From the NCBI GenBank assembly GCA_963718615.1, contig OY970368.1, positions 1,696,001 through 1,760,000 on the forward strand: a DNA stretch of 64,000 nucleotides. Reading direction: 5' to 3'. The DNA comes from an uncultured cyanobacterium. GTDB lineage: Bacteria; Cyanobacteriota; Cyanobacteriia; PCC-9006; JAAUQQ01. The translations under genes and the position numbers were made by a program. Positions within the stretch are counted from its first letter, which is position 1. The number at the start of each line of letters is the position of its first letter. Of the stretch, positions 1-64,000 are shown in pieces. Under the pieces are notes generated by a model. That model was not told the origin of the DNA. It saw only the letters and a list, made by a program, of their open reading frames with translations, and did no database searches.

Positions 1-763
<763 letters not shown>

Positions 764-911
764 TTAAAAAATAGTTAGTCATCGTTGGTTATCTTCAGAA
801 TCCTATACCACTTCAGCGGCGACCTGAATCCCTTGCAAAATCTTGTATTGTAATCGTTTGGTCAATCGTTTGGATAGAGCGATCGCCAATCATACCCAAT
901 GCCTAAACTCC

Positions 912-2249
912 TCAACCCCACCATTGCAGAAATTCATCCCACTGGGTGTTGGCCGCAAACTGAGAATTTGTGGGGGTATAGCTTGGATCCATGAACTCAC
1001 CCATGCCGGGTAGATAGATGCCTAAGCCCGTTGCATTAGATGTATTGCCTGCGAAGTTGTCGAAAACGGTGAGATTATAAACTGACAAAACGGTTTGGAC
1101 CGATGCTTTCACAGCGCTGCTCACCATGGGACTGTTGAGAAGATTGGAGAGAAAATTACCAAGATCAACGGAGTTGTAGTACCAGGCATCCTCCCCGCCA
1201 AAACGGGTGGATTGCGATCGCGCGATGTTCAATCCCATCAAATCAAGCCGTCCAGAACTCCCCATCATCACCGTAGCAAAATTGCTCAGGGCATTGCCCA
1301 AATTATCCAGTTGTGTTAAGTCGATGGCTGAGAGCGTCAGGTTATTATTAGCGGTATAAAAGTCAGCATAGGCATCCACAATTACAGAACCGAGAGCCCT
1401 GGCATCCATTTGGGGGTTGGCAGACAGGTCACTTAAAATCCTGGTGTAATCCCAACCGTCCCCTGGCTCTAACTCTTCGGAACCGACAAACACTGAAGCG
1501 GAATTACGAATTTGGTAGGCAAACTCGGTCATGCCCATGAGACAAGCATCGGCACCCACGAGATCAAGGTCAGAACTGCTGGCCAGGGCATTACTCACTT
1601 CGTTGGCACTGAGGAAATCATACCCACTCGAATCATCACCGGCGATCGTATTCCAGCCACCCCCATGGTTCCAGAGAACCACCGCATAGTTTTCAGCTTG
1701 GTAGTTCGTTGTGCCCCATTGGATAAAGTCCGTGAGCGTCGCCTGATCGCCCATGTTGACCTCGCCCAGATCCGTGCCCCAACCGGCGGTGGGTAAATCC
1801 CCAGCTTGGACCAATCCCCGACGGGTCCTAGTCCAGTTGTCATAGGAACTGTCGTAACCGTCGATGCGATCCATTTGCACCACGATGTTGAGGTCGGCAT
1901 TGGATCCGACCGCCGCCATTTCGAGAAAGTCATCGATCGCAGCAGTCTCCAAGTTGTTATCCCCATCGAGATAGATCAGGATTGTCCAATCCGCTAGGGA
2001 ATCGGTAACAAGAGATGCTGTTGGGATGTCTTCCGTGATGTCTGAGAGAGAACTGGGGGCGATCGCATGAGTCATCAAGCTGCTGCCCTGGATGCCGAAG
2101 GGTTTGCTCCCTAAGCCATAAACACCGAGATCAACCCCAAGGGAGGATAGCTGATCCAAATTCGAGGCAGCGCTATCCAAGGAGGAAAAGCCCAAAATCG
2201 AACGAAGTTCTAGTGCCATGAGCGGACATCCCTGTGGTGTAGATGACAT
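912..2249 (-). CDS. Clostripain-family (C11) cysteine peptidase
   Basis: Motifs WTILIYLDGDNNLE, EVNMGD, LWNHGGGW (catalytic His) and DACLMG (catalytic Cys); Ser/Leu-rich N-terminal extension. Confidence 0.88.
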   Translation of the reverse strand: MSSTPQGCPLMALELRSILGFSSLDSAASNLDQLSSLGVDLGVYGLGSKPFGIQGSSLMTHAIAPSSLSDITEDIPTASLVTDSLADWTILIYLDGDNNLETAAIDDFLEMAAVGSNADLNIVVQMDRIDGYDSSYDNWTRTRRGLVQAGDLPTAGWGTDLGEVNMGDQATLTDFIQWGTTNYQAENYAVVLWNHGGGWNTIAGDDSSGYDFLSANEVSNALASSSDLDLVGADACLMGMTEFAYQIRNSASVFVGSEELEPGDGWDYTRILSDLSANPQMDARALGSVIVDAYADFYTANNNLTLSAIDLTQLDNLGNALSNFATVMMGSSGRLDLMGLNIARSQSTRFGGEDAWYYNSVDLGNFLSNLLNSPMVSSAVKASVQTVLSVYNLTVFDNFAGNTSNATGLGIYLPGMGEFMDPSYTPTNSQFAANTQWDEFLQWWG

Positions 2250-2562
2250 TGACTAGAGCGAGTCTCAATCGCCCCTAGTTGTCTATCCGTTAGAAAGCCG
2301 CTGATTATTCAATGATCCGCTGTTCGGACCCGGTATGCAGCCGCTTCACCACGCAGCGCCGCCCGGAGGGCAAATGGGTATCTTCTTCTGCCAGAAAGGT
2401 TTCGCCAAAGCCCCCTTGGCTGAGGGGCTGGAGCAAACGATAGCGGTGGTTGAGCAACGTCTCGGCCATGGCAATCTGACAAAATGGTAGCCTTCAGACT
2501 ATTTGCCACTGGCCGAGCCAGCTATGATAAGCCTGTCGATGTTTTAGTTTAGCGCAGTAACA

Positions 2563-2973
2563 ATGACAACCCACAGCGAATTCTGGTCTCAGTATGCCAA
2601 GCTGTTTTGTTCCGATGCCTTAAATCAGTGGGGAGAGCTGTGGCAGCCCGACGGCCAGTTTACCGTAGCTTATCCATTGGGTGGGATGCCTGCAACGATT
2701 ACAGGGCGAGAGGAAATCGTCAAGGGAATGAAGTTATTGGCCAAACTGGTTAAGAGTATTGAAGTTCTCGACTCTGTTGTTTTTAGTACAACTGATTCCA
2801 GTGTCTTCTTTGTGGAATACAATTTGGTGATTAAAACCCGTGCCCGAGACCCCTACGAAAGCCCGATTGTGAGCAAGGTGACGCTTCAGGACGGCAAAAT
2901 TGCTGAACTTAAGGAATATTATGATTCCCAAGCCTATCAGCGATTTATGACCACCATGGGGTTTAGAGCCTAA
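2563..2973 (+). CDS. NTF2/SnoaL-like (PhzA/B-type) protein
   Basis: 136 aa with the pattern ITGREEI...FFVEY...VTLQDGKIAELKEYYD. Confidence 0.8.
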   Translation: MTTHSEFWSQYAKLFCSDALNQWGELWQPDGQFTVAYPLGGMPATITGREEIVKGMKLLAKLVKSIEVLDSVVFSTTDSSVFFVEYNLVIKTRARDPYESPIVSKVTLQDGKIAELKEYYDSQAYQRFMTTMGFRA

Positions 2974-3378
2974 TTTAGCGCATCCAAGGATTGGAGGATA
3001 ATGGGTAATGGGTAGTAAAAGCATCTTATCTATGATGATCTATGACGACCTTTTACCTTTTACCTATTTCCTATGACCTATCTTTAAAAACTGAGCTGTC
3101 ATCTGCTAAGACCCATAGCACGACATCTCCTGGTTGATTAACGTCGGATGTGCACTGTGCTGGCTTTTAGCCCTTAAATTGCTTCTAGGGCTACTTTCGG
3201 CTTAAACTCAGGACTATACTGACGTCGTTTCTTACATCTCTTTTACTCCTATCATTTTCCGGAGATTCAGCCCTTAGCCTACTGTCCAGTTTTTGGAATC
3301 CATGATAGTAAGAGCATTTCGGCATCCTGAGGAGTGAATTATGATGAAAATATCTAAGCGGTGGTGTGAGATTCTCCC

Positions 3379-4104
3379 ATGCTGCTGTGGAAAGTTCCTG
3401 GCGAGCCGACTCCTGACATGTATGACGACGAATCATCTTTAATCCCGACGACGGCCAATCCTGAATTGCAGACGGCCCTACGTTGGTGGCAATCTCGCTG
3501 GTCTATGGTTGCGACCCAACAAGCAGAAGGGATTCGAGATGGCCTGTTACAAGAAGTATTCGCACTCAGACGGGAGCTAGAACTTAGCTCACTCGCGACC
3601 ACCCCTCCAGACTCAAACCGTCTCCAGGGCTGGATTCATACACTAGAAGACCTCCATCAACAACTCGATAATTTAGGCGATCAGCTCTCGCCACCCTATC
3701 AAACCGATGATCTGGCTCTTGCAATTCAGGATTTATTGGGGTATTGGCAAAAGAAGCATCCAGTGATCCACGTCAAGATGGGAGTCTTATCTCAAATTAA
3801 GATGAATAATTCTGAGTTCAACCGTGTTGTCTTATTCGCCATAGAGCAGCTATTGCTTTTAATCGTGCGCATTGAAGATGTGATCATGATACGGATTGAG
3901 TTGGTTGCAAAAAGCACGGATCTTGTGCTAAGTGTAATTGTGAACCGAAGCAGGTCAAAATCCCCACTCCCTGAGTCAGTCTTGGCTGAGCTGGGATGCT
4001 TGCAAGAGGTGTTGCCAATCTTGACCTGTGGACGGTTGATCTCCCGGCCAGGAGCCCAAGGCGTCAGCTATGAATTTTGTTGGGCCAACCTAGAGCCATA
4101 CTGA
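3379..4104 (+). CDS. Degenerate histidine-kinase-like protein (HisKA_3-like helix, no phospho-His)
   Basis: AEGIRDGLLQEVFALRR occupies the H-box position, followed by a remnant ATPase-like C-terminus; first gene of the regulator-CHASE2 operon. Confidence 0.65.
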   Translation: MLLWKVPGEPTPDMYDDESSLIPTTANPELQTALRWWQSRWSMVATQQAEGIRDGLLQEVFALRRELELSSLATTPPDSNRLQGWIHTLEDLHQQLDNLGDQLSPPYQTDDLALAIQDLLGYWQKKHPVIHVKMGVLSQIKMNNSEFNRVVLFAIEQLLLLIVRIEDVIMIRIELVAKSTDLVLSVIVNRSRSKSPLPESVLAELGCLQEVLPILTCGRLISRPGAQGVSYEFCWANLEPY

Positions 4105-4145
4105 GGCCTACTGCAAAATCTCCTCCATCTATATCATAAAAAAAT

Positions 4146-4847
4146 ATGAATTCTCCTCGAAAAAGAACGTTTATTGTCGTTGATGATCATGAATCAGTAC
4201 TAAAGGGAACGATCGCTATTTTACAAACATACTACCCTGATGCTGAACTTCTAGAGGCACAACATGGTCAGCATGCACAAGAACTTGTACAAAGTCTACG
4301 ACCTGACTTAGTGTTAAGTGACCTTTCCATTCCTCTCAATTTTGGAACTGAGGCTCAACTGGAAAATGGCTTGAATTTCTTACGTTGGTTGATGGAAAAC
4401 TATCCAACGATTAACATTCTAGTGCAAAGCGCCCATGTCAGAACATTAGTTAGACTTAAATCGGCGATCGCTTCTCACCAAGGTGGTTTTGCCGTTGCAG
4501 ACAAAAGCTTACCCCTCAAAGATATGATGAGGCGTGTTGATTTGGTGCTGGATGGAGGGAGTTTTACACCTCCAGAAATCCGTTCTGGTATTGAAATTAA
4601 GTCCGAATGGCTAAAGGTTTTAACATTGGCTTTTCAAGAGGGTCTACAGGATAAGGCGATCGCGATCAGAATGAATGTAGCGGAACGAACCGTACGCCAC
4701 TACTGGACTAAAATTCAAGATGTTTTAGAAGTCTATCCTGCTGAGAAAGATGCAACGAAAGAAAAAGATCAAATACAAGAAAAAGATCTAAAAAATATTC
4801 GAATTCAAACTGAACTCAGAGCCCGCGAAGAAGGCTTGATTGATTAA
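4146..4847 (+). CDS. NarL/LuxR-type response regulator
   Basis: Receiver domain IVVDDHE...LVLSDLSIP; helix-turn-helix GLQDKAIAIRMNVAERTVRHYWTKI. Confidence 0.9.
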   Translation: MNSPRKRTFIVVDDHESVLKGTIAILQTYYPDAELLEAQHGQHAQELVQSLRPDLVLSDLSIPLNFGTEAQLENGLNFLRWLMENYPTINILVQSAHVRTLVRLKSAIASHQGGFAVADKSLPLKDMMRRVDLVLDGGSFTPPEIRSGIEIKSEWLKVLTLAFQEGLQDKAIAIRMNVAERTVRHYWTKIQDVLEVYPAEKDATKEKDQIQEKDLKNIRIQTELRAREEGLID

Positions 4848-4867
4848 GAAGAATTCATTGACGAAGA

Positions 4868-6829
4868 TTGATATCTTGTGGTCAAGATAGGTTGAGGAGA
4901 ATAAGTCTGATGCGCTACCCGCAAGAGTCAAATCTATCAGCATTTCAGGGCAGGACTTTAGGGCTGATTCCAGGGGTCATGGCTATTTTAGCCGTTGCTG
5001 GGTTTCGATTGTTTGGAGGGCTACAACCATTAGAATGGAAGGCGTTGGATGTCTTGATGCGGTTACGGCCAACTGAAATCCGTGATGAGCGCATTACCAT
5101 TGTGGCGATCGACGAGACGGATATTGTTGAGCAGCTTAAGACATATCCCATTTCGGATGACCAATTGACAGCTCTTTTGAAGGCGATCGCATCCTACCGA
5201 CCTCGGGTGATTGGACTCGATATCTTTCGTGATTTACCCGTTGAACCAGGCCATGCTCAACTCACTCAGGTCTTTAAGCAAACCCCAAATATCATTGGCA
5301 TTGAACGCATTCTTTCACCCCCTGTAACAGGTCCTCCCTCCCTTCCCCAAGAGCAGATTGGATTTGCTGATGCCTTACTCGATGAGGATGGGTTTCTGCG
5401 CCGTAGCCTCCTTGGGGTATCTCATCTTAAGCAAGAGTACCGACTTTCGTTCACCATTCAAGTCGCCCAACATTATCTCAAATCTAAGGAGATTAGCCTG
5501 GAGAATGGCCTGCGAGATTCAGAGGCAATGCGGTTCGGAAATGTAGAACTGCATCGCTTCCGGCCAAATACGGGTGGATATGTCAATGCAGATTCGGAAG
5601 GGAATCAAATCTTAGTCAATGTCCGCAGTGGCAAGCAACCCTTTCGACGGGTCTCTCTAGGTCAGGTGATGGCGGGCAAGGTACAGCCAGAATGGCTCAA
5701 GGATCGTATTGTTCTTGTTGGGGTTGTGGCTCCTAGTGCTAAAGATTTTGTCAATTCTGGAGCCATTCAAAGCAGTAATTCAGGACTCATACCGGGGATC
5801 GAATTTCAAGCCCATGCAATTAGCCAATTAACGAGCGCAGTCCTGGACAAGCGACCGCTATTGCATTCCTTTCCAGATGTTTGGGAGTATCTGGCGATTG
5901 TGCTAGGAGGGGTGTTGGGGCTCGGATTTGTAAAGTGGAGGCGATCGCCCCTTCAGCAGCTTATTAATATAACTTTAGGCCTTTTAGGCTGCATAGGAAT
6001 TAGCTATATTTTCTTATGTTTTGGACTCTGGCTTCCGATTATTCCAGTGGGATTAGTTTTTTTATTGAATGGAACCATAGCCTATAGTTTTTATCTGTAT
6101 GAGCAGGGGATTCGTGCGCAGATTCGAGAGCGTCAAACCCTGATTGAACAGGTCTTTGGAGCAATTCACAATGGTCCTCTACAGTCGTTAGGCTCGATTC
6201 AGCGGCAGTTAGATGAGACAGACTGGTTACCTCAGGATTTTAAACGGGAAATAGCATCGGTAGATGATACTTTGCGAAAAATTTATGAAGATCTTCGTCA
6301 AAAAACTGTATCTCAGGGGACAAGTGTTTATTTAACTCGTAATTCTGGAGGTGATATCAATCTACTGCTCCACGAGCTGCTAGAAGAAATTTATTTTAAG
6401 ACGATGGAACGTAACTTTCCCTGTTTTAAATCCATTAAGATAAAAATCAAGGATTTAGGACCCTTGGCTGAGGAGAATCTGAGTCTTACCCACAAACAGG
6501 CGATCGCACATTGGTTTGAAGAAGCATTATGCAATGTTGGCAAATACGCAACTAATACCACCAGACTGACTGTAACGAGCCAGCAATGCGATGGGTACAA
6601 CATCATCCAAGTCATCGATAATGGAATGGGACTGCACGCAATTCAGGAGCCAAGGAGATTAAAATCGCTAGGGGGCTATGGAACAAAGCAAGCAGAGCAG
6701 CTAGCGTTCCAGCTTGGGGGTAAGTTTCAACGATGTTCAGCGAAGCCCAAGGGAACCCACTGTGAGCTTCGTTGGCCGATTCGGCCATCATTCTGGGTGA
6801 GACTTGGCCGTTTTCTGTCAGGGGCATAA
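4868..6829 (+). CDS. CHASE2-domain membrane sensor histidine kinase (start may be 4910)
   Basis: CHASE2 motifs ITIVAIDETDI, PRVIGLDIFRD, DGFLRR and PGIEFQAH; three TM segments; H-box IHNGPLQ, N-box EEALCNVGKYA, G-box IDNGMG. Confidence 0.9.
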   Translation: MISCGQDRLRRISLMRYPQESNLSAFQGRTLGLIPGVMAILAVAGFRLFGGLQPLEWKALDVLMRLRPTEIRDERITIVAIDETDIVEQLKTYPISDDQLTALLKAIASYRPRVIGLDIFRDLPVEPGHAQLTQVFKQTPNIIGIERILSPPVTGPPSLPQEQIGFADALLDEDGFLRRSLLGVSHLKQEYRLSFTIQVAQHYLKSKEISLENGLRDSEAMRFGNVELHRFRPNTGGYVNADSEGNQILVNVRSGKQPFRRVSLGQVMAGKVQPEWLKDRIVLVGVVAPSAKDFVNSGAIQSSNSGLIPGIEFQAHAISQLTSAVLDKRPLLHSFPDVWEYLAIVLGGVLGLGFVKWRRSPLQQLINITLGLLGCIGISYIFLCFGLWLPIIPVGLVFLLNGTIAYSFYLYEQGIRAQIRERQTLIEQVFGAIHNGPLQSLGSIQRQLDETDWLPQDFKREIASVDDTLRKIYEDLRQKTVSQGTSVYLTRNSGGDINLLLHELLEEIYFKTMERNFPCFKSIKIKIKDLGPLAEENLSLTHKQAIAHWFEEALCNVGKYATNTTRLTVTSQQCDGYNIIQVIDNGMGLHAIQEPRRLKSLGGYGTKQAEQLAFQLGGKFQRCSAKPKGTHCELRWPIRPSFWVRLGRFLSGA

Positions 6830-7003
6830 CCAAATTTGGGCTCAGAGACGGCTAGTTTGAGCCTGAGGCTTGGTCAGGGAGGGAGGTGTAATATCCGGAG
6901 CGAGCTTCTAGGGTAGAGGAGTAGAAATTATGATGACAAGCATATTCAACTCAGGTTCTGTGTATTCGTATCTCGCAAGATGAGTTTTTAGAGGACTGTT
7001 CCA

Positions 7004-7708
7004 ATGATGCGGTGGACAAGGACGTCGGCTTCCCTTTTGTTAATCTCAGGTCTGTGGGCAGTTCTAGCGGCTCCCGGATGGGCTGGGTATAAGCCTCCTC
7101 GACAGGCCTCTCGCCCAAAGTCGCCCAGTACCACGACGGGAACGCGGGGCTGTTCCAGTCAATCGACAGCAATGTTGATGGCGATCGCCCCTCAACAACA
7201 TGTTGGACAAACCACTTCGGTCTATCCGACATTTGTCTGGTTTATGCCGGATGAAAAGCCGTATTTGATGGAATTCGAGCTGTATGAATTGACGACGACG
7301 GGCCGTAAGAACCTGATGCGTCAGTCTATGCAAAGTCAGTTTGGTTTGATGCAGCTAACGTTACCCAAGGATCAGGCGGCGCTTGTGCCTGGAAAGCAGT
7401 ATCTATGGCAGGCGATCGCCTATTGCAACAAGAATCGACCTTCTAGTGCCCTTGTGGCAAAGGCGGAGCTAACGGTTCAAAAGCCTGAAGCTGGATTAAC
7501 GAACATCCTGGCGGTAACGACGGATCCCCTAACTCGTGCTGAGCAATACGCCGAAGCAGGGTTTTGGTATGACGCGATGCGAGAGGCAATGCAAGATCAA
7601 GGATCTAAAGGTAAAGCAATGCAGAATGCATTGTTGCAGGATTTGATCCAATTTCAAGAATCAAAATCACAGCCTAATCTGAAACAAGTTCTCTTGCTTC
7701 TTAAGTAG
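7004..7708 (+). CDS. DUF928 exported protein
   Basis: Signal peptide; motifs TTGTRGC, GQTTSVYPTFVWFMP, GKQYLWQ and YAEAGFWYDA. Confidence 0.85.
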   Translation: MMRWTRTSASLLLISGLWAVLAAPGWAGYKPPRQASRPKSPSTTTGTRGCSSQSTAMLMAIAPQQHVGQTTSVYPTFVWFMPDEKPYLMEFELYELTTTGRKNLMRQSMQSQFGLMQLTLPKDQAALVPGKQYLWQAIAYCNKNRPSSALVAKAELTVQKPEAGLTNILAVTTDPLTRAEQYAEAGFWYDAMREAMQDQGSKGKAMQNALLQDLIQFQESKSQPNLKQVLLLLK

Positions 7709-7745
7709 TTTGCGTTAGCTCTGAACTGAATGGTTGCCGAACCTA

Positions 7746-7790
7746 AAAATAAGCACCAAGTGTAGATAAGTCTACTCTAGTGCTTATTTT
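7746..7790 (+). terminator. Stem-loop after the DUF928 operon
   Basis: AAAATAAGCAC...GTGCTTATTTT outer stem with an inner GTAGA/TCTAC stem. Confidence 0.5.
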
Positions 7791-7909
7791 CTATGGCATT
7801 TATTTCCCAGACGACTTTGTCTCTATGCTTGATTTTTCGAGCTAACCAGTTGGCTTTGCTGTTTTCTGCAATTCATATCGCTGAAAATAATATTTTTGCT
7901 TCTACTTTT

Positions 7910-7958
7910 CGGACAAGAATACTATCTCCACCTCGTTTATCTTAAGGATATCGAAAGA
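7910..7958 (+). promoter_or_regulatory. Putative activator-dependent promoter, shared with 13546-13594
   Basis: CGGACA-N22-TATCTT-N4-ATATCGAAAGA; ungapped match to the region upstream of the DUF3747 gene. Confidence 0.5.
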
Positions 7959-8029
7959 GCACGATAGAGAGAATTCAACTGAAACAAAATACAAAGTTTT
8001 AGCCTAATTCTATCGATCTCTTAGATTCA

Positions 8030-9037
8030 ATGAAAACCACAATTCTTACTAAAGTCATGAACATCAAAAAAACTTCCTCTGGTATTGCTTCTGCGCTTGT
8101 AATTTTCAGTAGTGGTATCGGCCTCAGCGTTGTCGCGGCGATCGTTCCTTCTCTAAACTCTCCTGTCCAAGCTCAGACAGCAGGGCAGCCTGTCAGTACT
8201 CTACGCGGCTGTTTTCTCAATGTATCTTTCACGGGGAAGATCGCCTTTAACCCTACAAATATTCGCCAACAACCGAGTACCGGTTCATCGATTGTTGGGA
8301 AATTTACACAAGTGGGACAAGCCGTTAGCTTTTCTGGTATCACAACGGGAAATCCTGTCGCAGATGCTTGGGATGGTCAGCAAGACAACATGTGGTATCG
8401 ACTGGCAGATGGGCGCGGCTGGGTTGCTAGTGCAGTGGTGAGTGGCTATCCGCCTCGCGCCAATTGTATTATTGGTTTGCCCAAGACTACTGATCAAGCA
8501 AATAAATTTTTCAAGATGCAGTTTCGCGATGCAAACTATAATCCGACGGGACCGCTTTCCAGCGCAAATTGTGGCCCTGCAAGTCTAGCTATGGCTTTAG
8601 CCGCTCTAGGTCGTGAACCTTCTGGCCTCAATATTCAACAGAGCATTGATCGCGCAAGTGATTTGATGGGGAGAAATAGAAATGCAAGTTTCTCCAGTTG
8701 GGCACAACTCCAAACTGGTGTTAGAAAAGCAGGAGGAACTCCAGTTGACATTGGAAGTTGGTCCGCCTTAGATCAGTCTCTTTCTCAAGGTAAGCCTGTG
8801 ATTTTAAATGGTTTCTATGCTCAGAACTGGCGGAATCAATTTCCAGCACGCACGGGAAGTGGTACTGTTGCACATCTCAATGCAGTGCTCGGAAAAACAT
8901 CAGATGGTCGGTATATCATAGCTGACCCCATGCACACCGGTGGAACGGTCGCAATGAACCAAGCGCAACTTTCGGTTTTCTTTAGATTAAGTGGTCAAAA
9001 TGGTAATCCTTGGGGAATTGCAGTAACGGGCTTATAA
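8030..9037 (+). CDS. Secreted SH3b + C39-like cysteine peptidase
   Basis: Signal peptide ending VQA; SH3-like NIRQQPST...WYRLADGRGWVASA; NCGPASLAM (Cys), AHLNAVLG (His), IADP (Asp). Confidence 0.8.
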   Translation: MKTTILTKVMNIKKTSSGIASALVIFSSGIGLSVVAAIVPSLNSPVQAQTAGQPVSTLRGCFLNVSFTGKIAFNPTNIRQQPSTGSSIVGKFTQVGQAVSFSGITTGNPVADAWDGQQDNMWYRLADGRGWVASAVVSGYPPRANCIIGLPKTTDQANKFFKMQFRDANYNPTGPLSSANCGPASLAMALAALGREPSGLNIQQSIDRASDLMGRNRNASFSSWAQLQTGVRKAGGTPVDIGSWSALDQSLSQGKPVILNGFYAQNWRNQFPARTGSGTVAHLNAVLGKTSDGRYIIADPMHTGGTVAMNQAQLSVFFRLSGQNGNPWGIAVTGL

Positions 9038-9133
9038 GCTTTAATCTTCACAGCTATCCGTTAAAGATTACAATCGTACTGAGATAATCTCTTACGATTG
9101 TATCTTTCCCATTCTTTATCCACTAATAAAAAA

Positions 9134-9523
9134 ATGAGAATCAATCAATCCTTCGAAAAAGAGTTAGCTGTTGCAACAATTTCTATTCTCATTCATGGTG
9201 CTTTTATTCCAGTTGCATTGAGTGCCTCAGTAACTACGATTGCAGGAGCAGTGTCTGCTGAGTCGCAAAATGTCCCAGCCTGTTATGTGAAGTTAGCAAA
9301 TGGTGAAATTCGAGATTTGACTAAATTCTGTGGCTTTATCAAGCCTCAAAGCTGCTCAGGTTCACTCGGTTCAGCAAGTCGCGATCTCGTTCTCCCAGAC
9401 TTTTGCAAACAACATAACCGCTGTGTTTTGACCAAAACCTGCAAAGAGACTCCACGGGGAATCTATACCCCACCTCCAGGTACCCCCATGGGTGTCATTC
9501 TTTCCAAATATATCTCTGCTTAA
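9134..9523 (+). CDS. Small exported Cys-rich protein
   Basis: Hydrophobic N-terminus; CYVKLANGEIRDLTKFCG motif plus four further Cys. Confidence 0.65.
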   Translation: MRINQSFEKELAVATISILIHGAFIPVALSASVTTIAGAVSAESQNVPACYVKLANGEIRDLTKFCGFIKPQSCSGSLGSASRDLVLPDFCKQHNRCVLTKTCKETPRGIYTPPPGTPMGVILSKYISA

Positions 9524-9563
9524 TCTGGACTCTTCTTCTTCCTTAGCATCCCCTGACCTCACT

Positions 9564-9649
9564 ATGATCTCCTACATTGCTCCACAGATCACCGCTCCAC
9601 AGCCCATTACTGCAGCCCCCATCTTATCCTCTGCTCAACAACAGCTTAA
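9564..9649 (+). pseudogene. 5' fragment (28 codons) of the PilB/GspE ATPase gene separated by the IS
   Basis: MISYIAPQ...SAQQQL joins in frame to KRQKISVKQ once the IS and one CTTAA copy are removed. Confidence 0.8.
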
Positions 9650-11479
9650 CCCGGATATCTCACCAGTGCCGAGGGATCGGGGTCACCAACCAGCGAGAAT
9701 GTAATAACCACAAGACATTCAGCGGTTTGCAAAGATGGCCCCGACCCAAACAGAGTGTAACTTGCCAAGCTACGAGTTTGGACGCCTGAATCAACGCAAG
9801 ATAGTAGCGAACTTTAGCGGTGGTGAGCTCAGCAGTGATGGAGGGCTGCTGCTAATTCGAGAAATCGACCAGCTATATCGAATCAGTGAGCGGCTGTCCG
9901 AGTGCTTTACGGATCACCGCGATGGCAGCCGGGTGCAACATGAATTGAAAACGCTGCTCGGGCAACGGCTTTATGGATTGGTGCAAGGCTACGAGGACGT
10001 GAATGACCATGACGACCTTCGGCATGAGCGATTATTTGGGGTAGTTCTGGGTCAGTTAGAAAGCCAGCATCCGCGCTGTGCACCGTTAGCGGGCAAGAGC
10101 ACCCTCAACCGATTGGAGCAAGCGATGCATGTCCCCCGCGACTTGTCAGATTCGCGCTACGTGAAACTGAGCCTGGACCCGGCTGCCATCGAGGCGCTCT
10201 TGGTGGAGCTATTCATCGAACAACTCGAAGGTGAACCGAAACAAATCATCCTGGACATGGATGTCACCGATGACCCCACCCATGGCACCCAGGAAGGTTC
10301 AGCGTTCAATGGGTATTACCGCCATGACTGCTACACCCCGTTGCTCATCTTCAGTGGTCGCCATTTGTTGAGTGCAAAACTGCGACCGGCCAATGTGGAC
10401 CCCGCAGCGGGAGCGTTAGAAGAACTCCAACGCATCGTGGCTCAGATTCGAGGTCATTGGCCGAAGGTGAAGATTCTGGTGCGCGGCGATAGTGCTTACA
10501 GCCGAGATGACATCATGCTGTGGTGTGAAGGTGAAGCCCAGGTGGACTTTGTTTTTGCCCACAGCAGCAATGAGCGCTTGCGCCAATTGACTTGGGGGTT
10601 AGAACAGCGAGCCAAAGCCGTTTATGAGGCCCAGCGCCAAACGGTTGCTGCCACCTTAGAACCTCTGTTAGAGCAGAGTGCAAGTGAACTAGAGGCTGAA
10701 CTCAACCGCTTGGTTCCGCCCCAGGTTTGGCATCAGTCCTTGAGCTATGCCACGCTTAAATCCTGGAGCTGTGAGCGTCGCGTCATTTGCAAGCTCACCT
10801 ACGATGGCAATGGCCCACGTCGCCATTTCGTTGTCACCTCTTTGACAGCACAGCAGGCCCATCCCGCTCACCTTCACCGCGATTATTACTGTCCGCGAGG
10901 AGAGATGGAAAATCGCATCAAGGAGCATCAGCTTGACCTCTTCAGCGACCGCACCTCCACCCATGACTTTGAAAGCAATCAGCTCAGACTCTGGTTTTCA
11001 TCCTTCGCCTATGTCTTGATGCAGGCCCTGCGCCTCAAGGCACTCGCCAAAACTGAACTCGCTGATGCGACTCTGGGCACCATTCGACGCAAGCTGCTCA
11101 AGCTTGGCGCACAGGTTCGCATCTCTGTCAGGCGCATTCTCGTCGCATTCACTTTCGCTTCGCCCATACAAACCCTCTTTGAAGCGGCAGCACAACAGTT
11201 GCGCAGACGACTCCCTAGGCCAGGATAGACCGATGAGTAGAACTCTAGCCTTTCGCTCCGACTTTAATTCAACGACTCTCCAAGGGTGAGATTACACACC
11301 CTTGCTTTGACCTGCTCAAAATCTGCCTGAAGCCCCATATCTAGAGCACAATGACTACCTTTACAGCATAGACAGCCTGAAAGATGCCTCAGGCATCCTC
11401 TATTGCTCGAGTCAACAGACTGCTCATCTCATTTCGGGCAAGCCTGATACTCTCTATCCGCCCTGGTGAGAAATCCGGG
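9650..11479 (+). mobile_element. IS1380-family insertion sequence, 1830 bp
   Basis: 17-bp terminal inverted repeats CCCGGATATCTCACCAG (9650-9666) and CTGGTGAGAAATCCGGG (11463-11479), one mismatch; 5-bp target duplication CTTAA at 9645-9649 and 11480-11484. Confidence 0.93.
9735..11228 (+). CDS. IS1380-family DDE transposase
   Basis: Motifs FSGGELSSDGGLLL, IILDMDVTDD, VRGDSAY, YCPRGEMENRIKE and SNQLRLWFS. Confidence 0.95.
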   Translation: MAPTQTECNLPSYEFGRLNQRKIVANFSGGELSSDGGLLLIREIDQLYRISERLSECFTDHRDGSRVQHELKTLLGQRLYGLVQGYEDVNDHDDLRHERLFGVVLGQLESQHPRCAPLAGKSTLNRLEQAMHVPRDLSDSRYVKLSLDPAAIEALLVELFIEQLEGEPKQIILDMDVTDDPTHGTQEGSAFNGYYRHDCYTPLLIFSGRHLLSAKLRPANVDPAAGALEELQRIVAQIRGHWPKVKILVRGDSAYSRDDIMLWCEGEAQVDFVFAHSSNERLRQLTWGLEQRAKAVYEAQRQTVAATLEPLLEQSASELEAELNRLVPPQVWHQSLSYATLKSWSCERRVICKLTYDGNGPRRHFVVTSLTAQQAHPAHLHRDYYCPRGEMENRIKEHQLDLFSDRTSTHDFESNQLRLWFSSFAYVLMQALRLKALAKTELADATLGTIRRKLLKLGAQVRISVRRILVAFTFASPIQTLFEAAAQQLRRRLPRPG

Positions 11480-13093
11480 CTTAAGCGTCAGAAAATTTCT
11501 GTCAAACAAGCTCTTAATTTATTGGTTAAGGATGATCGAATTGTAGACCTTCAGCAAGTCGATCGCGATCTATGCAATGACTTCTTTCGTCAATTAGGCG
11601 ATCGCCATAAACTCCCACCTGTCTTACCCCTACTACTTTGGCAAAATTGCTACTACCTAGGTTGCCCGACCCAAGTTTCTGAAGTGGAGCTTCAACATTT
11701 ACAAAACTATCTGAATGCAACAGTGAAAATTGTTGCGATCGACGAACTCAGTTATCGCAAATGGTATCGTCAGTTTAACCTCGATTTTCGAGATCCCAGC
11801 CAAGCTATCATGGTTAATCCATTAACCGGAGAGCTGGACACAGAAAACATTACAGAACTGACAGAATTATCGCTCGCCCAGACTGAAAATCAAATTGAGC
11901 GAGTTCGAGCCATTATCATTTCTGCCCTACGACACCGAGCCAGCGACATCCACCTTGAACCGACAGAGCAGGGACTACGAGTTCGTTATCGGATCGACGG
12001 TATCCTACGTCAGGTAACGACTCTACCCACTGAGGTTAGCCGCAAAGTTATTGTCGCGATCAAGGTCATGTGCGAGATGGATATTGCCGATAGCCGCCGT
12101 CCCCAAGATGGCCGGATGGCTGAAAAATATGCCACTGCTGAACAAAAAGATCAGGGTCTAGACCTACGGGTGAGCACCTTGCCCTGTGTCAGCTTGCCAG
12201 GGGAACAAAGCGAGAAGGTCGTCATGCGGCTCTTGCGCCAGCAGAACAGCTTCAACACAATTGACGATTTGGGTTTTGTTCCCAAGTCTCGCGCTATCTA
12301 CAAACGCTGGCTGTCTCAACCTCAAGGCATGATCATCCTCACCGGCCCCACGGGATCAGGTAAGACGAGCACGCTTTACACAAGTTTGCAGGCGATCGCC
12401 CATGAATCTGTAAATATTGTCACAGTTGAAGACCCGGTAGAATATGTTCTTCCTGGAATTACTCAAACCCAAGTGAACGAATTGGCAGGAATGACCTTTG
12501 CCTCAGGCTTACGGGCAATTCTACGTCAGGATCCAGATGTAATTATGCTGGGAGAAGTACGGGATCATGAGACAGCGGAAACGGCAATTCGAGCAGCTCT
12601 AACAGGTCATTTGGTTCTAACAACATTGCACACAAATGATGCAATCGGTGCTATTCCTCGCCTTAAAGATATCAGTCCTGATGCAGGGTTGGTGAGTGAT
12701 GCACTATTGGGGGTTGTTGCGCAGCGCCTAGTGCGTCGGGTTTGCCCTCATTGTTCAGAGCCCTATCAGCCCACATTCGCAGAGTTGAGATCTCTGGGCT
12801 TAGAAGCAGGGCTCGAAACAACCCATGCTCAAACTTGGCGTAAAGGACGGGGATGCGATCGCTGTTTTCAGTCCGGCTACTTGGGCAGAGAGGCGATCAT
12901 TGAGCTGCTAGATGTAGATGATACTGTTCGAGAAATTATCGCTGATGGCACAACCCCTCAGCTTCAACGCCATCTCCAGGATGCTGGTTTTGTCTCCTTT
13001 CGGCAAGCGGCTATCCAGAAGGTTGCAACAGGGATAACGACCTTAGAAGAAATTCGACGGGTTCTTCCATACAGTGCGCTCAGTCGGCAGTAG
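11384..13093 (+). CDS. PilB/GspE/PulE secretion ATPase; native 5' end displaced, first 32 codons of this ORF are IS-derived
   Basis: ASDIHLEP, RRPQDGR, Walker A GPTGSGKT, TVEDPVE, LRQDPDVIMLGEVRD, TGHLVLTTLH and two CxxC motifs. Confidence 0.9.
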   Translation: MPQASSIARVNRLLISFRASLILSIRPGEKSGLKRQKISVKQALNLLVKDDRIVDLQQVDRDLCNDFFRQLGDRHKLPPVLPLLLWQNCYYLGCPTQVSEVELQHLQNYLNATVKIVAIDELSYRKWYRQFNLDFRDPSQAIMVNPLTGELDTENITELTELSLAQTENQIERVRAIIISALRHRASDIHLEPTEQGLRVRYRIDGILRQVTTLPTEVSRKVIVAIKVMCEMDIADSRRPQDGRMAEKYATAEQKDQGLDLRVSTLPCVSLPGEQSEKVVMRLLRQQNSFNTIDDLGFVPKSRAIYKRWLSQPQGMIILTGPTGSGKTSTLYTSLQAIAHESVNIVTVEDPVEYVLPGITQTQVNELAGMTFASGLRAILRQDPDVIMLGEVRDHETAETAIRAALTGHLVLTTLHTNDAIGAIPRLKDISPDAGLVSDALLGVVAQRLVRRVCPHCSEPYQPTFAELRSLGLEAGLETTHAQTWRKGRGCDRCFQSGYLGREAIIELLDVDDTVREIIADGTTPQLQRHLQDAGFVSFRQAAIQKVATGITTLEEIRRVLPYSALSRQ

Positions 13094-13172
13094 GAACTCC
13101 AAAGCCCAGAATCGAAGAAAACCAAGATTCGCAATACGATTCACAACGCGATCCAGAATTGGAGAAAAGACT

Positions 13173-13337
13173 ATGCCACTCATTGCTCTTATGGCTATCC
13201 TGTTTGGAGCTTATCTTGCAGAGCTAAGTATTCCACGGCCTAGCCAGGATAATGCACCCCAGGAAAAAACTGATATCGAAAATCTCGAGGTCGTCCTTAG
13301 AGACTACTTTGCGGCGCAACACCCCCCCAGATTTTGA
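13173..13337 (+). CDS. Small single-TM protein (54 aa)
   Basis: GGAG ribosome-binding site before the ATG; hydrophobic MPLIALMAILFGAYLAEL. Confidence 0.55.
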   Translation: MPLIALMAILFGAYLAELSIPRPSQDNAPQEKTDIENLEVVLRDYFAAQHPPRF

Positions 13338-13435
13338 GTGCTCTGGCATCATCGAGCTATCTAGGCTTTTTCAACAAGCCCTAGCTAGTAGCTAGCGATA
13401 AGTACCTGTGCATGATTAGAGGCTAGACATGACGA

Positions 13436-13476
13436 CCTTAAAGAGCACCTGCTTTCCCCGCAGGTGCTCTTTAAGG
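13436..13476. repeat. Perfect 17-bp inverted repeat (hairpin)
   Basis: CCTTAAAGAGCACCTGC-tttcccc-GCAGGTGCTCTTTAAGG. Confidence 0.85.
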
Positions 13477-13545
13477 CGACTTAGAGGAGATTGGCCTTTT
13501 TCTGCAATGCAAATGACCTAAATCACTGTGTAAGACCGCCAAAAA

Positions 13546-13594
13546 CTGACACAACTACCCCTTTGCCTTCTCTTATTGTAGATATATCGAGAGA
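13546..13594 (+). promoter_or_regulatory. Putative activator-dependent promoter, shared with 7910-7958
   Basis: CTGACA-N22-TATTGT-N4-ATATCGAGAGA. Confidence 0.5.
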
Positions 13595-13681
13595 AAAACA
13601 CTCGAACCAAGCAATTCAACTCAGGGCAAACCCAAGCATCCTCACTGAAATCAGTCTTGCCATTAATTGGAGTTTGTCCCC

Positions 13682-14302
13682 ATGAAATTCAACTACGTCC
13701 TTCAAAGTGTTCTCGCTGGATTTTGCGCTATCATTGCATCACCTCAAATTTCAACGGCCCAAGTCAGCTCAGTTTTTGAGCAACAGGAAATTAACCAAAG
13801 CCGAGTCGCATTGACAGCGACTCCCTATAATGGTGGATACGCTCATCAACTGTCAGTCCTTGAACAAGTTGGTAAGGAAAAAGCCTGTTGGAGTGAGCAG
13901 GGCAATTCTCCGACTGTTATCAATCCACTGCTCTTGAGCTTCGACTTCACTAATATATGTGCTCGTGGAGTGGATGGAAATGGCTACTCTATCCGGATTA
14001 ATGGGGAAGATATGTATCTACACTACACCCCTCGCATTGTTGAAAAAAATGGTGAGCTTCTTCTTATTGGTAAGCCGAATCGTAAAGGAAATGCACCTTT
14101 AGTCATTGCCCGTAGCCATGGTAGTGCCCAGTCTTTTTCTAAATTGATTCTTGAGCCAGGTTGGCGGATTACAAAGCGGGTTTATCAAGGCAAGGTTCTA
14201 GATCATTTTTACCTCACCAATGATCAGCTTTCAACTCGTTCTGTCGGCAAGTCATCTGGTGAAAACACAACCGAGATTGTCAAGTTATCGAATGAGTTTT
14301 AG
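13682..14302 (+). CDS. DUF3747 exported protein
   Basis: Signal peptide; LEQ...CWSEQG...PLLLSFDFTNICARGVDGNGYSIRING...LEPGWRITKRVYQGKVLDHFY. Confidence 0.85.
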   Translation: MKFNYVLQSVLAGFCAIIASPQISTAQVSSVFEQQEINQSRVALTATPYNGGYAHQLSVLEQVGKEKACWSEQGNSPTVINPLLLSFDFTNICARGVDGNGYSIRINGEDMYLHYTPRIVEKNGELLLIGKPNRKGNAPLVIARSHGSAQSFSKLILEPGWRITKRVYQGKVLDHFYLTNDQLSTRSVGKSSGENTTEIVKLSNEF

Positions 14303-14372
14303 CTTGCTTGTCAGAATTATCAAAAAGTGCCTGCATCTACCAATTTTTCTTTATCTATGAGGCTTTAAGATT

Positions 14373-16391
14373 ATGTCAGTCGATTTTGTGGGAAACATCT
14401 TGAACCAAGCGCGCGATCTCGGTCAATTGTCCACAAGTTTTGATTCTCATGCGCGTTCTAATGATATTGAGGCAACAACTAACAATCTAGGTAGTATTGA
14501 CTCAGTACTACAGCAGGCAGTACGACAGTCCTATGAGACGATGGTGCGGTTTGGGCAGCGGGACGATTTTGCAGCTCAGATGGCGGTGGCGTTTGGGGAG
14601 GGCTTTGATAGGGTAGCGGCGGAGCAGTTTTTTGATTCGTTGGGGATGGGGGCTGGGGTGTTGCCTCGGGTGGAGGTGTTGGAGGATAGTGTTTTGGGTG
14701 GGGCGTTTGGGGCCTATGCTCAGGCGACGGATACGGTTTATCTATCGCAGCAGTTTTTGGCGTCGGGGAATGTTGATGCGATTACGGGGGTGCTTTTAGA
14801 GGAGTTTGGGCATGGGATTGATACGCGGGTGAATGCGATCGATGCGGCGGGAGATGAGGGGGATATTTTCTCGCTGATTGTGCGGGGGGAGGCGATCTCT
14901 GAAGAGGTTCTGATTGCTCTGTTAGCGGAAGATGACACAGGTTACACATTTATCAACGGCCACAATCTCAAGCTTGAGTTCCGTACTGGCCAGTCTAATA
15001 CTGATATCAATGGAGATGGAAAAGATGATGCAATCGTTGTTAACGATGCTGGAGTAACAATAAGACGATCGAATGGCTCATCTTTTGGTCCTAATGAAAA
15101 CTGGACTACTAATCCCTACTACGGAAGTAGAGGAACCTATTTTGCGGATGTAACAGGTGATGGCAGGGCTGATGCAGTCGTTGTTAATGATGCTGGAGTG
15201 ACAATAAGACGATCGAATGGCTCATCTTTTGGTCCTAATGAAAACTGGACTACTAATCCCTACTACGGAAGTAGAGGAACCTATTTTGCGGATGTAACAG
15301 GTGATGGCAGGGCTGATGCAGTCGTTGTTAATGATGCTGGAGTGACAATAAGACGATCGAATGGCTCATCTTTTGGTCCTAATGAAAACTGGACTACTAA
15401 TCTCTACTACGGAAGTAGAGGAACCTATTTTGCGGATGTAACAGGTGATGGCAGGGCTGATGCAGTCGTTGTTAATGATGCTGGAGTGACAATAAGACGA
15501 TCGAATGGCTCATCTTTTGGTCCTAATGAAAACTGGACTACTAATCCCTACTACGGAAGTAGAGGAACCTATTTTGCAGATGTAACAGGTGATGGCAGGG
15601 CTGATGCAGTCGTTGTTAATGATGCTGGAGTAACAATAAGACGATCGAATGGCTCATCTTTTGGTCCTAATGAAAACTGGACTACTAATCCCTACTACGG
15701 AGGTAGAGGAACCTATTTTGCGGATGTAACAGGTGATGGCAGGGCTGATGCAGTCGTTGTTAATGATGCTGGAGTGACAATAAGACGATCGAATGGCTCA
15801 TCTTTTGGTCCTAATGAAAACTGGACTACTAATCCCTACTACGGAAGTAGAGGAACGTTTTTTGGGAGTTCATTCTCGGATTTGGCAGGAGGAGGCTTTT
15901 CGCCATTGTTAACACGACAGGATGCAAGCTACTTTCAATCCCGTAGGCAGTTTTATGGGAAAGAAGGAAATCCTTTTGCCGCAAGCGGGCTTGGGTCAAG
16001 TCTTCTAGGTGAAAATAGTTCGGGAATGGAAGGAAACTGTACTTGGTACGTGTATGGTCGTCTCAAAGAACTGGGGTATCGCCCAGAAGATGCTGTTGCC
16101 TCATTGGGTCAGGCTAATGCCAAACAGTGGAGCGCGTTCCAGAACGGTGCTTCAATCGCTACACAACCCCAATCTGGAGATATTGCCCAATGGACTACTG
16201 GAGAATTTGGGCATGTAGCAATTGTCGAAAAAGTGGAAGGTGATTATATCTGGATTTCAGAGTCTAACTGGAGCATAGACAAAGATGGCGATCAAGATGG
16301 TGATGGTAAAACTAATGGTGATGGGACTCTTCACCATATAGTCAAGTATCACAAAAGTGCAGTAAATCGCTTTATTCGCTTGCGGAAATAG
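14373..16391 (+). CDS. Extracellular-type protein: LLEEFGH domain + FG-GAP/VCBS-like repeats + C-terminal CHAP amidase
   Basis: GAYAQATDTVYLS...LLEEFGHGID...DAAGDEG; six ADVTGDGRAD-type repeats; CHAP motifs GNCTWYV, GHVAIVE and ISESNW. Confidence 0.8.
   Translation: MSVDFVGNILNQARDLGQLSTSFDSHARSNDIEATTNNLGSIDSVLQQAVRQSYETMVRFGQRDDFAAQMAVAFGEGFDRVAAEQFFDSLGMGAGVLPRVEVLEDSVLGGAFGAYAQATDTVYLSQQFLASGNVDAITGVLLEEFGHGIDTRVNAIDAAGDEGDIFSLIVRGEAISEEVLIALLAEDDTGYTFINGHNLKLEFRTGQSNTDINGDGKDDAIVVNDAGVTIRRSNGSSFGPNENWTTNPYYGSRGTYFADVTGDGRADAVVVNDAGVTIRRSNGSSFGPNENWTTNPYYGSRGTYFADVTGDGRADAVVVNDAGVTIRRSNGSSFGPNENWTTNLYYGSRGTYFADVTGDGRADAVVVNDAGVTIRRSNGSSFGPNENWTTNPYYGSRGTYFADVTGDGRADAVVVNDAGVTIRRSNGSSFGPNENWTTNPYYGGRGTYFADVTGDGRADAVVVNDAGVTIRRSNGSSFGPNENWTTNPYYGSRGTFFGSSFSDLAGGGFSPLLTRQDASYFQSRRQFYGKEGNPFAASGLGSSLLGENSSGMEGNCTWYVYGRLKELGYRPEDAVASLGQANAKQWSAFQNGASIATQPQSGDIAQWTTGEFGHVAIVEKVEGDYIWISESNWSIDKDGDQDGDGKTNGDGTLHHIVKYHKSAVNRFIRLRK
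15030..15856 (+). repeat. About six near-identical 144-bp coding tandem repeats
   Basis: AATGGCTCATCTTTTGGTCCT recurs at 15072, 15216, 15360, 15504, 15648 and 15792. Confidence 0.95.
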
Positions 16392-16455
16392 TCTTTATGT
16401 TAGCGGATGTCAGTCGCTCAAAATTCATGGTCTGCTGTCATTCGCTACAGTTTCA

Positions 16456-16758
16456 TCACTCATCTACACCATCATCATTACCTATCCATACAAGATCACC
16501 CCCCGGCGGATGCCATGCCCCCTCAACATCCGCCACCCACTCAACCCCCTCCGGCGAAACCACTTGTCCAAGCATCGCCCAAAGCAATCTCTCTTCCACC
16601 CGTTCCGGCAAATTGAACCGCAAAATCTTCACCGTTACCCGCCCCTCCGCCGTAAGCGGCAAAATCTCGCCCTGCTCCAACCGAAAATGCTCTGACCACA
16701 CCTGCACACGAGGATGATAAAAAGGCGTCAAAACTCACGCATCAGAAACATAGCTCAT
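16456..16758 (-). pseudogene. HNH endonuclease remnant (start and C-terminal part; HNH core deleted)
   Basis: MSYVSDA* overlaps the upstream stop and is followed directly by LTPFYHPRVQVWSEHF...LTAEGRVTVKILRFN..ERVEER, the C-terminus typical of small cyanobacterial HNH proteins. Confidence 0.65.
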
Positions 16759-17112
16759 GCTACCAACTTAAGCTGCCGATAGGCATTCTCCTTCGCCAAT
16801 CTGACCAAATGCTTCAGCCAGAAATAGCGATCCAGCTCCGTTTGCTCATCTTGCGACAAATCCCGCTGCTTCTTCGCCGCCAACAGCTCAGATATCCGTG
16901 ACTGTAACTCTGACGAGGGTCGAGTCGCCAAAATCGTCTTGGGGTCAGGTTGACTTGCCAGCAGGTAGATAATATCCGCCTCCCTATGAAACAGACTGAC
17001 AGCCTCTGACTTCACCTCCAACAAACCCCGCTCCAAGATTTACGGGAGCCTCGCGGCGTGTGGCTTGAGCTGTTCTGCCAAGAATTCAGGGATATCGATA
17101 GTGACTTGTGTG
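16755..17112 (-). pseudogene. Antitoxin-like partner of the HNH gene with a premature stop
   Basis: TQVTIDIPEFLAEQLKPHAARLP*ILERGL... with TAA at 17042-17040, then RPSSELQSRISELL...EQTELDRY..LKHLVRLAK. Confidence 0.6.
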
Positions 17113-17237
17113 GTTAAGGGGGTGACGATCGCTCCTCAATATCCACCAACCCCACATTCAAAACCCACTCCCGCTTGAACCACAAAGCCTCAACCATTGC
17201 CCGCGCCACTGCCACACCTGTTACTGCTCAACCTCTC

Positions 17238-17873
17238 TCAAAAATCCTCATCCTCATCAACTGGTTCAAACACTTGCTGAGACAACTTATCCCACAATGC
17301 AATCATCTCCGATGTTGCCTGCGCAACCTCTAGTCGCTCCGTCACCAACGCTGGATTTTCCTGAAACTGCGGAAACGTCAACAACAGCATCACAATATCT
17401 CGCCAATCCGTACCCGCTTTCGGTTTCCCCCGCCGCCGATGATAGGCCATCACCTTGTAAGCCAACAGCTCCACCGGAGCCATCACCAAAACCTGCGCAA
17501 TCCGCTCCGACATCGGCAAGGCTTCAACCGCTCTGATATCTACCAAGTGGCGATTGCCCACCTTCTGAATCTGATAAACCCGATAGCCTAGCTTCGTTTT
17601 CACCTCCCGTACCCGCACTGCAATCTGAAATTTCTCATTCAGATGGGCACGGATCTCCTCCGCCAAATCACCCGCTTCCAAAGCTAAAAGATCAATATCC
17701 TGCGTCATTCGAGGCTCATTTACCCAAGCATTCACCGCTTGAGCTCCGAAAATGACGACATCGTTGCGATCGCGCAAAAACTCCAGCACCGCCTCCTGAA
17801 TCATCGCCAGAGGCACTTGCTCACCCATTGCAAACTCCCGAAAGCTTAAAACGCCAGCATTAACCATAAACAC
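17238..17873 (-). CDS. Nucleotidyltransferase-fold (AbiEii/AbiGii-like) protein
   Basis: IFGAQAV...PRMTQDIDLL (G...DxD motif), ELLAYKV and KAGTDWRDI. Confidence 0.7.
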   Translation of the reverse strand: MFMVNAGVLSFREFAMGEQVPLAMIQEAVLEFLRDRNDVVIFGAQAVNAWVNEPRMTQDIDLLALEAGDLAEEIRAHLNEKFQIAVRVREVKTKLGYRVYQIQKVGNRHLVDIRAVEALPMSERIAQVLVMAPVELLAYKVMAYHRRRGKPKAGTDWRDIVMLLLTFPQFQENPALVTERLEVAQATSEMIALWDKLSQQVFEPVDEDEDF

Positions 17874-17971
17874 ATTCTAATCGTTCATTCATCCGTGGCC
17901 TATATGGTAACTGCTCCTGGTGTGGGTAGGAGTTAGCGATACCAAGCACAGCATGGCCAACCTCGCATCGA

Positions 17972-20900
17972 TTAAATCGAACAAGTAGCTTGAGGCGGTA
18001 TCACGGATCGCCCAGCAACAAGCCTAACCCTACCATCTGGCGTGATTTGAATCTGCTGGGCTTCCAGACTAGAGGGAGCAGAGGCCATGGAGGGTGCGTG
18101 CGGGGGAGAGGAATGCTGGGCAATGTCGAGATCGAAACTATGAATATCCCCAGTCGTGTAAGGAATATTTGCTGGGTTGCCAGGGCGAACCGGTAGACCC
18201 CCTCGCCCGCTGGTTTGAAAAGAACCATTGCTTTGTTTTCCAGTGGTTTGAGCCGCGCAACGGCGATCGAGTCGTTCTGCCCCGCTGATAGGGGTAGTGG
18301 GCAGTTCTGCAAGGCCATTACTGGGATCTACATTGGGGGTATTGAGGCTGACATTGCCCTGAGCACCGCTTTCTGAACTCGCAGTGATATCGCTTTGGGA
18401 GGTCAGCTTAGGGCGAAACTCCAGGCCAAGAATGCCCTGGGAAAAAACATCTACTTTGCCGCCATTACCGGCCACTGCATTGGCCGTGATGTCACTACTT
18501 TCCTTAGGAACCGCAATGATAAAACCGTTCGTGTTATCAATTCTAATATCCCCTCCATTGCCACCTTGTCTTGCATTGGTTTCGATACGGCTGCCATCAC
18601 GAAGTATCAGGAAACCGTTGAGGTTATTGATGGTAATGTCACCGCCATCGCTTTCTCCTGCATTGGTTGCAATGCTACTCTTGTCGCGAAGGAGCAAGAG
18701 TTGAGCAATGTCCAGGTTGATATCGCCACCTTCGGCGCTGGTGGTGCTGGCGCTGAATTGGCTATTGTTAAGGCTCAGATTCCGGGCAGAAACGTTGATG
18801 TCTCCCCCTTGGCCACTCCTATTGCTTTCAACCGTGATGATGGCATGATCGAGGTTAATGTTCTCGCTGCTGAGGGCAATGCCACCCGCTTTACCGCTGC
18901 CGTTGGATTGGGCTGTAAGGCTAGCATTGCTGAGGTTAATTTGATCTGGTACCTTAATTCTTAAGGTACCGCCAATTCCAGATCCACTGGTAGAAGTAGA
19001 GATTTTTCCCTCATCTTGAATGTTCATCCGTTGAGCTTCAATGAGAACGTTGCCTGCACTCCCACTATCTTTTGCCTGAGCAAAGAAACCGCTAAAGGGG
19101 CCATCTACATCGACTTGTTCACTTCTGACTTGACGAATACGTTGCTCGAATTGGCTATCGAAACCTGAAATTTCTATTTCTCTAGCATCAATCACAATTG
19201 AGCCTGCTTGACCAGCACCTTCTGAAGTTGTGAGGATTTGCCCTCCACGGCTCAGGTTGATCTGTTCAGATTGAATATCAATTTTGCCTCCATCAGATGC
19301 ACTGAGGGTTCTAGAGCTTAAAGCCCCTCCATCAGAAATACTAAGAACTTTCGATTTTAAGACTATATTTCCTCCATCACCCGAGGAAGCTTGCCTGCTT
19401 CCTGAAAATAAACCGCTGGATATTCCACGAGATGCACTTCCGAATGTGAAGCGATCATTTGGAATATTACTAGTTCCTGAAATATCGACAATATTAGCCT
19501 CTATGCTAATGTCGCCAGCTTTTGCGTCTCCAGGACGAATTTCTCCAATTTCTTCAGGTGATAGGCCCTGACTTAATAAGCCTGCAACATAGTGTCTCTC
19601 AAAAGCTCTGAGATCATTTTCTGGGTCAAAGGATTCGATCTTATAAATTGCAACTTCATCAATACTGCCTTTAAAAGGTTGTGGATATTGTGGATGTTCC
19701 CAAGAACCAATGACAACGGTGGGTGGTTGCCCCTCAAAGGGTCCTTTTGTGCCCACCGCAGCCTCTAAACCATCAATTTCCAGTCGAGTGGTTTGCCTTG
19801 TTGCTCCAGGAGGACGACTGTGAATAACCTTTGCCACGACATGATGCCATTGATTATCAAAGGGCAACACACCGATGGGGGTGTCTAAATCATCTCCCCA
19901 CAAGCCAAGCCGAACTGCTCCATTGTCATTTAAGCGAAGATGAAAACTTGTTCTAGTCTGACTAGCATCATGTGCACCGAAGAAAACCTGCTCCTTGGGA
20001 GGGTTATTCGGATCAGGCTTGATCCAAGCCTCGACAATAAAGGATGTGTTTTTTAGGTCGAAATCATCATCTACTCTAACAACACCATAAGAATCACCAA
20101 ATCTGGCTGATGTACCGGAAATCCCTAGAGCAGATTGATCAATATTGCCAACATATTTACCCTCAAAATTTGCGCCTGAGCTATTAGGAGCAATGGTTCC
20201 AGTTGTTTCGTCAAACTTCCAATATGCGATCGGTCTATCACGATTAACAATGTCAAAATATATTTTATCTTGCATTGTTTCTGCCAGTTTTCTAAAGGTT
20301 ATTCCTTCTGTTTGTGTTTCAATTCTACCACCAGAAGCCAAAGTAAGCTGAGAAGTCCTTAAACTAATGTTCCCACCATTGCCCGTATTTTTCCTAGAAC
20401 CACTGTAAATAATACTATCTCCAAGAACAGAGATTTGCCTAGTTGAATTGATCTTAATATCACCAGCATTTCCCGTCCCTGTTGTATCAGTATTGATTTG
20501 AGCTTGATTATTCAATTTGATTGCTTGAGTATCAATAAAGATTGATCCGCCATTGACTGAAGACTGAGTAGAAGAGGTAATTTTACCGGAATCTAAATTG
20601 ATTTGACGAGCATAGATTTCTATATCTTTTGCCTCTCCTGAGGAACTTGGTCCTGCACCGTTAAGAATCCACCCATAATATTCAACCGTGAGTGTATCTC
20701 TAGCCGTTAAAGATATTTTTCCACCACCCGTTAAGCCAATCGAGCCAGCTTGAATACGCCCTTCCCCATCTTTTACTGTAATGTTTCTAGCATTTACTGT
20801 AATATTACCCGCACTTTCTCCGGGAGCTGTTCTTGCATCTTGTCTAGCGTCAGTGAATAGTCCAGCAGTGACTCTACCCGGTGCATCAATCAATAAATCT

Positions 20901-23005
20901 TCTTTTAAGTTGATAATAATTCCGTTGTTTCCACCTTTGCTATTCACCCGTGAAGTCATCGTTGAATTGATCATTGAGAGGGAGTTTGCAGCAATTGAAA
21001 TTGTTCCTGCTTCCCCTTTTTGAGAACTCCCATTGCTATCAATTCTGGATCCATTTTTCATTTCCATATGACCAGTCAACTGCACAATGACATTACCCGC
21101 ATTGCCCCTACCCAAAGAACTTGTATTAAGTCCAGCAGTAGAACTAGTGTTGATGAGATGCCTATCGATCGTTAACGTATCCGCAACAACTAAAATATCT
21201 CCTGCCCTCCCTTCACCATTCTCCCGCAACCGAGACCAAAGCTGGGTTCCACCTAAGAGCTTAATATCTCTGGCTCGCAGCGTAATTGAGCCTGCATCTC
21301 CTTTGCCTTTAGAATCTGCGTAAAAATCAGTGAAATTGTCAGCTTTCAATTGGTCTGCAACAATCAGCATATTGCCGGATCTGCCCAATCCATTCGTATC
21401 CAGTTCTAAAATTAATTCAACATCATCCAGCAATACAGAAGGGGCTTTCATCGTGATGTCCCCTGCACGACCAAACTTGGCTGTGGTGTCAACCCTTAAG
21501 AATAAAGCAGCGTCGTCTTTTCCCTCTTGCCCCGGTGGATGGGGACTGCTCAGGTTGATGGCTTGGCCTGCGAGGAGCGTGATATTGCCACCATTCCCCG
21601 CTGCGGGTAGCGCTGAGGTGTTGATTTGGCTGCGGGGGGCGATCGCAATACTCCCCCTCGCATCGATCGCCACCTCCCCCCCATTCCCCACAAAATTAGC
21701 CGTTGTCTGCCCGACATTCCCCGTGCGCTGATCCGTAAAAATCCCCTGCGCCCTGATATCCCCCGCCGCCAAGGTCAAATTCGGCTGATACTGATTCGTC
21801 AACAACACCAACCCATTAGGAGCCTTCACCTCCACCCGCCCCAACTGAATATTGCTCCCCGTCGCACCCGAAACCGTCGGGGCATTGTTAAATCCAGCGC
21901 CTCCACCCTGGCTCAAGGGCCTCGCCGTCGTCCCCGCCCGAATATCCAACACCGGACGATTCACCCCATCCACAGACACCGCCGTTCCATCGGACAACAC
22001 TACCGTCTCCTGCAACGCATTCCCCGATATGTCTGGCCCAGTAATCGTGATTTTCCCGGTGGCGGTCACACTACCCCCAGCGAAAAGATGCAACGACGCT
22101 CCGGTGTAACTATCAAACTGAATATCCCCCGCCGCCTGGATTATCGGATCCTCGGGACTCCAAAAGCTGTTTAGACTTCCATCGAGTTGTTCAATGCGGA
22201 AATTGCCACCACTGCGGACATGGGCGTCCGCTTGGATGGGGTTGGGCGATCGCAACACAACGTCTCCCCCAGCACTCAAGAGACTTTCCGAATGACTGAG
22301 CGTGTCGATCGCCACCTCCCCGCCTTCAATCACCAAATCCTTGCCCGCCTCCAACCGCACCGCCTGCTGCGCCGAATCTTGCACCCGCACCCCCGACTGC
22401 GCTGCCAATCTCAGCTCTCCCCCCACCTGTAACAACCCTTGGGTTTGAATCTGCCCCAACGACCCCGCCCCATACTGCAAACCCGGTGTCAAATTGATCT
22501 GAAGCAACGGCGCGGCCTGCGGATTCACCGCACTAAAACTCAATCCCTCACCAAACTCAACTCGCTCCGCAGTTGTGCCAACAAAACTGCCAGAAATATC
22601 CAATTGTGCATTCGGACCAAACAAAATGCCATGCGGATTCAACAGAAAGAGATCCGCCGTTCCTCGTACCCCCAACGTCCCCAAAATATCCGATCGATTC
22701 CCCCCCGTCACCCGCGCAAAAATCGTCTCAATCGACGAATTCGGCATCAGAAAATAAGCCGAGCGCCCCTCGGCCACTCCAAACTCCGAAAAACTATGAA
22801 ACAGATTGGGGGCACGCACCACCCCACCGCCAATCTCATCCACCGACCCCCAGGGCATCAGCTCAGACCCACCCGCCCCCAAGGTTGCATCGGGCACAAT
22901 CACGGGTTGCGCAACCGCATCACTCCCCGCCAGCACCATCATCGCCCCAGCCAAACTATTCACCAGACAAACAGACAAAATCCGTTGCATGAGCTTACTC
23001 CTCAA
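17972..23005 (-). CDS. TpsA / filamentous haemagglutinin-family beta-helical protein with an internal LamG domain
   Basis: Signal peptide; TPS motifs NLFHSFSEF, RVTGG, LLNPHGILFG; GxGGxI repeats; LamG AYWKFDE...VEAWIK...WHHV...GSIDEVAIY; C-terminal SDITASS...GRGGLP. Confidence 0.9.
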   Translation of the reverse strand: MRSKLMQRILSVCLVNSLAGAMMVLAGSDAVAQPVIVPDATLGAGGSELMPWGSVDEIGGGVVRAPNLFHSFSEFGVAEGRSAYFLMPNSSIETIFARVTGGNRSDILGTLGVRGTADLFLLNPHGILFGPNAQLDISGSFVGTTAERVEFGEGLSFSAVNPQAAPLLQINLTPGLQYGAGSLGQIQTQGLLQVGGELRLAAQSGVRVQDSAQQAVRLEAGKDLVIEGGEVAIDTLSHSESLLSAGGDVVLRSPNPIQADAHVRSGGNFRIEQLDGSLNSFWSPEDPIIQAAGDIQFDSYTGASLHLFAGGSVTATGKITITGPDISGNALQETVVLSDGTAVSVDGVNRPVLDIRAGTTARPLSQGGGAGFNNAPTVSGATGSNIQLGRVEVKAPNGLVLLTNQYQPNLTLAAGDIRAQGIFTDQRTGNVGQTTANFVGNGGEVAIDARGSIAIAPRSQINTSALPAAGNGGNITLLAGQAINLSSPHPPGQEGKDDAALFLRVDTTAKFGRAGDITMKAPSVLLDDVELILELDTNGLGRSGNMLIVADQLKADNFTDFYADSKGKGDAGSITLRARDIKLLGGTQLWSRLRENGEGRAGDILVVADTLTIDRHLINTSSTAGLNTSSLGRGNAGNVIVQLTGHMEMKNGSRIDSNGSSQKGEAGTISIAANSLSMINSTMTSRVNSKGGNNGIIINLKEDLLIDAPGRVTAGLFTDARQDARTAPGESAGNITVNARNITVKDGEGRIQAGSIGLTGGGKISLTARDTLTVEYYGWILNGAGPSSSGEAKDIEIYARQINLDSGKITSSTQSSVNGGSIFIDTQAIKLNNQAQINTDTTGTGNAGDIKINSTRQISVLGDSIIYSGSRKNTGNGGNISLRTSQLTLASGGRIETQTEGITFRKLAETMQDKIYFDIVNRDRPIAYWKFDETTGTIAPNSSGANFEGKYVGNIDQSALGISGTSARFGDSYGVVRVDDDFDLKNTSFIVEAWIKPDPNNPPKEQVFFGAHDASQTRTSFHLRLNDNGAVRLGLWGDDLDTPIGVLPFDNQWHHVVAKVIHSRPPGATRQTTRLEIDGLEAAVGTKGPFEGQPPTVVIGSWEHPQYPQPFKGSIDEVAIYKIESFDPENDLRAFERHYVAGLLSQGLSPEEIGEIRPGDAKAGDISIEANIVDISGTSNIPNDRFTFGSASRGISSGLFSGSRQASSGDGGNIVLKSKVLSISDGGALSSRTLSASDGGKIDIQSEQINLSRGGQILTTSEGAGQAGSIVIDAREIEISGFDSQFEQRIRQVRSEQVDVDGPFSGFFAQAKDSGSAGNVLIEAQRMNIQDEGKISTSTSGSGIGGTLRIKVPDQINLSNASLTAQSNGSGKAGGIALSSENINLDHAIITVESNRSGQGGDINVSARNLSLNNSQFSASTTSAEGGDINLDIAQLLLLRDKSSIATNAGESDGGDITINNLNGFLILRDGSRIETNARQGGNGGDIRIDNTNGFIIAVPKESSDITANAVAGNGGKVDVFSQGILGLEFRPKLTSQSDITASSESGAQGNVSLNTPNVDPSNGLAELPTTPISGAERLDRRCAAQTTGKQSNGSFQTSGRGGLPVRPGNPANIPYTTGDIHSFDLDIAQHSSPPHAPSMASAPSSLEAQQIQITPDGRVRLVAGRSVIPPQATCSI

Positions 23006-23067
23006 TTTAATGTTCTAACACCACCACAACCAACATCCAATCCCCAGAACGACTACCCAGAAATCAA

Positions 23068-25800
23068 CTACAGCCAATTGCCAATCAAAATCAACGGAGC
23101 CCAACGCGCTGGATGGGCCATCTCTCCACCCTGACGAATTAACGCCACTTGCGCCGCCTGCAAAGCCTGCGCCCGATTCAACTCTGGCTTCAGCAACCCG
23201 CCATAAAACCGCTCTACAATCTCTGCTGTTGCGGCATCATTAATGGACCAGAGAGAGGCCACAGCACTTCTGGCCCCAGCGCGAATCGCTACTCCCGCAA
23301 GCCCTAGCGTGGCCCGTTCATCTCCGATCGCCGTCTCACAGGCCGTCAGCGCCAGCAACTCAATCGGCTCCGTCGTCGGAGCGGCCCGTCGAATCAACCC
23401 ATCCAGTTCCTGAATGGTGATTTTGTTCTGATCCCCTGTCACAATAAAATTGTTCTCCGGTTCTGCCCCGAACTTTCCGTGGGTTGCAATATGGAGGATG
23501 GGATAGTACTTTTGGGCTAATGCCCGCTCTAAACGCGATCGACTAAACTCCTGATTCAGTAACGTTTGTGTTTCCGGCAGTTGCTCAGCCACCGCCATCA
23601 ATTCCTGAGCCACATGGGGCAATGGATCAAACAACTCAGTCCCCACCATGCTCTCCTCTGTTAACCCTAATGCTAGGGCAGAAAGCCCTGCCTTCAAGGG
23701 GTGAGGATCCGTAAGCTGCAAGCTAGGTGTCACCGCAATGGCGTAGTGTTCGATCAAAAAAACTTGACCATCATGCAGTGCTGCCATCGGCACCGTTCGA
23801 AAAATCCCATCATGAACAAACACCAGGGTTTGGGTTTCGCTCTTTTGTAATTGGAACTCAAAAGGTCGAATTAACCAGTGATAGATTTCTTGAGCCCCCT
23901 CAGGCTCAAAATCCCGAAAATAAGATTCTAAGCCGCGCCGAAACTCACTCACTTTCGCGCGTAACTGGACACTGTCCAACTCAATCCAGGCCACTTGAGT
24001 TTGCCCGTCAGGGAAGCTCGCAATCACCGCTGTGCGATCCGGAAAAATAATCGTATTGATAACCGCTGCGCGATCGCGACTGTTCTGGATCTCGGTCACT
24101 GCTAGATTTGGAGTCAGGTCACAATCGCCACCCAAGTAATTTTGCAACTCGGCTACCTTGAGGGAATCTATCGTTTTGAGCACAGCCATGACTGGCTTTT
24201 GGTTTGGCTTTTCACGAATTTGAGTGCCTCGACTTGGCTGGGATCGCAATTGCTTTAATGGCAGATCTTTCGTAGAACTCAACGATTGCATGGGTTGACC
24301 GAGGGGAGCGATCGACGCTAGCTGCAAAGCAGCTAGATCTCGATAAATGGGTTCGATAGTTTCTCGAAAGTCAAACTGAATCTCTGGATCGGTCGCCAGC
24401 AAATCACTCCGAATTGCATCCAGTGCAGCCACGGCCTCTTGATAGAACGCGATCGCCAGATCTCCCTTGCCCTGAGCCTTAAGAATTCGGCCCATCTGCC
24501 AATTCAAAAGATAAAGACTATCCAGGCTATCTGGCACAGCCATCATGGATTGAAGGGATGCTTGAGTTAGCTTTAACGCTTGTTTAGAGTTTCCTTGACA
24601 TTCGGCGAGATGCCCCAATTCACCTTTAACAAAAGCGATCGCTCGTTGATCTTGAAGCTTTTGAGCAATGGGTAAGGCTTGTTTCTCCAAGAGCAATGTG
24701 GCCTCTGTGATTCTTCCCGCTCCCAGGCACCGCGATGGAACTCGTCCCTCGGATATCATCGAAAGGTCAAGCGATCGCGCCAGATGAATCAAACCCAAAA
24801 CTTTACCTTGCGAAGGAGGAAGCTGTGGAAGCAATCGATGAGCCGCATGGTGCGTTGTCTGGGCCTGCGAGAAATTTTCCTGCTTGGCATAAATAGCAGC
24901 CAAGTGCAGTAGTATGCCAAATTCTTCAAGCACATGAGCAGAGGAATGCTCGGACTGTTGTACCAGGGCAAGCGCCTGCTCAAACGCAAACTGAGCCTGC
25001 TGATATTGTTCAGTCGCTCGCGCTTGCGGTGCTTTTGCGAACTCCTCATCTCCCATTTCTAAGGCAACCTTAGCGCGCTGGAAATTAACGCGACCAAGAT
25101 CCTCATAAACACTCCCCAATCCGACCCAAAGGGAAAGTTCATGGGGGTGAGCATTCTGGCTTTTGGCAAGTGCCTGGGCTGTTTTCAGCTGCTGAAGAGC
25201 GAATGAATACTCCCCGATCAGTCGATAGGTTTCACCCAGGGTTCCTAACGCGGCAATCTCCGTTGCGACAGAACCACTGCTACGAGCCAAGGCCAAAGCG
25301 CTTTCGGAGCGACAGGACGGATTACCTGCCGGGCCACAGAGCAAGTTGAAGGCACGGCGGTGATGTCCGAGCAGGTTGTAGGCTTGGGCCAGTTCGACCG
25401 ATAGACGGGCTTGTTCGGGGCGATCGCCCAAGGCTTGAGTACTCTGCACAGCCCGCTGCCAATAGTCCACAGCTTGGAAGGATTGCCCAAGTTGCTGAGC
25501 TGTCCTGGCAAGGTTTTCTAAAAGGAGAGCCCGCTCTTTACCATGTTCCTGAGCGGGGAGCACTTCCAAAGCGGCTTGCCAGATGGAAGCGGCAGATGCG
25601 TAATCACCCGCCCGGTAAGCATGCACCCCTTGATGCAGCAAACCCACCTCAAGCCCTGCCTCGGACAGGTATGTTGGCTCCGCTGACCGAGCCACTACTC
25701 TAGTTGCCCAAGGGTTTAACAAAAAACATAGCAGTAAACCCACACACCAAAATGCACCGAATTGTCGCCAACCAGAAGAACAAAAGCGCAATCTCACCAT
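23068..25800 (-). CDS. Exported TPR + CHAT (caspase-like) protease
   Basis: N-terminal hydrophobic signal; TPR helices; LHIATHG (His), LTACETA (Cys), ASLWSIND and HPARWAPLILIGNW. Confidence 0.92.
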   Translation of the reverse strand: MVRLRFCSSGWRQFGAFWCVGLLLCFLLNPWATRVVARSAEPTYLSEAGLEVGLLHQGVHAYRAGDYASAASIWQAALEVLPAQEHGKERALLLENLARTAQQLGQSFQAVDYWQRAVQSTQALGDRPEQARLSVELAQAYNLLGHHRRAFNLLCGPAGNPSCRSESALALARSSGSVATEIAALGTLGETYRLIGEYSFALQQLKTAQALAKSQNAHPHELSLWVGLGSVYEDLGRVNFQRAKVALEMGDEEFAKAPQARATEQYQQAQFAFEQALALVQQSEHSSAHVLEEFGILLHLAAIYAKQENFSQAQTTHHAAHRLLPQLPPSQGKVLGLIHLARSLDLSMISEGRVPSRCLGAGRITEATLLLEKQALPIAQKLQDQRAIAFVKGELGHLAECQGNSKQALKLTQASLQSMMAVPDSLDSLYLLNWQMGRILKAQGKGDLAIAFYQEAVAALDAIRSDLLATDPEIQFDFRETIEPIYRDLAALQLASIAPLGQPMQSLSSTKDLPLKQLRSQPSRGTQIREKPNQKPVMAVLKTIDSLKVAELQNYLGGDCDLTPNLAVTEIQNSRDRAAVINTIIFPDRTAVIASFPDGQTQVAWIELDSVQLRAKVSEFRRGLESYFRDFEPEGAQEIYHWLIRPFEFQLQKSETQTLVFVHDGIFRTVPMAALHDGQVFLIEHYAIAVTPSLQLTDPHPLKAGLSALALGLTEESMVGTELFDPLPHVAQELMAVAEQLPETQTLLNQEFSRSRLERALAQKYYPILHIATHGKFGAEPENNFIVTGDQNKITIQELDGLIRRAAPTTEPIELLALTACETAIGDERATLGLAGVAIRAGARSAVASLWSINDAATAEIVERFYGGLLKPELNRAQALQAAQVALIRQGGEMAHPARWAPLILIGNWL

Positions 25801-26128
25801 AGGGGCAGATCAATCTCTCCGTACGAATTGCATGACCGTTATCGATTTCCTCTGAAGTCTGGAAACATGGCTCACGCACTAAATCTGCGTAAAGAATATA
25901 CTTAGAGGAAATACTGATTCTCGCTGCTTTGCTACTTTTATTCTACGAGATTACACTTATTTATCCGGGAAATGTCACAAAAACTGGACTTACAATAGCC
26001 AATCGATCGATGGAGCGACTAGGTCATGAGTTCTATATTTTAAAACGGTATCCCAGCAGAAAATGACTGTTCTATTTTCACCTAGAACACACAGGTCTAG
26101 AACAAAACCCCACGGGTTTGCCTTGAAC

Positions 26129-28195
26129 CTATCCATCTAGCTCTAGCAGCCCGAGGGGCGTATGGAGCAGCTCTAGGGAGTCTACGCAGCGTTGCTGATC
26201 CAACACTTGTAAATAGCGTCGCTCGTCATAAAACATCTTTTGAAACTCCAAAACCTCAGCATTCATCTGCCGATATAGGCGCTCAATTTGTTCTTCTGCA
26301 TCCTCGCCGTCATCCAATCCCTGGGCCAATAGCTTGCCAATGCAGGACTCGATCGTTTGCACCGATTGTCTGGCCCAGGAATCCAGCAAATGCCGACAGC
26401 GTTTTTCGCAGTTAATGCGCTCCAGGGTTGCCACCGCTGCTCGAATGACAATGGGCGATCGCGCAATATCCAAGCGACTCTTCTCATCCAGATATAAAAT
26501 ATTCATCACCATGGGCGTCGCCTCGCGGGGAATATCCGTAATACCATCGCGTAAGGGATTGAGCAGGTCGAGGCTGCTGAGCCTGTCCCGTTGATTGAGC
26601 AGTTGGTCCAAATCATCCACCAGATCCCCAAACGCCGATCGCTCCACCTGACGAATTGCTCCCCAAAGTAGCCGATGGGCTTGAAAGGTAAAATTGGCCA
26701 GATCCCGTTCCCGCATGGCTTGAAGCACCGCCAAGCGTTCCTTGGAGCAATGCAGATAGATTTGCAGCAGTTGAGCCTCCGCCAACTCGCGAATCGTGTA
26801 GTCGCCGGGACGTTCCCATTTTTGCGATCGCCCATGCCAGCGGTGTCCTCGCACTTGCGATCGCAAATCCTCTTCCAGTTGCAACGCCATCCGGGCTTCC
26901 CCTTGGCTCAGCAACTCGGCACAATGGTGAATATAATGGGTTCTTAGGGGCGTATTGGGCAGATTCCCGAGCAGCTTGACCAGACCCTGAAGCGTCCTTT
27001 GAAACTGATCCGCCTGCTTGAGATCGCGACCCAGCAAATGCCGCTGGATCTGCCAGTCAATCCAGAGGGGAGCCTTATCGAGTAAATTGCGATAAAACCC
27101 AGGGGATGATGCCCTCAGGAATTCATCTGCATCCTTGCCCTCCGGCAAATTCAAAACCCGCAGTTCCACCTGACCCTGATAGGCCAGATCTTCCACTTCG
27201 CCGATCGCCCGTTCCGCCGCCTTATTCCCCGCCCCATCGGCATCAAAATTGAGAATAATTCGCTTCGATTCCGTATAGCGCAGCAGTTGCTTCACCTGAT
27301 GCAAACTCAGGGCCGTCCCCAGGGCCGCCACCGCATTGGTGATCCCAGCGGCATGGAGCGCAATCACATCGAAATAGCCTTCGACGACGACCGCCCGATC
27401 GGCCTTGGCAATCTGGGCACGGGCTTTGTCCAGGCCAAACAGCATTTTGCCCTTGTCAAACAGCTCCGTCTCCGGGGAGTTCAGGTACTTGGGGGTATCG
27501 TCGGTGAGGGTGCGTCCCCCGAAGCCAATCACCCGGCTTTGGATGTCGTGGATGGGGATCATGAGGCGATCGCGAAACCGATCGTAATACCCCTCCCCTT
27601 GTTTGCGCGGAATAATCAGTCCCGCCTGCTCCACCAGGGACACGGGATAGCGCTTTTGCTCCGTCAGGTAACTAAACAGCGTCGCCCAGCCCGCCGGAGA
27701 ATACCCCAGTTGGAAGGTTTGAATCGTGCCATCGTCAAGCTGCCGTTTGGTTTTGAGATAGTCCAGCGCCGCCTCGCCCACAGGCTGGCGTAGGGCATGT
27801 TCATAAAATTTTGCCGTTACCGCCAAAATTTCGTAGAGCTGCTCCCGCAGGGTTAGCTTACGCTGGAGCTCCTGGCGCTGCTCGGGCTCTAAGGTTTGGA
27901 CCGGCACACTGTAGCGGTTGGCCAGATCCAAAACCACATCGGCAAAACTGGTCTTATTCAACTCCATCAAAAACTTAATGGAATTGCCCCCAGCTCCGCA
28001 GGCAAAACAGTAGTAAAACTGCTTTGCTGGGCTAACCGTAAAACTGGGATTATTTTTGTCATCGTGAAACGGACAAAGACCGGCAAAGTCCTTGCCGCGC
28101 TTTTTCAGGACAACATGCTCTGAGACGATATCGACGATATCCGCCCGCTGTTTGACCGCTTCGATGGTGTCAGGATGGAGGCGGGGGGTGGGCAT
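26129..28195 (-). CDS. dnaG: DNA primase
   Basis: Zinc ribbon CPFHDD...CFAC; DRFRDRLMIPI, KYLNSPET and TOPRIM VEGYFD...FDADGAG. Confidence 0.97.
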   Translation of the reverse strand: MPTPRLHPDTIEAVKQRADIVDIVSEHVVLKKRGKDFAGLCPFHDDKNNPSFTVSPAKQFYYCFACGAGGNSIKFLMELNKTSFADVVLDLANRYSVPVQTLEPEQRQELQRKLTLREQLYEILAVTAKFYEHALRQPVGEAALDYLKTKRQLDDGTIQTFQLGYSPAGWATLFSYLTEQKRYPVSLVEQAGLIIPRKQGEGYYDRFRDRLMIPIHDIQSRVIGFGGRTLTDDTPKYLNSPETELFDKGKMLFGLDKARAQIAKADRAVVVEGYFDVIALHAAGITNAVAALGTALSLHQVKQLLRYTESKRIILNFDADGAGNKAAERAIGEVEDLAYQGQVELRVLNLPEGKDADEFLRASSPGFYRNLLDKAPLWIDWQIQRHLLGRDLKQADQFQRTLQGLVKLLGNLPNTPLRTHYIHHCAELLSQGEARMALQLEEDLRSQVRGHRWHGRSQKWERPGDYTIRELAEAQLLQIYLHCSKERLAVLQAMRERDLANFTFQAHRLLWGAIRQVERSAFGDLVDDLDQLLNQRDRLSSLDLLNPLRDGITDIPREATPMVMNILYLDEKSRLDIARSPIVIRAAVATLERINCEKRCRHLLDSWARQSVQTIESCIGKLLAQGLDDGEDAEEQIERLYRQMNAEVLEFQKMFYDERRYLQVLDQQRCVDSLELLHTPLGLLELDG

Positions 28196-28411
28196 AGGCC
28201 AGGGACGCTGTAATGTCTTTTATTGTACGGAGAAAGCCCGGTGGATCCAAGGCAGACCGAAAAGGGCGGAAAGTCAAGGGATGTCGGGCGCTATCATAGA
28301 CCTCACGCCCGCTCCGTACAAGTTTTTCTGCCAAGGGCACCGTTTGGCGTAAAGTTTCGTCACGAAGGTGTGGGTGTAAGAAAGTGTCTCAGATGTGCTT
28401 GGTGTGATGGT

Positions 28412-29893
28412 ATGAAACGTTCAAAACGAATTCAGCGACGCTTATTACCGCTGCTCTTTGGGATTGCCCTGGTCTTAACCACGGGGTTTCCAGGGGGGCT
28501 CTCGGCGGGGATGGCGATGACGTCTGATATGGGCTTTGATCCTGGGGCGATCGCCCAGGCCACATTGCCTGCGGATGTGAATCCCTACGAAATTGCCCCC
28601 CCTCTAGAATCTGAACCGACACCCCCGCCCCCGCCAGCGGTCCAGCCCATGCCTCAACCCGTTAGTCCTGCGGTAGGGCAAGCCGATGAGACGCTGGACC
28701 TGGAACCCTTGGTGATCCCCGATGCCTCTAGTTCCGAGGATGACCGCATCATTCCGGTTAAGCTGCCGCCCGCGTCGGTGAAGCCCACGGACCTGGAGCC
28801 CCCTCGACCGAAGTTTCCGCCCCTGCCCCGCCAGGAAATTCGCGGGGTTTGGATGACAACCAATGATATGGAGGTGTTGCTGGATCGCGATCGCCTCCGG
28901 TCCGCAGTCGATCAACTGGCCCGTCTCAATTTCAATACGATCTACCCCGTTGTCTGGAACTCCGGCTATGCGCTGCACCCTAGCCAAGTTGCCCGCCGAG
29001 TGGGGAGTCCCCAGATTTATCGCGGTCATCAAAATCAGGATCCCCTAGCAGATATTATCGACCAAGGCCATCGCGATGGACTATCGATTTTGCCCTGGTT
29101 CGAGTTTGGCTTCATGGCTCCGCCGACGTCGGAATTGGTCATGGCCCATCCCGATTGGATCACCCAAAAACGCAATGGTGAAACCACATCGGTGAGTGCT
29201 GGGGGCGAAGTGGTTTGGCTCAATCCTTTCCGACCCGAAGTGCAGAAGTTTCTCACGGATCTGGTGATGGAAGTGGTTAATCAATACGATGTCGATGGCA
29301 TTCAGTTTGATGACCATATGAGTTTGCCTCGCGATTTTGGGTATGACAGCTATACGCGATCGCTTTACAAAAAAGAAACTAATAAAGATGTCCCGGCAGA
29401 TTCCGCAGATCCAGCCTGGGTCAAGTGGCGAGCTGATAAGATTACCAACTTTATTGGCGATCTCCACGATGCGGTCAAAACCAAAAAGCCGAAGGCAATT
29501 TTATCTGTCTCCCCCAACTACCAGGATTTTGCCTATCGCTTTCACTTGCAGGATTGGTTAAATTGGGTACGTAAGGATTTTGTCGATGAAATTGTCATGC
29601 AGGTTTACCGGGCGGATTACAACAGCTTTGTGGAGATGCTAGAGCGGGCTGAAATTAAGGAGGTCAAGCAAAAGATTTCCACCGGCATTGGCATTTTGAC
29701 CGGACTACCTCGACGGCCCATTGCGATGGCGCAGATTCAGCAACAAACCCGAGCGGCCCAGCAGCGGGGACTCGGTGTGGCGTTCTTCTTCTACGAAAGT
29801 TTGTGGGAGGATTCTCCTGAATCGGTGGCTGAGCGTCAGGCGGGTTTTCAAGCGCTATTTCCGCGACCGGCTTCTCGGTTAGCGCAGCGGTAA
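28412..29893 (+). CDS. GHL10/DUF187 (YddW-like) glycoside hydrolase with signal peptide and Pro-rich linker
   Basis: EIRGVWMT, FNTIYPVVWNSG, PWFEFG, WLNPFRPEV and DGIQFDDH; likely start MKRSKR at 28412. Confidence 0.88.
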   Translation: MKRSKRIQRRLLPLLFGIALVLTTGFPGGLSAGMAMTSDMGFDPGAIAQATLPADVNPYEIAPPLESEPTPPPPPAVQPMPQPVSPAVGQADETLDLEPLVIPDASSSEDDRIIPVKLPPASVKPTDLEPPRPKFPPLPRQEIRGVWMTTNDMEVLLDRDRLRSAVDQLARLNFNTIYPVVWNSGYALHPSQVARRVGSPQIYRGHQNQDPLADIIDQGHRDGLSILPWFEFGFMAPPTSELVMAHPDWITQKRNGETTSVSAGGEVVWLNPFRPEVQKFLTDLVMEVVNQYDVDGIQFDDHMSLPRDFGYDSYTRSLYKKETNKDVPADSADPAWVKWRADKITNFIGDLHDAVKTKKPKAILSVSPNYQDFAYRFHLQDWLNWVRKDFVDEIVMQVYRADYNSFVEMLERAEIKEVKQKISTGIGILTGLPRRPIAMAQIQQQTRAAQQRGLGVAFFFYESLWEDSPESVAERQAGFQALFPRPASRLAQR

Positions 29894-30161
29894 GCGTTAC
29901 AGTTATGTGAGAATGTGGCAATGCAAGAGTGAATTGCCACGCAGCTTTGGGTTGATGATGACACCTTATACTTCTTTTTGAATGTAGCTAAGAATACAAT
30001 AATCTTCTGGAGAGATGGGATGCTTGATGAGAATCGATATCAGTGCTAAACGCTCTCTGGCAAAGCTACTATGAATATTTTGCTCTAGCGGAGCCAATGT
30101 GATGGCGATCGCGCTAACATACTCATACGTATTATTTTAAGCTTTCTGGTACGGAGGTATT

Positions 30162-30302
30162 ATGGTTGGCGATCGTTTGCTCCATTTACTGCATGAGTTG
30201 CCTATCGACTACGAGCAGCTGGCCAGAAAGGATCAAGCTCAGCAACTGGATCATCAAACACAAAACATTGATTCAAAGACAAATTTAGGAATTTTGGGCT
30301 GA
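30162..30302 (+). CDS. Possible 46-aa small protein
   Basis: GGAGG a few nt upstream of the ATG; MVGDRLLHLLHELPIDYEQLARKDQAQQLDHQTQNIDSKTNLGILG. Confidence 0.35.
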   Translation: MVGDRLLHLLHELPIDYEQLARKDQAQQLDHQTQNIDSKTNLGILG

Positions 30303-30511
30303 AATGGGTCAGATGTACGAGAGAGTATAGGCAATATACTGATTGGCTGACGCTGCAGGATGACGATTGATGAAAATAAGAAAAAAAGTTTTATTGCCAC
30401 CAAAGTTAATAGATTGATTGTGCCAGAAGATATTTAGTCACTATCATTAGTGTTAAGTTATGGAAAAAACAATATAAATAGGGCAAATCTATCTTTGGAA
30501 GTAATTTAACT

Positions 30512-31396
30512 ATGGCAGACTCTATACTACACAAAATTTCTGGCTGTGAGAACAAATCACGCAGTGGCGATGTGGTTTTTGTTCATGGGCTAGGTGGGGA
30601 CGCTATTAAAACTTGGCATCATAATGAGAAAGCAATAGACAAAAAAGAGATACCTTCAGATTTTTGGTTAAGCTGGCTTGGTCGAGAACGCGATGATTTA
30701 GGAATTTGGTCATTGGGGTACGCATTGGCTCCCTTCGCTAGCCAAGGTGAAACAATGCCGCTAATCGACCGTGCCCGCAATGTGCTGAGTCGTTTTGGTA
30801 ATTATAAACTCGGGGAGCGCCCATTAATTTTTGTCGCTCATAGTATGGGTGGCCTACTTGTAAAACAAATGTTGCGCCAAGCAGCCGATCAACAAGAACA
30901 GAGTTGGCAACAGGTTCGCTTGAATACAAGAGGAATTATTTTTATTGCAACTCCTCATTTTGGATCACAATTAGCCAATTCTATCGAGAAGCTAGGGAAA
31001 ATTCTACCCTCTTCAGTTAGCGTAAACGAATTAATGCCCAATAATCCATATCTTCGTGATCTGAATGACTGGTATCGTGACAACTGTGAAAGTATACCAA
31101 TAAAGATTTACTTCGAAAAATACAAAACAACAAACAACAAACTTTCCTGGTTTAAGACTTTAGTGGTTGATGAAACAAGCTCTAATCCTGGAATTACAGG
31201 AGTTCGTCCTATACCTATTGATGCTGATCATTTGTCAATTTGCAGGCCTGAAAATGAAGAACGACAAATTTATATGGAAACAAGAGACTTTTTAGAAAAG
31301 CATCTCTCATCGTGTTCAAGTGTGCCACACTCAGCATCGACAGAGTTAAAGCATAACGGCCAGTTATTGAAATTGTTAACAAAAAACCCTTTCTAG
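30512..31396 (+). CDS. Alpha/beta hydrolase (PGAP1/SERAC1/SesB-like)
   Basis: VVFVHGLGG, nucleophile elbow FVAHSMGGL, IATPHFGS and DADHLSICRP. Confidence 0.88.
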   Translation: MADSILHKISGCENKSRSGDVVFVHGLGGDAIKTWHHNEKAIDKKEIPSDFWLSWLGRERDDLGIWSLGYALAPFASQGETMPLIDRARNVLSRFGNYKLGERPLIFVAHSMGGLLVKQMLRQAADQQEQSWQQVRLNTRGIIFIATPHFGSQLANSIEKLGKILPSSVSVNELMPNNPYLRDLNDWYRDNCESIPIKIYFEKYKTTNNKLSWFKTLVVDETSSNPGITGVRPIPIDADHLSICRPENEERQIYMETRDFLEKHLSSCSSVPHSASTELKHNGQLLKLLTKNPF

Positions 31397-31437
31397 CCCC
31401 CTTAAAAAAGGCTTTTGATGAGTATTTAAGGGGGCTA
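31381..31437 (+). other. Candidate programmed -1 ribosomal frameshift signal
   Basis: In-phase A_AAA_AAC (31381-31387), 6-nt spacer, 13-bp stem 31394-31406/31425-31437; the -1 frame is open from 31357 to 32106. Confidence 0.5.
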
Positions 31438-31554
31438 CTAAAATTTCTTACAAGACCCAAAATAGTTAAATTTATCCTATTTTCCTCTATCTCTTGTGGT
31501 GGAGTATTCTTACTGCCTGACTGTGCTTTTCGTTTCGCTAACCATCTTGAACAG

Positions 31555-32106
31555 ATGGGAGATCAGGCTGTGTTACAAAAGAATTTCCGAAAAGCACAGG
31601 AGCAATACGAGAGGGCTCAAGAAGCTTACAACTTTTCGGCAAATATGGGATTTTTGCCAGCGGCATCTCGGTGGGCATGGATTGAAGCTGAAAAAAAGCA
31701 ACCAAAATCTGCACTTAGTTATATTGAAAATTTTTCGACTAGAATAGGTAAATTAGCTAATACTAATAATTGGAAACAAGATTATTTCGAGATGAAAGTA
31801 TTTTTACTTATTGAAACTGATCAAATAAAAGAGGCAGAAGAAATCTTAGAGTTTAATATTTTAAGGCCACGAAAAAATCAAGCTGAAAAATCGAAAATCT
31901 GGTTTTTATCGGGAAAACAGTCTTATAGTTCAATTCATGCTTGTCTCACTCTGGAAATTAAAGAGAAGCAATCTAGAGAAAAAAGTGAAAATGAGATCAA
32001 TAGTAAATCTTTAAAATCACAAGAACTCAAAGAAAATTGCATGGGTTCTCTGAATAAAAAGCATCCTATGCATAGACATTTTGGGGACAAATATGATGAT
32101 GCTTGA
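31555..32106 (+). CDS. TPR-like helical domain; frame is open upstream to 31357 and includes a hydrophobic segment
   Basis: GDQAVLQKNFRKAQEQYERA TPR-like helix; no Shine-Dalgarno before ATG 31555 and no upstream ATG/GTG/TTG in frame. Confidence 0.6.
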   Translation: MGDQAVLQKNFRKAQEQYERAQEAYNFSANMGFLPAASRWAWIEAEKKQPKSALSYIENFSTRIGKLANTNNWKQDYFEMKVFLLIETDQIKEAEEILEFNILRPRKNQAEKSKIWFLSGKQSYSSIHACLTLEIKEKQSREKSENEINSKSLKSQELKENCMGSLNKKHPMHRHFGDKYDDA

Positions 32107-33310
32107 AACAAGCAAATCCCTTAAAATTAAGACTGCCCTTTTTTTGAGAGTTTTGGCGCTCTTTATTTTCTTTCCCCTTTCTGCAAATTCCTCTGAGAAT
32201 AGCAGTGAGATCGCCCGTGTAAAAATACATCAAGGTTATGTTCTTTACAAAAATACTTCGACTGGATCTGCGCCAGAAACCGTTACTTTAAAGCGTCAAT
32301 GGTATTCTTCTATCTACCTGTGGGATCATACACTAGAAGGTGGAATTATTAAAGATTACTCCGGAAAATTTAGCTTAGAGTGCATTGGTGATGGCAAAAA
32401 GCTTATTGAGCAAGATATTAAACCTGGAACAGCAATAAATAAGTTATGTATGCCAACTCGGAGAGCTGGAACAACCTCTAGTGAGAAAAGCCTATTTGAA
32501 TGTAACCACGTACTTCGAAATTCTATCAATATTGTACAAGTCCCTTATGTTTTTAGTCCTAGGTACACATTCGTTTTTAATCCAAGACCTCAAATTATAT
32601 GGAATCCAGTCGTAGATGCTAATTCATATACTATCAACCTTTATGCGAATCAGCCTCACTCGGCTACCGATACTGCTATTTGGTCAGAGCCTCTAGAACT
32701 TCCCGCAGAAAGCCTAATAGTGCAAGAGTACTTCGGTGCTCGTATGCTATCGGTAGTATATCCACAGTCGGAAAAAGAGTTGTCTTTTGATCAGAACTAT
32801 AGATTTGAAGTGATAGCCAATCTTAAAGACGGTACAGAAGTCTCTTCTCAGCAAGAGCAGCAACTTTGGAATAAATTATTTAGGGAATGCTTCAATTCTT
32901 ACAACGGTTTGTCCGAGCTTCGCGTTAAGAGAAAATTGCTTGATCCTGAGCTGGAAGCAAGAATTACAAATTTGAATTCGTTGGATAAGGCTATCCTTCT
33001 TTCAGAAAAAGGATTTTATTCAGACTCTTTAAAAATATTAATAGAGCAATACAACACTTCTATAGAGTCAGCAATTTATGCTATTCGAGCTCACCAAATT
33101 TTAGGAAGAATGTATCGAAAAACAAACCTTGCGGTACCAGCTTTTACTGTTTACCAAAGACTCTATTGTATGACTGCTAATAAGCCGAATTTTAGACAAG
33201 AGAACCGATTTTCTTTGGGCAAGTTAGAACAAATAAGTCCAGATTTACCAATTGATCAAAGAACTAGTAGTTGTGATTTTTGGCTGCAGGATATGATGAC
33301 TAGTCAATAA
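32081..33310 (+). CDS. Exported DUF928-like / TPR protein
   Basis: Signal peptide; VPYVFSPRYT..PRPQIIWNPV..NSYTINL; KGFYSDSL resembling DUF928 GFWYDA; TPR-like end. Confidence 0.6.
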   Translation: MGTNMMMLETSKSLKIKTALFLRVLALFIFFPLSANSSENSSEIARVKIHQGYVLYKNTSTGSAPETVTLKRQWYSSIYLWDHTLEGGIIKDYSGKFSLECIGDGKKLIEQDIKPGTAINKLCMPTRRAGTTSSEKSLFECNHVLRNSINIVQVPYVFSPRYTFVFNPRPQIIWNPVVDANSYTINLYANQPHSATDTAIWSEPLELPAESLIVQEYFGARMLSVVYPQSEKELSFDQNYRFEVIANLKDGTEVSSQQEQQLWNKLFRECFNSYNGLSELRVKRKLLDPELEARITNLNSLDKAILLSEKGFYSDSLKILIEQYNTSIESAIYAIRAHQILGRMYRKTNLAVPAFTVYQRLYCMTANKPNFRQENRFSLGKLEQISPDLPIDQRTSSCDFWLQDMMTSQ

Positions 33311-33322
33311 TAGTAAATAAAC

Positions 33323-36300
33323 CTACCAAGGGCTACCTACAATCGTTATTAATGCCCATGTAGAAGGGTGGATATTCTTTTGCTCATTCATTATTTTAAT
33401 TTGCGCTTGTTGTAGTGCTCTAGCTTTTATTATGGGCTTGTCTTGTTCTCTAGCCTTTACAAGTTCTTGATAAAAAATAGTGGTCAACTTGGCTGTTTCT
33501 GAGTATGAAACTTCATCAAGGGTCGCTATGACTGACTTTACTTTAGCTTGTACTGCAGCCCCTGCAAGCGATAGTTCTGGCTCTTCTCCTTCTGCTGTTG
33601 AACAAGCACTTAAGACAAGCAACTCTACGGGAGATGGTGGTGGAGAGTCAAGCTCTAAATCTTTGAAATCTTCCATCGTCAATCTTTCTATTCTGCTATC
33701 CTTACCCTTTTTTATATAAAGATAGGAGTTCTTCGGATCTCCTCCAAAAGCTCCATGAGTAACTAGGTGAATAATAGAAGTATCCTTTCGTGACGCAGGC
33801 TTGAGTTCATCTGTCGTAAAATCTTCAGTATTTGGTAGAAATCTGCCTGTCTTCCAAATCTTTTCTAGTGTTTTAATCTCTTTATCTGCGCCTAATGGGG
33901 CAAGAAAATCTTCGTTAAATCTAGAAGCACCCATAGCGAGCATTTTAACACCCGGCTGCGCAAGATTTCGATAAGTTGGATCTATGCAAGAAAAACTTGG
34001 AATAATTCCAACGCTATATTTTTCGACTAAAAATTTCTGTCCATCATAGAGCAAAGCGATAGGTAGAGATCTGAGTCCTTTTCCCATGACAAAAGATAGA
34101 TTCTGGACATCAGCTTTTTTTAAGTCGTTCTCAATAGGTTTAATAAGCCAATTATAGAGAATCTTTGATGGTCCTAAAAGAGCGCTTCTGGACTCTTGAG
34201 CATCTGTTAGACTCAAAGCATCTTTTATTAGAGAAATCTGCCCTAGAGAACCTTTCCAACTACCAGTTATATTAATACGCTGAATCAAGGTGCTGTTTTC
34301 ATAAGAAAAGTTTATCCCAGAAGGAATGCCAGAATCATCAACATCAAGTATCCCGTATTCTGCAATTGATGCCGAATCTAAAAAATTAAGAACCGTAGTT
34401 TCACCATCGAAAGACAAACTAGGTGAAGGTACTCTTTGTTCTTGCTTTAAGATTTCAATTCTATCTAAAATATTCCGATCATATTGGCTTAAACTTTCGG
34501 AGCTAGAACGCACCTTAACCCATTCTGACAAAACATTTTGTCCCTCTCTGTCAAGATGATGAACAACTCTTAGGCCGTTAGCTGTGACAAGAGCAATGAC
34601 TAATTGATCATCATCTGAGAGATTAGCCGCAGTCCGACTTTCTCCAAGTTTATCCCAAACATCTCTGTTATCTTTGTCAATTTTCTCTAGACTTTCGGAT
34701 TGTTTTGAAGGAAAAAAATCTACGTAGATAACAGCATTTCGTGTATTTGTTGTTCTCTCGACCTGACGTAGCTCTTTTTGAATAGTAAATAGATCCTTAG
34801 GGGGTCTGCACTTAACATTCAAGCCTTTTTCAATCTCAATCGTCTGCTTCTTTTCAACTGCCCCTAAAAATAGTTCGGGACCCGTCAAAGATAATGATGA
34901 GATAAATCTAGGATCCTGAGTTGGATCCTCTAGTAGTTTCAGAGGGGTTTGGAGTTGTGGCAGGGGAATTGCCTCTGGTGCAGAGTCTAAATTGATTGTG
35001 GCAACTGCGACTGAAGAGTCCAGAATATTATCAGTGGCAATGTAGCTAAAACTGTCCGTTCCTGTAAATCCTTGCTTGGGAATATAAGTGAATGATCCAT
35101 CCTCATTTAGATTAAAAACTCCATTTTGGGGAGAAGCGATTAACTGTGCTTTTAATGGCAGACCATTGCGAGGAGTATCATTTTTTAGCACCCCATTAGC
35201 TGCTGAGACTAACAAAAAACGGCTGTCGGGAAGTGCGTAGCTATCTGCCGCCGCAAGAGGCTGATCTTGAGTGATTAGCCGAATGTCTCCCAAACTGAAA
35301 GACCCCACAAAAGATCCTGAAGATAATGTATCTATACCTGTTGTAATGCTACCTGAAGTTCCATTGACTGAAGCGTTACCGATTACGAAGGGAATTGTAG
35401 ACTTGCCACCACGATGAGCAATACTAATTGATCTATTCTGAGTTCCGCCTGCGCTACAAATACTTGTTCCATTACAGCTCGAATTTGGATAAATACTGCT
35501 GAGGGTACCAATAGCTTTGAAGAACTCGCCAGAATTTGCTTCAATGTCTCCTCCCACTCCTTGAGGGGCTCCTGTAGAAGCTGCAATTGAGTTTAGTCTT
35601 ATGCCTCTCGCAGAACTTAATACAACATTGCCACCATTTCCTGCTTGAGAAGATGAATTGATTGTGCCAATTGTCGTATCGATTGCTCCTTCTCGGCTAG
35701 TTAGAGTGATATTGCCAGCATTCCCTAGATCTGAGCGAGTAGCAATACTCATATTGCTACTATTGGCTCGATTAATGACAATATCCTCTCCAGCTTCAAT
35801 TACAACATTTCCTGCATTTCCAAGACCACTGCCAACCCCTGACGTAATGAACGGAGTAAATATGCTACTCTTCGCTAAGAGCGTAATATCGCCGCCATTG
35901 CCAGACTTCGAATCTGCTGAATAGGAACCACTGGATAATGAACTATCTGTAATGCTTCCCTGTAAACTTTCAACAAAGATGGAGCCAGCCCTCCCAGCTT
36001 CTGCACTAGAACCGAGGGTTGTTGTAGTAACGTCTCCAAGAGCTTGGATAAAGATATCACCTCCATTCCCGCCGATATCAGTCCCTTCAGCGACCGCTGT
36101 GTTAGGTGCTGTTCGTACCCTTCCTTCTTCACTGACAATACTTACGGAGCCTGCATTCGCTGGAATCCCATTTGGTGGAATAGTAAAGATCTGGGTATTA
36201 ATATTGATTATATCAATATCCCTAATTGCCTCTACAAATACATTGCCGCTATTTCCTAAGGTTTGATTGGTACCAGTTTTGTTGGAAGTTTGAACTAGGC

Positions 36301-38041
36301 TGTTCGTCAGTTGTATATCTCTACCAGCTTTTAGAAAGATATCTCCTCCATTAGTAGAGATACGCATACTGTCCCCAATAATATTATTACCTGCATTAAA
36401 ACGAATATCACCTCCACTAAAGTTTTCAATATCATTGCCTGAATTGATAATAATATTTTCCCCTGCCTCAATAACAAAATCTGTATTTCTATTTTGTAAT
36501 CGAATGCGACTATCAAACGTTATATTTTCTATTGCCTGAAGGGTGATAGTTCCTACGCTACTTTCTATAGCAGTTCTGCTGATCTCAAAATTATCTGACG
36601 GACTATCCTCAAAGAGAACCTGCCCAGAGTTATTTGTCAGAAATGAATCATCTGCTCCCGCTGTCGATACGATAGTAATATTTCTCGGATCAAACAGAAT
36701 CTGTCCGGCTTCCCCTGACACTGCACTCACATCCACATAGCCATCAAACGCAAGCGACTCCCTTCCAGAAATCTCCACAAATCCACCCTTTGGCAGAAAC
36801 GCAGAAGACGCCCCTCCTGCCATCCCTCCACGACCCTGCGCACTGGCCAACCCATAAAACCGCGTCGTGCCATCTGCCCAAACAAAAATATTGCCGCCAT
36901 TGCCCGAACCCAAAGCATCGGCACGAATCACAGAATCCTGATCAACGAAAGTTTGAGTCGCAGCCAGCGTCGGCTCCTGCCCCTGAAAATCGCCTCCAAC
37001 TCTGACCGTACCCCCACCCGCTTCACCAGAAGCATCAATGGTCACGCCCAGGACAGCAACGCGATCGCCCAACACATTAACCTCACCACCAACCGCTCCC
37101 ATCCCAGCATCAGAAACATCAATCCGACCGCTGGCGATCGTTGTTCCTGCCTCATCAGGAACCCTTGGCCCCGTACTCGTAAGTTGCACCGTTCCATCTG
37201 AATACACCCGAATCCCAGTCGCCTGCTCAACCCCTGCGTCTATCAGTAGCTCTGGCAACGTTAGCATTGGTACCATCCCCGGAAGAGGCTCTCCGTTCAA
37301 TGGTTTCACCGCCAAATTCAGCAATGCTCCAGAGCGATCTAGTTGAACTTGGCTATTCCCCGGAACCGAGAGAAGATTGACTTGTCCTCCGGGAGCAGTC
37401 AAGTCACCAGTGTTCAAAACCTGCCCACCGATCAGACTCAAATTTTGTCCTGGTCTGACCGAAAGCTGGCCAGTGTTTGCGATCGCGCTCGGCTGCACCA
37501 TCGTAAAACCGAGAAACTGGGGAGAACCTACAAGATCTGCATATCCATTGCCGCCAAGGGCATCGAACCACTTCTCAGCAAAACCAATCCCACTTGCGGT
37601 CGTTGCAGTGAAATCTGCTGGTAGATTTAAACGTGACTCAGGTCCAAACAAAACTCCTGAGGGATTCAAAAAAAATAGATTTGCATTGCTCCCGGTGAGT
37701 TGTAGCTCACCGTCGATCAAAGATGCCTTTCCCCCAATCACCCGAATGAGCATATTCTGCAAACTGGTCGGTGACTGGAAATTAGCCGTTTGGCCTTGAT
37801 TGAGCCCAAATTCCTCAAAACTGTGGAATAAGTTGGTCTGATCGCGCGAAAGTGATCCACCCTCAATTTCGACAATGTTACCATTAATACGGACTTGTGT
37901 GCCTGTACTCCCAGCCTCAGGAACGACAGATTGCGATCGAGACATAAGAGGAAACAACACCCAGTACCCGAGCAATCCAGAGAGCGCACCGATCAGGACT
38001 TTTGAGGCGTGAGTCATAGTACAAACCATCCCAAGGAGCAT
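33323..38041 (-). CDS. TPS/haemagglutinin domain + beta-helix + Ig/cadherin-like domain + CHAT protease fusion
   Basis: NLFHSFEEF, FLNPSGVLFG; GVLKND...DGSFTYIP..GTDSFSY; IHLVTHG (His), VLSACSTA (Cys) and HPSTWALITIVGSPW. Confidence 0.9.
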   Translation of the reverse strand: MLLGMVCTMTHASKVLIGALSGLLGYWVLFPLMSRSQSVVPEAGSTGTQVRINGNIVEIEGGSLSRDQTNLFHSFEEFGLNQGQTANFQSPTSLQNMLIRVIGGKASLIDGELQLTGSNANLFFLNPSGVLFGPESRLNLPADFTATTASGIGFAEKWFDALGGNGYADLVGSPQFLGFTMVQPSAIANTGQLSVRPGQNLSLIGGQVLNTGDLTAPGGQVNLLSVPGNSQVQLDRSGALLNLAVKPLNGEPLPGMVPMLTLPELLIDAGVEQATGIRVYSDGTVQLTSTGPRVPDEAGTTIASGRIDVSDAGMGAVGGEVNVLGDRVAVLGVTIDASGEAGGGTVRVGGDFQGQEPTLAATQTFVDQDSVIRADALGSGNGGNIFVWADGTTRFYGLASAQGRGGMAGGASSAFLPKGGFVEISGRESLAFDGYVDVSAVSGEAGQILFDPRNITIVSTAGADDSFLTNNSGQVLFEDSPSDNFEISRTAIESSVGTITLQAIENITFDSRIRLQNRNTDFVIEAGENIIINSGNDIENFSGGDIRFNAGNNIIGDSMRISTNGGDIFLKAGRDIQLTNSLVQTSNKTGTNQTLGNSGNVFVEAIRDIDIININTQIFTIPPNGIPANAGSVSIVSEEGRVRTAPNTAVAEGTDIGGNGGDIFIQALGDVTTTTLGSSAEAGRAGSIFVESLQGSITDSSLSSGSYSADSKSGNGGDITLLAKSSIFTPFITSGVGSGLGNAGNVVIEAGEDIVINRANSSNMSIATRSDLGNAGNITLTSREGAIDTTIGTINSSSQAGNGGNVVLSSARGIRLNSIAASTGAPQGVGGDIEANSGEFFKAIGTLSSIYPNSSCNGTSICSAGGTQNRSISIAHRGGKSTIPFVIGNASVNGTSGSITTGIDTLSSGSFVGSFSLGDIRLITQDQPLAAADSYALPDSRFLLVSAANGVLKNDTPRNGLPLKAQLIASPQNGVFNLNEDGSFTYIPKQGFTGTDSFSYIATDNILDSSVAVATINLDSAPEAIPLPQLQTPLKLLEDPTQDPRFISSLSLTGPELFLGAVEKKQTIEIEKGLNVKCRPPKDLFTIQKELRQVERTTNTRNAVIYVDFFPSKQSESLEKIDKDNRDVWDKLGESRTAANLSDDDQLVIALVTANGLRVVHHLDREGQNVLSEWVKVRSSSESLSQYDRNILDRIEILKQEQRVPSPSLSFDGETTVLNFLDSASIAEYGILDVDDSGIPSGINFSYENSTLIQRINITGSWKGSLGQISLIKDALSLTDAQESRSALLGPSKILYNWLIKPIENDLKKADVQNLSFVMGKGLRSLPIALLYDGQKFLVEKYSVGIIPSFSCIDPTYRNLAQPGVKMLAMGASRFNEDFLAPLGADKEIKTLEKIWKTGRFLPNTEDFTTDELKPASRKDTSIIHLVTHGAFGGDPKNSYLYIKKGKDSRIERLTMEDFKDLELDSPPPSPVELLVLSACSTAEGEEPELSLAGAAVQAKVKSVIATLDEVSYSETAKLTTIFYQELVKAREQDKPIIKARALQQAQIKIMNEQKNIHPSTWALITIVGSPW

Positions 38042-38306
38042 CTGTGTCTACTTGAGATAGTGGCAGAATATTCTTTAACAAGAAAGTAGTTTTACGGATA
38101 CTTTAAAGAGTTGAATAATATTAAGCAGATACTGTGTTGTAAAGAAATTCTGGTGTATTCAGGGGATCCGAAATAGATAAAGTGGTGTGTTTATCTGCTG
38201 AAAAACTTGATTTCCAGCCTGTATGATGTGCTCAAAAACAAGAAACAGGGTTACTGTATGTTATAGCACTATGTCTTACTTAGAGGCGATCGCCTAAATT
38301 ATCGAT

Positions 38307-38439
38307 TCCAAATTAGCTAACCGAGGATGCTGCAACTGGTGCTGCGACAGACAAGCTTTGCCCTTGTGGTTAAATCAGTTTTATACAGAAACTCATTACG
38401 GGTGTCAATCGGATAGCTCTTTAGCTTAAACAAACTTCC
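38307..38439 (-). pseudogene. Degenerate duplicate of the mscS 3' end (direct repeat of 39124-39257)
   Basis: TCCAAATTAG...AAATCAGTTTTATACAGAAACTCAT...TCAATCGGATAGCTCTT.AGCTTAAACAA.CTTCC present at both sites, with substitutions and one indel. Confidence 0.9.
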
Positions 38440-38466
38440 TTTAGGAATTTAAACCTGGAGATTTCC

Positions 38467-39123
38467 ATGATTCAATCCATCCCCGCTACCGAAATCACCC
38501 TACGCACCCTCAAGCAAGCCTTAAATCTCCAGGCTGCCACTGACCCTCAGTTTTTTGCTGAATGGCAAGATGACATTGCCCCAGTCACCGAGATGGAGCA
38601 GGCCTATCTCGATCGGGTGAAAGCTAACTTTTTGGACTTACTCGAAGATCCGCCCGTCCTTGAGAACAGCGTCAAACTGGTGATTTTAGCCCCATTACTA
38701 GACCTCGCGGGTTTCTATCGTCGTCCCTTCCGGATTACCACAGAAACCAGTATTGAAATCGAACTAGAAGATGAAGGCATCGTCATTCGAGGCCGCATTG
38801 ACGTCTTGGTGATTAACGAATTGCTTTGGCTCGTTGTGATTGAATCCAAACGCAGTGACTTTGCCACAACCCGTGCCCTTGCCCAAACCCTGACCTATAT
38901 GCTCAGTAACCCTGAGCGAGAACGATCCACCTTTGGTTTAATCACTAATGGTACTGAGTTTCTCTTTCTCAAAGCTAGTCGTAAGCCAACAGTTCAATAT
39001 GCTACATCTAAACTATTTTCTCTATTCAATCCTGGCAATGAACTGTATCAAATTCTCTCAATTCTCAAACATCTAGCAAAACCCTTGTCTTCAAACTCAA
39101 GGACTCCTCAAACTGAGCGCTAA
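38467..39123 (+). CDS. HsdR_N-like restriction-endonuclease-fold (PD-(D/E)xK) protein
   Basis: RGRIDVLV...VIESKR, LAQTLTYM and GLITNGTEFLF. Confidence 0.8.
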   Translation: MIQSIPATEITLRTLKQALNLQAATDPQFFAEWQDDIAPVTEMEQAYLDRVKANFLDLLEDPPVLENSVKLVILAPLLDLAGFYRRPFRITTETSIEIELEDEGIVIRGRIDVLVINELLWLVVIESKRSDFATTRALAQTLTYMLSNPERERSTFGLITNGTEFLFLKASRKPTVQYATSKLFSLFNPGNELYQILSILKHLAKPLSSNSRTPQTER

Positions 39124-39965
39124 TCCAAATTAGCCAACCGAGGATACTGCAACTGGTGCCGTCGAAAGGCGAGCTTTGCCCTAGTGGTCAAATCAGTTTT
39201 ATACAGAAACTCATCACGAGCATCAATCGGATAGCTCTTGAGCTTAAACAAGCTTCCCCAGGTTTGCTCCTCCAAAATCACCACAATTGGCAACTTGATT
39301 TGGGTGTACTTACTGGTATAAGCTACGCGATATAAAATATTTTGAACCAGTTGGGGATCTGCTTCATGGGCCAAATAGAAAGGGGTAACGACCTGTGCCT
39401 CTAGATCCCCAGAATTAGCATTAGAAATCGCCTCGGTCCAGATCTTATTGTGAGGAAGTGTGACCACATTATCAGAAGGTGTTCGCAGTCTTAATCCCCT
39501 TAGTCCATAGGTAATGACCTCACCGTAATGGTTGTCGATGGTGATGCGATCGCCAATGCGATAGGGAGCCTCAAATAGGCCCAAAACTCCTGCAATCACG
39601 GAGCTAACATAATCCTTGAAAGCAAATCCCAGCGCGACCGCGACTGTTCCCGTGACGGCTAAAACATTCTTCTGGGAAAGATTGAGCAGCAGATTCATTA
39701 ACATAATAATGGCGCTGCCCAAAATCAGCATACGCAAAAAGGGGAGCGACTGCTTAACTCGTAACCGCTGTTCCTTCGCTACCCGTTCCGAAATCCAAAG
39801 GATGAGATGATCAATCCAATTAAGAAAAATATAGGCCAAGAGCAAAATTAAAATTGCCTGCGCGATCTTCCATGTTGTAATTTCTGTAATCAGACGTCGG
39901 GCTTGGTCTGCGGTGTTATTCGTAGGGGTTTGGGCCACTAAAGAAAACCAAATGAGATAGAGCAT
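39120..39965 (-). CDS. mscS: Small-conductance mechanosensitive channel family protein
   Basis: Three TMs; ALGFAFKDYVSSVIAG, PYRIGDRI...YGEV..YGLR and VTLPHN. Confidence 0.85.
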   Translation of the reverse strand: MLYLIWFSLVAQTPTNNTADQARRLITEITTWKIAQAILILLLAYIFLNWIDHLILWISERVAKEQRLRVKQSLPFLRMLILGSAIIMLMNLLLNLSQKNVLAVTGTVAVALGFAFKDYVSSVIAGVLGLFEAPYRIGDRITIDNHYGEVITYGLRGLRLRTPSDNVVTLPHNKIWTEAISNANSGDLEAQVVTPFYLAHEADPQLVQNILYRVAYTSKYTQIKLPIVVILEEQTWGSLFKLKSYPIDARDEFLYKTDLTTRAKLAFRRHQLQYPRLANLD

Positions 39966-40027
39966 AGAAATTCAATCCAAGTCATTCACGTAAACAAATC
40001 TAAGCAAAACAAGTCTAAGCAAAAAAA

Positions 40028-41203
40028 CTAAATCAAAAAGTTATTGCCCGCCAAAGTTCGCCTAAGTTGAGGATAATAAAGCGGATTAATTTGCAGCAAT
40101 TTTTGCTGCTCAATCACTCCAGCCCGCCGCAAAACCGTGACTCGGCTTTGCACTAAGCTTTGGGATTCGCCTAAACTGTCGGCCAGATGGGCGATCGTCA
40201 AACTACCGTGGAGGAGTAGCGAATAGAGTAGGTAATAGTCCGCCGTTGTCAACTCGGGAAGGGAGGGTAACGTCGGGAACTGGGTTTCCAGTCGACCTCC
40301 TTTAGATTCATCGTCTGAATAGGCTAGAGAATGCAGAAAAAGCTGAATAGCAACGGTGCTCAATCCCTCGGAGCGATCGGCCAAAATTCGAAAGTACTCA
40401 GTCTCTAAATCCAGTTGCTCTGTATTGAGCTGCGATCGCAATGAAGTCGAGTTAAATTTTAAGATTTTCCTGATCGCGGCATCATGCACTAGAGGCCGCA
40501 ACCAATCTTGGAGCTGCTGACCGTTTAGTCTCGGCAATTCTAGGGGCTCATCGCAATAGGCTTGTAGCTGACAGACCGTCTCTAAGTATTTCCAGCTCAA
40601 AGAATCAATGCCAATAATCCAAAATCGGGACGGATCATTCCACAACACGTCTCGCAGATAATCGATGCCATCTAAACCTTCCAGCTCTCGTAAAAAACAC
40701 CAGCTTAAATTGGGAATCATTACAATCTCTTTTGCTGTATCGTAGGTCGTTTTTGTCAAACCTCGACCCAACTGTTGTTGCAGTTTTGTAGCGATCGTCT
40801 TTGCTTCGGGTCGGTCGACCCAGTCCAGTAGACGAATGGGGATTTCTAAGGATTGCAGCCTTTGTGCTAAGCTCTCCGTTAAAATTCGTGAAACTGCTGT
40901 AATCGGACTGCTTAGAATGACAAAAACATTGTCCCATTGTTGATGTGTGGCCTGGGCAGACTCGCTAATCCTGCTCCATTTCTCTAGGGCAGCGGTTACG
41001 GCAGACTGAATGGCTGCTTGCTCGTCCGGATGACTTGGCAGCCCTAAAACCAGTTCTTCCAGCGTATAGCGAACATCCGGCGGCAACTGCCGCAGTGAGG
41101 GTTCCGGCTCCTGACTTTCTACGGGATCCGTCGAGAGCCACTGCATCAAAGACGGATGATTTTGAGCAAGCCAGGTTTGAAACGTATTAATTAATGGAGC
41201 CAT
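40028..41203 (-). CDS. Hypothetical protein with a degenerate NTPase-like core and C-terminal winged helix, upstream of mscS
   Basis: 391-aa ORF; LLLHGSLTIAHLADSLGES...LRRAGVIE winged-helix-like end. Confidence 0.6.
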   Translation of the reverse strand: MAPLINTFQTWLAQNHPSLMQWLSTDPVESQEPEPSLRQLPPDVRYTLEELVLGLPSHPDEQAAIQSAVTAALEKWSRISESAQATHQQWDNVFVILSSPITAVSRILTESLAQRLQSLEIPIRLLDWVDRPEAKTIATKLQQQLGRGLTKTTYDTAKEIVMIPNLSWCFLRELEGLDGIDYLRDVLWNDPSRFWIIGIDSLSWKYLETVCQLQAYCDEPLELPRLNGQQLQDWLRPLVHDAAIRKILKFNSTSLRSQLNTEQLDLETEYFRILADRSEGLSTVAIQLFLHSLAYSDDESKGGRLETQFPTLPSLPELTTADYYLLYSLLLHGSLTIAHLADSLGESQSLVQSRVTVLRRAGVIEQQKLLQINPLYYPQLRRTLAGNNFLI

Positions 41204-41314
41204 AGGTTTTGGGCGATCGCCCTATCCAGCATAGCGATAAATCCGTACTCTTTCTATCGGCAAACCTTACCTAGATTTTGTGAACAGGTTTCGACAATGG
41301 AGGAATTAGGGGGA

Positions 41315-42553
41315 TTATGACCAAAGGCGCTGCTGGGGTTGATAGTTTGGAAAAACTTGAGTAAGTTGCCGATCTGATAGTCTCATTCGTGTTTCTAAAA
41401 CGCGAATCAATACATCTCGGAAGTCAGTAGTGACCGGCAAATCCCGTCCTTCATGGAGTTGTAATTTGTCTAGGCCCTGCCAATTTCCATAGACTTTTTT
41501 GCCGGGTAGCTTGCCGCCCAACAGGAGCATGACGTTGCCATGGCCGTGGTCTGTTCCACCATTGCCGTTTTCCTGAAGCGTTCGCCCAAATTCAGACATC
41601 ACCACAATGGTTGTGGACTCAAATTGATGGCCTAATCCAGTTTTTAAAGCAACCAGCCCCTGACCCAACTGATTCAAATTGCGGGCCAATAGGCCTTGGC
41701 TTGCCCCTTGATTGACATGAGTATCCCAACCACCTAAATCCAAAAAAGCTAGCTGTACCCGTCCATCGTTTGCCATCACCCGAGCCAAACGTTGGGCATC
41801 TTGAACAAAGCCTTTGGGCAAAGGAGCGCCATTATTGGCTGCGGTCATTTCGCGCTGGGTTGCCGATTGCAATGCCTGTCGGGCAGCTTGGGCCTCTTGA
41901 TACACTGAGCCAAGTTTTTGGTCGTGCAGATAAAGACGGTCAAAGGCCTGCGCAATTGGCGGGCGATCAAGGGCTAAAACCTTCTCTGCGGCCCGTCCTG
42001 CCGCTAAGGAGGCAACGGGGGCAGGACCAGCAAGAATTCTAGGCATAGCATTGCCGACATTCAGGGCTTGAATGGGATTACTGGCTTGGCTGAAGGTTCT
42101 CAAGAGGCGATTCATCCAGCCATCCGCCGTTCGTTTGCTCCCCGGTGTCCCGCTTTCCATGTCATTTTGGGCATCGAAATGCGATCGCGTCGTTTCCATC
42201 AATCCGCAGTTTTGCACCAAGGCCAACTGTTGCTGTTGCCACAGGGGTAGTAGCATGGCGAGCTGGGGATGGAGGGCGAATTGAGGATTGAGGGCGATCG
42301 CCCCCTCTGATTGCCCTTCTGATTGCCCAGGACGAGGAATGGCAATGCTGGGTCTTGCTTCATAGTAAGCTTTTTCTTGATAAGGTACCAGTACATTTAA
42401 ACCATCTACCGCCCCCCGCAAAAAAATGACAATTAGGCGATGCTCTGGCGTTGACGCGGCATGGGAACGAGCTATCCAGCTATGACACCCCAAAGTCGTT
42501 CCGGCAGCAGCAGCAAAGGGACCTAGCCCTCGTAAAAACTGACGACGTTGCAT
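41315..42553 (-). CDS. DUF1501 protein with Tat signal
   Basis: QRRQFLRG; FLRGAVDGL, RSHFDAQ, GGWDTH, SEFGRT and GTDHG. Confidence 0.92.
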   Translation of the reverse strand: MQRRQFLRGLGPFAAAAGTTLGCHSWIARSHAASTPEHRLIVIFLRGAVDGLNVLVPYQEKAYYEARPSIAIPRPGQSEGQSEGAIALNPQFALHPQLAMLLPLWQQQQLALVQNCGLMETTRSHFDAQNDMESGTPGSKRTADGWMNRLLRTFSQASNPIQALNVGNAMPRILAGPAPVASLAAGRAAEKVLALDRPPIAQAFDRLYLHDQKLGSVYQEAQAARQALQSATQREMTAANNGAPLPKGFVQDAQRLARVMANDGRVQLAFLDLGGWDTHVNQGASQGLLARNLNQLGQGLVALKTGLGHQFESTTIVVMSEFGRTLQENGNGGTDHGHGNVMLLLGGKLPGKKVYGNWQGLDKLQLHEGRDLPVTTDFRDVLIRVLETRMRLSDRQLTQVFPNYQPQQRLWS

Positions 42554-42556
42554 GAT

Positions 42557-44014
42557 TTATCTCCACATCATTTCAGGACTACCGAGGATGAGCGCAGCGC
42601 GCAAATGGGGCGGCGCACTTTGAATGGCGGTTTGGCTCTGGGGAGAAAGTACAGAACTGAATTGCTGAAGCAACCTTTCTGAACCAGCTTTAGGGGGCTG
42701 TTGTCGCATCAAAACCGTAACGAAATCTAGGCGACGGGCCAAGCCATCGGGATTCAGCCAAGCCCTTTGGGTATTGGCATAGCCATCGGGGGTCGGGCAG
42801 CCATAGATAGGCATTCCCAATTGTCGAAGCGTATTTTGCAGCAATTTGAAATTCTGAGGATCCGTTTCTGACTGTCTGAGCGTAGCGAGCACGAATTGAT
42901 AGGGGGTTTTGAATTTGCTCCATCGATATGGGGTGTCCCAAAAGACCGGATCGTGAAACAGGGTATTGAGAACGGCGCGAATATCTCCCTGGCTGGATTG
43001 AAAGGTTTGCGTGAGGCGATCGACCAAGGGTTGAGGGGGCTGATCGGCGACAAAGTACTGCGCCAGTTTGTAACTAATATGCCGAGCAGTCGCAGGATGC
43101 TGGGCCAAAATATCTAAGGCTTGTTCGACTTCGGCTTGACCAGAACCTTTGAGGGTTTGACCCAGCAACACCTTATTGCTAAAGTCATGCCGCTGAGGGA
43201 CAAACTTAAAATTGGTTTGCTGTTGACTTGGATCTGCATTCATTTGCAGACTCCACCCCGTCAAAATCTGCGCCAGCGCCATCACATCGCTTTGCTGATA
43301 GCCCCCCTCAACACCCAGGGTATGGAGCTCCATGAGTTCCCGAGCATAGTTCTCATTGAGTCCCTTAAACTGGCCTTTTGCTCCTGCACTTTTAGGATCT
43401 GTATTACGCCAATTATCTAAATAAAATAGCATTGCTGGATGTCGAGCAGTTGCCCCAAGCAGCTCACGAAAATGGCCTAGGGCATAGGGGCGAATGGCCT
43501 CCCACTCATAGGACCCAACCCAAACCTTGGTGCGATCTTTACCAGAATAAACATTGAAATGATTAAACCAAAAAGCCACCATCACTTCCTGGAGTTGATC
43601 GGGGCTTTTTAGGGCACTTTGGATTCTGGCTTCGGTGGCTTCTTCGAGCACTTTTCGGGCAAATGCCTGGTTCGGTTTAACGGGTTTTTCCTGCCCCTGT
43701 TTTAAGGGAGGACGAAACTGTTGGTTGAGCTGAACGGAATTCAGCTTGAGGGTTTGAAACTCCGCGAGTTGCTTACGGAGCTGAGGCGATTTGACACCCC
43801 CCGATGGATTGAGTTGTTGTTCGAGATAGCGATCGATGCCAATCGTTTGAACCTGCTGAATCTCGCTGGCGGTTGGGCCAAAGCTAATGCGGTTGAGCAG
43901 ATGAATCGCATCTTCGAGGGAACTGGGAGCGGCGATCGCCCTCCCCCCAAAACTGCCCCAAAGCAGAAGCAACAGCCCCAAAGTCCGCCCCAGTCGAGTC
44001 CAAAACTTATCCAT
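42557..44014 (-). CDS. DUF1800 protein
   Basis: HLLNRISFGP, FWFNHF, YLDN and NENYARELMELHTLG. Confidence 0.92.
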   Translation of the reverse strand: MDKFWTRLGRTLGLLLLLWGSFGGRAIAAPSSLEDAIHLLNRISFGPTASEIQQVQTIGIDRYLEQQLNPSGGVKSPQLRKQLAEFQTLKLNSVQLNQQFRPPLKQGQEKPVKPNQAFARKVLEEATEARIQSALKSPDQLQEVMVAFWFNHFNVYSGKDRTKVWVGSYEWEAIRPYALGHFRELLGATARHPAMLFYLDNWRNTDPKSAGAKGQFKGLNENYARELMELHTLGVEGGYQQSDVMALAQILTGWSLQMNADPSQQQTNFKFVPQRHDFSNKVLLGQTLKGSGQAEVEQALDILAQHPATARHISYKLAQYFVADQPPQPLVDRLTQTFQSSQGDIRAVLNTLFHDPVFWDTPYRWSKFKTPYQFVLATLRQSETDPQNFKLLQNTLRQLGMPIYGCPTPDGYANTQRAWLNPDGLARRLDFVTVLMRQQPPKAGSERLLQQFSSVLSPQSQTAIQSAPPHLRAALILGSPEMMWR

Positions 44015-44226
44015 GGTTTTCAGGGTTAGGCGTCGTAGCCTCGATCAAGATAACCTCGATCAAGATAACAATGGCAAGATGCGGCTTTAGGCAATGACTC
44101 TAGGATTATTATAGAAGCCCTGCAAGCGGTGTGGTGGGTCGAACACTGATACTTTTTGTCATAATTCATACAATCTTCCAGGGATTGTGTTAGACCTCGT
44201 ACAGCTTTTCAATCGGGCAGAAAACC

Positions 44227-45090
44227 ATGTCTCTCGGAACTGTGATCGTGGGTGGGGCGATCGCCCTCAGTATCGCTAGCGCTGGGCTCAAACTGGATCG
44301 CGAGTACCAGCGAGGCGTGATTTTCCGCTTGGGCCGCAGCAAGGCCGTGCGGGGGCCGGGGCTCTATTGGGTGGTACCTTGGGTGGATCAAAAAGTACAG
44401 GTAGATATTCGGACCCGGACAGTGAGCATTGAGCCCCAGGAAACGGTTACTGCCGACAGCGTCACCATCAAAGTCAATGCGGTGCTGTACTATCGCATTT
44501 TAGACCCCAATAAAGCCATTAATCGAGTCGAAGATTATAAATTAGCGGTGTATCAGGCGGCAATGACCACCTTGCGCAATGTGGTGGGGCAAAATCCCTT
44601 GGATGATGTGCTGCAAAATCGCGATCGCATCAATCACAAAGTCCAGGAAATTGTCGATGAAATCACCGAACCTTGGGGCATTGTCATCGAGCGGGTTGAA
44701 ATGAAGGACGTGGAAATTCCCCTGGGCATGCAGCGGGCCATGGCCAAGGAGGCAGAAGCTTTGCGGGAAAAACGCGCCCGTGTGATTAAAGCCGCAGCGG
44801 AACAAGAAGCCTCCATTAAACTCGCGGAAGCCTCCCAGAATATCAGCGCCAATCCCATCGCCCTAGAGCTGCGGCGTCTGCAAATGTTGACGGAGGTGGG
44901 CGCGGAAAACAACACGATGACGGTGGTGATGATTCCCTCAGAATTGGTCAGTATGGCGGGGAAATTGGGCAGTTTACAGCAAACGATGCAGCCATATAAT
45001 CCAGCTCCGATCGAAATTCCCACGGTTCTTCCCAATCCGTCGTCCTCCTCATCGACCGTCGATACGACCCACTTGGACCACAACCTCTAG
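44227..45090 (+). CDS. SPFH/band-7 (slipin, stomatin-like) protein
   Basis: YQRGVIFRLG, GPGL, TTLRNVVG, VEMKDV and QRAMAKEAEA. Confidence 0.92.
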   Translation: MSLGTVIVGGAIALSIASAGLKLDREYQRGVIFRLGRSKAVRGPGLYWVVPWVDQKVQVDIRTRTVSIEPQETVTADSVTIKVNAVLYYRILDPNKAINRVEDYKLAVYQAAMTTLRNVVGQNPLDDVLQNRDRINHKVQEIVDEITEPWGIVIERVEMKDVEIPLGMQRAMAKEAEALREKRARVIKAAAEQEASIKLAEASQNISANPIALELRRLQMLTEVGAENNTMTVVMIPSELVSMAGKLGSLQQTMQPYNPAPIEIPTVLPNPSSSSSTVDTTHLDHNL

Positions 45091-45999
45091 GGGTTCGTCA
45101 CCTAGCCCCGTATAACGGGCACGGATGCGACTGTTTGGTTGTACTGGCACGAGAGGAGTCATTGTGCCGAGAGAAAGCAGATCCCCTGGTTTGAGCTGGA
45201 TTCCAGCAGCACGCAAGTCATCTCGCAACCAGCGCACAGCCTCCAGCGGATGTCCCAGCAAAGCGTTGCTTTCGCCGCTAGCCAGCACAGTCCCCTGGGT
45301 GTCGAGTATGTCTAGGTGAATCTGGCCTAGGCGTGCTTCCCAGTCTGGGGTGGGTTCTAGGGCGATCGCCTCCCCCATCACCCCTAGCCGTGCCCCCGCA
45401 TTAATCGCCACCAATGCTGGAGCCCTAAGTCCCTTGGCATTGCCATAGACCCGATCCGGCAGCTCGATAAACGGAATCACTGCATCCAATGCCGCCAAGA
45501 TTTCGGCTCGGCTGGACGCAGTATTAATCGCCTCACTGCCCACCCGCACCATTAAATCCCCTTCGCTCAAGGGAAATGTCCCAAAGTTAGGATCGACGGT
45601 TGCCCCGGAGGGCAACAGCATTTGTTGCAGCAACATGCCCCGCAAGGGGTGTTGAACTTGAAACTGAGCTTGGGCCTTGGGATTGGTTAGGGCCGCTTTA
45701 TAGCCAACGATCGGCCCCATTTGGGGCTGTAAGGCTTGAATAAAAAGGGTACGAATCTGCTGGGCCTGCCTCAGCGTCAGGCTACCGGGAGGCGACAAGG
45801 CAGGCTGCTTTTGTCGATAATTGCTAACGAGTGCAGTGGCCAGGTGAACCCAATAGGGAGTGTGTTGAATGCGGGGGGTAGGGAGTGGGAAGGCTGTGGG
45901 CGGAATGGGGGACTGGGCCAGCGAGGGTGAAGCGAATCCTAGCCCTATGCCCCACAAGAGACTGGTCCAAGTTTTAGTAAAGTGATGACGGCGAACCAT
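45049..45999 (-). CDS. 2-keto-4-pentenoate hydratase / FAH-family protein with an N-terminal signal
   Basis: VGYKAALTN, PFIELPD, LGHPLEAVRWL and LKPGDLLSLGT. Confidence 0.85.
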   Translation of the reverse strand: MVRRHHFTKTWTSLLWGIGLGFASPSLAQSPIPPTAFPLPTPRIQHTPYWVHLATALVSNYRQKQPALSPPGSLTLRQAQQIRTLFIQALQPQMGPIVGYKAALTNPKAQAQFQVQHPLRGMLLQQMLLPSGATVDPNFGTFPLSEGDLMVRVGSEAINTASSRAEILAALDAVIPFIELPDRVYGNAKGLRAPALVAINAGARLGVMGEAIALEPTPDWEARLGQIHLDILDTQGTVLASGESNALLGHPLEAVRWLRDDLRAAGIQLKPGDLLSLGTMTPLVPVQPNSRIRARYTGLGDEPLEVVVQVGRIDGR

Positions 46000-46027
46000 G
46001 GGAGCCTCTCTTTAATCTGAAATCTGA

Positions 46028-46627
46028 TTAATCTGAATCCTGATTTTGTAATAAGCCCTTTAGTTGTTGCTGCAAAACAGTCTGCTCTTGACTCAGCTCG
46101 TCGAGACGACAGAGAATTGCTTTCACTTGGGCGTCCGGTGTCAAATCGCTGAGATTGAGGCTACTGCTGGAGCGGTTGCTAAACAGTCGACCGGGCGGGA
46201 GTTGGAATAGCTTCTGGGTAGGAGGGCTGAGCCGCCGAGCCAGCCAGCGCACGGGCCAGCCCAAAATCATGAGCCAAGTCTTGGGGCTGAGCAAAAACTG
46301 AATCGCGTTAATCGCCAAAACTACAACCACAATGATCATCAGCCCCGCAATTAAGGGATGCTGAATGGCCCAAGCCAGGGGCCAATGGACCTGGAGCCAT
46401 TGCTGAATAGGGTCCGAGAGTGCCGCTTGCAGTTGATGGGCGATCGCCTCATTCGTCGCCTTAATTGCCTGTATGCCCCGACTCAGGAAAGATTGCGATC
46501 GCGCGGTCCATTGCTGCAACTGAGACCAGAAACTGCCAAGGTCAAGGGCGAGCGGCATGGCAACAGCCTTGAAAAACTCCAGCGCTAGTTTAACCCGCTT
46601 CCCCTGCATAAGCAGACCGAAGCTCAC
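46028..46627 (-). CDS. Hypothetical membrane protein (start uncertain)
   Basis: HPLIAGLMIIVVVVLAINAIQFLL TM segment; coiled-coil C-terminus. Confidence 0.6.
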   Translation of the reverse strand: MSFGLLMQGKRVKLALEFFKAVAMPLALDLGSFWSQLQQWTARSQSFLSRGIQAIKATNEAIAHQLQAALSDPIQQWLQVHWPLAWAIQHPLIAGLMIIVVVVLAINAIQFLLSPKTWLMILGWPVRWLARRLSPPTQKLFQLPPGRLFSNRSSSSLNLSDLTPDAQVKAILCRLDELSQEQTVLQQQLKGLLQNQDSD

Positions 46628-46710
46628 CGAAATAATCCTTGTGGCTCCTGTAGATTCCTATAGCGAACGGCCCTCGTTCATTCCACCTCCCACTTATCCA
46701 GGTTTGAATC

Positions 46711-47430
46711 ATGGCTCCTTTTCTAACGCGATCGCCCCTCCTTTTCTCCCTAGCCTTGAGCACCGTTTTCGCCTACGGCAGCGCACCGGCCCAAGCCCGT
46801 CCCCAGGCAGATGGCCTCGGCTTAGTGGATCCCGCTGGTCAAGCTGCCTTGGTGGGGATTGGCCCTGGGTTAGAGCGGGGAGACTACACCTACTATGCCC
46901 ATGCCCTGGGTCGCAAAACGGTGGGGACGATTGAACTGAGCACGATTGAAAATAAGCTGGCGTCTGGTCGGTTTGAAGAACACAGTTTGGAGGGTCGCGA
47001 AGGCTGCAAAGGCCGATTTTCACTCCGACTCACGAGCCCCCGCAGCACCCGTGCCCAGGACATGCGGTTCAATGGCTTTTGGCAAATTGAAGGGGCTGTT
47101 TCAGGCTCAACCTGTTCTAAGGTGGGTCAGTCCTATACGCTCCAGGACATGCGCTGGGATCGCTTGCCCCAGTCGGTGGTGGCCAGCGCGACGGCGATTA
47201 GCCGTGGAACACTGACGGCTCAGGTGGAAAGTAGCCGGATTGGGTTGCGCACCCAGGCGAGTTTGGGGTCGGATACCCATCACTATGGGAAAGTGGGCGA
47301 TCGCCTCCAGATGATCAGCAGCACCTTTGGCCAAGATGGCTATCTGTGGTACCAAGTTAAACTCTCTTCCAGCGGAGCTCAAGGCTGGGTACGAGGGGAT
47401 TTGGTTAGCCCTGATTTTGCAGGCTTTTGA
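46711..47430 (+). CDS. Exported protein with a C-terminal SH3b domain
   Basis: Signal peptide ending AQA; IGLRTQAS...GDR...WYQVK...GWVRGDLV. Confidence 0.75.
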   Translation: MAPFLTRSPLLFSLALSTVFAYGSAPAQARPQADGLGLVDPAGQAALVGIGPGLERGDYTYYAHALGRKTVGTIELSTIENKLASGRFEEHSLEGREGCKGRFSLRLTSPRSTRAQDMRFNGFWQIEGAVSGSTCSKVGQSYTLQDMRWDRLPQSVVASATAISRGTLTAQVESSRIGLRTQASLGSDTHHYGKVGDRLQMISSTFGQDGYLWYQVKLSSSGAQGWVRGDLVSPDFAGF

Positions 47431-47624
47431 CAATTAAGGTGAACGCCAAAATTATGACAGTTCTGGGATAGCGTCATGGGTTTAGGGGAGGCGATCGCTA
47501 TGGAGTAGCTCCCTAATCTTTCACCCAGCCCTAATTTCTCACCTCAGTCGTTCCATCGTATTGCAAATGCTAATCTAGAAAACGCCTAAAACACCACTAG
47601 CCCCCACAAGCAAAGGACCGGCCC

Positions 47625-49430
47625 ATGCGACTGTCTCAGATGCTCCTCGTTACCCTGCGCGAAGACCCCGCAGAGGCCGAAATCCCCAGCCACAAGCTGC
47701 TGCTGCGGGCGGGCTATATTCGCCGCATTGCCAGCGGTATCTACGCCTATCTGCCGCTGATGCAGCGCGTCTTGCAAAAGGTCTCCCAGATCGTCCGCGA
47801 AGAAATGAACGCCACCGGGGCGCTGGAATGCCTCTTGCCCCAGCTTCAGCCCGCCGAACTCTGGCAGGAATCGGGCCGCTGGGACATGTACACCAAGGCC
47901 GAGGGCATTATGTTCACCCTCACCGATCGCCAAACCCGCGACCTTGGCCTCGGCCCCACCCACGAAGAAATCATCACCGCTGTCGCCCGCGACCTGATCC
48001 GTTCCTATCGCCAACTGCCGGTCAATCTCTATCAAATTCAAACCAAATTTCGCGATGAAATTCGCCCTCGATTTGGCCTGATGCGTGGGCGCGAGTTCAT
48101 CATGAAAGATGCCTACTCATTCCACGCCAGCGAAGCAAGCCTGCGGGACACCTACGCCGACATGGACCAAGCCTATCGCAACATGTTCCGGCGTTGTGGG
48201 CTCAACTTTCAGGCCGTGCAGGCGGATTCTGGGGCCATTGGCGGGTCGGCTTCCCAGGAATTCATGATCCTTGCCGACGCCGGAGAAGACGAAATCCTCT
48301 ACACCGACGACGATCAATACGCTGCCAACGTGGAAAAGGCGATGTCGCTGCCCGAAGCTGCGGTTCCGTCTGGGTTCAAAGCCTACCAAAAGATCGAAAC
48401 GCCCAATACCCCAACGATCGCCTCCCTCGCCGAATTCCTCGATTGTTCCCCCACCCAAATTGTCAAAAATGTTCTCTATCAAGCCGTCTACGACAACGGC
48501 AAAACGGTTTTAGTGCTGGTTAGCATTCGCGGCGATCAAGACGTGAACGAAGTCAAAATCACCAACGAACTCACTCGCCAATCGACCCACTACGGCGCAA
48601 CCACACTCATTGCCCTAACGGTTCCCGATGCCGATGCTCAGCAAAAATGGGCGGCGAAACCGTTGCCTTTGGGCTATATTGCCCCGGACCTGGGCGATGA
48701 CTATATCGCGAAAAATAAGGACGTTGCCCCTCAATTTTTGCGCCTCATTGACCCCACCGCTGCCGAGCTGAAAAACTTTGTTACCGGCTCCAATGAAAGT
48801 GGTTTTCACACCGTTGGCGGCAACTGGGATAAAGAGTACAAATTGCCCAAAATTCAACTGGATTTGCGCACGGCAAAAGCGGGCGATCGCGCCCTCCACG
48901 ACCCCAGCCAAATCCTCAAAACCGCCCGAGGCATCGAAGCGGGTCACATCTTCCAATTGGGCCTCAAATATTCCCAGGCCATGAACGCCAGCTTCACCAC
49001 AGAATCCGGCGAATCCCAACCGATTTGGATGGGCTGCTATGGCGTCGGCGTTTCCCGCGTGGCCCAAGCCGCCGTGGAACAATCCCACGACGAAAACGGC
49101 ATTATCTGGCCCGTGGCGATCGCCCCCTACCACGCCATCGTTGTCGTTCCCAATATCAAAGACGAAGCAGCCTTTGCCGCTGGGGAAACGCTCTACCAGG
49201 AGATGAACGCCGCCGGCATCGAAACCCTCTTAGACGATCGGCCCGAGCGAGCGGGGGTGAAGTTTAAGGATGCAGAATTAATCGGTATTCCCTATCGGAT
49301 TGTCACCGGGCGATCGCTCAAGGACGGCAAAGTCGAAGTTGTCCAGCGGGCCAGTGGGGAGAAGCAGGAGATTGCTCTAGGGGAGGTCGTTGCGACGATT
49401 CAGTCCTGGATCGCGGCGGCGATCGCCTAG
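47625..49430 (+). CDS. proS: Proline--tRNA ligase
   Basis: [42 protein letters not shown] and [10 protein letters not shown]. Confidence 0.98.
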
Positions 49431-49918
49431 GGCAGACGCATACAAGCCTCCATCAGCTTCGCATTGTAAATCCACTGCGCCACCTGTCCGGCACTAGGCG
49501 TGAGGTCTCGCCGATGGAGCACCGTAACATGTAGTCGCAGAAGCTGCGGATGGAGGCGATGGGCTGAGGCTTCTGCCAGACGGGCCACGGAGCTAATGCC
49601 CGCATGGAGCAACAGACCGCAATAGATGCAGCCCACGCCGGGAACCCGCGCTAGGTCAGCCAAAGCGGTCCATTTGAGTAGATATTTGTTGTGTATCTGG
49701 AGCTGGGCGATTAGCCGTTGCCGATTTTCAGGGTGCTGAACCCGGCGCAGAAGGTCAAACGTCGTCTGAATCCCTAGGGCGGTTAACTGGGATTGTTCTG
49801 TCGTGCTAAGCCCAGGTAACTGACCAATGGCCCAGTTTTGGGACTGTAACGCGTGAGGGTCTGACGGGGACGACGCCCGCCGTTTGAGCTGGGGCCGTTG
49901 GGGTTGGAGAGGTGCCAT
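49427..49918 (-). CDS. DUF4332 (helix-hairpin-helix) protein
   Basis: LPGLS...[27 protein letters not shown]. Confidence 0.85.
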
Positions 49919-50121
49919 GGAGATCAGGTCAGGAGAGACTGCTATTTTATCGGGGGAAAGGGGGGGATAGAGTTAGGAATCAGGAACCAAAGAAAATTGC
50001 CGCAGTCAGGGAAGTCTAGATCTATATGTTAAAAGGTTTCTATCAAGGTTTCTGCCGCCGGATTCAGCCGTTAATTCCCCCATGCATCTGCCGCCATTGG
50101 CTCTGTCCCTATCGTCTTCCT

Positions 50122-51351
50122 ATGCCTAGATCTCGGTTTCAATCCCGCCTTGCCAACGCTTGGCTACTGGGCCTCGCGTTTATCGGGTTCTGTCCGCTGC
50201 TCCCCCCTCCAGCGACAGCCGCAGCGCTGACCTGTCCGCAGGTGTCCCAGGCCCAATCCACCCTAGAGCTTTCCCAATCGGCGGTTTATCTGACGCTGTT
50301 GCAGCGGAGTTGGGTGGCCTATCGCGATCGCTTTGTCCAACCCGATGGCCATGTGATTGATTTTCAAGCACCGGATCAGCACACCACCTCCGAGGGGCAA
50401 GCCTATACGATGCTGCGGGCGGTGTTGATTAATGACCAAGAGACGTTCGATCGCACGCTAACTTGGGCCGAAAGACATCTCGATCGCCCCATGGATTCCC
50501 TCTGGTCCTGGAAATGGTTACCCCAGGGCGGAGTGCAGGATATTAATTTTGCAACGGATGCTGATATTGATGCAGCAACTGCGTTGATTTTTGCAGCTCG
50601 GCGCTGGAACTGTCCAGCCTATTTGGCCTTGGCCCAAACCAAACTGCGGGACATTTGGGCCAATTCCGTGGTAGAAGCCCAAGGCCGTTACTATTTGCTA
50701 CCCGGTCCCCGAACCGCATTTTGGCACAGGCCAGAGGAGATGGTGCTTAATCCATCCTATTTTGCTCCCTATGCCTATCGATTGTTTGCGCAGGTGGACC
50801 CGTTGGGGAAAAGCAATCCTGATCGCCGCTGGTCCCAATTGGTCACTGATAGCTACAGCGCTCTAGACCAGATTGCCGCAGTCTCGGAGAAACGTTTGCC
50901 TGCGGATTGGATTGTGCTCGATCCCACGACGGGGCGGTATGGACCGGTGCCGACAACGCGGCAGGGGTTGCGATCGCAATACAGCTTCGATGCCTACCGG
51001 GTCTGGTGGCGCATTGCCCTAGATGCCACCTGGTTCCGTTCGCCCAGGGCCAAAGCCTATCTCCGCGAAAATCTGGGCTACCTGGTCCAGCAGTGGCATG
51101 AGCAACAGAAAATTCCAGCGGTTCTCAGCTTGTCGGGCGAGGCCCAAGTCGAATACGAAGCCTTGGCCCAGTATGCGGCTCTCTATCCAGCCCTCAAGCA
51201 AGTAGATGCAGATGCGGCCTTTGAAATCTTTACCCAAAAGTTGCTGCCCCAATACAAACAAGGCATTTGGGAAAACGAAAACGCCTATTACACCCAAAAT
51301 TTGATTTGGTTTTCGCTCCTCCCTCAACAACCGCCTGTTGAAATTCGATGA
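50122..51351 (+). CDS. Glycoside hydrolase family 8 (BcsZ-like endoglucanase), exported
   Basis: TTSEGQAYTM, ATDADIDAA, LNPSYF and FDAYRVWWR. Confidence 0.9.
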   Translation: MPRSRFQSRLANAWLLGLAFIGFCPLLPPPATAAALTCPQVSQAQSTLELSQSAVYLTLLQRSWVAYRDRFVQPDGHVIDFQAPDQHTTSEGQAYTMLRAVLINDQETFDRTLTWAERHLDRPMDSLWSWKWLPQGGVQDINFATDADIDAATALIFAARRWNCPAYLALAQTKLRDIWANSVVEAQGRYYLLPGPRTAFWHRPEEMVLNPSYFAPYAYRLFAQVDPLGKSNPDRRWSQLVTDSYSALDQIAAVSEKRLPADWIVLDPTTGRYGPVPTTRQGLRSQYSFDAYRVWWRIALDATWFRSPRAKAYLRENLGYLVQQWHEQQKIPAVLSLSGEAQVEYEALAQYAALYPALKQVDADAAFEIFTQKLLPQYKQGIWENENAYYTQNLIWFSLLPQQPPVEIR

Positions 51352-51405
51352 ACTTCCAAAGAAAATCATGAGAAAATTAAAATAAAAAGTTCAAAATAAG
51401 GTTCA

Positions 51406-51535
51406 ATACTGATTGGCTGACACAACTCCTGAAACTCATTCGGTTGGGTTAAGTCCTGGCTAAATCTAGCTGAGTTTGTGCATGTTGGGTTTCGTGCCTC
51501 AACCCAACCTACGCATCAAAGATGTGTCAATCAAT
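51406..51535. mobile_element. Short MITE/REP-like element
   Basis: Imperfect terminal inverted repeats ATTGGCTGACACA / TGTGTCAATCAAT; internal hairpin GTTGGGTT-tcgtgcctc-AACCCAAC. Confidence 0.5.
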
Positions 51536-51683
51536 TCGGGTTCAAAATGTGGATTATATTCTCAAATATAAACTTATATGGAAGACCAATAAAAGCAGTT
51601 AATCAAATCTAAGAATTTGATTTTTGAAAAGCTATTTTTTCAGATCTTCTCGAAGTCTGAGTTGTCAGCGTAAGCTAAACAAT

Positions 51684-51697
51684 GTATGATTACTTAC
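51684..51697. promoter_or_regulatory. Possible NtcA box upstream of mmsA
   Basis: GTA-TGATTACT-TAC matches GTA-N8-TAC, but no -10 element lies at the canonical 22-nt spacing. Confidence 0.3.
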
Positions 51698-51844
51698 GAT
51701 TATTAGCATAAAACTGAGGCGAATCAATTTTCAAAAATTTTTATAAAAAACTTTAAGTTAGCCTTCCCATGCCTAAGCGTCGTAGCGATTCAAAGCACGA
51801 CTCAACGCGAGAAACTCAACATTACAAAACTTAAGGAAACAGCA

Positions 51845-53323
51845 ATGACTAGCCTTCCCACCGTGGCTTTATTCGTTGGCGGACAATGGATAGAGCAATC
51901 TGCTGAGCACTATACCCCTGTCCATAATCCTTCAACTGGCGAGGTGATTGCCCAGACCCCCATGGGAAGCGCTGAAACTGTCAATGTGGCAGTTCAGGCC
52001 GCTCAAAAAGCCTTCGAGTCCTGGTCACAGGTTCCTATTCCTCGCCGAGCGGAGGTCCTGTTTCGCTATCGGGCGCTGCTGGAAGAGAATTTCGAAGCCA
52101 TTGCCCGTCTGATTACCCAGGAAAATGGTAAAACCCTGGATGAAGCCCGAGGCGATATTCGGCGGGGTTTTGAGGTGGTGGAATTTGCTTGCGGGATTGC
52201 TCAGCTCTACAAAGGCGAAAGCTTAGGTCAAATTGCCACGGGCATTGATGGCCTGACGACCCGTGAACCCCTGGGGGTTTGTGCAGGGATTAGCCCCTTC
52301 AATTTTCCGGCCATGGTGCCAATGTGGATGTTTCCGTTGGCGATCGCCTGTGGCAACACATTCATCCTCAAACCCAGCGAAAAAGTGCCCCTCACCGCCC
52401 TGCGTTTGGCTGAACTCTTCCAATCTGCCGGTTTACCCGATGGTGTTCTGAACATTATTCACGGCGGCAAAGATGTGGTAGATGCGCTCTGTACCCATCC
52501 CGGTATCGCCGCTATCAGCTTTGTTGGGTCATCCCGGATTGCAAAGCATGTCTATACCCTTGGCAATGCTCACGGCAAGCGGGTCCAGGCGGGGGGCGGG
52601 GCCAAGAATGCGCTGATCGTCATGTCGGATGCGGAGCCCGATTCGACGCTCCGGGCCATTATGGGAGCGGCCTTTGGCTGTGCAGGACAACGCTGTATGG
52701 CAGGCTCTCTACTGGTGGGCGTCGGCGAAGTTGCCGCCGCCCTCAAAGAGCGGGTGGTGGGCGAAATGGAGGGTCTCAAAGTCGGTAATCCCTCTGTCGA
52801 TGAAAGCGTTGGCATGGGGCCTGTTATTGATGGTAGTGCTCAAACCCGAATTCAGGATGTGATCAGCAAGGCGGAACGTCAGGGGGTTCGAGTGGCCCGA
52901 GATGGTCGGCAGAACATTCCCAAGACGGGCTTTTTTGTCGGGCCAACGTTGTTAGAGCAGGTTTCTCCAGACATGTCTGTATTTGGGGAAGAGGTGTTTG
53001 GGCCGGTGTTGTCGATGATGACGCCGAAAACCCTGGATGAGGCGATCGCCTGGATCAACCGCCTAAACTACGGCAATGGAGCAACGCTATTTACCAGCAG
53101 TGGTGCCGCCGCCCGTCAGTTTAGTCAACAGGTCAAATGTGGCATGTTGGGGATTAATGTGGGTGTCCCGGCCCCCATGGCCATGTTTCCCTTTTCGGGT
53201 TGGAACGATTCGTTCTATGGCGATTTGCATCTTCAAGGAACTGAAGGCGTACAGTTCTATACCCGTCAAAAAGTGATTCTTTCCCGTTGGGATAGTGCCT
53301 ATCAACGACAGCAGGGCTGGTAA
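51845..53323 (+). CDS. mmsA: CoA-acylating (methyl)malonate-semialdehyde dehydrogenase
   Basis: PFNFPAMVPMWMFP, LKPSEK, SFVGSS, KRVQAGGGAKN, FGCAGQRCMA and GINVGVPAP. Confidence 0.92.
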   Translation: MTSLPTVALFVGGQWIEQSAEHYTPVHNPSTGEVIAQTPMGSAETVNVAVQAAQKAFESWSQVPIPRRAEVLFRYRALLEENFEAIARLITQENGKTLDEARGDIRRGFEVVEFACGIAQLYKGESLGQIATGIDGLTTREPLGVCAGISPFNFPAMVPMWMFPLAIACGNTFILKPSEKVPLTALRLAELFQSAGLPDGVLNIIHGGKDVVDALCTHPGIAAISFVGSSRIAKHVYTLGNAHGKRVQAGGGAKNALIVMSDAEPDSTLRAIMGAAFGCAGQRCMAGSLLVGVGEVAAALKERVVGEMEGLKVGNPSVDESVGMGPVIDGSAQTRIQDVISKAERQGVRVARDGRQNIPKTGFFVGPTLLEQVSPDMSVFGEEVFGPVLSMMTPKTLDEAIAWINRLNYGNGATLFTSSGAAARQFSQQVKCGMLGINVGVPAPMAMFPFSGWNDSFYGDLHLQGTEGVQFYTRQKVILSRWDSAYQRQQGW

Positions 53324-53392
53324 TGTGCGGGATGCATTCAAGGTTATTTGAAATCAATCATTTTTTGAAATCATTTGAAGGTCAAAATACCG

Positions 53393-54583
53393 ATGACACC
53401 AACTCCCGTCGTTCCAACGAGACCCCTGACCGCGTTTCATTGCCCTGGCACCATCATTCAGGGGGCTGGAGCTAGCGCAGAGTTACTCAATCAACTCCTG
53501 CGATTGCATGTCCAACGAGTGCTGATCGTCACAGATGCCTATATGGAAAGCACAGGGCTACCTCAGCGATTAGCCGATCCTCTGATTGCTGCTGGGCTAT
53601 CGGTGGCGATATTTAGTAAAGTGCAGCCCGATCCTACGGTGGAAAATGTGCGAGCAGGTCTATCGGCTTTGAAGGACCACCAAGCCGATGCCCTCGTGGC
53701 CGTTGGGGGCGGTAGTTCCATTGATGCGGCCAAGGCTATTTCGGTCATGAGCAGCAATCCGGAACCGATTTCCCAATACATGGGTTATCACAAATTCAAA
53801 AACCCTGGATTACCGTTGGTTGCAATTCCAACGACCGCCGGAACAGGCAGCGAAGCAACGAAGGTCACCGTCATTAATGATGTCGAGCAAAATGTCAAAA
53901 TGATGATGCTCGATGCTCATTTGATGCCGACGGTTGCTCTGATCGACTACACCTTAACGCTGTCCATGCCCCCGGCACTCACTGCCCATGTGGGGGTAGA
54001 TACGCTAACCCACGGCATCGAAGCTTACGTTTCTCGCAAAGCCAATGGGTTGAGCGATCCGATCGCCCTTTCCTGTATTCAACTGGTATCCCGCTATTTA
54101 TACACCGCTTGGCGAGAGCCCAACCATGACCCAGCTCGTGAGGCCATGTCGATCGCTGCTTGTCAGGGGGGGATGGCGTTTACGAATAGCAGCGTCTGTT
54201 TAGTACATGGCATGAGCCGCCCTTTAGGGGTTCAGTTCCATTTACCCCATGGGCTATCCAATGCGGTGTTATTGCCAACGGTGACGAAATTTTCGATCGC
54301 TGGCGCTGTAGAACGCTATGCAACGGTCGCAAGAACCATGGGATTTGCCAGCTCTAATGACAAGGATACAACGGCTTGTGACGCTTTGGTTGCGGGTTTA
54401 GAACGCTTTAATCAAACCTTAGAAGTCCCTCGGCTGCGAGATTGCCCAGGCATGACAAAGGATCGGTTTGAGCAGGTCTTGGAAAAAATGGCAGCGGATG
54501 CTTTGGCATCGGGTAGTCCTCAGAATAATCCAGTTGTGCCAACCGAGAATGAGATCATTTCGCTTTATCGGGCAGCGTGGTAA
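53393..54583 (+). CDS. Iron-containing alcohol dehydrogenase
   Basis: GGGSSIDAAK, IPTTAGTGSE, DTLTHGIE, LVHGMS and PHGLSNA. Confidence 0.93.
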   Translation: MTPTPVVPTRPLTAFHCPGTIIQGAGASAELLNQLLRLHVQRVLIVTDAYMESTGLPQRLADPLIAAGLSVAIFSKVQPDPTVENVRAGLSALKDHQADALVAVGGGSSIDAAKAISVMSSNPEPISQYMGYHKFKNPGLPLVAIPTTAGTGSEATKVTVINDVEQNVKMMMLDAHLMPTVALIDYTLTLSMPPALTAHVGVDTLTHGIEAYVSRKANGLSDPIALSCIQLVSRYLYTAWREPNHDPAREAMSIAACQGGMAFTNSSVCLVHGMSRPLGVQFHLPHGLSNAVLLPTVTKFSIAGAVERYATVARTMGFASSNDKDTTACDALVAGLERFNQTLEVPRLRDCPGMTKDRFEQVLEKMAADALASGSPQNNPVVPTENEIISLYRAAW

Positions 54584-54586
54584 GGA

Positions 54587-55543
54587 TTAGTCAAGGGTCG
54601 TGACGTGATAGGTGTTGCGACCTTTTTGCTTTGCCACATAGAGGGCTTTGTCCGCCGCTGCGATTAACGGTTCTAGCGGGCTATCATGCTGCGGAATTTG
54701 GCACGCAACGCCCAAACTGATCGTGACTACATCACTCGCCTCAGAATAGGCATGGGGGATTTGGAGCTGGGTCATGCATTCCTGGACCGTCTTGGCCACA
54801 TGGATGGCACCCTGCACTGTCGTATCCGGTAAAACAATGACAAATTCTTCACCACCGTAGCGGGCGACCAAATCGGCGGGACGTTGGGCGGCTCGCTCTA
54901 GGGTATGGGCCAGCTTTTGCAAACAGCTATCCCCCATCAGGTGACCGTAATGGTCGTTGTAGGCTTTGAAGGAGTCCACATCACAGAAAATCAACGCTAA
55001 GGGCTTACCATCACGGGCGAGTCGTCGCCATTCACGGTTGATATATTCGTCAAACCAGCGGCGATTGGCGACTTGGGTCAGGGCATCGAGTCGGGCCAGT
55101 CGCTGAAGTTCATGGTTGGCCTGTTCGAGGGCGGCGGCTTGCTGCATGACCTTGTAGGTGAGCGATCGCAATTCCATATGAATGCGAATGCGTGCCAAAA
55201 CCTCCGCAGGCTGAAACGGCTTCGTAATGTAGTCCACCGCACCAATGGACAGACCCTTAATTTTGTCGCTTAGATCCGTTAGGGCCGTCATGAAAATGAT
55301 CGGAATATCTCGGGTATGGGCATTGGCTTTAAGCTGTGCGCAGACATCAAAACCGCTGATATCCGGCAATCGCACATCCAGTAGAACCAACGCGGGCCGA
55401 CTGACCTGGATTTTCTCTAGGGCCTCGGTTCCCGTCACGGCGATCGCCACTTCCATGCCAGCACCGCCCAGCATGGAAGAGATCATTGACAGATTTGTGG
55501 GACTGTCATCAACGATTAAAACTTGGTTCCAGCTTTCGTACAT
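54587..55543 (-). CDS. Receiver-GGDEF diguanylate cyclase
   Basis: VLIVDDS...LLDV receiver domain; RPAD I-site and RYGGEEF. Confidence 0.92.
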   Translation of the reverse strand: MYESWNQVLIVDDSPTNLSMISSMLGGAGMEVAIAVTGTEALEKIQVSRPALVLLDVRLPDISGFDVCAQLKANAHTRDIPIIFMTALTDLSDKIKGLSIGAVDYITKPFQPAEVLARIRIHMELRSLTYKVMQQAAALEQANHELQRLARLDALTQVANRRWFDEYINREWRRLARDGKPLALIFCDVDSFKAYNDHYGHLMGDSCLQKLAHTLERAAQRPADLVARYGGEEFVIVLPDTTVQGAIHVAKTVQECMTQLQIPHAYSEASDVVTISLGVACQIPQHDSPLEPLIAAADKALYVAKQKGRNTYHVTTLD

Positions 55544-55681
55544 TGCGGATGAAGGATGAGGAAAGAAGTAAAAATCCCACGGAACAGGTTTTGGCACCTT
55601 GAGTACTCTATTTTGAGGATGCCCAGAATCAGCATCTAGATTCGACGCTACATTTGTTACAGGTAAAAAAGAGGAAACACT

Positions 55682-56977
55682 ATGCGGCCTCGCCAGGAAT
55701 TAGTAGAGCGTTTCTCAACGTTTTTGCAGTTTGAGGGCGATCGCCCCCAGGGTTGGCTGATGGATCCTCGGCTGCGCAAAAGCATGGGCCATTGCCTAGG
55801 TCAGCAGCGGGATGCGTCGGTTCAGGTGGGGCAGAGCAATTTCTGGGCGCTCTACTGGCATAAGCGCTGGCAGCAGGGCCAGGGCCGGGATCAAGGTCAA
55901 AATCCAAGCCAAAACTTGGCGCAACAGACGCCGCAAAATCATTTGGCCGCGAATCATTTGGCCGCGAATCATTTGACCGCCTATGTCCAGGAGGGTTGCT
56001 ATTGGTCTGCCCAGAAGGCGACCCAGCGGTTTCAGAATTTGGCCTATGGGCTGGCGGATTGTTTTCAGATGGCGATCGCCCAGTTCCACAAAATTCTACG
56101 AGGCTTCGATGCCAGCCACGGCACAGATTTTGCCGGGTATGCCAGCGCCGCCTTTGCCAGTTTGATCCGTGAACTCCTGCGCCAGCGCAACGAAGTGGAC
56201 ATCTGCACCACCTGGGGACTCCTGCGCAAGCTCAGCAAAAAGCGGTTGACGGAGGCGCTCTTGGCCACGGGGCTGGGGAATGAGGCGATCGCCTCCCACG
56301 TCCTAGCCTGGGATGCCTTCAAGCTGCACTATGTGCCGACCCAAAGCACCGGCACCCGCCGGTTGCCCAAGCCCAGCGCGGCAGAATGGGAGGCCATGGC
56401 AACGTTTTATAACCAAGAGCGGGGGATTGCCCTGGGAGCCCATCACCCGAAGCTTGCAGCGGAGGCGATCGAGCAGCTCCTGCAAACTTCTGCCCGAGCG
56501 GCTCGGGCCTATCTGTATCCCACCCAGGTGTCGATGAATGCTCAGGTTTCGGGCCAAGAGACAGAATTTATTGATAATTTGCCGGAAACCTTGGAAGCAC
56601 CACCGCTGGAGCAGTTGATCAATCTGGAGGAAGCCCAGGAACGACAGGCGCAGCGATCGCAACTCAGCCAAGTGTTGGAAGGGGCGATCGCCCATCTAGA
56701 CCCCACCGCTCAAGATCTCCTGCGCTACTACTACCGCGATGCCCTCACCCAGCAGGACCTTGCGGCCCGCCTAGACCTGAAGCAATACACGGTGTCCCGT
56801 CGCCTCACCAAAATTCGCAAAACCCTGGTGCAGGCTCTACTGGACTGGAGCCAAGCAACATTGCATACTACGCCCCATCCCGACCTATTGAACGCTATGA
56901 GCGGTTTGCTCGAAGAATGGTTGCAACAGCATTATGTCGCTGCCAGCTCGCCCTCAGCCACCGAGAGCCTCGTTTAG
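55682..56977 (+). CDS. Atypical cyanobacterial sigma-70-family factor (DUF1822-associated type)
   Basis: FSTFLQF N-terminus; region-2-like DCFQMAI...FDAS...FAGYA; region 4 LTQQDLAARLDLKQYTVSRRL; NHLAA x3 micro-repeat. Confidence 0.8.
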   Translation: MRPRQELVERFSTFLQFEGDRPQGWLMDPRLRKSMGHCLGQQRDASVQVGQSNFWALYWHKRWQQGQGRDQGQNPSQNLAQQTPQNHLAANHLAANHLTAYVQEGCYWSAQKATQRFQNLAYGLADCFQMAIAQFHKILRGFDASHGTDFAGYASAAFASLIRELLRQRNEVDICTTWGLLRKLSKKRLTEALLATGLGNEAIASHVLAWDAFKLHYVPTQSTGTRRLPKPSAAEWEAMATFYNQERGIALGAHHPKLAAEAIEQLLQTSARAARAYLYPTQVSMNAQVSGQETEFIDNLPETLEAPPLEQLINLEEAQERQAQRSQLSQVLEGAIAHLDPTAQDLLRYYYRDALTQQDLAARLDLKQYTVSRRLTKIRKTLVQALLDWSQATLHTTPHPDLLNAMSGLLEEWLQQHYVAASSPSATESLV

Positions 56978-57058
56978 CCAAACGTTCGCACCCAAACGTT
57001 CACACCCAAGCGACCTGAACCGCACCCGACTACCATTGACTATTCCTGGGGTTCCACT

Positions 57059-58240
57059 ATGTCCTTCACCGCCACGTTATTTGATTCCGGTCAACTTTTC
57101 CTTGAAATTACTGAGCGCCAGCGGGAGATCGCCTGGCAGCAGAGCCAGTCTCTAGCGACCCCCAACAGCCGTTGGCAGGCCTATCTGAATGGATTGGCCC
57201 TGGGGGCGGTTTTACCCTGGCTACAAGAGGAATTGGCCGAAACTCAAGGACGGGTGGTGACGCCTCAGCCTAGTGATTTACTCGCCACGTGGGAATTGGT
57301 CAATGGCACGCCCCTGGGCCTGAAGCTGCGGAATCAACGGCAGCGTCGCTTGGTCCTGGTGCCGGACGAGGCGATGGACCTGGAAGAATTAGCGGTGCCC
57401 CAGGAATGGCTGGAGATTACCAACTGGGCGGCGGATGACTTTGTGGCGGTGCAGGTCAATCCCGATGAGGGCTGGGTGCGGCTGTGGGGCTGGGCTTCGC
57501 GATCGCTCCTGCAAGAAAAGGCCGAGCTGGATTGGAGCGATCGCACCTACCGTCTCCCCCAGGAAGCCCTCAGCGCCGACCTCGGCATTTTGACCTTAGC
57601 CCTAGATCTTGCCAGCACTTCAGCGATCGCAACTCCCCTGGAGACCCCTCCCGTTTTAGACCTCGCCAACGCCAATTCACTGATTGAACGACTGGGCAAT
57701 CCCGCCGAACTACGCCCTCGACTGGCTATTCCCTTTGAACGTTGGGCCGGGTTGATGGCCCATTCGGGGTATCGGCAACGGTTGGCGGAGCGGCGCTGGG
57801 GGATAGAGGAAGGGCGATCGCCCCTATCCTGGCTTCGGTCCGGTCTCTCAGCACTGGCAGAACAGTCCGGTTGGCGATCGACCCAGTTGGCCCCGGCCAT
57901 GGCTGGGGTTCGCGGCCTCGAAACGGTTACACCGACGTTAATTCGAGATTTGACCATTGACCATCAGCCCTACGAATTGTGCATTACGGCCTTGGGTGAC
58001 CCCCCAGAGAATTGCTGGCGGTTTTCGCTCCGGTCCGCTAATCCCCAAGATCCAATTCCCATGGGTTTTGTGCTGCGCTTACTCACCGAAGACCTCCAAA
58101 ATTTTGACGGCAACGAGGACCGGGCCACAGCCCCCGTGGCGCAACTCTGGATTGACGTCCAACTGGCTCCAGGGGAAGGCATTGTCTGGCAAGTCGAGCC
58201 CGAGCCCGAAGGCTACAGTGCAGAAATCTTGAGGTTCTAA
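57059..58240 (+). CDS. DUF1822 protein
   Basis: WQAYLN.L, WELVNGT, LVLVPDE...VPQEW and FVAVQV...VRLWGW. Confidence 0.85.
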   Translation: MSFTATLFDSGQLFLEITERQREIAWQQSQSLATPNSRWQAYLNGLALGAVLPWLQEELAETQGRVVTPQPSDLLATWELVNGTPLGLKLRNQRQRRLVLVPDEAMDLEELAVPQEWLEITNWAADDFVAVQVNPDEGWVRLWGWASRSLLQEKAELDWSDRTYRLPQEALSADLGILTLALDLASTSAIATPLETPPVLDLANANSLIERLGNPAELRPRLAIPFERWAGLMAHSGYRQRLAERRWGIEEGRSPLSWLRSGLSALAEQSGWRSTQLAPAMAGVRGLETVTPTLIRDLTIDHQPYELCITALGDPPENCWRFSLRSANPQDPIPMGFVLRLLTEDLQNFDGNEDRATAPVAQLWIDVQLAPGEGIVWQVEPEPEGYSAEILRF

Positions 58241-58319
58241 GCGGGGCAACCGGGTCAACGGTTTATCCTAGAATCGGGCAAGACCCATCCCCTACCCACC
58301 TGATTCACCGGAACCATCC

Positions 58320-58949
58320 ATGGGAGCTGCATACGGGCCGGGGCTGCTTCCCTGCATTTTGGCAGAGCAAGGCCACGACCATCCCCCCGACGAAAACCAG
58401 CAAATCGAACTGCTTTGCCAATTCGCCGCGCTCAATTTGCTCCCCCTCTTCCACGAAGTCATTGGGGGGGTGGTGTATCGGTTTGTCAGCAAAAACGGTG
58501 AAATCCAGGTTGCTCCGATTCCAGACCAGATTAACGATCGCGTCCTCACGGACATCAAAACCTATACCGGGGCGATCGCCCCCACTCTCATCGACTGGCT
58601 CGAAGCGCCCCTACTCATTCCCGGTAGTCCTAGCCGCCGCAACCATACCCTCAGCCTCCCCGGTCACCCCCTAGAGGGTTGGCAAGCCCGCAACCTCAGC
58701 AGCCAACGCAATACCCTAGCTTGGCTCCACCAGGAAGCTAAAGAAAACAGCGCCATCTCCGTCGGCGTTGCCCCAGCCCCACGGGGCTATACCGCGACCC
58801 TCGGAGCCCGCTATGGTTATGGGGCAATGATTGCAGCCTATGGCGATTTGCTGGACTGTTTGGATTATTGCGATCGCTTCAAATTTGTCTGTCGAATCAG
58901 CCTCCCCCGCCCTCAAGAGTTGCCAACAACCCTGCCAACAACCCTCTAG
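58320..58949 (+). CDS. Hypothetical protein
   Basis: 209-aa ORF filling the gap on the same strand; no motif recognised. Confidence 0.5.
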   Translation: MGAAYGPGLLPCILAEQGHDHPPDENQQIELLCQFAALNLLPLFHEVIGGVVYRFVSKNGEIQVAPIPDQINDRVLTDIKTYTGAIAPTLIDWLEAPLLIPGSPSRRNHTLSLPGHPLEGWQARNLSSQRNTLAWLHQEAKENSAISVGVAPAPRGYTATLGARYGYGAMIAAYGDLLDCLDYCDRFKFVCRISLPRPQELPTTLPTTL

Positions 58950-58994
58950 AATAAAAAAAAGGCGAGGTTCTTGCACAGCAACGGTTCTTTATCC

Positions 58995-59405
58995 ATGGCA
59001 TCGACTCGGCGAACCCGCAATCAAGAACGGGTCTTCAACTGTCTTAAATCGCTGGACCAGGAAATCTCGGCCCAGGATTTGTATTTGGAACTGCGCGATC
59101 GCGATCAGGCCATGGGTCTTGCAACGGTCTACCGAGCCCTAGAGGCCCTGAAACTAGAAGGGGTTGTGCAGGTTCGCACCTTGGCCAGTGGGGAGTCACT
59201 TTACAGCACCATGAAAGCTGACCGCCATCACCTCACCTGTTTGCAATGCGGCGAGTCGTTTCCCATTGATCATTGCCCAGTTCATGAGCTAGAAAAAACG
59301 CTGAATCGAGACTATCAATTTAAGGTTTACTACCACACGCTGGAATTTTATGGGCTATGCAACCAATGTCAGGCTCCAGCAGAGCCTGCTCCATCGATTT
59401 CCTAG
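58995..59405 (+). CDS. zur: Fur-family regulator, Zur/FurB type
   Basis: SAQDLY...GLATVYRAL, HHLTCLQC and YHTLEFYGLCNQC. Confidence 0.8.
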   Translation: MASTRRTRNQERVFNCLKSLDQEISAQDLYLELRDRDQAMGLATVYRALEALKLEGVVQVRTLASGESLYSTMKADRHHLTCLQCGESFPIDHCPVHELEKTLNRDYQFKVYYHTLEFYGLCNQCQAPAEPAPSIS

Positions 59406-59422
59406 CCTACACTGAGTTTGTA

Positions 59423-59462
59423 AGCGTTATCTGCAAGCGTTATCTGCAAGCGCTATCTGCAA
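59423..59462 (+). repeat. Three copies of a 13-bp tandem repeat
   Basis: AGCGTTATCTGCA twice plus AGCGCTATCTGCA. Confidence 0.8.
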
Positions 59463-59482
59463 ATCTTGTTGGAGCATGGATA

Positions 59483-60457
59483 ATGACTATCTACTTCAAG
59501 GAAAAATATATTAATCTCCTCACCGATTTTGGCTTTAAGCGCATTTTTGGGACAGAGCCGAATAAGCGATTGTTGATTGATTTTCTGAATACGTTGCTGC
59601 CTCAGCATCGGCAGATTTCAGATGTGACCTTTAAAAACAACGAAAATATTGGCAGCACCTCTCTCGATCGGAAAGCAATTTTTGATATTTATTGTCAGGG
59701 AGAGAATGGTGAACGTTTTATCGTTGAGATTCAAAAGGCAAAACAAAATTTTTTCAAAGATAGAAGTGTTTTCTATGCGACCTTTCCCATTCAAGAGCAG
59801 GCAATCAAAGGGGAATGGAGTTTTGAACTTGCCCCTGTCTATGCTGTCGGCATCTTAGATTTCGTCTTTGCTGACCATCGGGATTCAGAAACGCTGCTCC
59901 ATACGGTAGAACTGAAGGACCAGCATTGTGATGTTTTTTATGACAAGTTAAAATTCATTTATATTGAATTGCCTAAATTTACAAAAACCCTGGAGCAACT
60001 AGATTCCCATGGAGACAAGTGGTTATTTCTGCTGAAGAATTTAGCGGCGTTGAGCGATCGCCCTCAATCCTTACAAGAAGATATTTTCAACGAACTCTTT
60101 GATGTGGCTGAGATCGCCAATTTTTCACCCCTTGAACAGAGTAGCTATCAAAATAGCCTCAAATATTATCGAGATCTCAACAATGTTGTGGATACGTCTC
60201 GGCAAGAAGGCAGAGAGGAAGGCAGAAAAGAGGGCAGAGAAGAAGGATTAGAGGTTGGCCTAGCCCAAGGGCGGCAGGAGGGAGCGCGATCGCTTCTGCT
60301 TCGTCTCATCTCCTTAAAACTGGGAGAGATCCCTGAGGAAACCGAGGTTGCGTTGGATCAACTGCCTGCGGATATCTGTGAGAAGCTGGGTGAAGCGCTG
60401 TTGCGCTTTTCAACCCTGGATGATTTACACCAGTGGTTGGAAGACCAGGGGGTCTAA
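59483..60457 (+). CDS. Rpn/YhgA-like PD-(D/E)xK nuclease with a DUF4351-like tail
   Basis: TDFGFKRIFG, FDIYC...FIVEIQK, YIELPKF, EGREEG repeats and EKLGEALLRFS...LHQWL. Confidence 0.88.
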   Translation: MTIYFKEKYINLLTDFGFKRIFGTEPNKRLLIDFLNTLLPQHRQISDVTFKNNENIGSTSLDRKAIFDIYCQGENGERFIVEIQKAKQNFFKDRSVFYATFPIQEQAIKGEWSFELAPVYAVGILDFVFADHRDSETLLHTVELKDQHCDVFYDKLKFIYIELPKFTKTLEQLDSHGDKWLFLLKNLAALSDRPQSLQEDIFNELFDVAEIANFSPLEQSSYQNSLKYYRDLNNVVDTSRQEGREEGRKEGREEGLEVGLAQGRQEGARSLLLRLISLKLGEIPEETEVALDQLPADICEKLGEALLRFSTLDDLHQWLEDQGV

Positions 60458-60672
60458 AAAACCAGGAGATCTAACCAGGAGATCTAAAAGCTAGTGAGTC
60501 TTGCTGGATAAATGACCTTGCTGGATAAATGACTATGTTCACTGAGGGACAGCCCAAAAACCCGTAACTCCACCTTCGACGGTTTTTGAAAACGATCGCT
60601 ACCCTAGATGAAGAGGCTCCGTAGATTGAAGCAATCTCTGCCTCCGCTAGACACTCACCTTGGGGATGGACC

Positions 60673-62031
60673 ATGGCGATCGAGCCCAAAGTCATGCAGG
60701 CGATCGAAACCCTGCAATACCGTGCCACCGTTGGGGATGTTGCCGCCCAAGCAGGGCTCCGGATTCCTGTGGCTGAGCAGGGGCTTTTGGCCCTCGCCAG
60801 TGAGGTGGGAGGGCATTTGCAGGTGGCGGATAGTGGCGAAATTGCCTATACCTTTCCGCAGAATTTTCGCAGTATTCTCTTCGGCAAATATTGGCGACTG
60901 CGATTGAATGCATGGCTTGGCAAAGCCTGGAAGATTTTGTTTTATTTGATTCGCATTTCCTTTGGCCTCATTTTGATTTTGTCCATTGGGATTTTGGCGA
61001 TCGCCCTAGTCATTGCTGCCTTCGCAGCCCTCTCCGCCACGAATCGCGATGATAACGATAGCCCCATTCGTGTGGATGGATTGTTTGAAGGAATTTTTGA
61101 CCTCCTAGGCGGTGCGATGCGGCTGTTATTCTACGCGGACTGGTTGGGTTGGGGGGGCTACAGCCCCGGCTATCGGACCTCCCCCCAACGTTTTCCTCGC
61201 CGTAGTTCTCCCTCGCGTCAGCAACCCAAATCCAACCTCAACTTTTTGGAAGCGGTCTTCTCGTTCTTATTTGGCGATGGCAATCCTAACGTCGAATTAG
61301 AAAACCATCGCTGGCAGGCGATCGCCCAGGTCATTCGTAAGCATCAGGGGGCGATCGCAGCGGAACAGGTTCAGCCCTTTTTAGATCAAACGGCGGTGGC
61401 AGCGGATGATGCCATTCTGCCGGTGCTCGTTCAGTTTCAGGGACAACCGCTAGTCAGTCCGACCGGAGCCTTGGTCTACAAATTCCCCGACCTGCAAGTG
61501 ACGGCCCAAGCGGGCAATTCAACCCCGGCCCTCGAAGGCCAAAGCGATGCTTCTTCTGCTTTTCTCAAAGAACGTCCTTGGCGGTTTAGCCAAGCCACCT
61601 CCGGGCAACTGTGGGCAGCGGGAATGTTGGGGGCAGTGAATGCAGGTCTGGCGGTGATCGTAGGCTTGATGTTGTCGGATTTTGCCACCTCTGGGATCGG
61701 GTTTTTGGGATTTGTGGCGCAGATTTATCCCCTGCTCTTGATCTATGGCGTGGGCTTTTTGCTGATTCCGTTGATTCGCTGGCAGGTGGTGAAGTGGCGC
61801 GATCGCGGTGTCCAGCAGCGAAATGAACAACGTCGAGCGATCGCCCAACAGCTCAAATCTCCCAGCCCTGAGCTCCGCGAGAAACTGACCTATGCCCAAA
61901 CCTTTGGAATGCGGCAGCAACTCAATCCGGAGGATGCAGTTTATACCACCGAAACAGATTTGATTGAGCAGGAGGTCAATCAACCGGATCGACTGGATGA
62001 AGAATGGGAGCGGCGGCTGCAGTCCGGTTGA
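60673..62031 (+). CDS. Conserved uncharacterised membrane protein
   Basis: TVGDVAAQAG...GHLQV..GEIAY.FP, NFLEAVFSFLFGDGNPN and several TMs. Confidence 0.75.
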   Translation: MAIEPKVMQAIETLQYRATVGDVAAQAGLRIPVAEQGLLALASEVGGHLQVADSGEIAYTFPQNFRSILFGKYWRLRLNAWLGKAWKILFYLIRISFGLILILSIGILAIALVIAAFAALSATNRDDNDSPIRVDGLFEGIFDLLGGAMRLLFYADWLGWGGYSPGYRTSPQRFPRRSSPSRQQPKSNLNFLEAVFSFLFGDGNPNVELENHRWQAIAQVIRKHQGAIAAEQVQPFLDQTAVAADDAILPVLVQFQGQPLVSPTGALVYKFPDLQVTAQAGNSTPALEGQSDASSAFLKERPWRFSQATSGQLWAAGMLGAVNAGLAVIVGLMLSDFATSGIGFLGFVAQIYPLLLIYGVGFLLIPLIRWQVVKWRDRGVQQRNEQRRAIAQQLKSPSPELREKLTYAQTFGMRQQLNPEDAVYTTETDLIEQEVNQPDRLDEEWERRLQSG

Positions 62032-62159
62032 AGTTGTCGCTAGGTTAAGACGGTCGCCGGTTGAGCCAGAAAAATTTGGACAAAGGGCTCCGATCGCTCT
62101 ATGGTTAGGTTTTGAACCTCTTTTGCGATTCAATTCTTAATAATATCTGGAGACCTTCC

Positions 62160-62510
62160 ATGGGCTGGACTAAAGTCCTTTCTGAATCCGATCTTCCCCA
62201 GGGCGCGCGGCAAGTCGTCACGGTAGACGGCCAAAAGATCCTGCTGCTCAACCATGGGGCCAAGATCCACGCCGTTGCCAATCGCTGCCCCCACATGAAT
62301 CTGCCGATGAAAAAAGGCAAGATTACCGAGGATGGGGCGATCGTCTGTCCGTTCCATCGCAGTGCCTTCGATCTCTGCTCTGGCGAAGCCAAGGAATGGA
62401 CCCCCTTTCCCCCCGTCGTCGGTCAACTGATGGGCAAAATCAAAGCGGCCAATCCCCTGCCGGTCTTTCCCACGCGCACTGAAGACGGCAGCATCTGGGT
62501 TGAGGTCTAG
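62160..62510 (+). CDS. Rieske [2Fe-2S] ferredoxin
   Basis: CPH...CPFH motifs. Confidence 0.9.
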   Translation: MGWTKVLSESDLPQGARQVVTVDGQKILLLNHGAKIHAVANRCPHMNLPMKKGKITEDGAIVCPFHRSAFDLCSGEAKEWTPFPPVVGQLMGKIKAANPLPVFPTRTEDGSIWVEV

Positions 62511-62591
62511 CCCCAAGCGCTAGAACCGACGGAGCGATGTGGCAAAATTAGAGATCGTTACAAATCCAGTGTTTATTCCCCTTTAACATCC

Positions 62592-63686
62592 GTGAGTGCA
62601 ACTGTTACCCGTCGCGCCGTCTTTCCGTTTACTGCTGTCATCGGTCAGGACGAAATGAAACTGGCCCTGATGCTCAACGTCATTGACCCCAAAATCGGCG
62701 GGGTGATGATCATGGGCGATCGCGGCACCGGCAAATCCACCACCATCCGCGCCTTGGCAGATCTCCTGCCCGACATTGAAGTCGTCGCTGATGACCCTTT
62801 CAATAGCCATCCCTCCGATCCGGACATGATGAGCGATGAAGTGCGTCAGCGTCAGGCCAATGGGGAGACACTGCCGACCACGAAAGCCAAGGTGATGATG
62901 GTCGATCTTCCCCTGGGAGCCACGGAAGATCGCGTCTGTGGCACCATCGACATCGAAAAAGCCCTCTCGGAAGGGGTCAAAGCCTTTGAGCCGGGGCTAT
63001 TGGCCAAAGCCAATCGCGGCATTCTCTACGTGGATGAAGTCAACCTCTTGGATGACCACCTCGTGGATGTATTGCTCGATTCTGCGGCTTCGGGCTGGAA
63101 TACCGTGGAGCGGGAAGGGATTTCGATTCGTCACCCGGCTCGGTTTGTGCTAGTGGGATCCGGTAACCCGGAAGAAGGGGAACTGCGGCCTCAATTGCTC
63201 GATCGCTTTGGCATGAGTGTAGAAGTGCGCACGGTCAAGGATCCGGAGCAGCGGGTTGAGGTGGTCGAACAGCGTTCTGCGTTTGATGCCAATCCCCAGG
63301 ACTTCATGGTTCAGCACCAAGCGGAGCAGGATGCACTCCAGCAGAAGCTCGTGGCGGCGCAGGAGTTGCTGCCCAGGGTCCAGCTAGATTACGACACGCG
63401 GGTCCAAATCTCTCAGGTTTGTTCGGAGCTCGATATCGATGGTTTACGGGGAGACCTGGTGACGAACCGGGCGGTCAAGGCTCTGGCGGCGTTCGAAGGT
63501 CGCACTGAAGCCACCGTTGAAGATCTGCAACGGGTGATTACCTTGTGTTTGCGTCATCGTTTACGCAAGGATCCGCTGGAGTCCGTGGATTCAGGCTTTA
63601 AGGTGATGAAAAACTTCTGTCGGATTTTTGGTCTCCCCGAGCCCGACGAAACGAAAACCATGGCTACGGCCAACGGTCGCCGTTAG
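62592..63686 (+). CDS. chlI: Magnesium chelatase subunit I
   Basis: [37 protein letters not shown] and [10 protein letters not shown]. Confidence 0.97.
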
Positions 63687-63726
63687 TGGGTGGGTGAGGA
63701 ATTTTGTTTAGAGGTTTGCTGAGAGA

Positions 63727-64000
63727 CTAGGCAACCGCCTCTGGGGCGGGTTTGAGCATGGCTTCAAACCCGCCTTTTTCGAGGATTCGTTCGGCTTCCT
63801 GGTGGGTTAAGGGGCTGGAGAAGAAATAGCCCTGAATGTACTCGCAGCCGGTTTTTTGGATGCGAATGAGTTGTTCGCGGGTTTCGACGCCTTCGGCGAT
63901 CGCCCCAATCCCCAAATCCCGCGTCAAACTAACAATCGTCTTAATAATTTCCCAGTTGCCTTCCTGGTTATTCCCTGGCACCACAAACGAACGGTCAATC
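63727..64000 (-). CDS. C-terminus of an EAL-domain protein (partial)
   Basis: IDRSFV...IAEGVET...IQGYFFS. Confidence 0.85.
   Translation of the reverse strand, partial: IDRSFVVPGNNQEGNWEIIKTIVSLTRDLGIGAIAEGVETREQLIRIQKTGCEYIQGYFFSSPLTHQEAERILEKGGFEAMLKPAPEAVA

Follow-up and report, generated by a model that had tools for sequence, protein, structure and literature searches.

Do the genes at positions 3379..25800 of this stretch form one signalling system, and do the genes lying between its two operons belong to it? A sequence-only reading of the window, by which the whole stretch of 64,000 nucleotides from an uncultured cyanobacterium is meant, had proposed both. ORF calling with Pfam and NCBIfam searches recovered all of the genes it had named, with their positions, strands and domains, and added an IS1380 transposase and a minus-strand AbiEii-like islet which had been overlooked.

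3379..4104, plus strand: HisKA_3-like pseudo-kinase; Arg53 at the phospho-acceptor His position, no N or G boxes
4146..4847, plus strand: NarL/LuxR-type response regulator; D13-D14, D59, S95 and K120 intact
4910..6829, plus strand: CHASE2 sensor histidine kinase (HisKA_3/NarX-like, CHASE2 and HATPase_c domains); H-box His420, N-box, G1 and G2 intact
6803..6868, plus strand: operator array 1, main site 6803-6822 (16.7 bits) with weaker repeats (secondary repeats p=0.001)
7004..7708, plus strand: DUF928 protein; signal peptide, pro-segment, Ig-like and helical TPR-like domains (Pfam, predicted structure)
7854..7919, plus strand: operator array 2, with a further repeat at 7898 (+44 bp); 19.4 and 11.0 bits, secondary repeats p=0.034
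8030..9037, plus strand: secreted SH3_3 and Peptidase_C39_2 protein (C39-like peptidase; Pfam), cargo; NCGP, His and ADP motifs present
9098..9523, plus strand: small secreted Cys-rich protein, cargo; database form begins at 9134
9735..11228, plus strand: IS1380-family transposase (NF033539, 371.7 bits), between the Cys-rich gene and GspE
11384..13093, plus strand: orphan GspE/PilB-like ATPase (T2SSE), cargo module gene; Walker A/B, His box and Zn-binding Cys motifs present
13490..13555, plus strand: operator array 3 (19.6 bits; secondary repeats p=0.009; 23.2 bits in a 66-column model)
13667..14302, plus strand: DUF3747 protein with signal peptide (Pfam), cargo; probable start 13685
14373..16391, plus strand: FG-GAP and CHAP protein, cargo; EEFGH zincin-like N-terminal region, six FG-GAP repeats, CHAP amidase
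16456..17873, minus strand: small islet downstream of TpsA; AbiEii-like nucleotidyltransferase (17238-17873), a 93-aa ORF and a short remnant which we take to be HNH-like
17972..23005, minus strand: TpsA; TPS domain (PF05860, E 9e-41; TIGR01901), beta-helix, LamG insert, C-terminal domain
23068..25800, minus strand: TPR-CHAT caspase-like protease, putatively exported (PF12770, E 4e-56)

Core genes and their conservation

The core set consists of a His-less pseudo-kinase, a NarL-type regulator, a CHASE2 kinase, DUF928, a putatively exported TPR-CHAT, TpsA and often TpsB, with the catalytic and phosphorylation sites intact in kinase, receiver and protease alike. Kinase and regulator are of the HisKA_3/NarX-like two-component type, the former with the H-box His and the N, G1 and G2 boxes, the latter with the receiver DD, D, S/T and K residues and a LuxR HTH (recognition helix VAERTVRHYW). 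The kinase has 677 homologues, matches the VraS catalytic domain (E 6e-7) and has its H-box His conserved in 120/120. The ORF caller placed its start at a TTG at 4868. ORF 3379-4104 gave no Pfam or NCBIfam match; its earlier label of pseudo-kinase is sound, since it carries IRDGLLQ in place of the kinase's IHNGPLQ and lies near the HisKA_3 clusters of the atlas (score 0.95). In the alignment of this family the acceptor column holds Arg in 37/39 rows and His in 1 row, and N and G boxes are absent. With neither the acceptor His nor ATP-binding boxes, this ORF is ruled out as an active histidine kinase. The window copy is also missing the N-terminal hydrophobic segment, though most relatives have one.

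The low-complexity, Pro-rich pro-segment of DUF928, YxPP...GxR(G)C, holds Arg48 and Cys50. Arg48 was found in 42/42 sequences of a smaller alignment and 135/142 of a larger one, C50 in 139/142 and C141 in 147/148, and 16/121 have more than one copy of the GxR-YxP unit. A near-invariant Arg behind a low-complexity pro-segment would suit a CHAT with Arg specificity, of which HetF is an example, and DUF928 is proposed here as both CHASE2 partner and CHAT substrate. Arg48 is possibly a structural or binding residue, since AlphaFold modelled residues 31-40 at a pLDDT of about 90 (88.7 for the predicted structure).

The TPR-CHAT protein (model pLDDT 82.7) has the CHAT domain and His-Cys dyad of the CHAT family of clan CD. 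The dyad, earlier called intact, was confirmed as His774/Cys821, and it is invariant in 26/26 together with Asp664 and Asp855. Acidic S1 residues are described as marking Arg-specific clan CD enzymes (PMC4626109); the HetF CHAT is reported to cleave after Arg117 (PMC9457339), Csx29-type CHATs do not cleave after Arg (PMC11506125), which speaks against such a cut here. For the window CHAT, proteolysis and P1-Arg specificity are predictions, with the invariant Asp664 and Asp855 as candidate acidic residues. Its basic N-terminus is followed by a hydrophobic segment (aa 14-30), likewise in relatives, which is a candidate signal peptide or membrane anchor, and the protein may be exported to the periplasm.

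TpsA has the signal peptide and TPS domain of type Vb two-partner secretion, a LamG insert at aa 973-1122 and, at its C-terminus, a conserved two-Cys domain of about 110 aa. As the sequence-only reading had noted, TpsB/FhaC is missing from the window, both by an HMM built from 11 relatives and by Pfam among 44 ORFs scanned; it was found in 8/80 genome loci (best 80 of 559) and in 5/6 plasmid loci. A cleavage motif common to TpsA and DUF928 was rejected because the Arg of the GRGG of the window TpsA is not conserved, relatives having mostly GSGG. A second locus of the window (33323-38041) encodes a CHAT fused to a TpsA C-terminus.

A neighbourhood survey bore out the suggested co-occurrence of these families in cyanobacteria. 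Among the best 80 of 559 genome loci, the regulator was present in 68/76, the pseudo-kinase in 61/75, invariably together with the regulator, and an intact DUF928 in 47/70. In these 80 loci CHAT directly followed DUF928 in 28/40 (20/32 with at least 5 kb of flank), convergently in 26/28, and TpsA or TpsB was found in 13/19 CHAT loci having at least 9 kb of flank. The core was present in 6/6 plasmid loci opened, with the pseudo-kinase found in 3. CHAT was not nearby in 12/32 DUF928 loci with at least 5 kb of flank, 23 kinase-regulator loci persist without DUF928, and window-type CHAT occurred in 0/23 loci without DUF928. Co-loss of DUF928 and CHAT was not significant after correction for phylogeny: of 6 independent pairs, 4-5 agreed in direction and none ran the other way (p 0.06-0.125). 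In one Nostocales clade (31/80 loci) the kinase operon comes after genes for a C39-ABC transporter, HlyD and double-Gly peptides, several of which bear the operator. The enclosing of cargo between the two operons is not a conserved layout, the gap from DUF928 to CHAT being under 1 kb in 28/28 related loci (-64 to 928 bp) and 15,360 bp in the window. Despite this gap, the window CHAT falls among those from loci with its own kinase subtype, which supplied 6 of the top 7 among 84 plasmid records, and the tree places it with them in a clade of 97* support.

A directional operator and the genes behind it

The operator consists of TTGCA-N6-TGCAA in repeats of about 22 bp, forming a directional array. 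The model, trained without the window sequence, reached a motif log-likelihood of 159 vs 25 in shuffles and exceeded 12 bits in 32/43 pseudo-kinase upstream regions. Related loci contained 175 sites in 1.59 Mb vs 20-27 when shuffled, oriented towards the gene in 68 cases vs 18. The genes behind them were pseudo-kinase (47), DUF928 (26), TpsA (12), double-Gly peptides (8), RTX (6), CHAT (4) and TpsB (4). Among non-core genes of at least 150 aa, extracellular types made up 11/26 behind an operator vs 3/60 in the background (p 6e-5); crude Sec-signal calls were not enriched (11/37 vs 160/511). Phosphotransfer from kinase to regulator and DNA binding by the regulator are suggested indirectly by this distribution. 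Box bases co-vary with a Thr-to-Met substitution in the regulator's helix for DNA recognition, column 15 being C in 60/65 vs 9/34; this is one clade-level change confounded with AT content. Four plasmid DUF928-CHAT loci without the regulator had 0 sites in 116.6 kb, 12.8 being expected, and two of these carry, by their annotation, a sigma-70 or DUF1822 gene in its place.

The three best matches in the 64 kb of the window precede DUF928, SH3-C39 and DUF3747, so the SH3-C39/Cys and DUF3747/FG-GAP-CHAP cargo probably belongs to the regulon. Array 1, the top match of the 66-column model (24.1 bits), overlaps the end of the kinase gene 201 bp before DUF928; array 2 lies 176 bp before SH3-C39 (20.3 bits in that model), and array 3 lies 177-195 bp before DUF3747, directly preceded by a perfect 17-bp hairpin (13436-13476). 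All three are supported by secondary repeats on which the model was not trained, and only 3/43 window genes have a correctly oriented upstream site of at least 14 bits. No operator was found upstream of the window pseudo-kinase (best 2.6 bits) or of the CHAT-TpsA operon.

The SH3-C39 protein is probably a cell-wall amidase, and its SH3 part is 34% identical to a CHAP-SH3 protein of locus L092. In that locus a neighbour of GspE is 38% identical to the Cys-rich protein (a family of 7 proteins, the window's own included), and GspE itself is 60% identical to that of the window. The IS1380 transposase is an insertion and no part of the system, and now separates GspE from array 2. The FG-GAP-CHAP protein has six repeats of 48 aa (144-bp period) and the amidase motifs GNCTW, GHVA and SESNW. 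The description of the cargo as secreted stands for SH3-C39, the Cys-rich protein and DUF3747; an N-terminal sequence check found no Sec-signal-like segment in FG-GAP-CHAP or GspE. The islet at 16456-17873 is probably unrelated to the system, and AbiEii had no match in 86 related loci. The enclosed genes are not the fixed, bracketed part of the locus once supposed, their families being absent from these 86 loci save for a single locus with IS1380 and two with FG-GAP repeats; what stands is that two units carry the operator of the module.

Proposed mechanism and alternatives

That the locus as a whole is a trans-envelope signalling module controlling secreted surface proteins is close to evenly balanced. 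We infer each of its binding, cleavage and phosphotransfer steps, TpsA activation included. The output arm, a kinase-regulator-operator switch of secreted cargo and core genes, is quite likely: the CHASE2 kinase would phosphorylate the NarL-type regulator, which would then bind the directional array of TTGCA-N6-TGCAA sites and turn on DUF928 and any secreted cargo having acquired the operator; as feedback it would usually turn on the pseudo-kinase, TpsA/TpsB and CHAT as well. In the window genome this cargo would be the SH3-C39/Cys and DUF3747/FG-GAP-CHAP units. The input arm, in which TPR-CHAT cuts DUF928 and alters its effect on the CHASE2 domain, is put forward tentatively, a little short of an even chance. 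The periplasmic protease would cut after Arg48, removing the Pro-rich pro-segment, and the Ig/TPR body would act differently on the CHASE2 domain, as an inhibitor relieved or a ligand unmasked. More doubtful is the trigger, activation of TPR-CHAT by the TpsA C-terminal domain: this two-Cys domain would stay in the periplasm, and engagement of the surface filament would activate the protease. The His-less pseudo-kinase would most likely pair with the kinase as a brake.

The strongest alternative, itself rather unlikely, keeps the regulon without a protease gate: CHASE2 and an uncut DUF928 accessory would sense a ligand, and CHAT would be an output protease maturing, releasing or clearing TpsA or cargo. 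Operators before CHAT/TpsA promoters in several loci, as outputs would have, the fusion in the second locus and the 23 loci keeping kinase-regulator pairs without DUF928 and CHAT agree with this, as does the known periplasmic processing of the TpsA prodomain of Bordetella FhaB. However, CHAT adjoins DUF928 more regularly (28/28 within 1 kb) than TpsA, the Nostocales loci L028, L053, L065, L069 and L081 keep CHAT and DUF928 with no TpsA seen, and alignments of the TpsA C-terminus contain no Arg as constant as Arg48 of DUF928.

For the protease-gated module, the closest known systems each share a part. In the CpxP-DegP-CpxAR system of E. coli a histidine kinase is gated by a periplasmic accessory protein, which the regulator induces and a protease clears, but the folds are unrelated and bulk serine-protease degradation takes the place of a single caspase-like cut. 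The top Foldseek matches of TPR-CHAT were Csx29 (7x8a, E 2e-13), DdvA (8rw5/8rot, E about 1e-12) and separase (E 2e-11), with 10-14% identity to Csx29 and separase. Csx29 of Craspase (type III-E CRISPR) and separase share the TPR-CHAT architecture and allosteric activation but work in the cytoplasm or nucleus, where Cas7-11/RNA or the release of securin activates them. A type III-E Craspase is ruled out, Cas7-11 and Csx30 being absent from the 44 ORFs scanned and a CRISPR array from the repeats of 1-40000. Myxococcus DdvA-DdvS shares a TPR-CHAT carrying a His-Cys dyad, there periplasmic and proposed to initiate signalling across the envelope; DdvA is described as a membrane-bound anti-sigma factor, possibly self-cleaving, whose release of an ECF sigma factor serves phage defence (PMC11506125), whereas the window has a separate, putatively exported TPR-CHAT with a CHASE2 kinase, a NarL regulator and DUF928 and TpsA as partners. 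A DdvA-type anti-sigma/ECF system, which has a cytoplasmic zinc anti-sigma domain fused to TPR-CHAT and an adjacent ECF sigma gene, is ruled out: the hydrophobic segment has no more than about 13 residues ahead of it, and no sigma gene lies in 3379-25800. Anabaena HetF-PatU3 pairs a cyanobacterial CHAT protease with one partner cut after Arg, but HetF is membrane-bound with TPRs described as periplasmic, its substrate controls cell division and heterocysts, and the system has no CHASE2, kinase or TpsA (PMC9457339).

The best fold match of DUF928 among 48,161 chains was MtxA (4z29; Z 9.0, rmsd 4.1 over 145 aa; next Z 7.1), with no sequence-level match (13% identity). In magnetotactic bacteria the gene after mtxA encodes a CHASE2 cyclase, and MtxA is similarly a signal-peptide protein with an Ig-like and TPR-like fold encoded beside a CHASE2 receptor gene; it differs in an extra N-terminal beta domain and the cyclase output, its function being given as unknown as well (PMC4439547). 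DUF928 adjoins the CHASE2 gene in 47/70 loci. In Sinorhizobium NsrA-CyaD1/CyaD2/CyaK-Clr a protein of the outer membrane responds to a protein signal by activating CHASE2 receptors, and these in turn control a regulon, but with a beta-barrel receptor and cAMP output, and the source as available describes no protease, DUF928 or TpsA (PMC13001267). Synechococcus EbfG-PteB and the Anabaena asr5139-alr5148 double-Gly cluster (PMC12267927) resemble the C39-ABC/double-Gly setting of the 31/80 Nostocales loci, unlike the window, which has no C39-ABC transporter; for asr5139-alr5148 the available text states no link to a CHASE2 kinase or to the present operator (PMC12267927).

The same wiring could serve as a defence or envelope-damage alarm, with a phage, predator or damage-derived protein, as has been suggested for DdvA, and not TpsA triggering TPR-CHAT, and with secreted hydrolases and adhesins as the response. 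This is improbable: DdvA, a periplasmic TPR-CHAT described as controlling a defence island (PMC11506125), and Csx29 are top fold matches and the cargo has two cell-wall hydrolase domains, but the genes behind operators are of adhesin, RTX, protease and double-Gly peptide types with no anti-phage family recognised by Pfam, and the Anabaena alr5147/alr5148 cluster, equated with the PCAT clade of related loci by layout and not by alignment, is proposed to be an EbfG-like biofilm cluster (PMC12267927). Very improbable is an operator belonging to an unlinked transcription factor, such as a global secretion or biofilm regulator, with the local regulator acting elsewhere. Sites do occur in loci without a regulator in the stretch examined (e.g. 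L027, L064, L070, L075, L076), the window pseudo-kinase operon has none, and binding by the regulator is only predicted; yet the four regulator-less plasmid loci are devoid of sites, the 66-column model finds only three in 64 kb, all within the locus, and the box bases shift with the recognition helix. Least probable of all is a chance insertion island in the 10 kb from DUF928 to TpsA (mobile SH3/Cys/GspE module, IS1380 and AbiEii islet), which holds for the operator-less IS and AbiEii parts only: the rarity of the cargo families, the SH3-hydrolase/Cys/GspE module found separately on a Pseudanabaena plasmid without CHASE2 or TPS and the cargo-free convergence of DUF928 and TpsA in L045, L064 and L082 speak for it, but both cargo units have oriented arrays at 176-195 bp (median elsewhere 176 bp), four window sites reach at least 14 bits, where shuffles gave 0.6 on average and never more than 2, and the plasmid module has no site (best 5.9 bits).

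No description of such a system was found in the literature searched, and it seems to be undescribed so far. The genes appear to make up a signalling system of the cyanobacterial cell surface, in which a kinase, a regulator and secreted-protein genes are placed under a common DNA switch, the trigger being possibly a caspase-like protease located outside the cell membrane.

Gene content and linkage of the core

ORF and domain scans recovered every gene that had been named from the sequence alone, each with its stated domains, and domain and HMM searches of the window agreed that it carries no TpsB gene. The features concerned are as follows.

912–2249, peptidase of the clostripain family (C11, likewise clan CD), immediately upstream of the locus
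3379–4104, plus strand, pseudo-kinase
4146–4847, plus strand, NarL-type regulator
4910–6829, plus strand, CHASE2 kinase
7004–7708, plus strand, DUF928 protein
9735–11228, IS1380 transposase, between DUF928 and TpsA
17238–17873, minus strand, AbiEii-like nucleotidyltransferase of an islet between DUF928 and TpsA
17972–23005, minus strand, TpsA
23068–25800, minus strand, TPR-CHAT protein
30512–38041, second related locus with an alpha/beta hydrolase, a 183-aa ORF and a 409-aa signal-peptide protein
33323–38041, minus strand, TPS-Big_9-CHAT fusion on which the second-locus genes converge
55682–58240, sigma-70 region 4 protein followed by DUF1822, standing alone

The interval between DUF928 and TpsA holds the plus-strand genes attributed to it, together with the IS1380 transposase and the AbiEii islet on the minus strand, which the sequence-only reading had not listed. 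The window TpsA contains a LamG insert, and a repeat scan found GCGATCGC repeats, which we take to be HIP1, to be frequent in the window; these repeats, like the homologues, are in keeping with a cyanobacterium. None of the 86 related loci matches the clostripain-family peptidase, which also lacks an operator.

In the CHASE2 kinase the H-box is of the HisKA_3 type (IHNGPLQ), its His being conserved in 120/120 homologues; the alignment also shows the N, G1 and G2 boxes to be intact, and the profile matches the VraS catalytic domain. The aligned regulator retains D13-D14, D59, S95 and K120. The label of pseudo-kinase for ORF 3379–4104 stands, because the H-box His is replaced by Arg in 37 of 39 rows (His in one), the N and G boxes are missing from the alignment, and HisKA_3 clusters resemble it by language-model features. 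Most pseudo-kinase relatives carry an N-terminal hydrophobic segment, which the window copy lacks. An out-of-frame Cys/Leu-rich hydrophobic stretch (3341–3440) overlapping its start is possibly a remnant of this segment, with spacing that differs from the relatives. Sequence searches against solved structures gave no relative of CHASE2, DUF928, the pseudo-kinase or the CHAT domain.

When GTDB genomes were scanned with the kinase alignment, at least 559 relatives were confirmed, and linkage was counted in the best 80 of these, each kept with no more than 10 kb of flank, taking only loci with enough flank or with a match. These families had been said to co-occur in cyanobacteria, and linkage of the core did recur in this neighbourhood survey. 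Among the best 80 of at least 559 loci, the regulator was near the kinase in 68/76, the pseudo-kinase was present in 61/75 (always with the regulator alongside) and DUF928 was intact in 47/70. Within the same best 80, CHAT immediately followed DUF928 in 28/40 loci (20/32 with at least 5 kb of flank), with 26 of the 28 pairs convergent and every gap below 1 kb, and TpsA or TpsB was found in 13 of the 19 CHAT loci with at least 9 kb. Loci of this set without DUF928 had neither the core CHAT type (0/23) nor a TPS domain (0/21), the first count being qualified by a weak, unrelated CHAT protein in one locus (L058) and the second by the C-terminal part of a TpsA at the edge of another (L033). On the kinase tree, joint loss of DUF928 and CHAT gave six independent pairs, four to five in the same direction and none in the opposite, which is not significant (p 0.06–0.125). 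The regulator-kinase-DUF928-CHAT-TpsA core was also found on six plasmid loci, five of them with TpsB. It should also be noted that L057 is probably a mis-binned contig: its record carries the title of a Hyphomicrobiaceae MAG, but its kinase groups as sister to one from Tolypothrix.

The second related locus has no operator and no CHASE2 gene, and GC is low (35–41%) between positions 30 and 35 kb of the window. Its 409-aa protein matches DUF928 weakly (E 5e-4; hhalign probability 9%). Beyond it, a duplication of about 130 bp, 88–94% identical (38307–38439 and 39124–39257), flanks an HSDR_N gene (38467–39123), which suggests an inserted cassette.

A predicted operator and its secreted cargo

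Upstream of the 43 pseudo-kinase genes left after de-duplication, motif discovery recovered TTGCA-N6-TGCAA with a log-likelihood of 159 versus 25 for shuffled sequence, and after retraining without the window the matrix scored above 12 bits in 32 of the 43 regions. The upstream regions of DUF928 searched alone gave a weaker signal, and those of TpsA or CHAT no motif clearly above shuffles. In the 1.59 Mb of the 86 loci, some of which are close relatives of one another, 175 sites of at least 14 bits were found versus 20–27 in shuffles. By number of sites, 47 precede pseudo-kinase genes (the training class), 26 DUF928, 12 TpsA, eight double-Gly peptide and six RTX genes, and four each CHAT and TpsB. 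Sites point towards the gene in 68 cases versus 18 away, at a median distance of 176 bp, and weaker repeats trail the main site at steps of about 22 bp. Four plasmid DUF928-CHAT loci without this regulator had no sites where 12.8 were expected; operator sites also occur in loci without a nearby regulator, which counts against the assignment. The box bases differ with Thr versus Met in the recognition helix of the regulator, in a single clade split.

The window holds four sites of at least 14 bits (shuffle mean 0.6, maximum 2). The secondary repeats were not used in finding them and support the arrays at 6803 (p 0.001), 13490 (p 0.009) and 7854 (p 0.034), which a 66-column model scores at 24.1, 23.2 and 20.3 bits, respectively, with the next best at 11.1. 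The site at 9427, inside the Cys-rich protein gene, in the wrong direction and without secondary repeats (p 0.36), was treated as chance. A strict IUPAC motif has no match in the window, where the sites are degenerate and are picked up with the weight matrix only. A sigma-70 promoter and terminator scan was at or below chance.

Only DUF928, SH3-C39 and DUF3747 among the 43 window genes have an oriented site upstream, which supports the proposal that the enclosed cargo is regulated with the module; no site lies upstream of the pseudo-kinase operon or the CHAT-TpsA operon of the window, a point against the operator assignment. The bracketing of the cargo by the two operons, which had been read as part of the system, proved incidental. 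By tblastn, the 86 related loci gave no match to SH3-C39, the Cys-rich protein, GspE, DUF3747 or AbiEii, with IS1380 in one locus and FG-GAP repeats in two. DUF928 converges directly on TpsA, with no cargo between, in three other loci (L045, L064 and L082), and the window thus represents a known arrangement into which some 10 kb have been inserted. The SH3 hydrolase, Cys-rich protein and orphan GspE (8030–13093) are a three-gene module in its own right, found as a CHAP-SH3/Cys/GspE trio beside CRISPR-cas genes on a Pseudanabaena plasmid (L092, 8724–11650). This copy has no operator site, and the annotation within 10 kb of it includes neither CHASE2 nor TPS nor CHAT.

Cargo differs by locus, and one Nostocales clade (31 of the best 80 of at least 559 loci), for example, has double-Gly peptides together with HlyD and a C39-ABC transporter. 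In these 31 loci (L020, L021, L081 and others) the pseudo-kinase-regulator-kinase operon comes after the transporter, HlyD and several double-Gly peptide genes, which have operators before them. This operon may regulate the EbfG-like cluster that is treated in PMC12267927. Behind operators lay 37 non-core genes, of which 30 were scanned and 26 were of at least 150 aa; 11 of these 26 were of RTX, S8, trypsin or autotransporter types versus 3 of 60 background genes (from 120 drawn; p 6e-5, or 4e-4 after merging duplicates). Sec signals were not enriched behind operators, which again counts against the assignment. An output arm running from kinase through regulator and operator to secreted cargo, with feedback, is the most likely reading, and one in which we have good confidence.

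DUF928, CHAT and TpsA as a candidate input arm

Four parts make up DUF928, namely a signal peptide, a segment of the form YxPP...GxR(G)C, a sandwich of Ig-like type and a helical domain. All 42 locus sequences have Arg48, and in a wider set it is found in 135 of the 142 rows that cover this position; an additional GxR-YxP unit occurs in 16/121. The family is abundant (6,887 clusters at 50% identity), and 1,691 candidates included no longer or fused forms, which is weak evidence. The top fold match was MtxA (Z 9.0, rmsd 4.1, 145 aa), and the part of PMC4439547 available places a CHASE2 cyclase gene after mtxA. This is an independent tie of the DUF928 fold to CHASE2; a common fold shows no function. 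Co-folding of the CHASE2 domain with DUF928 scored 0.01 against a mark of 0.32, which counts neither for nor against pairing. Short DUF928 remnants follow the kinase in seven loci (L020, L021, L030, L036, L049, L083 and L085), with no CHAT in the flank, which we read as decay of the candidate input arm, with kinase and regulator kept.

The His and Cys of TPR-CHAT are intact as claimed (H774 and C821 in 26/26 rows), D664 and D855 are also invariant in the 26 rows, and the model (pLDDT 82.7) has Csx29, DdvA and separase as top fold matches. Against 84 plasmid records, six of the top seven matches of the window CHAT were the CHATs of the six core plasmid loci. It clades with these at a support of 97, and five CHATs of other loci fall outside, in a quick tree with a small outgroup; by sequence the window CHAT is thus placed in the same subtype as the core-locus CHATs. 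Shortened CHATs of about 490 aa (L053, 13223–14683; L069, 12479–13951) keep the signal segment, lack most TPRs and are still convergent on DUF928. The cyanobacterial CHAT HetF cleaves after Arg117, according to the accessible text of PMC9457339. Cleavage of DUF928 by CHAT after Arg48, gating CHASE2, is plausible and falls a little short of an even chance.

The last 110 aa or so of TpsA in these loci form a conserved domain containing two Cys, which appears in the atlas as unnamed cyanobacterial clusters. HMW1 and FhaB are precedents for periplasmic retention of such a domain, and CHAT occupies its place in the fusion at 33323–38041; on these grounds the domain would stay periplasmic. The TpsA filament might then act as an antenna whose retained domain switches the exported TPR-CHAT on, a trigger that we regard as tentative and rather doubtful. 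The same TpsA and CHAT genes could be read the other way, with CHAT as an output that processes TpsA; this main rival is considered unlikely. The idea that TpsA and DUF928 share an Arg cleavage motif was rejected, the TpsA position being mostly Ser.

In the protease-gate reading, a single cut after Arg would convert a DUF928 pro-protein into a product that controls CHASE2 receptors. The CHASE2 outputs would be interchangeable, namely the histidine kinase and NarL regulator here and sigma-70/DUF1822 elsewhere; in locus L089 that pair accompanies CHASE2-DUF928-CHAT-TpsA, and L088 also has DUF1822. By adding the operator, each genome may recruit a secreted set of its own, made up of adhesins, hydrolases and peptides. 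That such a cascade, with its exchangeable outputs and recruited cargo, is a widespread class of bacterial surface signalling is an idea we hold with low confidence.

Relation to the literature

No account uniting the CHAT domain with CHASE2 in cyanobacteria was found in the open papers of PubMed Central or in bioRxiv; subscription journals and supplementary tables may mention the cluster. In the same sources DUF928 had only a passing mention beside a CHASE2 gene, and neither "CHAT domain" nor CHASE2 was found in the literature on two-partner secretion and hemagglutinins of cyanobacteria. A paper on metacaspases was the one open item that combined CHAT, caspases and CHASE2, and an apparent co-mention of CHASE2 and hemagglutinin (PMC11001881) proved spurious. 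The available part of the slr1753 preprint does not mention CHAT, and listings of the open cyanobacterial literature hold nothing evidently on a TTGCA-N6-TGCAA box. The signalling module is real, widespread and apparently undescribed in the literature, with a newly predicted operator.

CHASE2 receptors, exported TPR-CHATs and DUF928 proteins are abundant, without assigned signal or substrate in the open papers found. The analysis supplies a candidate substrate with a defined site (DUF928 Arg48), a candidate operator through which the regulator would act and a list of genes under its predicted control, and three open questions therefore become directly testable. If the protease gate is true, it would represent a periplasmic caspase-like cascade feeding a two-component system. 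The predicted operator alone would give a handle on the control of adhesins, secreted proteases and biofilm-tied double-Gly peptides in filamentous cyanobacteria.

Follow-up and report, generated by a model that had tools for sequence, protein, structure and literature searches.

The 3′ end of a hydrolase gene from an uncultured cyanobacterium raises the question of whether one gene there gives rise to two proteins. The gene lies in the window analyzed here, a stretch of 64,000 nucleotides of contig OY970368.1, and is followed by a second open reading frame (ORF2) in the -1 frame. A sequence-only reading had proposed that a programmed -1 ribosomal frameshift fuses the two. To our knowledge, documented cases of bacterial programmed -1 frameshifting come mostly from insertion sequences, phages, dnaX, and a few other genes. 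We found that about 20 other loci share this slip motif, spacer, and hairpin at the point where effector and sensor meet. Since slippery sequence and hairpin recur at the same junction in many immune-receptor-like genes, ribosomes probably slip back one base at this locus, with a 294-aa hydrolase and a 531-aa fusion as the predicted products. The comparisons thus favor the frameshift as proposed, while moving the conserved slip site from A_AAA_AAC to A_AAC_CCT.

The hydrolase gene and its slippery tract

The upstream ORF (ORF1) matched DUF676 in Pfam above threshold (E 8.1e-8, 32.5 bits, cutoff 20.3) and PGAP1 under the cutoff (18.5 bits, cutoff 24.3). Its nucleophile elbow reads AHSMGG, and H110, S111, G113, G114, and H240 are invariant among relatives, with D237 being near-invariant. 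In hundreds of proteins, the same hydrolase forms the N-terminal effector fused to NB-ARC/NACHT, TPR/WD40, TIR, SAVED, CHAT, or death-like domains. No paralogue of it was found elsewhere in its own genome.

The 3′ end of ORF1 reads ACA AAA AAC CCT TTC TAG. The heptamer A_AAA_AAC is in phase, as had been reported, but two more in-phase heptamers that overlap it had been overlooked (Table 1), and in the -1 frame the tract reads AAA AAA CCC TTT. The conserved slip site overlaps A_AAA_AAC and sits 3 nt downstream of it. Across the genome, 45 heptamer sites qualified, that is, were in phase, in the last 60 nt of an ORF of at least 150 codons, and in a region where the -1 frame was open for at least 150 codons; a perfect hairpin 3-8 nt downstream was present solely at the three overlapping sites of this locus. 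In 1.8 M codons, four homotriplets in the -1 phase were encountered 20 times, and this locus was alone in having them inside the final 45 nt of an ORF. The triple-heptamer observation was made post hoc. According to the available text of PMC4066793, C_CC.U is one of six shift-prone tetramers in Escherichia coli and H_HH.U_UU.Y heptamers rank among the most efficient, but A_AAA_AAC is a low-efficiency heptamer and the related A_AA.C_CC.A is one of three below threshold, both of which count against a frameshift.

Table 1. Features of the hydrolase/ORF2 junction and its surroundings (positions within the window).
Feature	Position	Strand	Details
ORF1, DUF676/PGAP1-like alpha/beta hydrolase, SesB-type lipase effector	30512..31396	+	294 aa, zero frame, stop TAG 31394-31396; class from profile match and invariant residues
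Slippery tract A AAA AAC CCT TTC	31381..31393	+	Three overlapping in-phase heptamers: A_AAA_AAC 31381-31387, A_AAC_CCT 31384-31390, C_CCT_TTC 31387-31393
Family-conserved slip site A_AAC_CCT	31384-31390	+	Invariant C_CCT at 31387-31390
Spacer TTCTA, C_CCT to conserved stem	31391..31395	+	5 nt; includes first two bases of the zero-frame stop
Stem-loop	31394..31437	+	13 bp, 18-nt loop; arms 31394-31406 / 31425-31437
Family-conserved stem part	31396-31406 / 31425-31435	+	11 bp; from alignment with other loci
ORF2 after predicted -1 shift	31390..32106	+	238 codons and stop; orphan, helix-rich, weakly TPR-like module
Hydrophobic stretch, -1 frame	31462..31518	+	Mean Kyte-Doolittle 1.87 over 19 aa
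Candidate own starts of ORF2	31555..31572	+	ATG 31555; GTG 31570
DUF928-like protein	32081..33310	+	N-terminal signal-like segment; DUF928 E 5.2e-4, below cutoff
TPS-secretion-domain and CHAT-domain protein	33323..38041	-	1572 aa; same low-GC island

The stem-loop

All 13 bp of the stem, formed by TAGCCCCCTTAAA and TTTAAGGGGGCTA, are perfect, as the sequence-only reading had stated and both sequence and fold bear out. The fold has an energy of -22.2 kcal/mol (z -2.49), with equally good folds in 4 of 200 shuffles, and a further computation returned a z of -4.2. No matching family was found in Rfam, where the sole match, to HOTAIR_2 (E 0.28), was sub-threshold and attributable to chance.

Terminator and repeat readings of the hairpin had been raised as alternatives. 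An intrinsic (Rho-independent) terminator would have a GC-rich stem, a short loop, and a U-tract immediately after. Here, the loop measures 18 nt, the tail, CTAAAATTTC, lacks a U-tract, with three T among its first 8 bases, and the hairpin was missing from the output of the terminator scan. A dispersed palindromic repeat or MITE was rejected in that the hairpin sequence was unique in the window, the genome, and the metagenome scan. Aligned with those of other loci, the stem belongs to a set containing 15 G.U pairs, which argue for an RNA of the sense strand; an attC-like or other DNA-level hairpin was dropped because these pairs become A.C mismatches on the opposite strand.

The junction in other loci

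The relatives pair an effector ORF (hydrolase, TIR, or trypsin-like) with a downstream STAND NTPase-TPR ORF, of NB-ARC/NACHT-TPR type, that lies in the -1 frame and lacks a usable start. CCCT was invariant, both in the nine aligned loci (9/9) and in a larger alignment of other loci (16/16), and the spacer measured 5 nt in all aligned loci, regardless of the position of the stop. In the 11-bp helix, 92.6% of cells were paired versus 74.5% in shuffles, with 0 of 500 shuffles equaling it, and slid controls gave 42-53%. Compensatory changes were present at 8 of the 11 stem pairs. The genomes carrying this cassette are related to the present one, and the named protein relatives come mostly from filamentous cyanobacteria.

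Covariance models placed this locus in the same element class. A leave-one-out model (R2), built from 16 other loci with this one excluded, gave a single plus-strand match in the window, at 31382-31444 (29 bits, E 1.6e-5). Another model (R1) matched only this locus in the whole genome, and recovered held-out loci L032, L031, L039, and L040 among 86 loci. It also yielded nine newly recognized matches in 151 genomes. Seven of them mark the end of an ORF (TIR, trypsin-like, or other) whose TAG comes 0-1 codon past CCT, and in five of these seven a -1 STAND ORF follows. Run across the phylum at E ≤ 1e-4, R2 recovered a training locus only, a result of little weight because the per-genome score of the present locus would itself fall short of that threshold. 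No description of the cassette was found in the literature searched.

To place these junctions among hydrolase genes more broadly, 94 hydrolase-bearing loci were compared (this one, plus 13 and 80), of which 59 were evaluable. A long -1 ORF that was open across the stop and had no ATG, GTG, or TTG up to +25 nt followed in 13 of the 59, and a -1 ORF with a start in four. The +1 ORFs, present in eight, had a start in 8/8, and startless +1 ORFs numbered zero. The first canonical start fell inside the NB-ARC/AAA_16 domain in L032, L039, L041, L044, L055, and L122. Moreover, the single-ORF protein P0181 was collinear with L044 ORF1 over residues 1-275 and, over residues 281-620, with the L044 -1 ORF from that ORF's residue 1; it matched the L041 -1 ORF from residue 38, i.e., 42 residues before its first start. 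Termination-reinitiation was dropped as an explanation because the relatives have no -1-frame start codon near the stop. Transcriptional slippage was likewise dropped, as an A6 run is too short for it, and may occur in relatives with A9 or T9 runs.

Alternatively, the gene might be a plain in-frame fusion whose frames were split by a mutation or error of one base within the A6 run. The genome is a single 6.1-Mb contig and may thus be a long-read assembly, and homopolymer junctions (A9, T9) are found in three relatives (L038, L044, L055). Yet the relatives with the C_CCT element have no homopolymer and keep the same frame relation, single-ORF relatives lack the element, and seven ORF pairs at homopolymer heptamers, evaluated with Pfam, showed no sign of widespread errors, albeit in a weak test (L012, L014, L015, and L016 proved to be ordinary neighboring genes and L017 to be a split IS transposase, while L013 and L018 were uninformative). 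We consider such an error extremely improbable.

Recoding could also be real but differ from a simple tandem -1 slip, by P-site slippage at the stop, by a short Pro-tRNA bypass that leaves CCU and lands on a CCC/CCU within the 5′ stem arm, or by a +2 shift. The zero-frame stop lies 0-1 codon after CCU in most loci, a -1-frame Pro codon occurs just past the stop in L026, L028, L029, L033, and this locus, and L039 has a -1-frame stop directly past the slip site (two codons on) that would block a simple slip there. Such a landing codon is, however, missing in L025, L030, and L032, L039 alone lacks a -1 frame that stays open beyond the slip site, and the 5-nt spacer fits the need of A-site slippage, making these routes very improbable in our view.

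ORF2 and the case for independent genes

The -1 frame is open from 31357 to 32106, with no ATG, GTG, or TTG before 31555, just as the sequence-only reading described, and the predicted fusion comprises 293 + 238 = 531 aa. By itself, an open -1 frame is not unusual in this genome (52% GC), where the distance from the stop to the first start exceeds 60 nt in 38/363 -1 pairs and 25/255 +1 pairs.

The two ORFs would be independent genes if ORF2 began at GTG 31570 or ATG 31555 as part of an operon with the DUF928-like gene, the hairpin being a terminator, attenuator, or mRNA-stability element, and the slippery tract and open frame coincidental. An SD-like GGGAG (31557-31561) is indeed located 8 nt before GTG 31570, where a database protein of 178 aa (P0122, matching query residues 63-239) begins, and the end of ORF2 overlaps the start of the DUF928-like gene. 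Codon usage in the 53 -1-frame codons from the stop to the ATG scored -1.6 bits, placing them at the 6th percentile among coding windows and at the 81st among non-coding open stretches, versus +8.8, +10.3, and +5.3 from 31555 onward. Further, stand-alone hydrolase relatives of 290-310 aa are common, so that 294 aa is a normal length, and perfect hairpins of at least 13 bp are enriched after gene ends (23/3341, versus 3/3341 random positions). These points, most of which weigh directly against a frameshift, are countered by the absence of a U-tract and of any listing in the terminator scan, and by stops in the gap between stop and start, of which the other two frames have five and six while the -1 frame has none over 56 codons at ~36% GC. 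Above all, independent genes leave unexplained the CCCT, 5-nt spacer, and covarying stem before startless -1 ORFs in about 20 loci, as well as the detection of this locus by a model built without it. We therefore regard two independent genes as unlikely.

ORF2 differs from its counterparts in the relatives. It had no Pfam match at E ≤ 0.1, TPR profiles included, and no NTPase domain or Walker A by Pfam and sequence inspection, and so departs from the effector-NTPase-sensor arrangement. Against 1.84 billion representatives, ORF2 retrieved itself and one weak match (E 1.4e-4), which fell in the TPR part of P0123, and a language-model comparison (Atlas) gave a TPR look-alike at 0.92 with low recognition. 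The TPR-like domain reported earlier is consequently retained as a weak repeat resemblance that Pfam does not recognize. An AlphaFold2 model of ORF2 made without an alignment was unusable (pLDDT 42). With the queries used, relatives of the locus by DNA were absent from 40 related genomes and protein relatives of ORF2 from 60. The suggested comparison of homologues revealed a conserved junction, whereas the lack of ORF2 homologues made direct comparison of the downstream module impossible. A scan of the genome collection with the DUF928-like neighbor produced one irrelevant match (24% identity).

The hydrophobic segment noted previously is present, but is weak evidence for a transmembrane helix because 89 of 742 low-GC stop-free stretches (12%) reach a mean of 1.8. 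A membrane-anchored receptor, as had been envisaged, is unsupported, since T-rich DNA often yields such a stretch and the relatives carry a soluble linker in its place.

An orphan ORF2 without an NTPase would be expected if the cassette were a relic of an effector-NTPase ancestor that is unused here, with ORF2 being either a leftover or a novel gene, independently expressed or silent, and any shifted product incidental and unselected. The locus lies in a low-GC, probably acquired island, the codon score of the linker is low, and some element-bearing loci (L026, L123, L039) look decayed, which also counts against a frameshift. In L026, though, loss of the -1 ORF is accompanied by a degraded hairpin (16.4 bits, E 0.11). 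Here, by comparison, the stem is perfect and exceeds that of the family (13 bp vs 11), the -1 frame runs uninterrupted for 238 codons, and the conserved heptamer has an additional slippery one on either side. We find it quite unlikely that the cassette is a mere relic.

Proposed mechanism and implications

Under the frameshift that we favor, the cassette at the 3′ end of the hydrolase gene would consist of an in-phase C_CCU inside A_AAC_CCU, a 5-nt spacer, and a stable stem-loop. This matches the layout of a canonical -1 frameshift signal, with a slippery X_XXY_YYZ heptamer or Z_ZZN tetramer in phase, about 5-9 nt of spacing, and then a stable RNA structure. Most ribosomes would finish at UAG, yielding the 294-aa hydrolase. 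A fraction, stalled by the hairpin while Pro-tRNA occupies CCU in the A site, would slip one base back onto CCC and read 238 further codons, such that the shifted product would be a 531-aa hydrolase joined to a helical, weakly TPR-like C-terminal module. The comparisons establish the anatomy of the cassette, its conservation and covariation, the startless -1 ORFs of the relatives, and the membership of this locus in the element class; that ribosomes shift here, how efficiently and at which codon, and what the two proteins do biologically are inferences.

With somewhat less assurance, we lean toward a broader interpretation, in which this is an undescribed portable recoding cassette (in-phase C_CCU, 5-nt spacer, 11-bp stem-loop) located where effector and NTPase meet in NLR-like STAND immune proteins, common to lipase-like, TIR, and trypsin-like effectors. 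The -1 shift would then generate a pool of free effector and a little full-length effector-NTPase-sensor, and this locus would be a short variant in which an orphan TPR-like tail replaces the NTPase-TPR portion. Because the cassette links effector ORFs to STAND NTPase-TPR ORFs in other genomes, it would fix the ratio of free effector to effector-sensor fusion. One role for the two products, which is speculative, is that an activated receptor recruits or templates free effector.

If the cassette works, a whole class of cellular genes, those of NLR-like immune or conflict systems, would join the known cases of frameshifting, and would do so through a defined, searchable RNA motif of 60 nt. It would also mean that many proteins annotated as stand-alone effectors or N-terminally truncated NTPases each represent one half of a recoded gene, and that bacterial NLR-like systems set the ratio of free to receptor-linked effector at translation, which bears on how toxic effectors are restrained and how receptors amplify signals.

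Comparison with known systems

As in the IS3/IS911 OrfA/OrfAB and IS1 InsA/InsAB′ systems, the upstream ORF ends a few codons past an in-phase slippery motif and is followed by a -1-frame ORF that, in the relatives, has no usable start. In the available text of PMC4066793, IS3 members have a hairpin or pseudoknot after the motif and produce the fusion as a minor product, and A_AAA_AAC is the motif of IS1; for IS1, the text available to us gives no established stimulator. The likeness to IS1 drawn in the sequence-only reading thus holds for that motif and does not extend beyond it. Unlike these elements, the locus has no transposase, inverted repeats, or repeated copies, and the cassette motif is C_CCU within A_AAC_CCU rather than A_AAA_AAG or A_AAA_AAC.

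E. coli dnaX (tau/gamma) is a cellular gene from which two proteins are made in a set ratio, with -1 slippage stimulated by a downstream hairpin. The cassette resembles it in these respects, as it does copA/CopA(Z), a frameshift case named in the available text of PMC5009743. The shifted product of dnaX and copA is the shorter one, whereas here, as in IS elements, it would be the longer, and, unlike in those genes, no upstream SD-like stimulator is visible in the sequence at this locus.

Phage tail assembly chaperones G/GT shift at a conserved point between two modules, with slippery motifs that differ from lineage to lineage. The junction variants found here (C_CCU plus hairpin, A9, and T9) are reminiscent of this frameshift, which is alluded to in the available text of 10.64898/2026.01.04.697583. 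The proteins and biology are, however, different, and the RNA motif of the cassette is recognizable across lineages.

The closest protein-level parallel is to bacterial NLR-like STAND proteins (Avs, bNACHT; Kaur et al., eLife 2020, PMC7159879, and 2021, PMC8195603), in which the hydrolase is the same N-terminal effector module; the word "frameshift" has zero occurrences in the available text of these two papers. ORF2 differs from STAND proteins in lacking the NTPase, although the -1 ORFs of the relatives carry NB-ARC/NACHT-TPR.

In fungal and bacterial amyloid-signaling pairs, a SesB-like lipase effector gene lies beside an NLR gene, the two being separately initiated and sharing a short amyloid motif. 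Here, too, an alpha/beta-hydrolase effector gene is directly upstream of an NLR-type gene in the relatives, but, in contrast to those pairs, the downstream ORF has no start codon before the NTPase domain.

Anatomy of the junction

ORF1, an alpha/beta hydrolase gene, ended in ACA AAA AAC CCT TTC TAG, and re-reading the sequence bore out the layout that a sequence-only reading had described: an A_AAA_AAC heptamer (31381-31387) in phase with ORF1, a perfect 13-bp stem (31394-31406 / 31425-31437), and an open -1 frame (ORF2) spanning 31357-32106, with its earliest ATG, GTG or TTG at 31555. Two more heptamers, A_AAC_CCT and C_CCT_TTC (31387-31393), were also in phase, and the slippery tract read AAA AAA CCC TTT in the -1 frame. 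The hairpin, with an 18-nt loop and the ORF1 stop codon as the first three bases of its stem, folded at -22.2 kcal/mol (z -2.49; equally good folds in 4 of 200 shuffles).

With the anatomy, conservation and covariation of the junction, the missing start codons and the collinearity with fused proteins observed, programmed -1 frameshifting is now the best explanation of the locus, and as a prediction from sequence we consider it probable. The earlier interpretation is partly supported: the family-conserved slip site lay one codon off, and the proposed TM + TPR receptor was unsupported. A tandem slip at A_AAC_CCT would join 293 ORF1 residues to 238 -1-frame residues, yielding 531 aa; ribosomes would then shift here at some rate, and having two products would presumably be useful.

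Features of the junction, and NTPase domains in -1 ORFs of related loci (L numbers; residues of the -1 ORF)
Feature	Position	Strand	Remark
ORF1, alpha/beta hydrolase, 294 aa	30512-31396	+	Pfam
Family-conserved slip site A_AAC_CCT	31384-31390	+	mapping from relatives
Spacer TTCTA	31391-31395	+	mapping from relatives
Family-conserved stem	31396-31406 / 31425-31435	+	two extra pairs at this locus
L032, NB-ARC	40-252		earliest canonical start residue 56, inside domain
L041, NB-ARC	56-278		earliest canonical start residue 80, the Walker A Met
L044, NB-ARC	22-253		earliest canonical start residue 43, inside domain
L039, NB-ARC	33-247		earliest canonical start residue 38, inside domain
L055, NB-ARC	26-259		earliest canonical start residue 46, inside domain
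L122, AAA_16	43-173		earliest canonical start about residue 64, inside domain

The locus lay inside a low-GC island (35-45% GC, about 29.9-41 kb, window 29900-41000; genome 52% GC) that was probably horizontally acquired and contained the hydrolase, ORF2, a DUF928-like gene, a 1572-aa TPS + cadherin-like + CHAT protein, an HSDR_N-like ORF, and an MscS-like channel. The DUF928-like ORF, starting at TTG 32081 or ATG 32093, shared 14-26 nt with the 3' end of ORF2 (32081-32106), so the two are probably co-transcribed and perhaps translationally coupled.

Rarity within the genome

We counted own-genome ORFs of at least 150 codons that carried an in-phase heptamer within 60 nt of their end and whose -1 frame stayed open for at least 150 codons. 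Among the 45 heptamer sites recovered, only the three overlapping ones of this locus had a perfect hairpin 3-8 nt downstream. Heptamer and open -1 frame alone meant little, because several of the other sites joined plainly adjacent, unrelated genes, such as a GH38 gene and, downstream of it, a radical-SAM gene, also with an AAAAAAC heptamer. Four homotriplets in -1 phase occurred 20 times in 1.8 M codons (66 and 74 times in the other two phases), and this locus alone had them in the final 45 nt of an ORF. A late first start was not unusual: no start codon occurred until over 60 nt beyond the stop of the upstream ORF in 38 of 363 pairs in the -1 frame and 25 of 255 in the +1 frame. Perfect stems of at least 13 bp were rare (131 positions genome-wide) and enriched after gene ends (23/3341 vs 3/3341 random positions), so that a post-gene hairpin alone was unremarkable.

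The possibility that the hairpin is a dispersed repeat was rejected, as no further copies were found in the window, genome, or metagenome scan. A palindromic hairpin family unrelated to it in sequence, GTAGGGAC...GTCCCTAC, recurred just 3' of stop codons (including G000:C1:4095939, 1234967, 4913666, 403812, and 4758029) and made up at least 8 of 36 long hairpins listed, and is therefore REP-like. Two other own-genome ORF pairs in 0/-1 frames had long A runs. One (L017, G000:C1:5246175-5247421; run of eight A), an ISAZ013-type DDE transposase split into 166-aa and 317-aa ORFs with a second copy near G000:C1:4347887, resembles a routine site of IS frameshifting or slippage. The other (L013, G000:C1:3698897-3702450; run of ten A, 28-nt overlap window) comprised 581-aa and 613-aa ORFs, neither with a Pfam match, and might reflect one gene split in two, slippage, or a tract subject to phase variation.

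The two ORFs

ORF1 matched DUF676 in Pfam (E 8.1e-8, 32.5 bits; cutoff 20.3), with sub-threshold matches to PGAP1, LCAT, and Abhydrolase_6, and had the nucleophile elbow AHSMGG; S111 and H240 were invariant in 22 aligned relatives. Domains of this type were widely used as N-terminal effectors, fused to NB-ARC/NACHT and TPR or WD40 repeats, and additionally to TIR, SAVED, CHAT, GUN4, cNMP-binding, and death-like domains. Codon usage over the final 30 codons of ORF1 scored -7.1.

ORF2 was an orphan, matching, in 1.84 billion representative proteins, only itself (annotated from GTG 31570, 178 aa) and, weakly, the TPR region of one nSTAND1-TPR protein (E 1.4e-4). It had no Pfam match, its language-model look-alikes were TPR proteins (0.92, low recognition), and a single-sequence AlphaFold2 model was unusable (pLDDT 42); its earlier designation as TPR gained little support. 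The hydrophobic stretch (KD 1.87) is poor evidence for a membrane anchor, given that a value of 1.8 was reached by 89 of 742 low-GC open stretches, and relatives had a soluble-type, Pro/Ser/Ala-rich linker at this position.

Several features within this locus argued against a frameshift and are those expected if the two genes are independent and the hairpin lies after the first. Stand-alone hydrolases of 290-310 aa were common among ORF1 relatives, GGGAG lay 8 nt upstream of GTG 31570, and the 53 codons of the gap, read in the -1 frame, had a codon-usage log-likelihood of -1.6 bits (6th percentile of coding windows, 81st of non-coding open stretches), while ORF2 from 31555 scored +8.8, +10.3, and +5.3. 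Judged from the window alone, before comparison with relatives, a -1 frameshift appeared improbable.

Conserved RNA structure at the junction

Across nine junctions in a plain MAFFT alignment, the in-phase CCCT (C_CCT) did not vary, the spacer after it was 5 nt long wherever the stop lay (0, 1, or 4 codons past CCT), and the flanks of an 11-13-bp helix aligned. RNAalifold, unprompted, predicted the same helix (11 pairs, 8 with compensatory changes). The 13 pairs of this locus' hairpin were paired in 82.9% of cells vs 67.0% in shuffles (0/500 as high), and in 37-50% when slid by 1-3 columns. A second alignment, of 16 loci excluding this one, gave 92.6% vs 74.5% (0/500 as high; slid versions 42-53%), with both-sided changes in 8 of 11 pairs. 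The structure is a feature of sense-strand RNA, since 15 paired cells were G.U and would be A.C on the opposite strand. Folding of 70-nt windows at eight CCCT-type loci with long -1 ORFs gave z -4.2 (this locus), -5.1, -3.1, -2.7, -2.1, -2.0, -1.3, and -1.2, while 22 control gene ends taken from the same data averaged -0.01.

In junction alignment A4 (columns 29-44), GGCAC or GACAC often occupied a fixed place in the hairpin loop, perhaps as linker coding (Gly-Thr/Ala) or as an RNA contact such as a pseudoknot. Three hydrolase-NTPase relatives had an A9 or T9 run in place of CCCT and hairpin (L038, 2168-2180; L044, 3915-3927; L055, 3930-3965), with no structure in 70-nt folding (z >= -0.02); these could represent a second route (transcriptional slippage, or a run that is itself strongly slippery), phase variation, or assembly errors in homopolymers.

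Arrangement in relatives

Hydrolase homologues with flanking DNA comprised 80 metagenome loci and 13 loci from the class, the latter in 11 genomes out of 400 besides this one. With this locus, 59 of 94 were evaluable, the remaining 35 having an ORF running off the locus end (15), less than 450 nt downstream (11), or a truncated hydrolase match (9). A long -1 ORF was open across the stop without ATG, GTG, or TTG up to +25 nt in 13 of the 59 and had such a start in four; all eight long +1 ORFs started at or before +25, none lacking a start, and 34 loci had neither arrangement, including seven long single-ORF fusions. These counts are not independent because of near-duplicates (L039/L040, L072/L073, L091/L092).

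A single-ORF protein of 621 aa (P0181) aligned through residues 1-275 with ORF1 of L044 and through residues 281-620 with its -1 ORF from residue 1; it also aligned with the L041 -1 ORF from residue 38, 42 residues ahead of the earliest start. This collinearity, and first starts inside NTPase domains, indicate that the relatives' loci are predicted effector-NTPase fusions in which the frame changes by -1 where the two parts join, always at the same place, and whose -1 ORFs would need the shift. Alongside the covarying helix, this leaves one main rival, two independent genes, an unlikely account of our locus.

Three genomes of one genus had the junction in three states: L025 with intact element and long -1 ORF; L026, whose -1 ORF closed after 6 codons, with a decayed hairpin (z +0.19, 16.4 bits with covariance model R1); and L027 with a TAA stop and the element missing. 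The series is consistent with the hairpin being lost after the -1 ORF has disappeared. The other main rival, a disused relic cassette, would suit the poor codon usage of the gap here, while both stem and -1 frame persist; we give it a slim chance. The near-identical L039 (2783-2836) and L040 (1864-1917) each had a 12-bp stem holding the zero-frame stop; L039 kept A_AAC_CCT with a -1-frame TAA two codons later, and L040 had A_AGC_CCT and an open -1 frame.

Recovery by covariance models

Models of the element (slip motif, spacer, stem-loop) were built from 8 loci including this one (R1) and 16 excluding it (R2); their E-values are rough. Among 86 other loci, R1 found L032, L031, L039, and L040 (E <= 2.7e-6), weakly L026 and L045, and none of the single-ORF fusions. 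In its own genome it matched this locus only, and in 151 genomes of the class it had 11 matches outside that genome: the known L116 (= L025) and L118 (= L032), and nine new. In seven of the nine, CCT was a codon of an upstream ORF (143-317 codons) with TAG 0-1 codon later. This ORF encoded a TIR domain protein in L117, L121, L122, L123, and L126 and a trypsin-like peptidase in L120; that of L119, which overlaps L031 (partial hydrolase match), had no Pfam match. A -1 ORF of 306 to at least 518 codons followed in five of the seven, encoding NB-ARC-TPR (L117, L119, L120), AAA_16/NACHT (L122), or AAA_16/nSTAND1 (L126); L121 ran off its contig and the L123 -1 frame closed after 11 codons. L124 and L125, without ORF context, are probably false or decayed. 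Since TIR and trypsin-like ORFs carried the same element ahead of -1 NTPase ORFs, the cassette (C_CCT, spacer, stem-loop) goes with the effector/NTPase junction rather than with the hydrolase. R2 had a single plus-strand match in the window (31382-31444, 29 bits, E 1.6e-5), its sole other match being the palindrome's mirror on the minus strand.

Comparison with known systems

No Rfam 15 family matched the element, and no prior description of the cassette was found in the full-text literature searched; such loci might still be present in journals behind subscription or in supplementary tables (GeneTack clusters, for instance). It was not described in the 'frameshift' passages of two STAND/NLR preprints nor found by term look-up in Antonov et al. 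2013 or Atkins et al. 2016 (for the second, in its first 300,000 characters), and a search matched the word 'frameshift' zero times in two eLife papers on these conflict systems (PMC7159879, PMC8195603). In E. coli, as reported in PMC4066793, A_AA.A_AA.C has low efficiency, though IS1 uses it, and A_AA.C_CC.A is below threshold; the cyanobacterial ribosome may differ on A_AAC_CCU. In the same account, C_CC.U is one of six tetramers responding to a stimulator, and H_HH.U_UU.Y heptamers, including C_CCU_UUC, are among the most efficient in E. coli, the host here being cyanobacterial.
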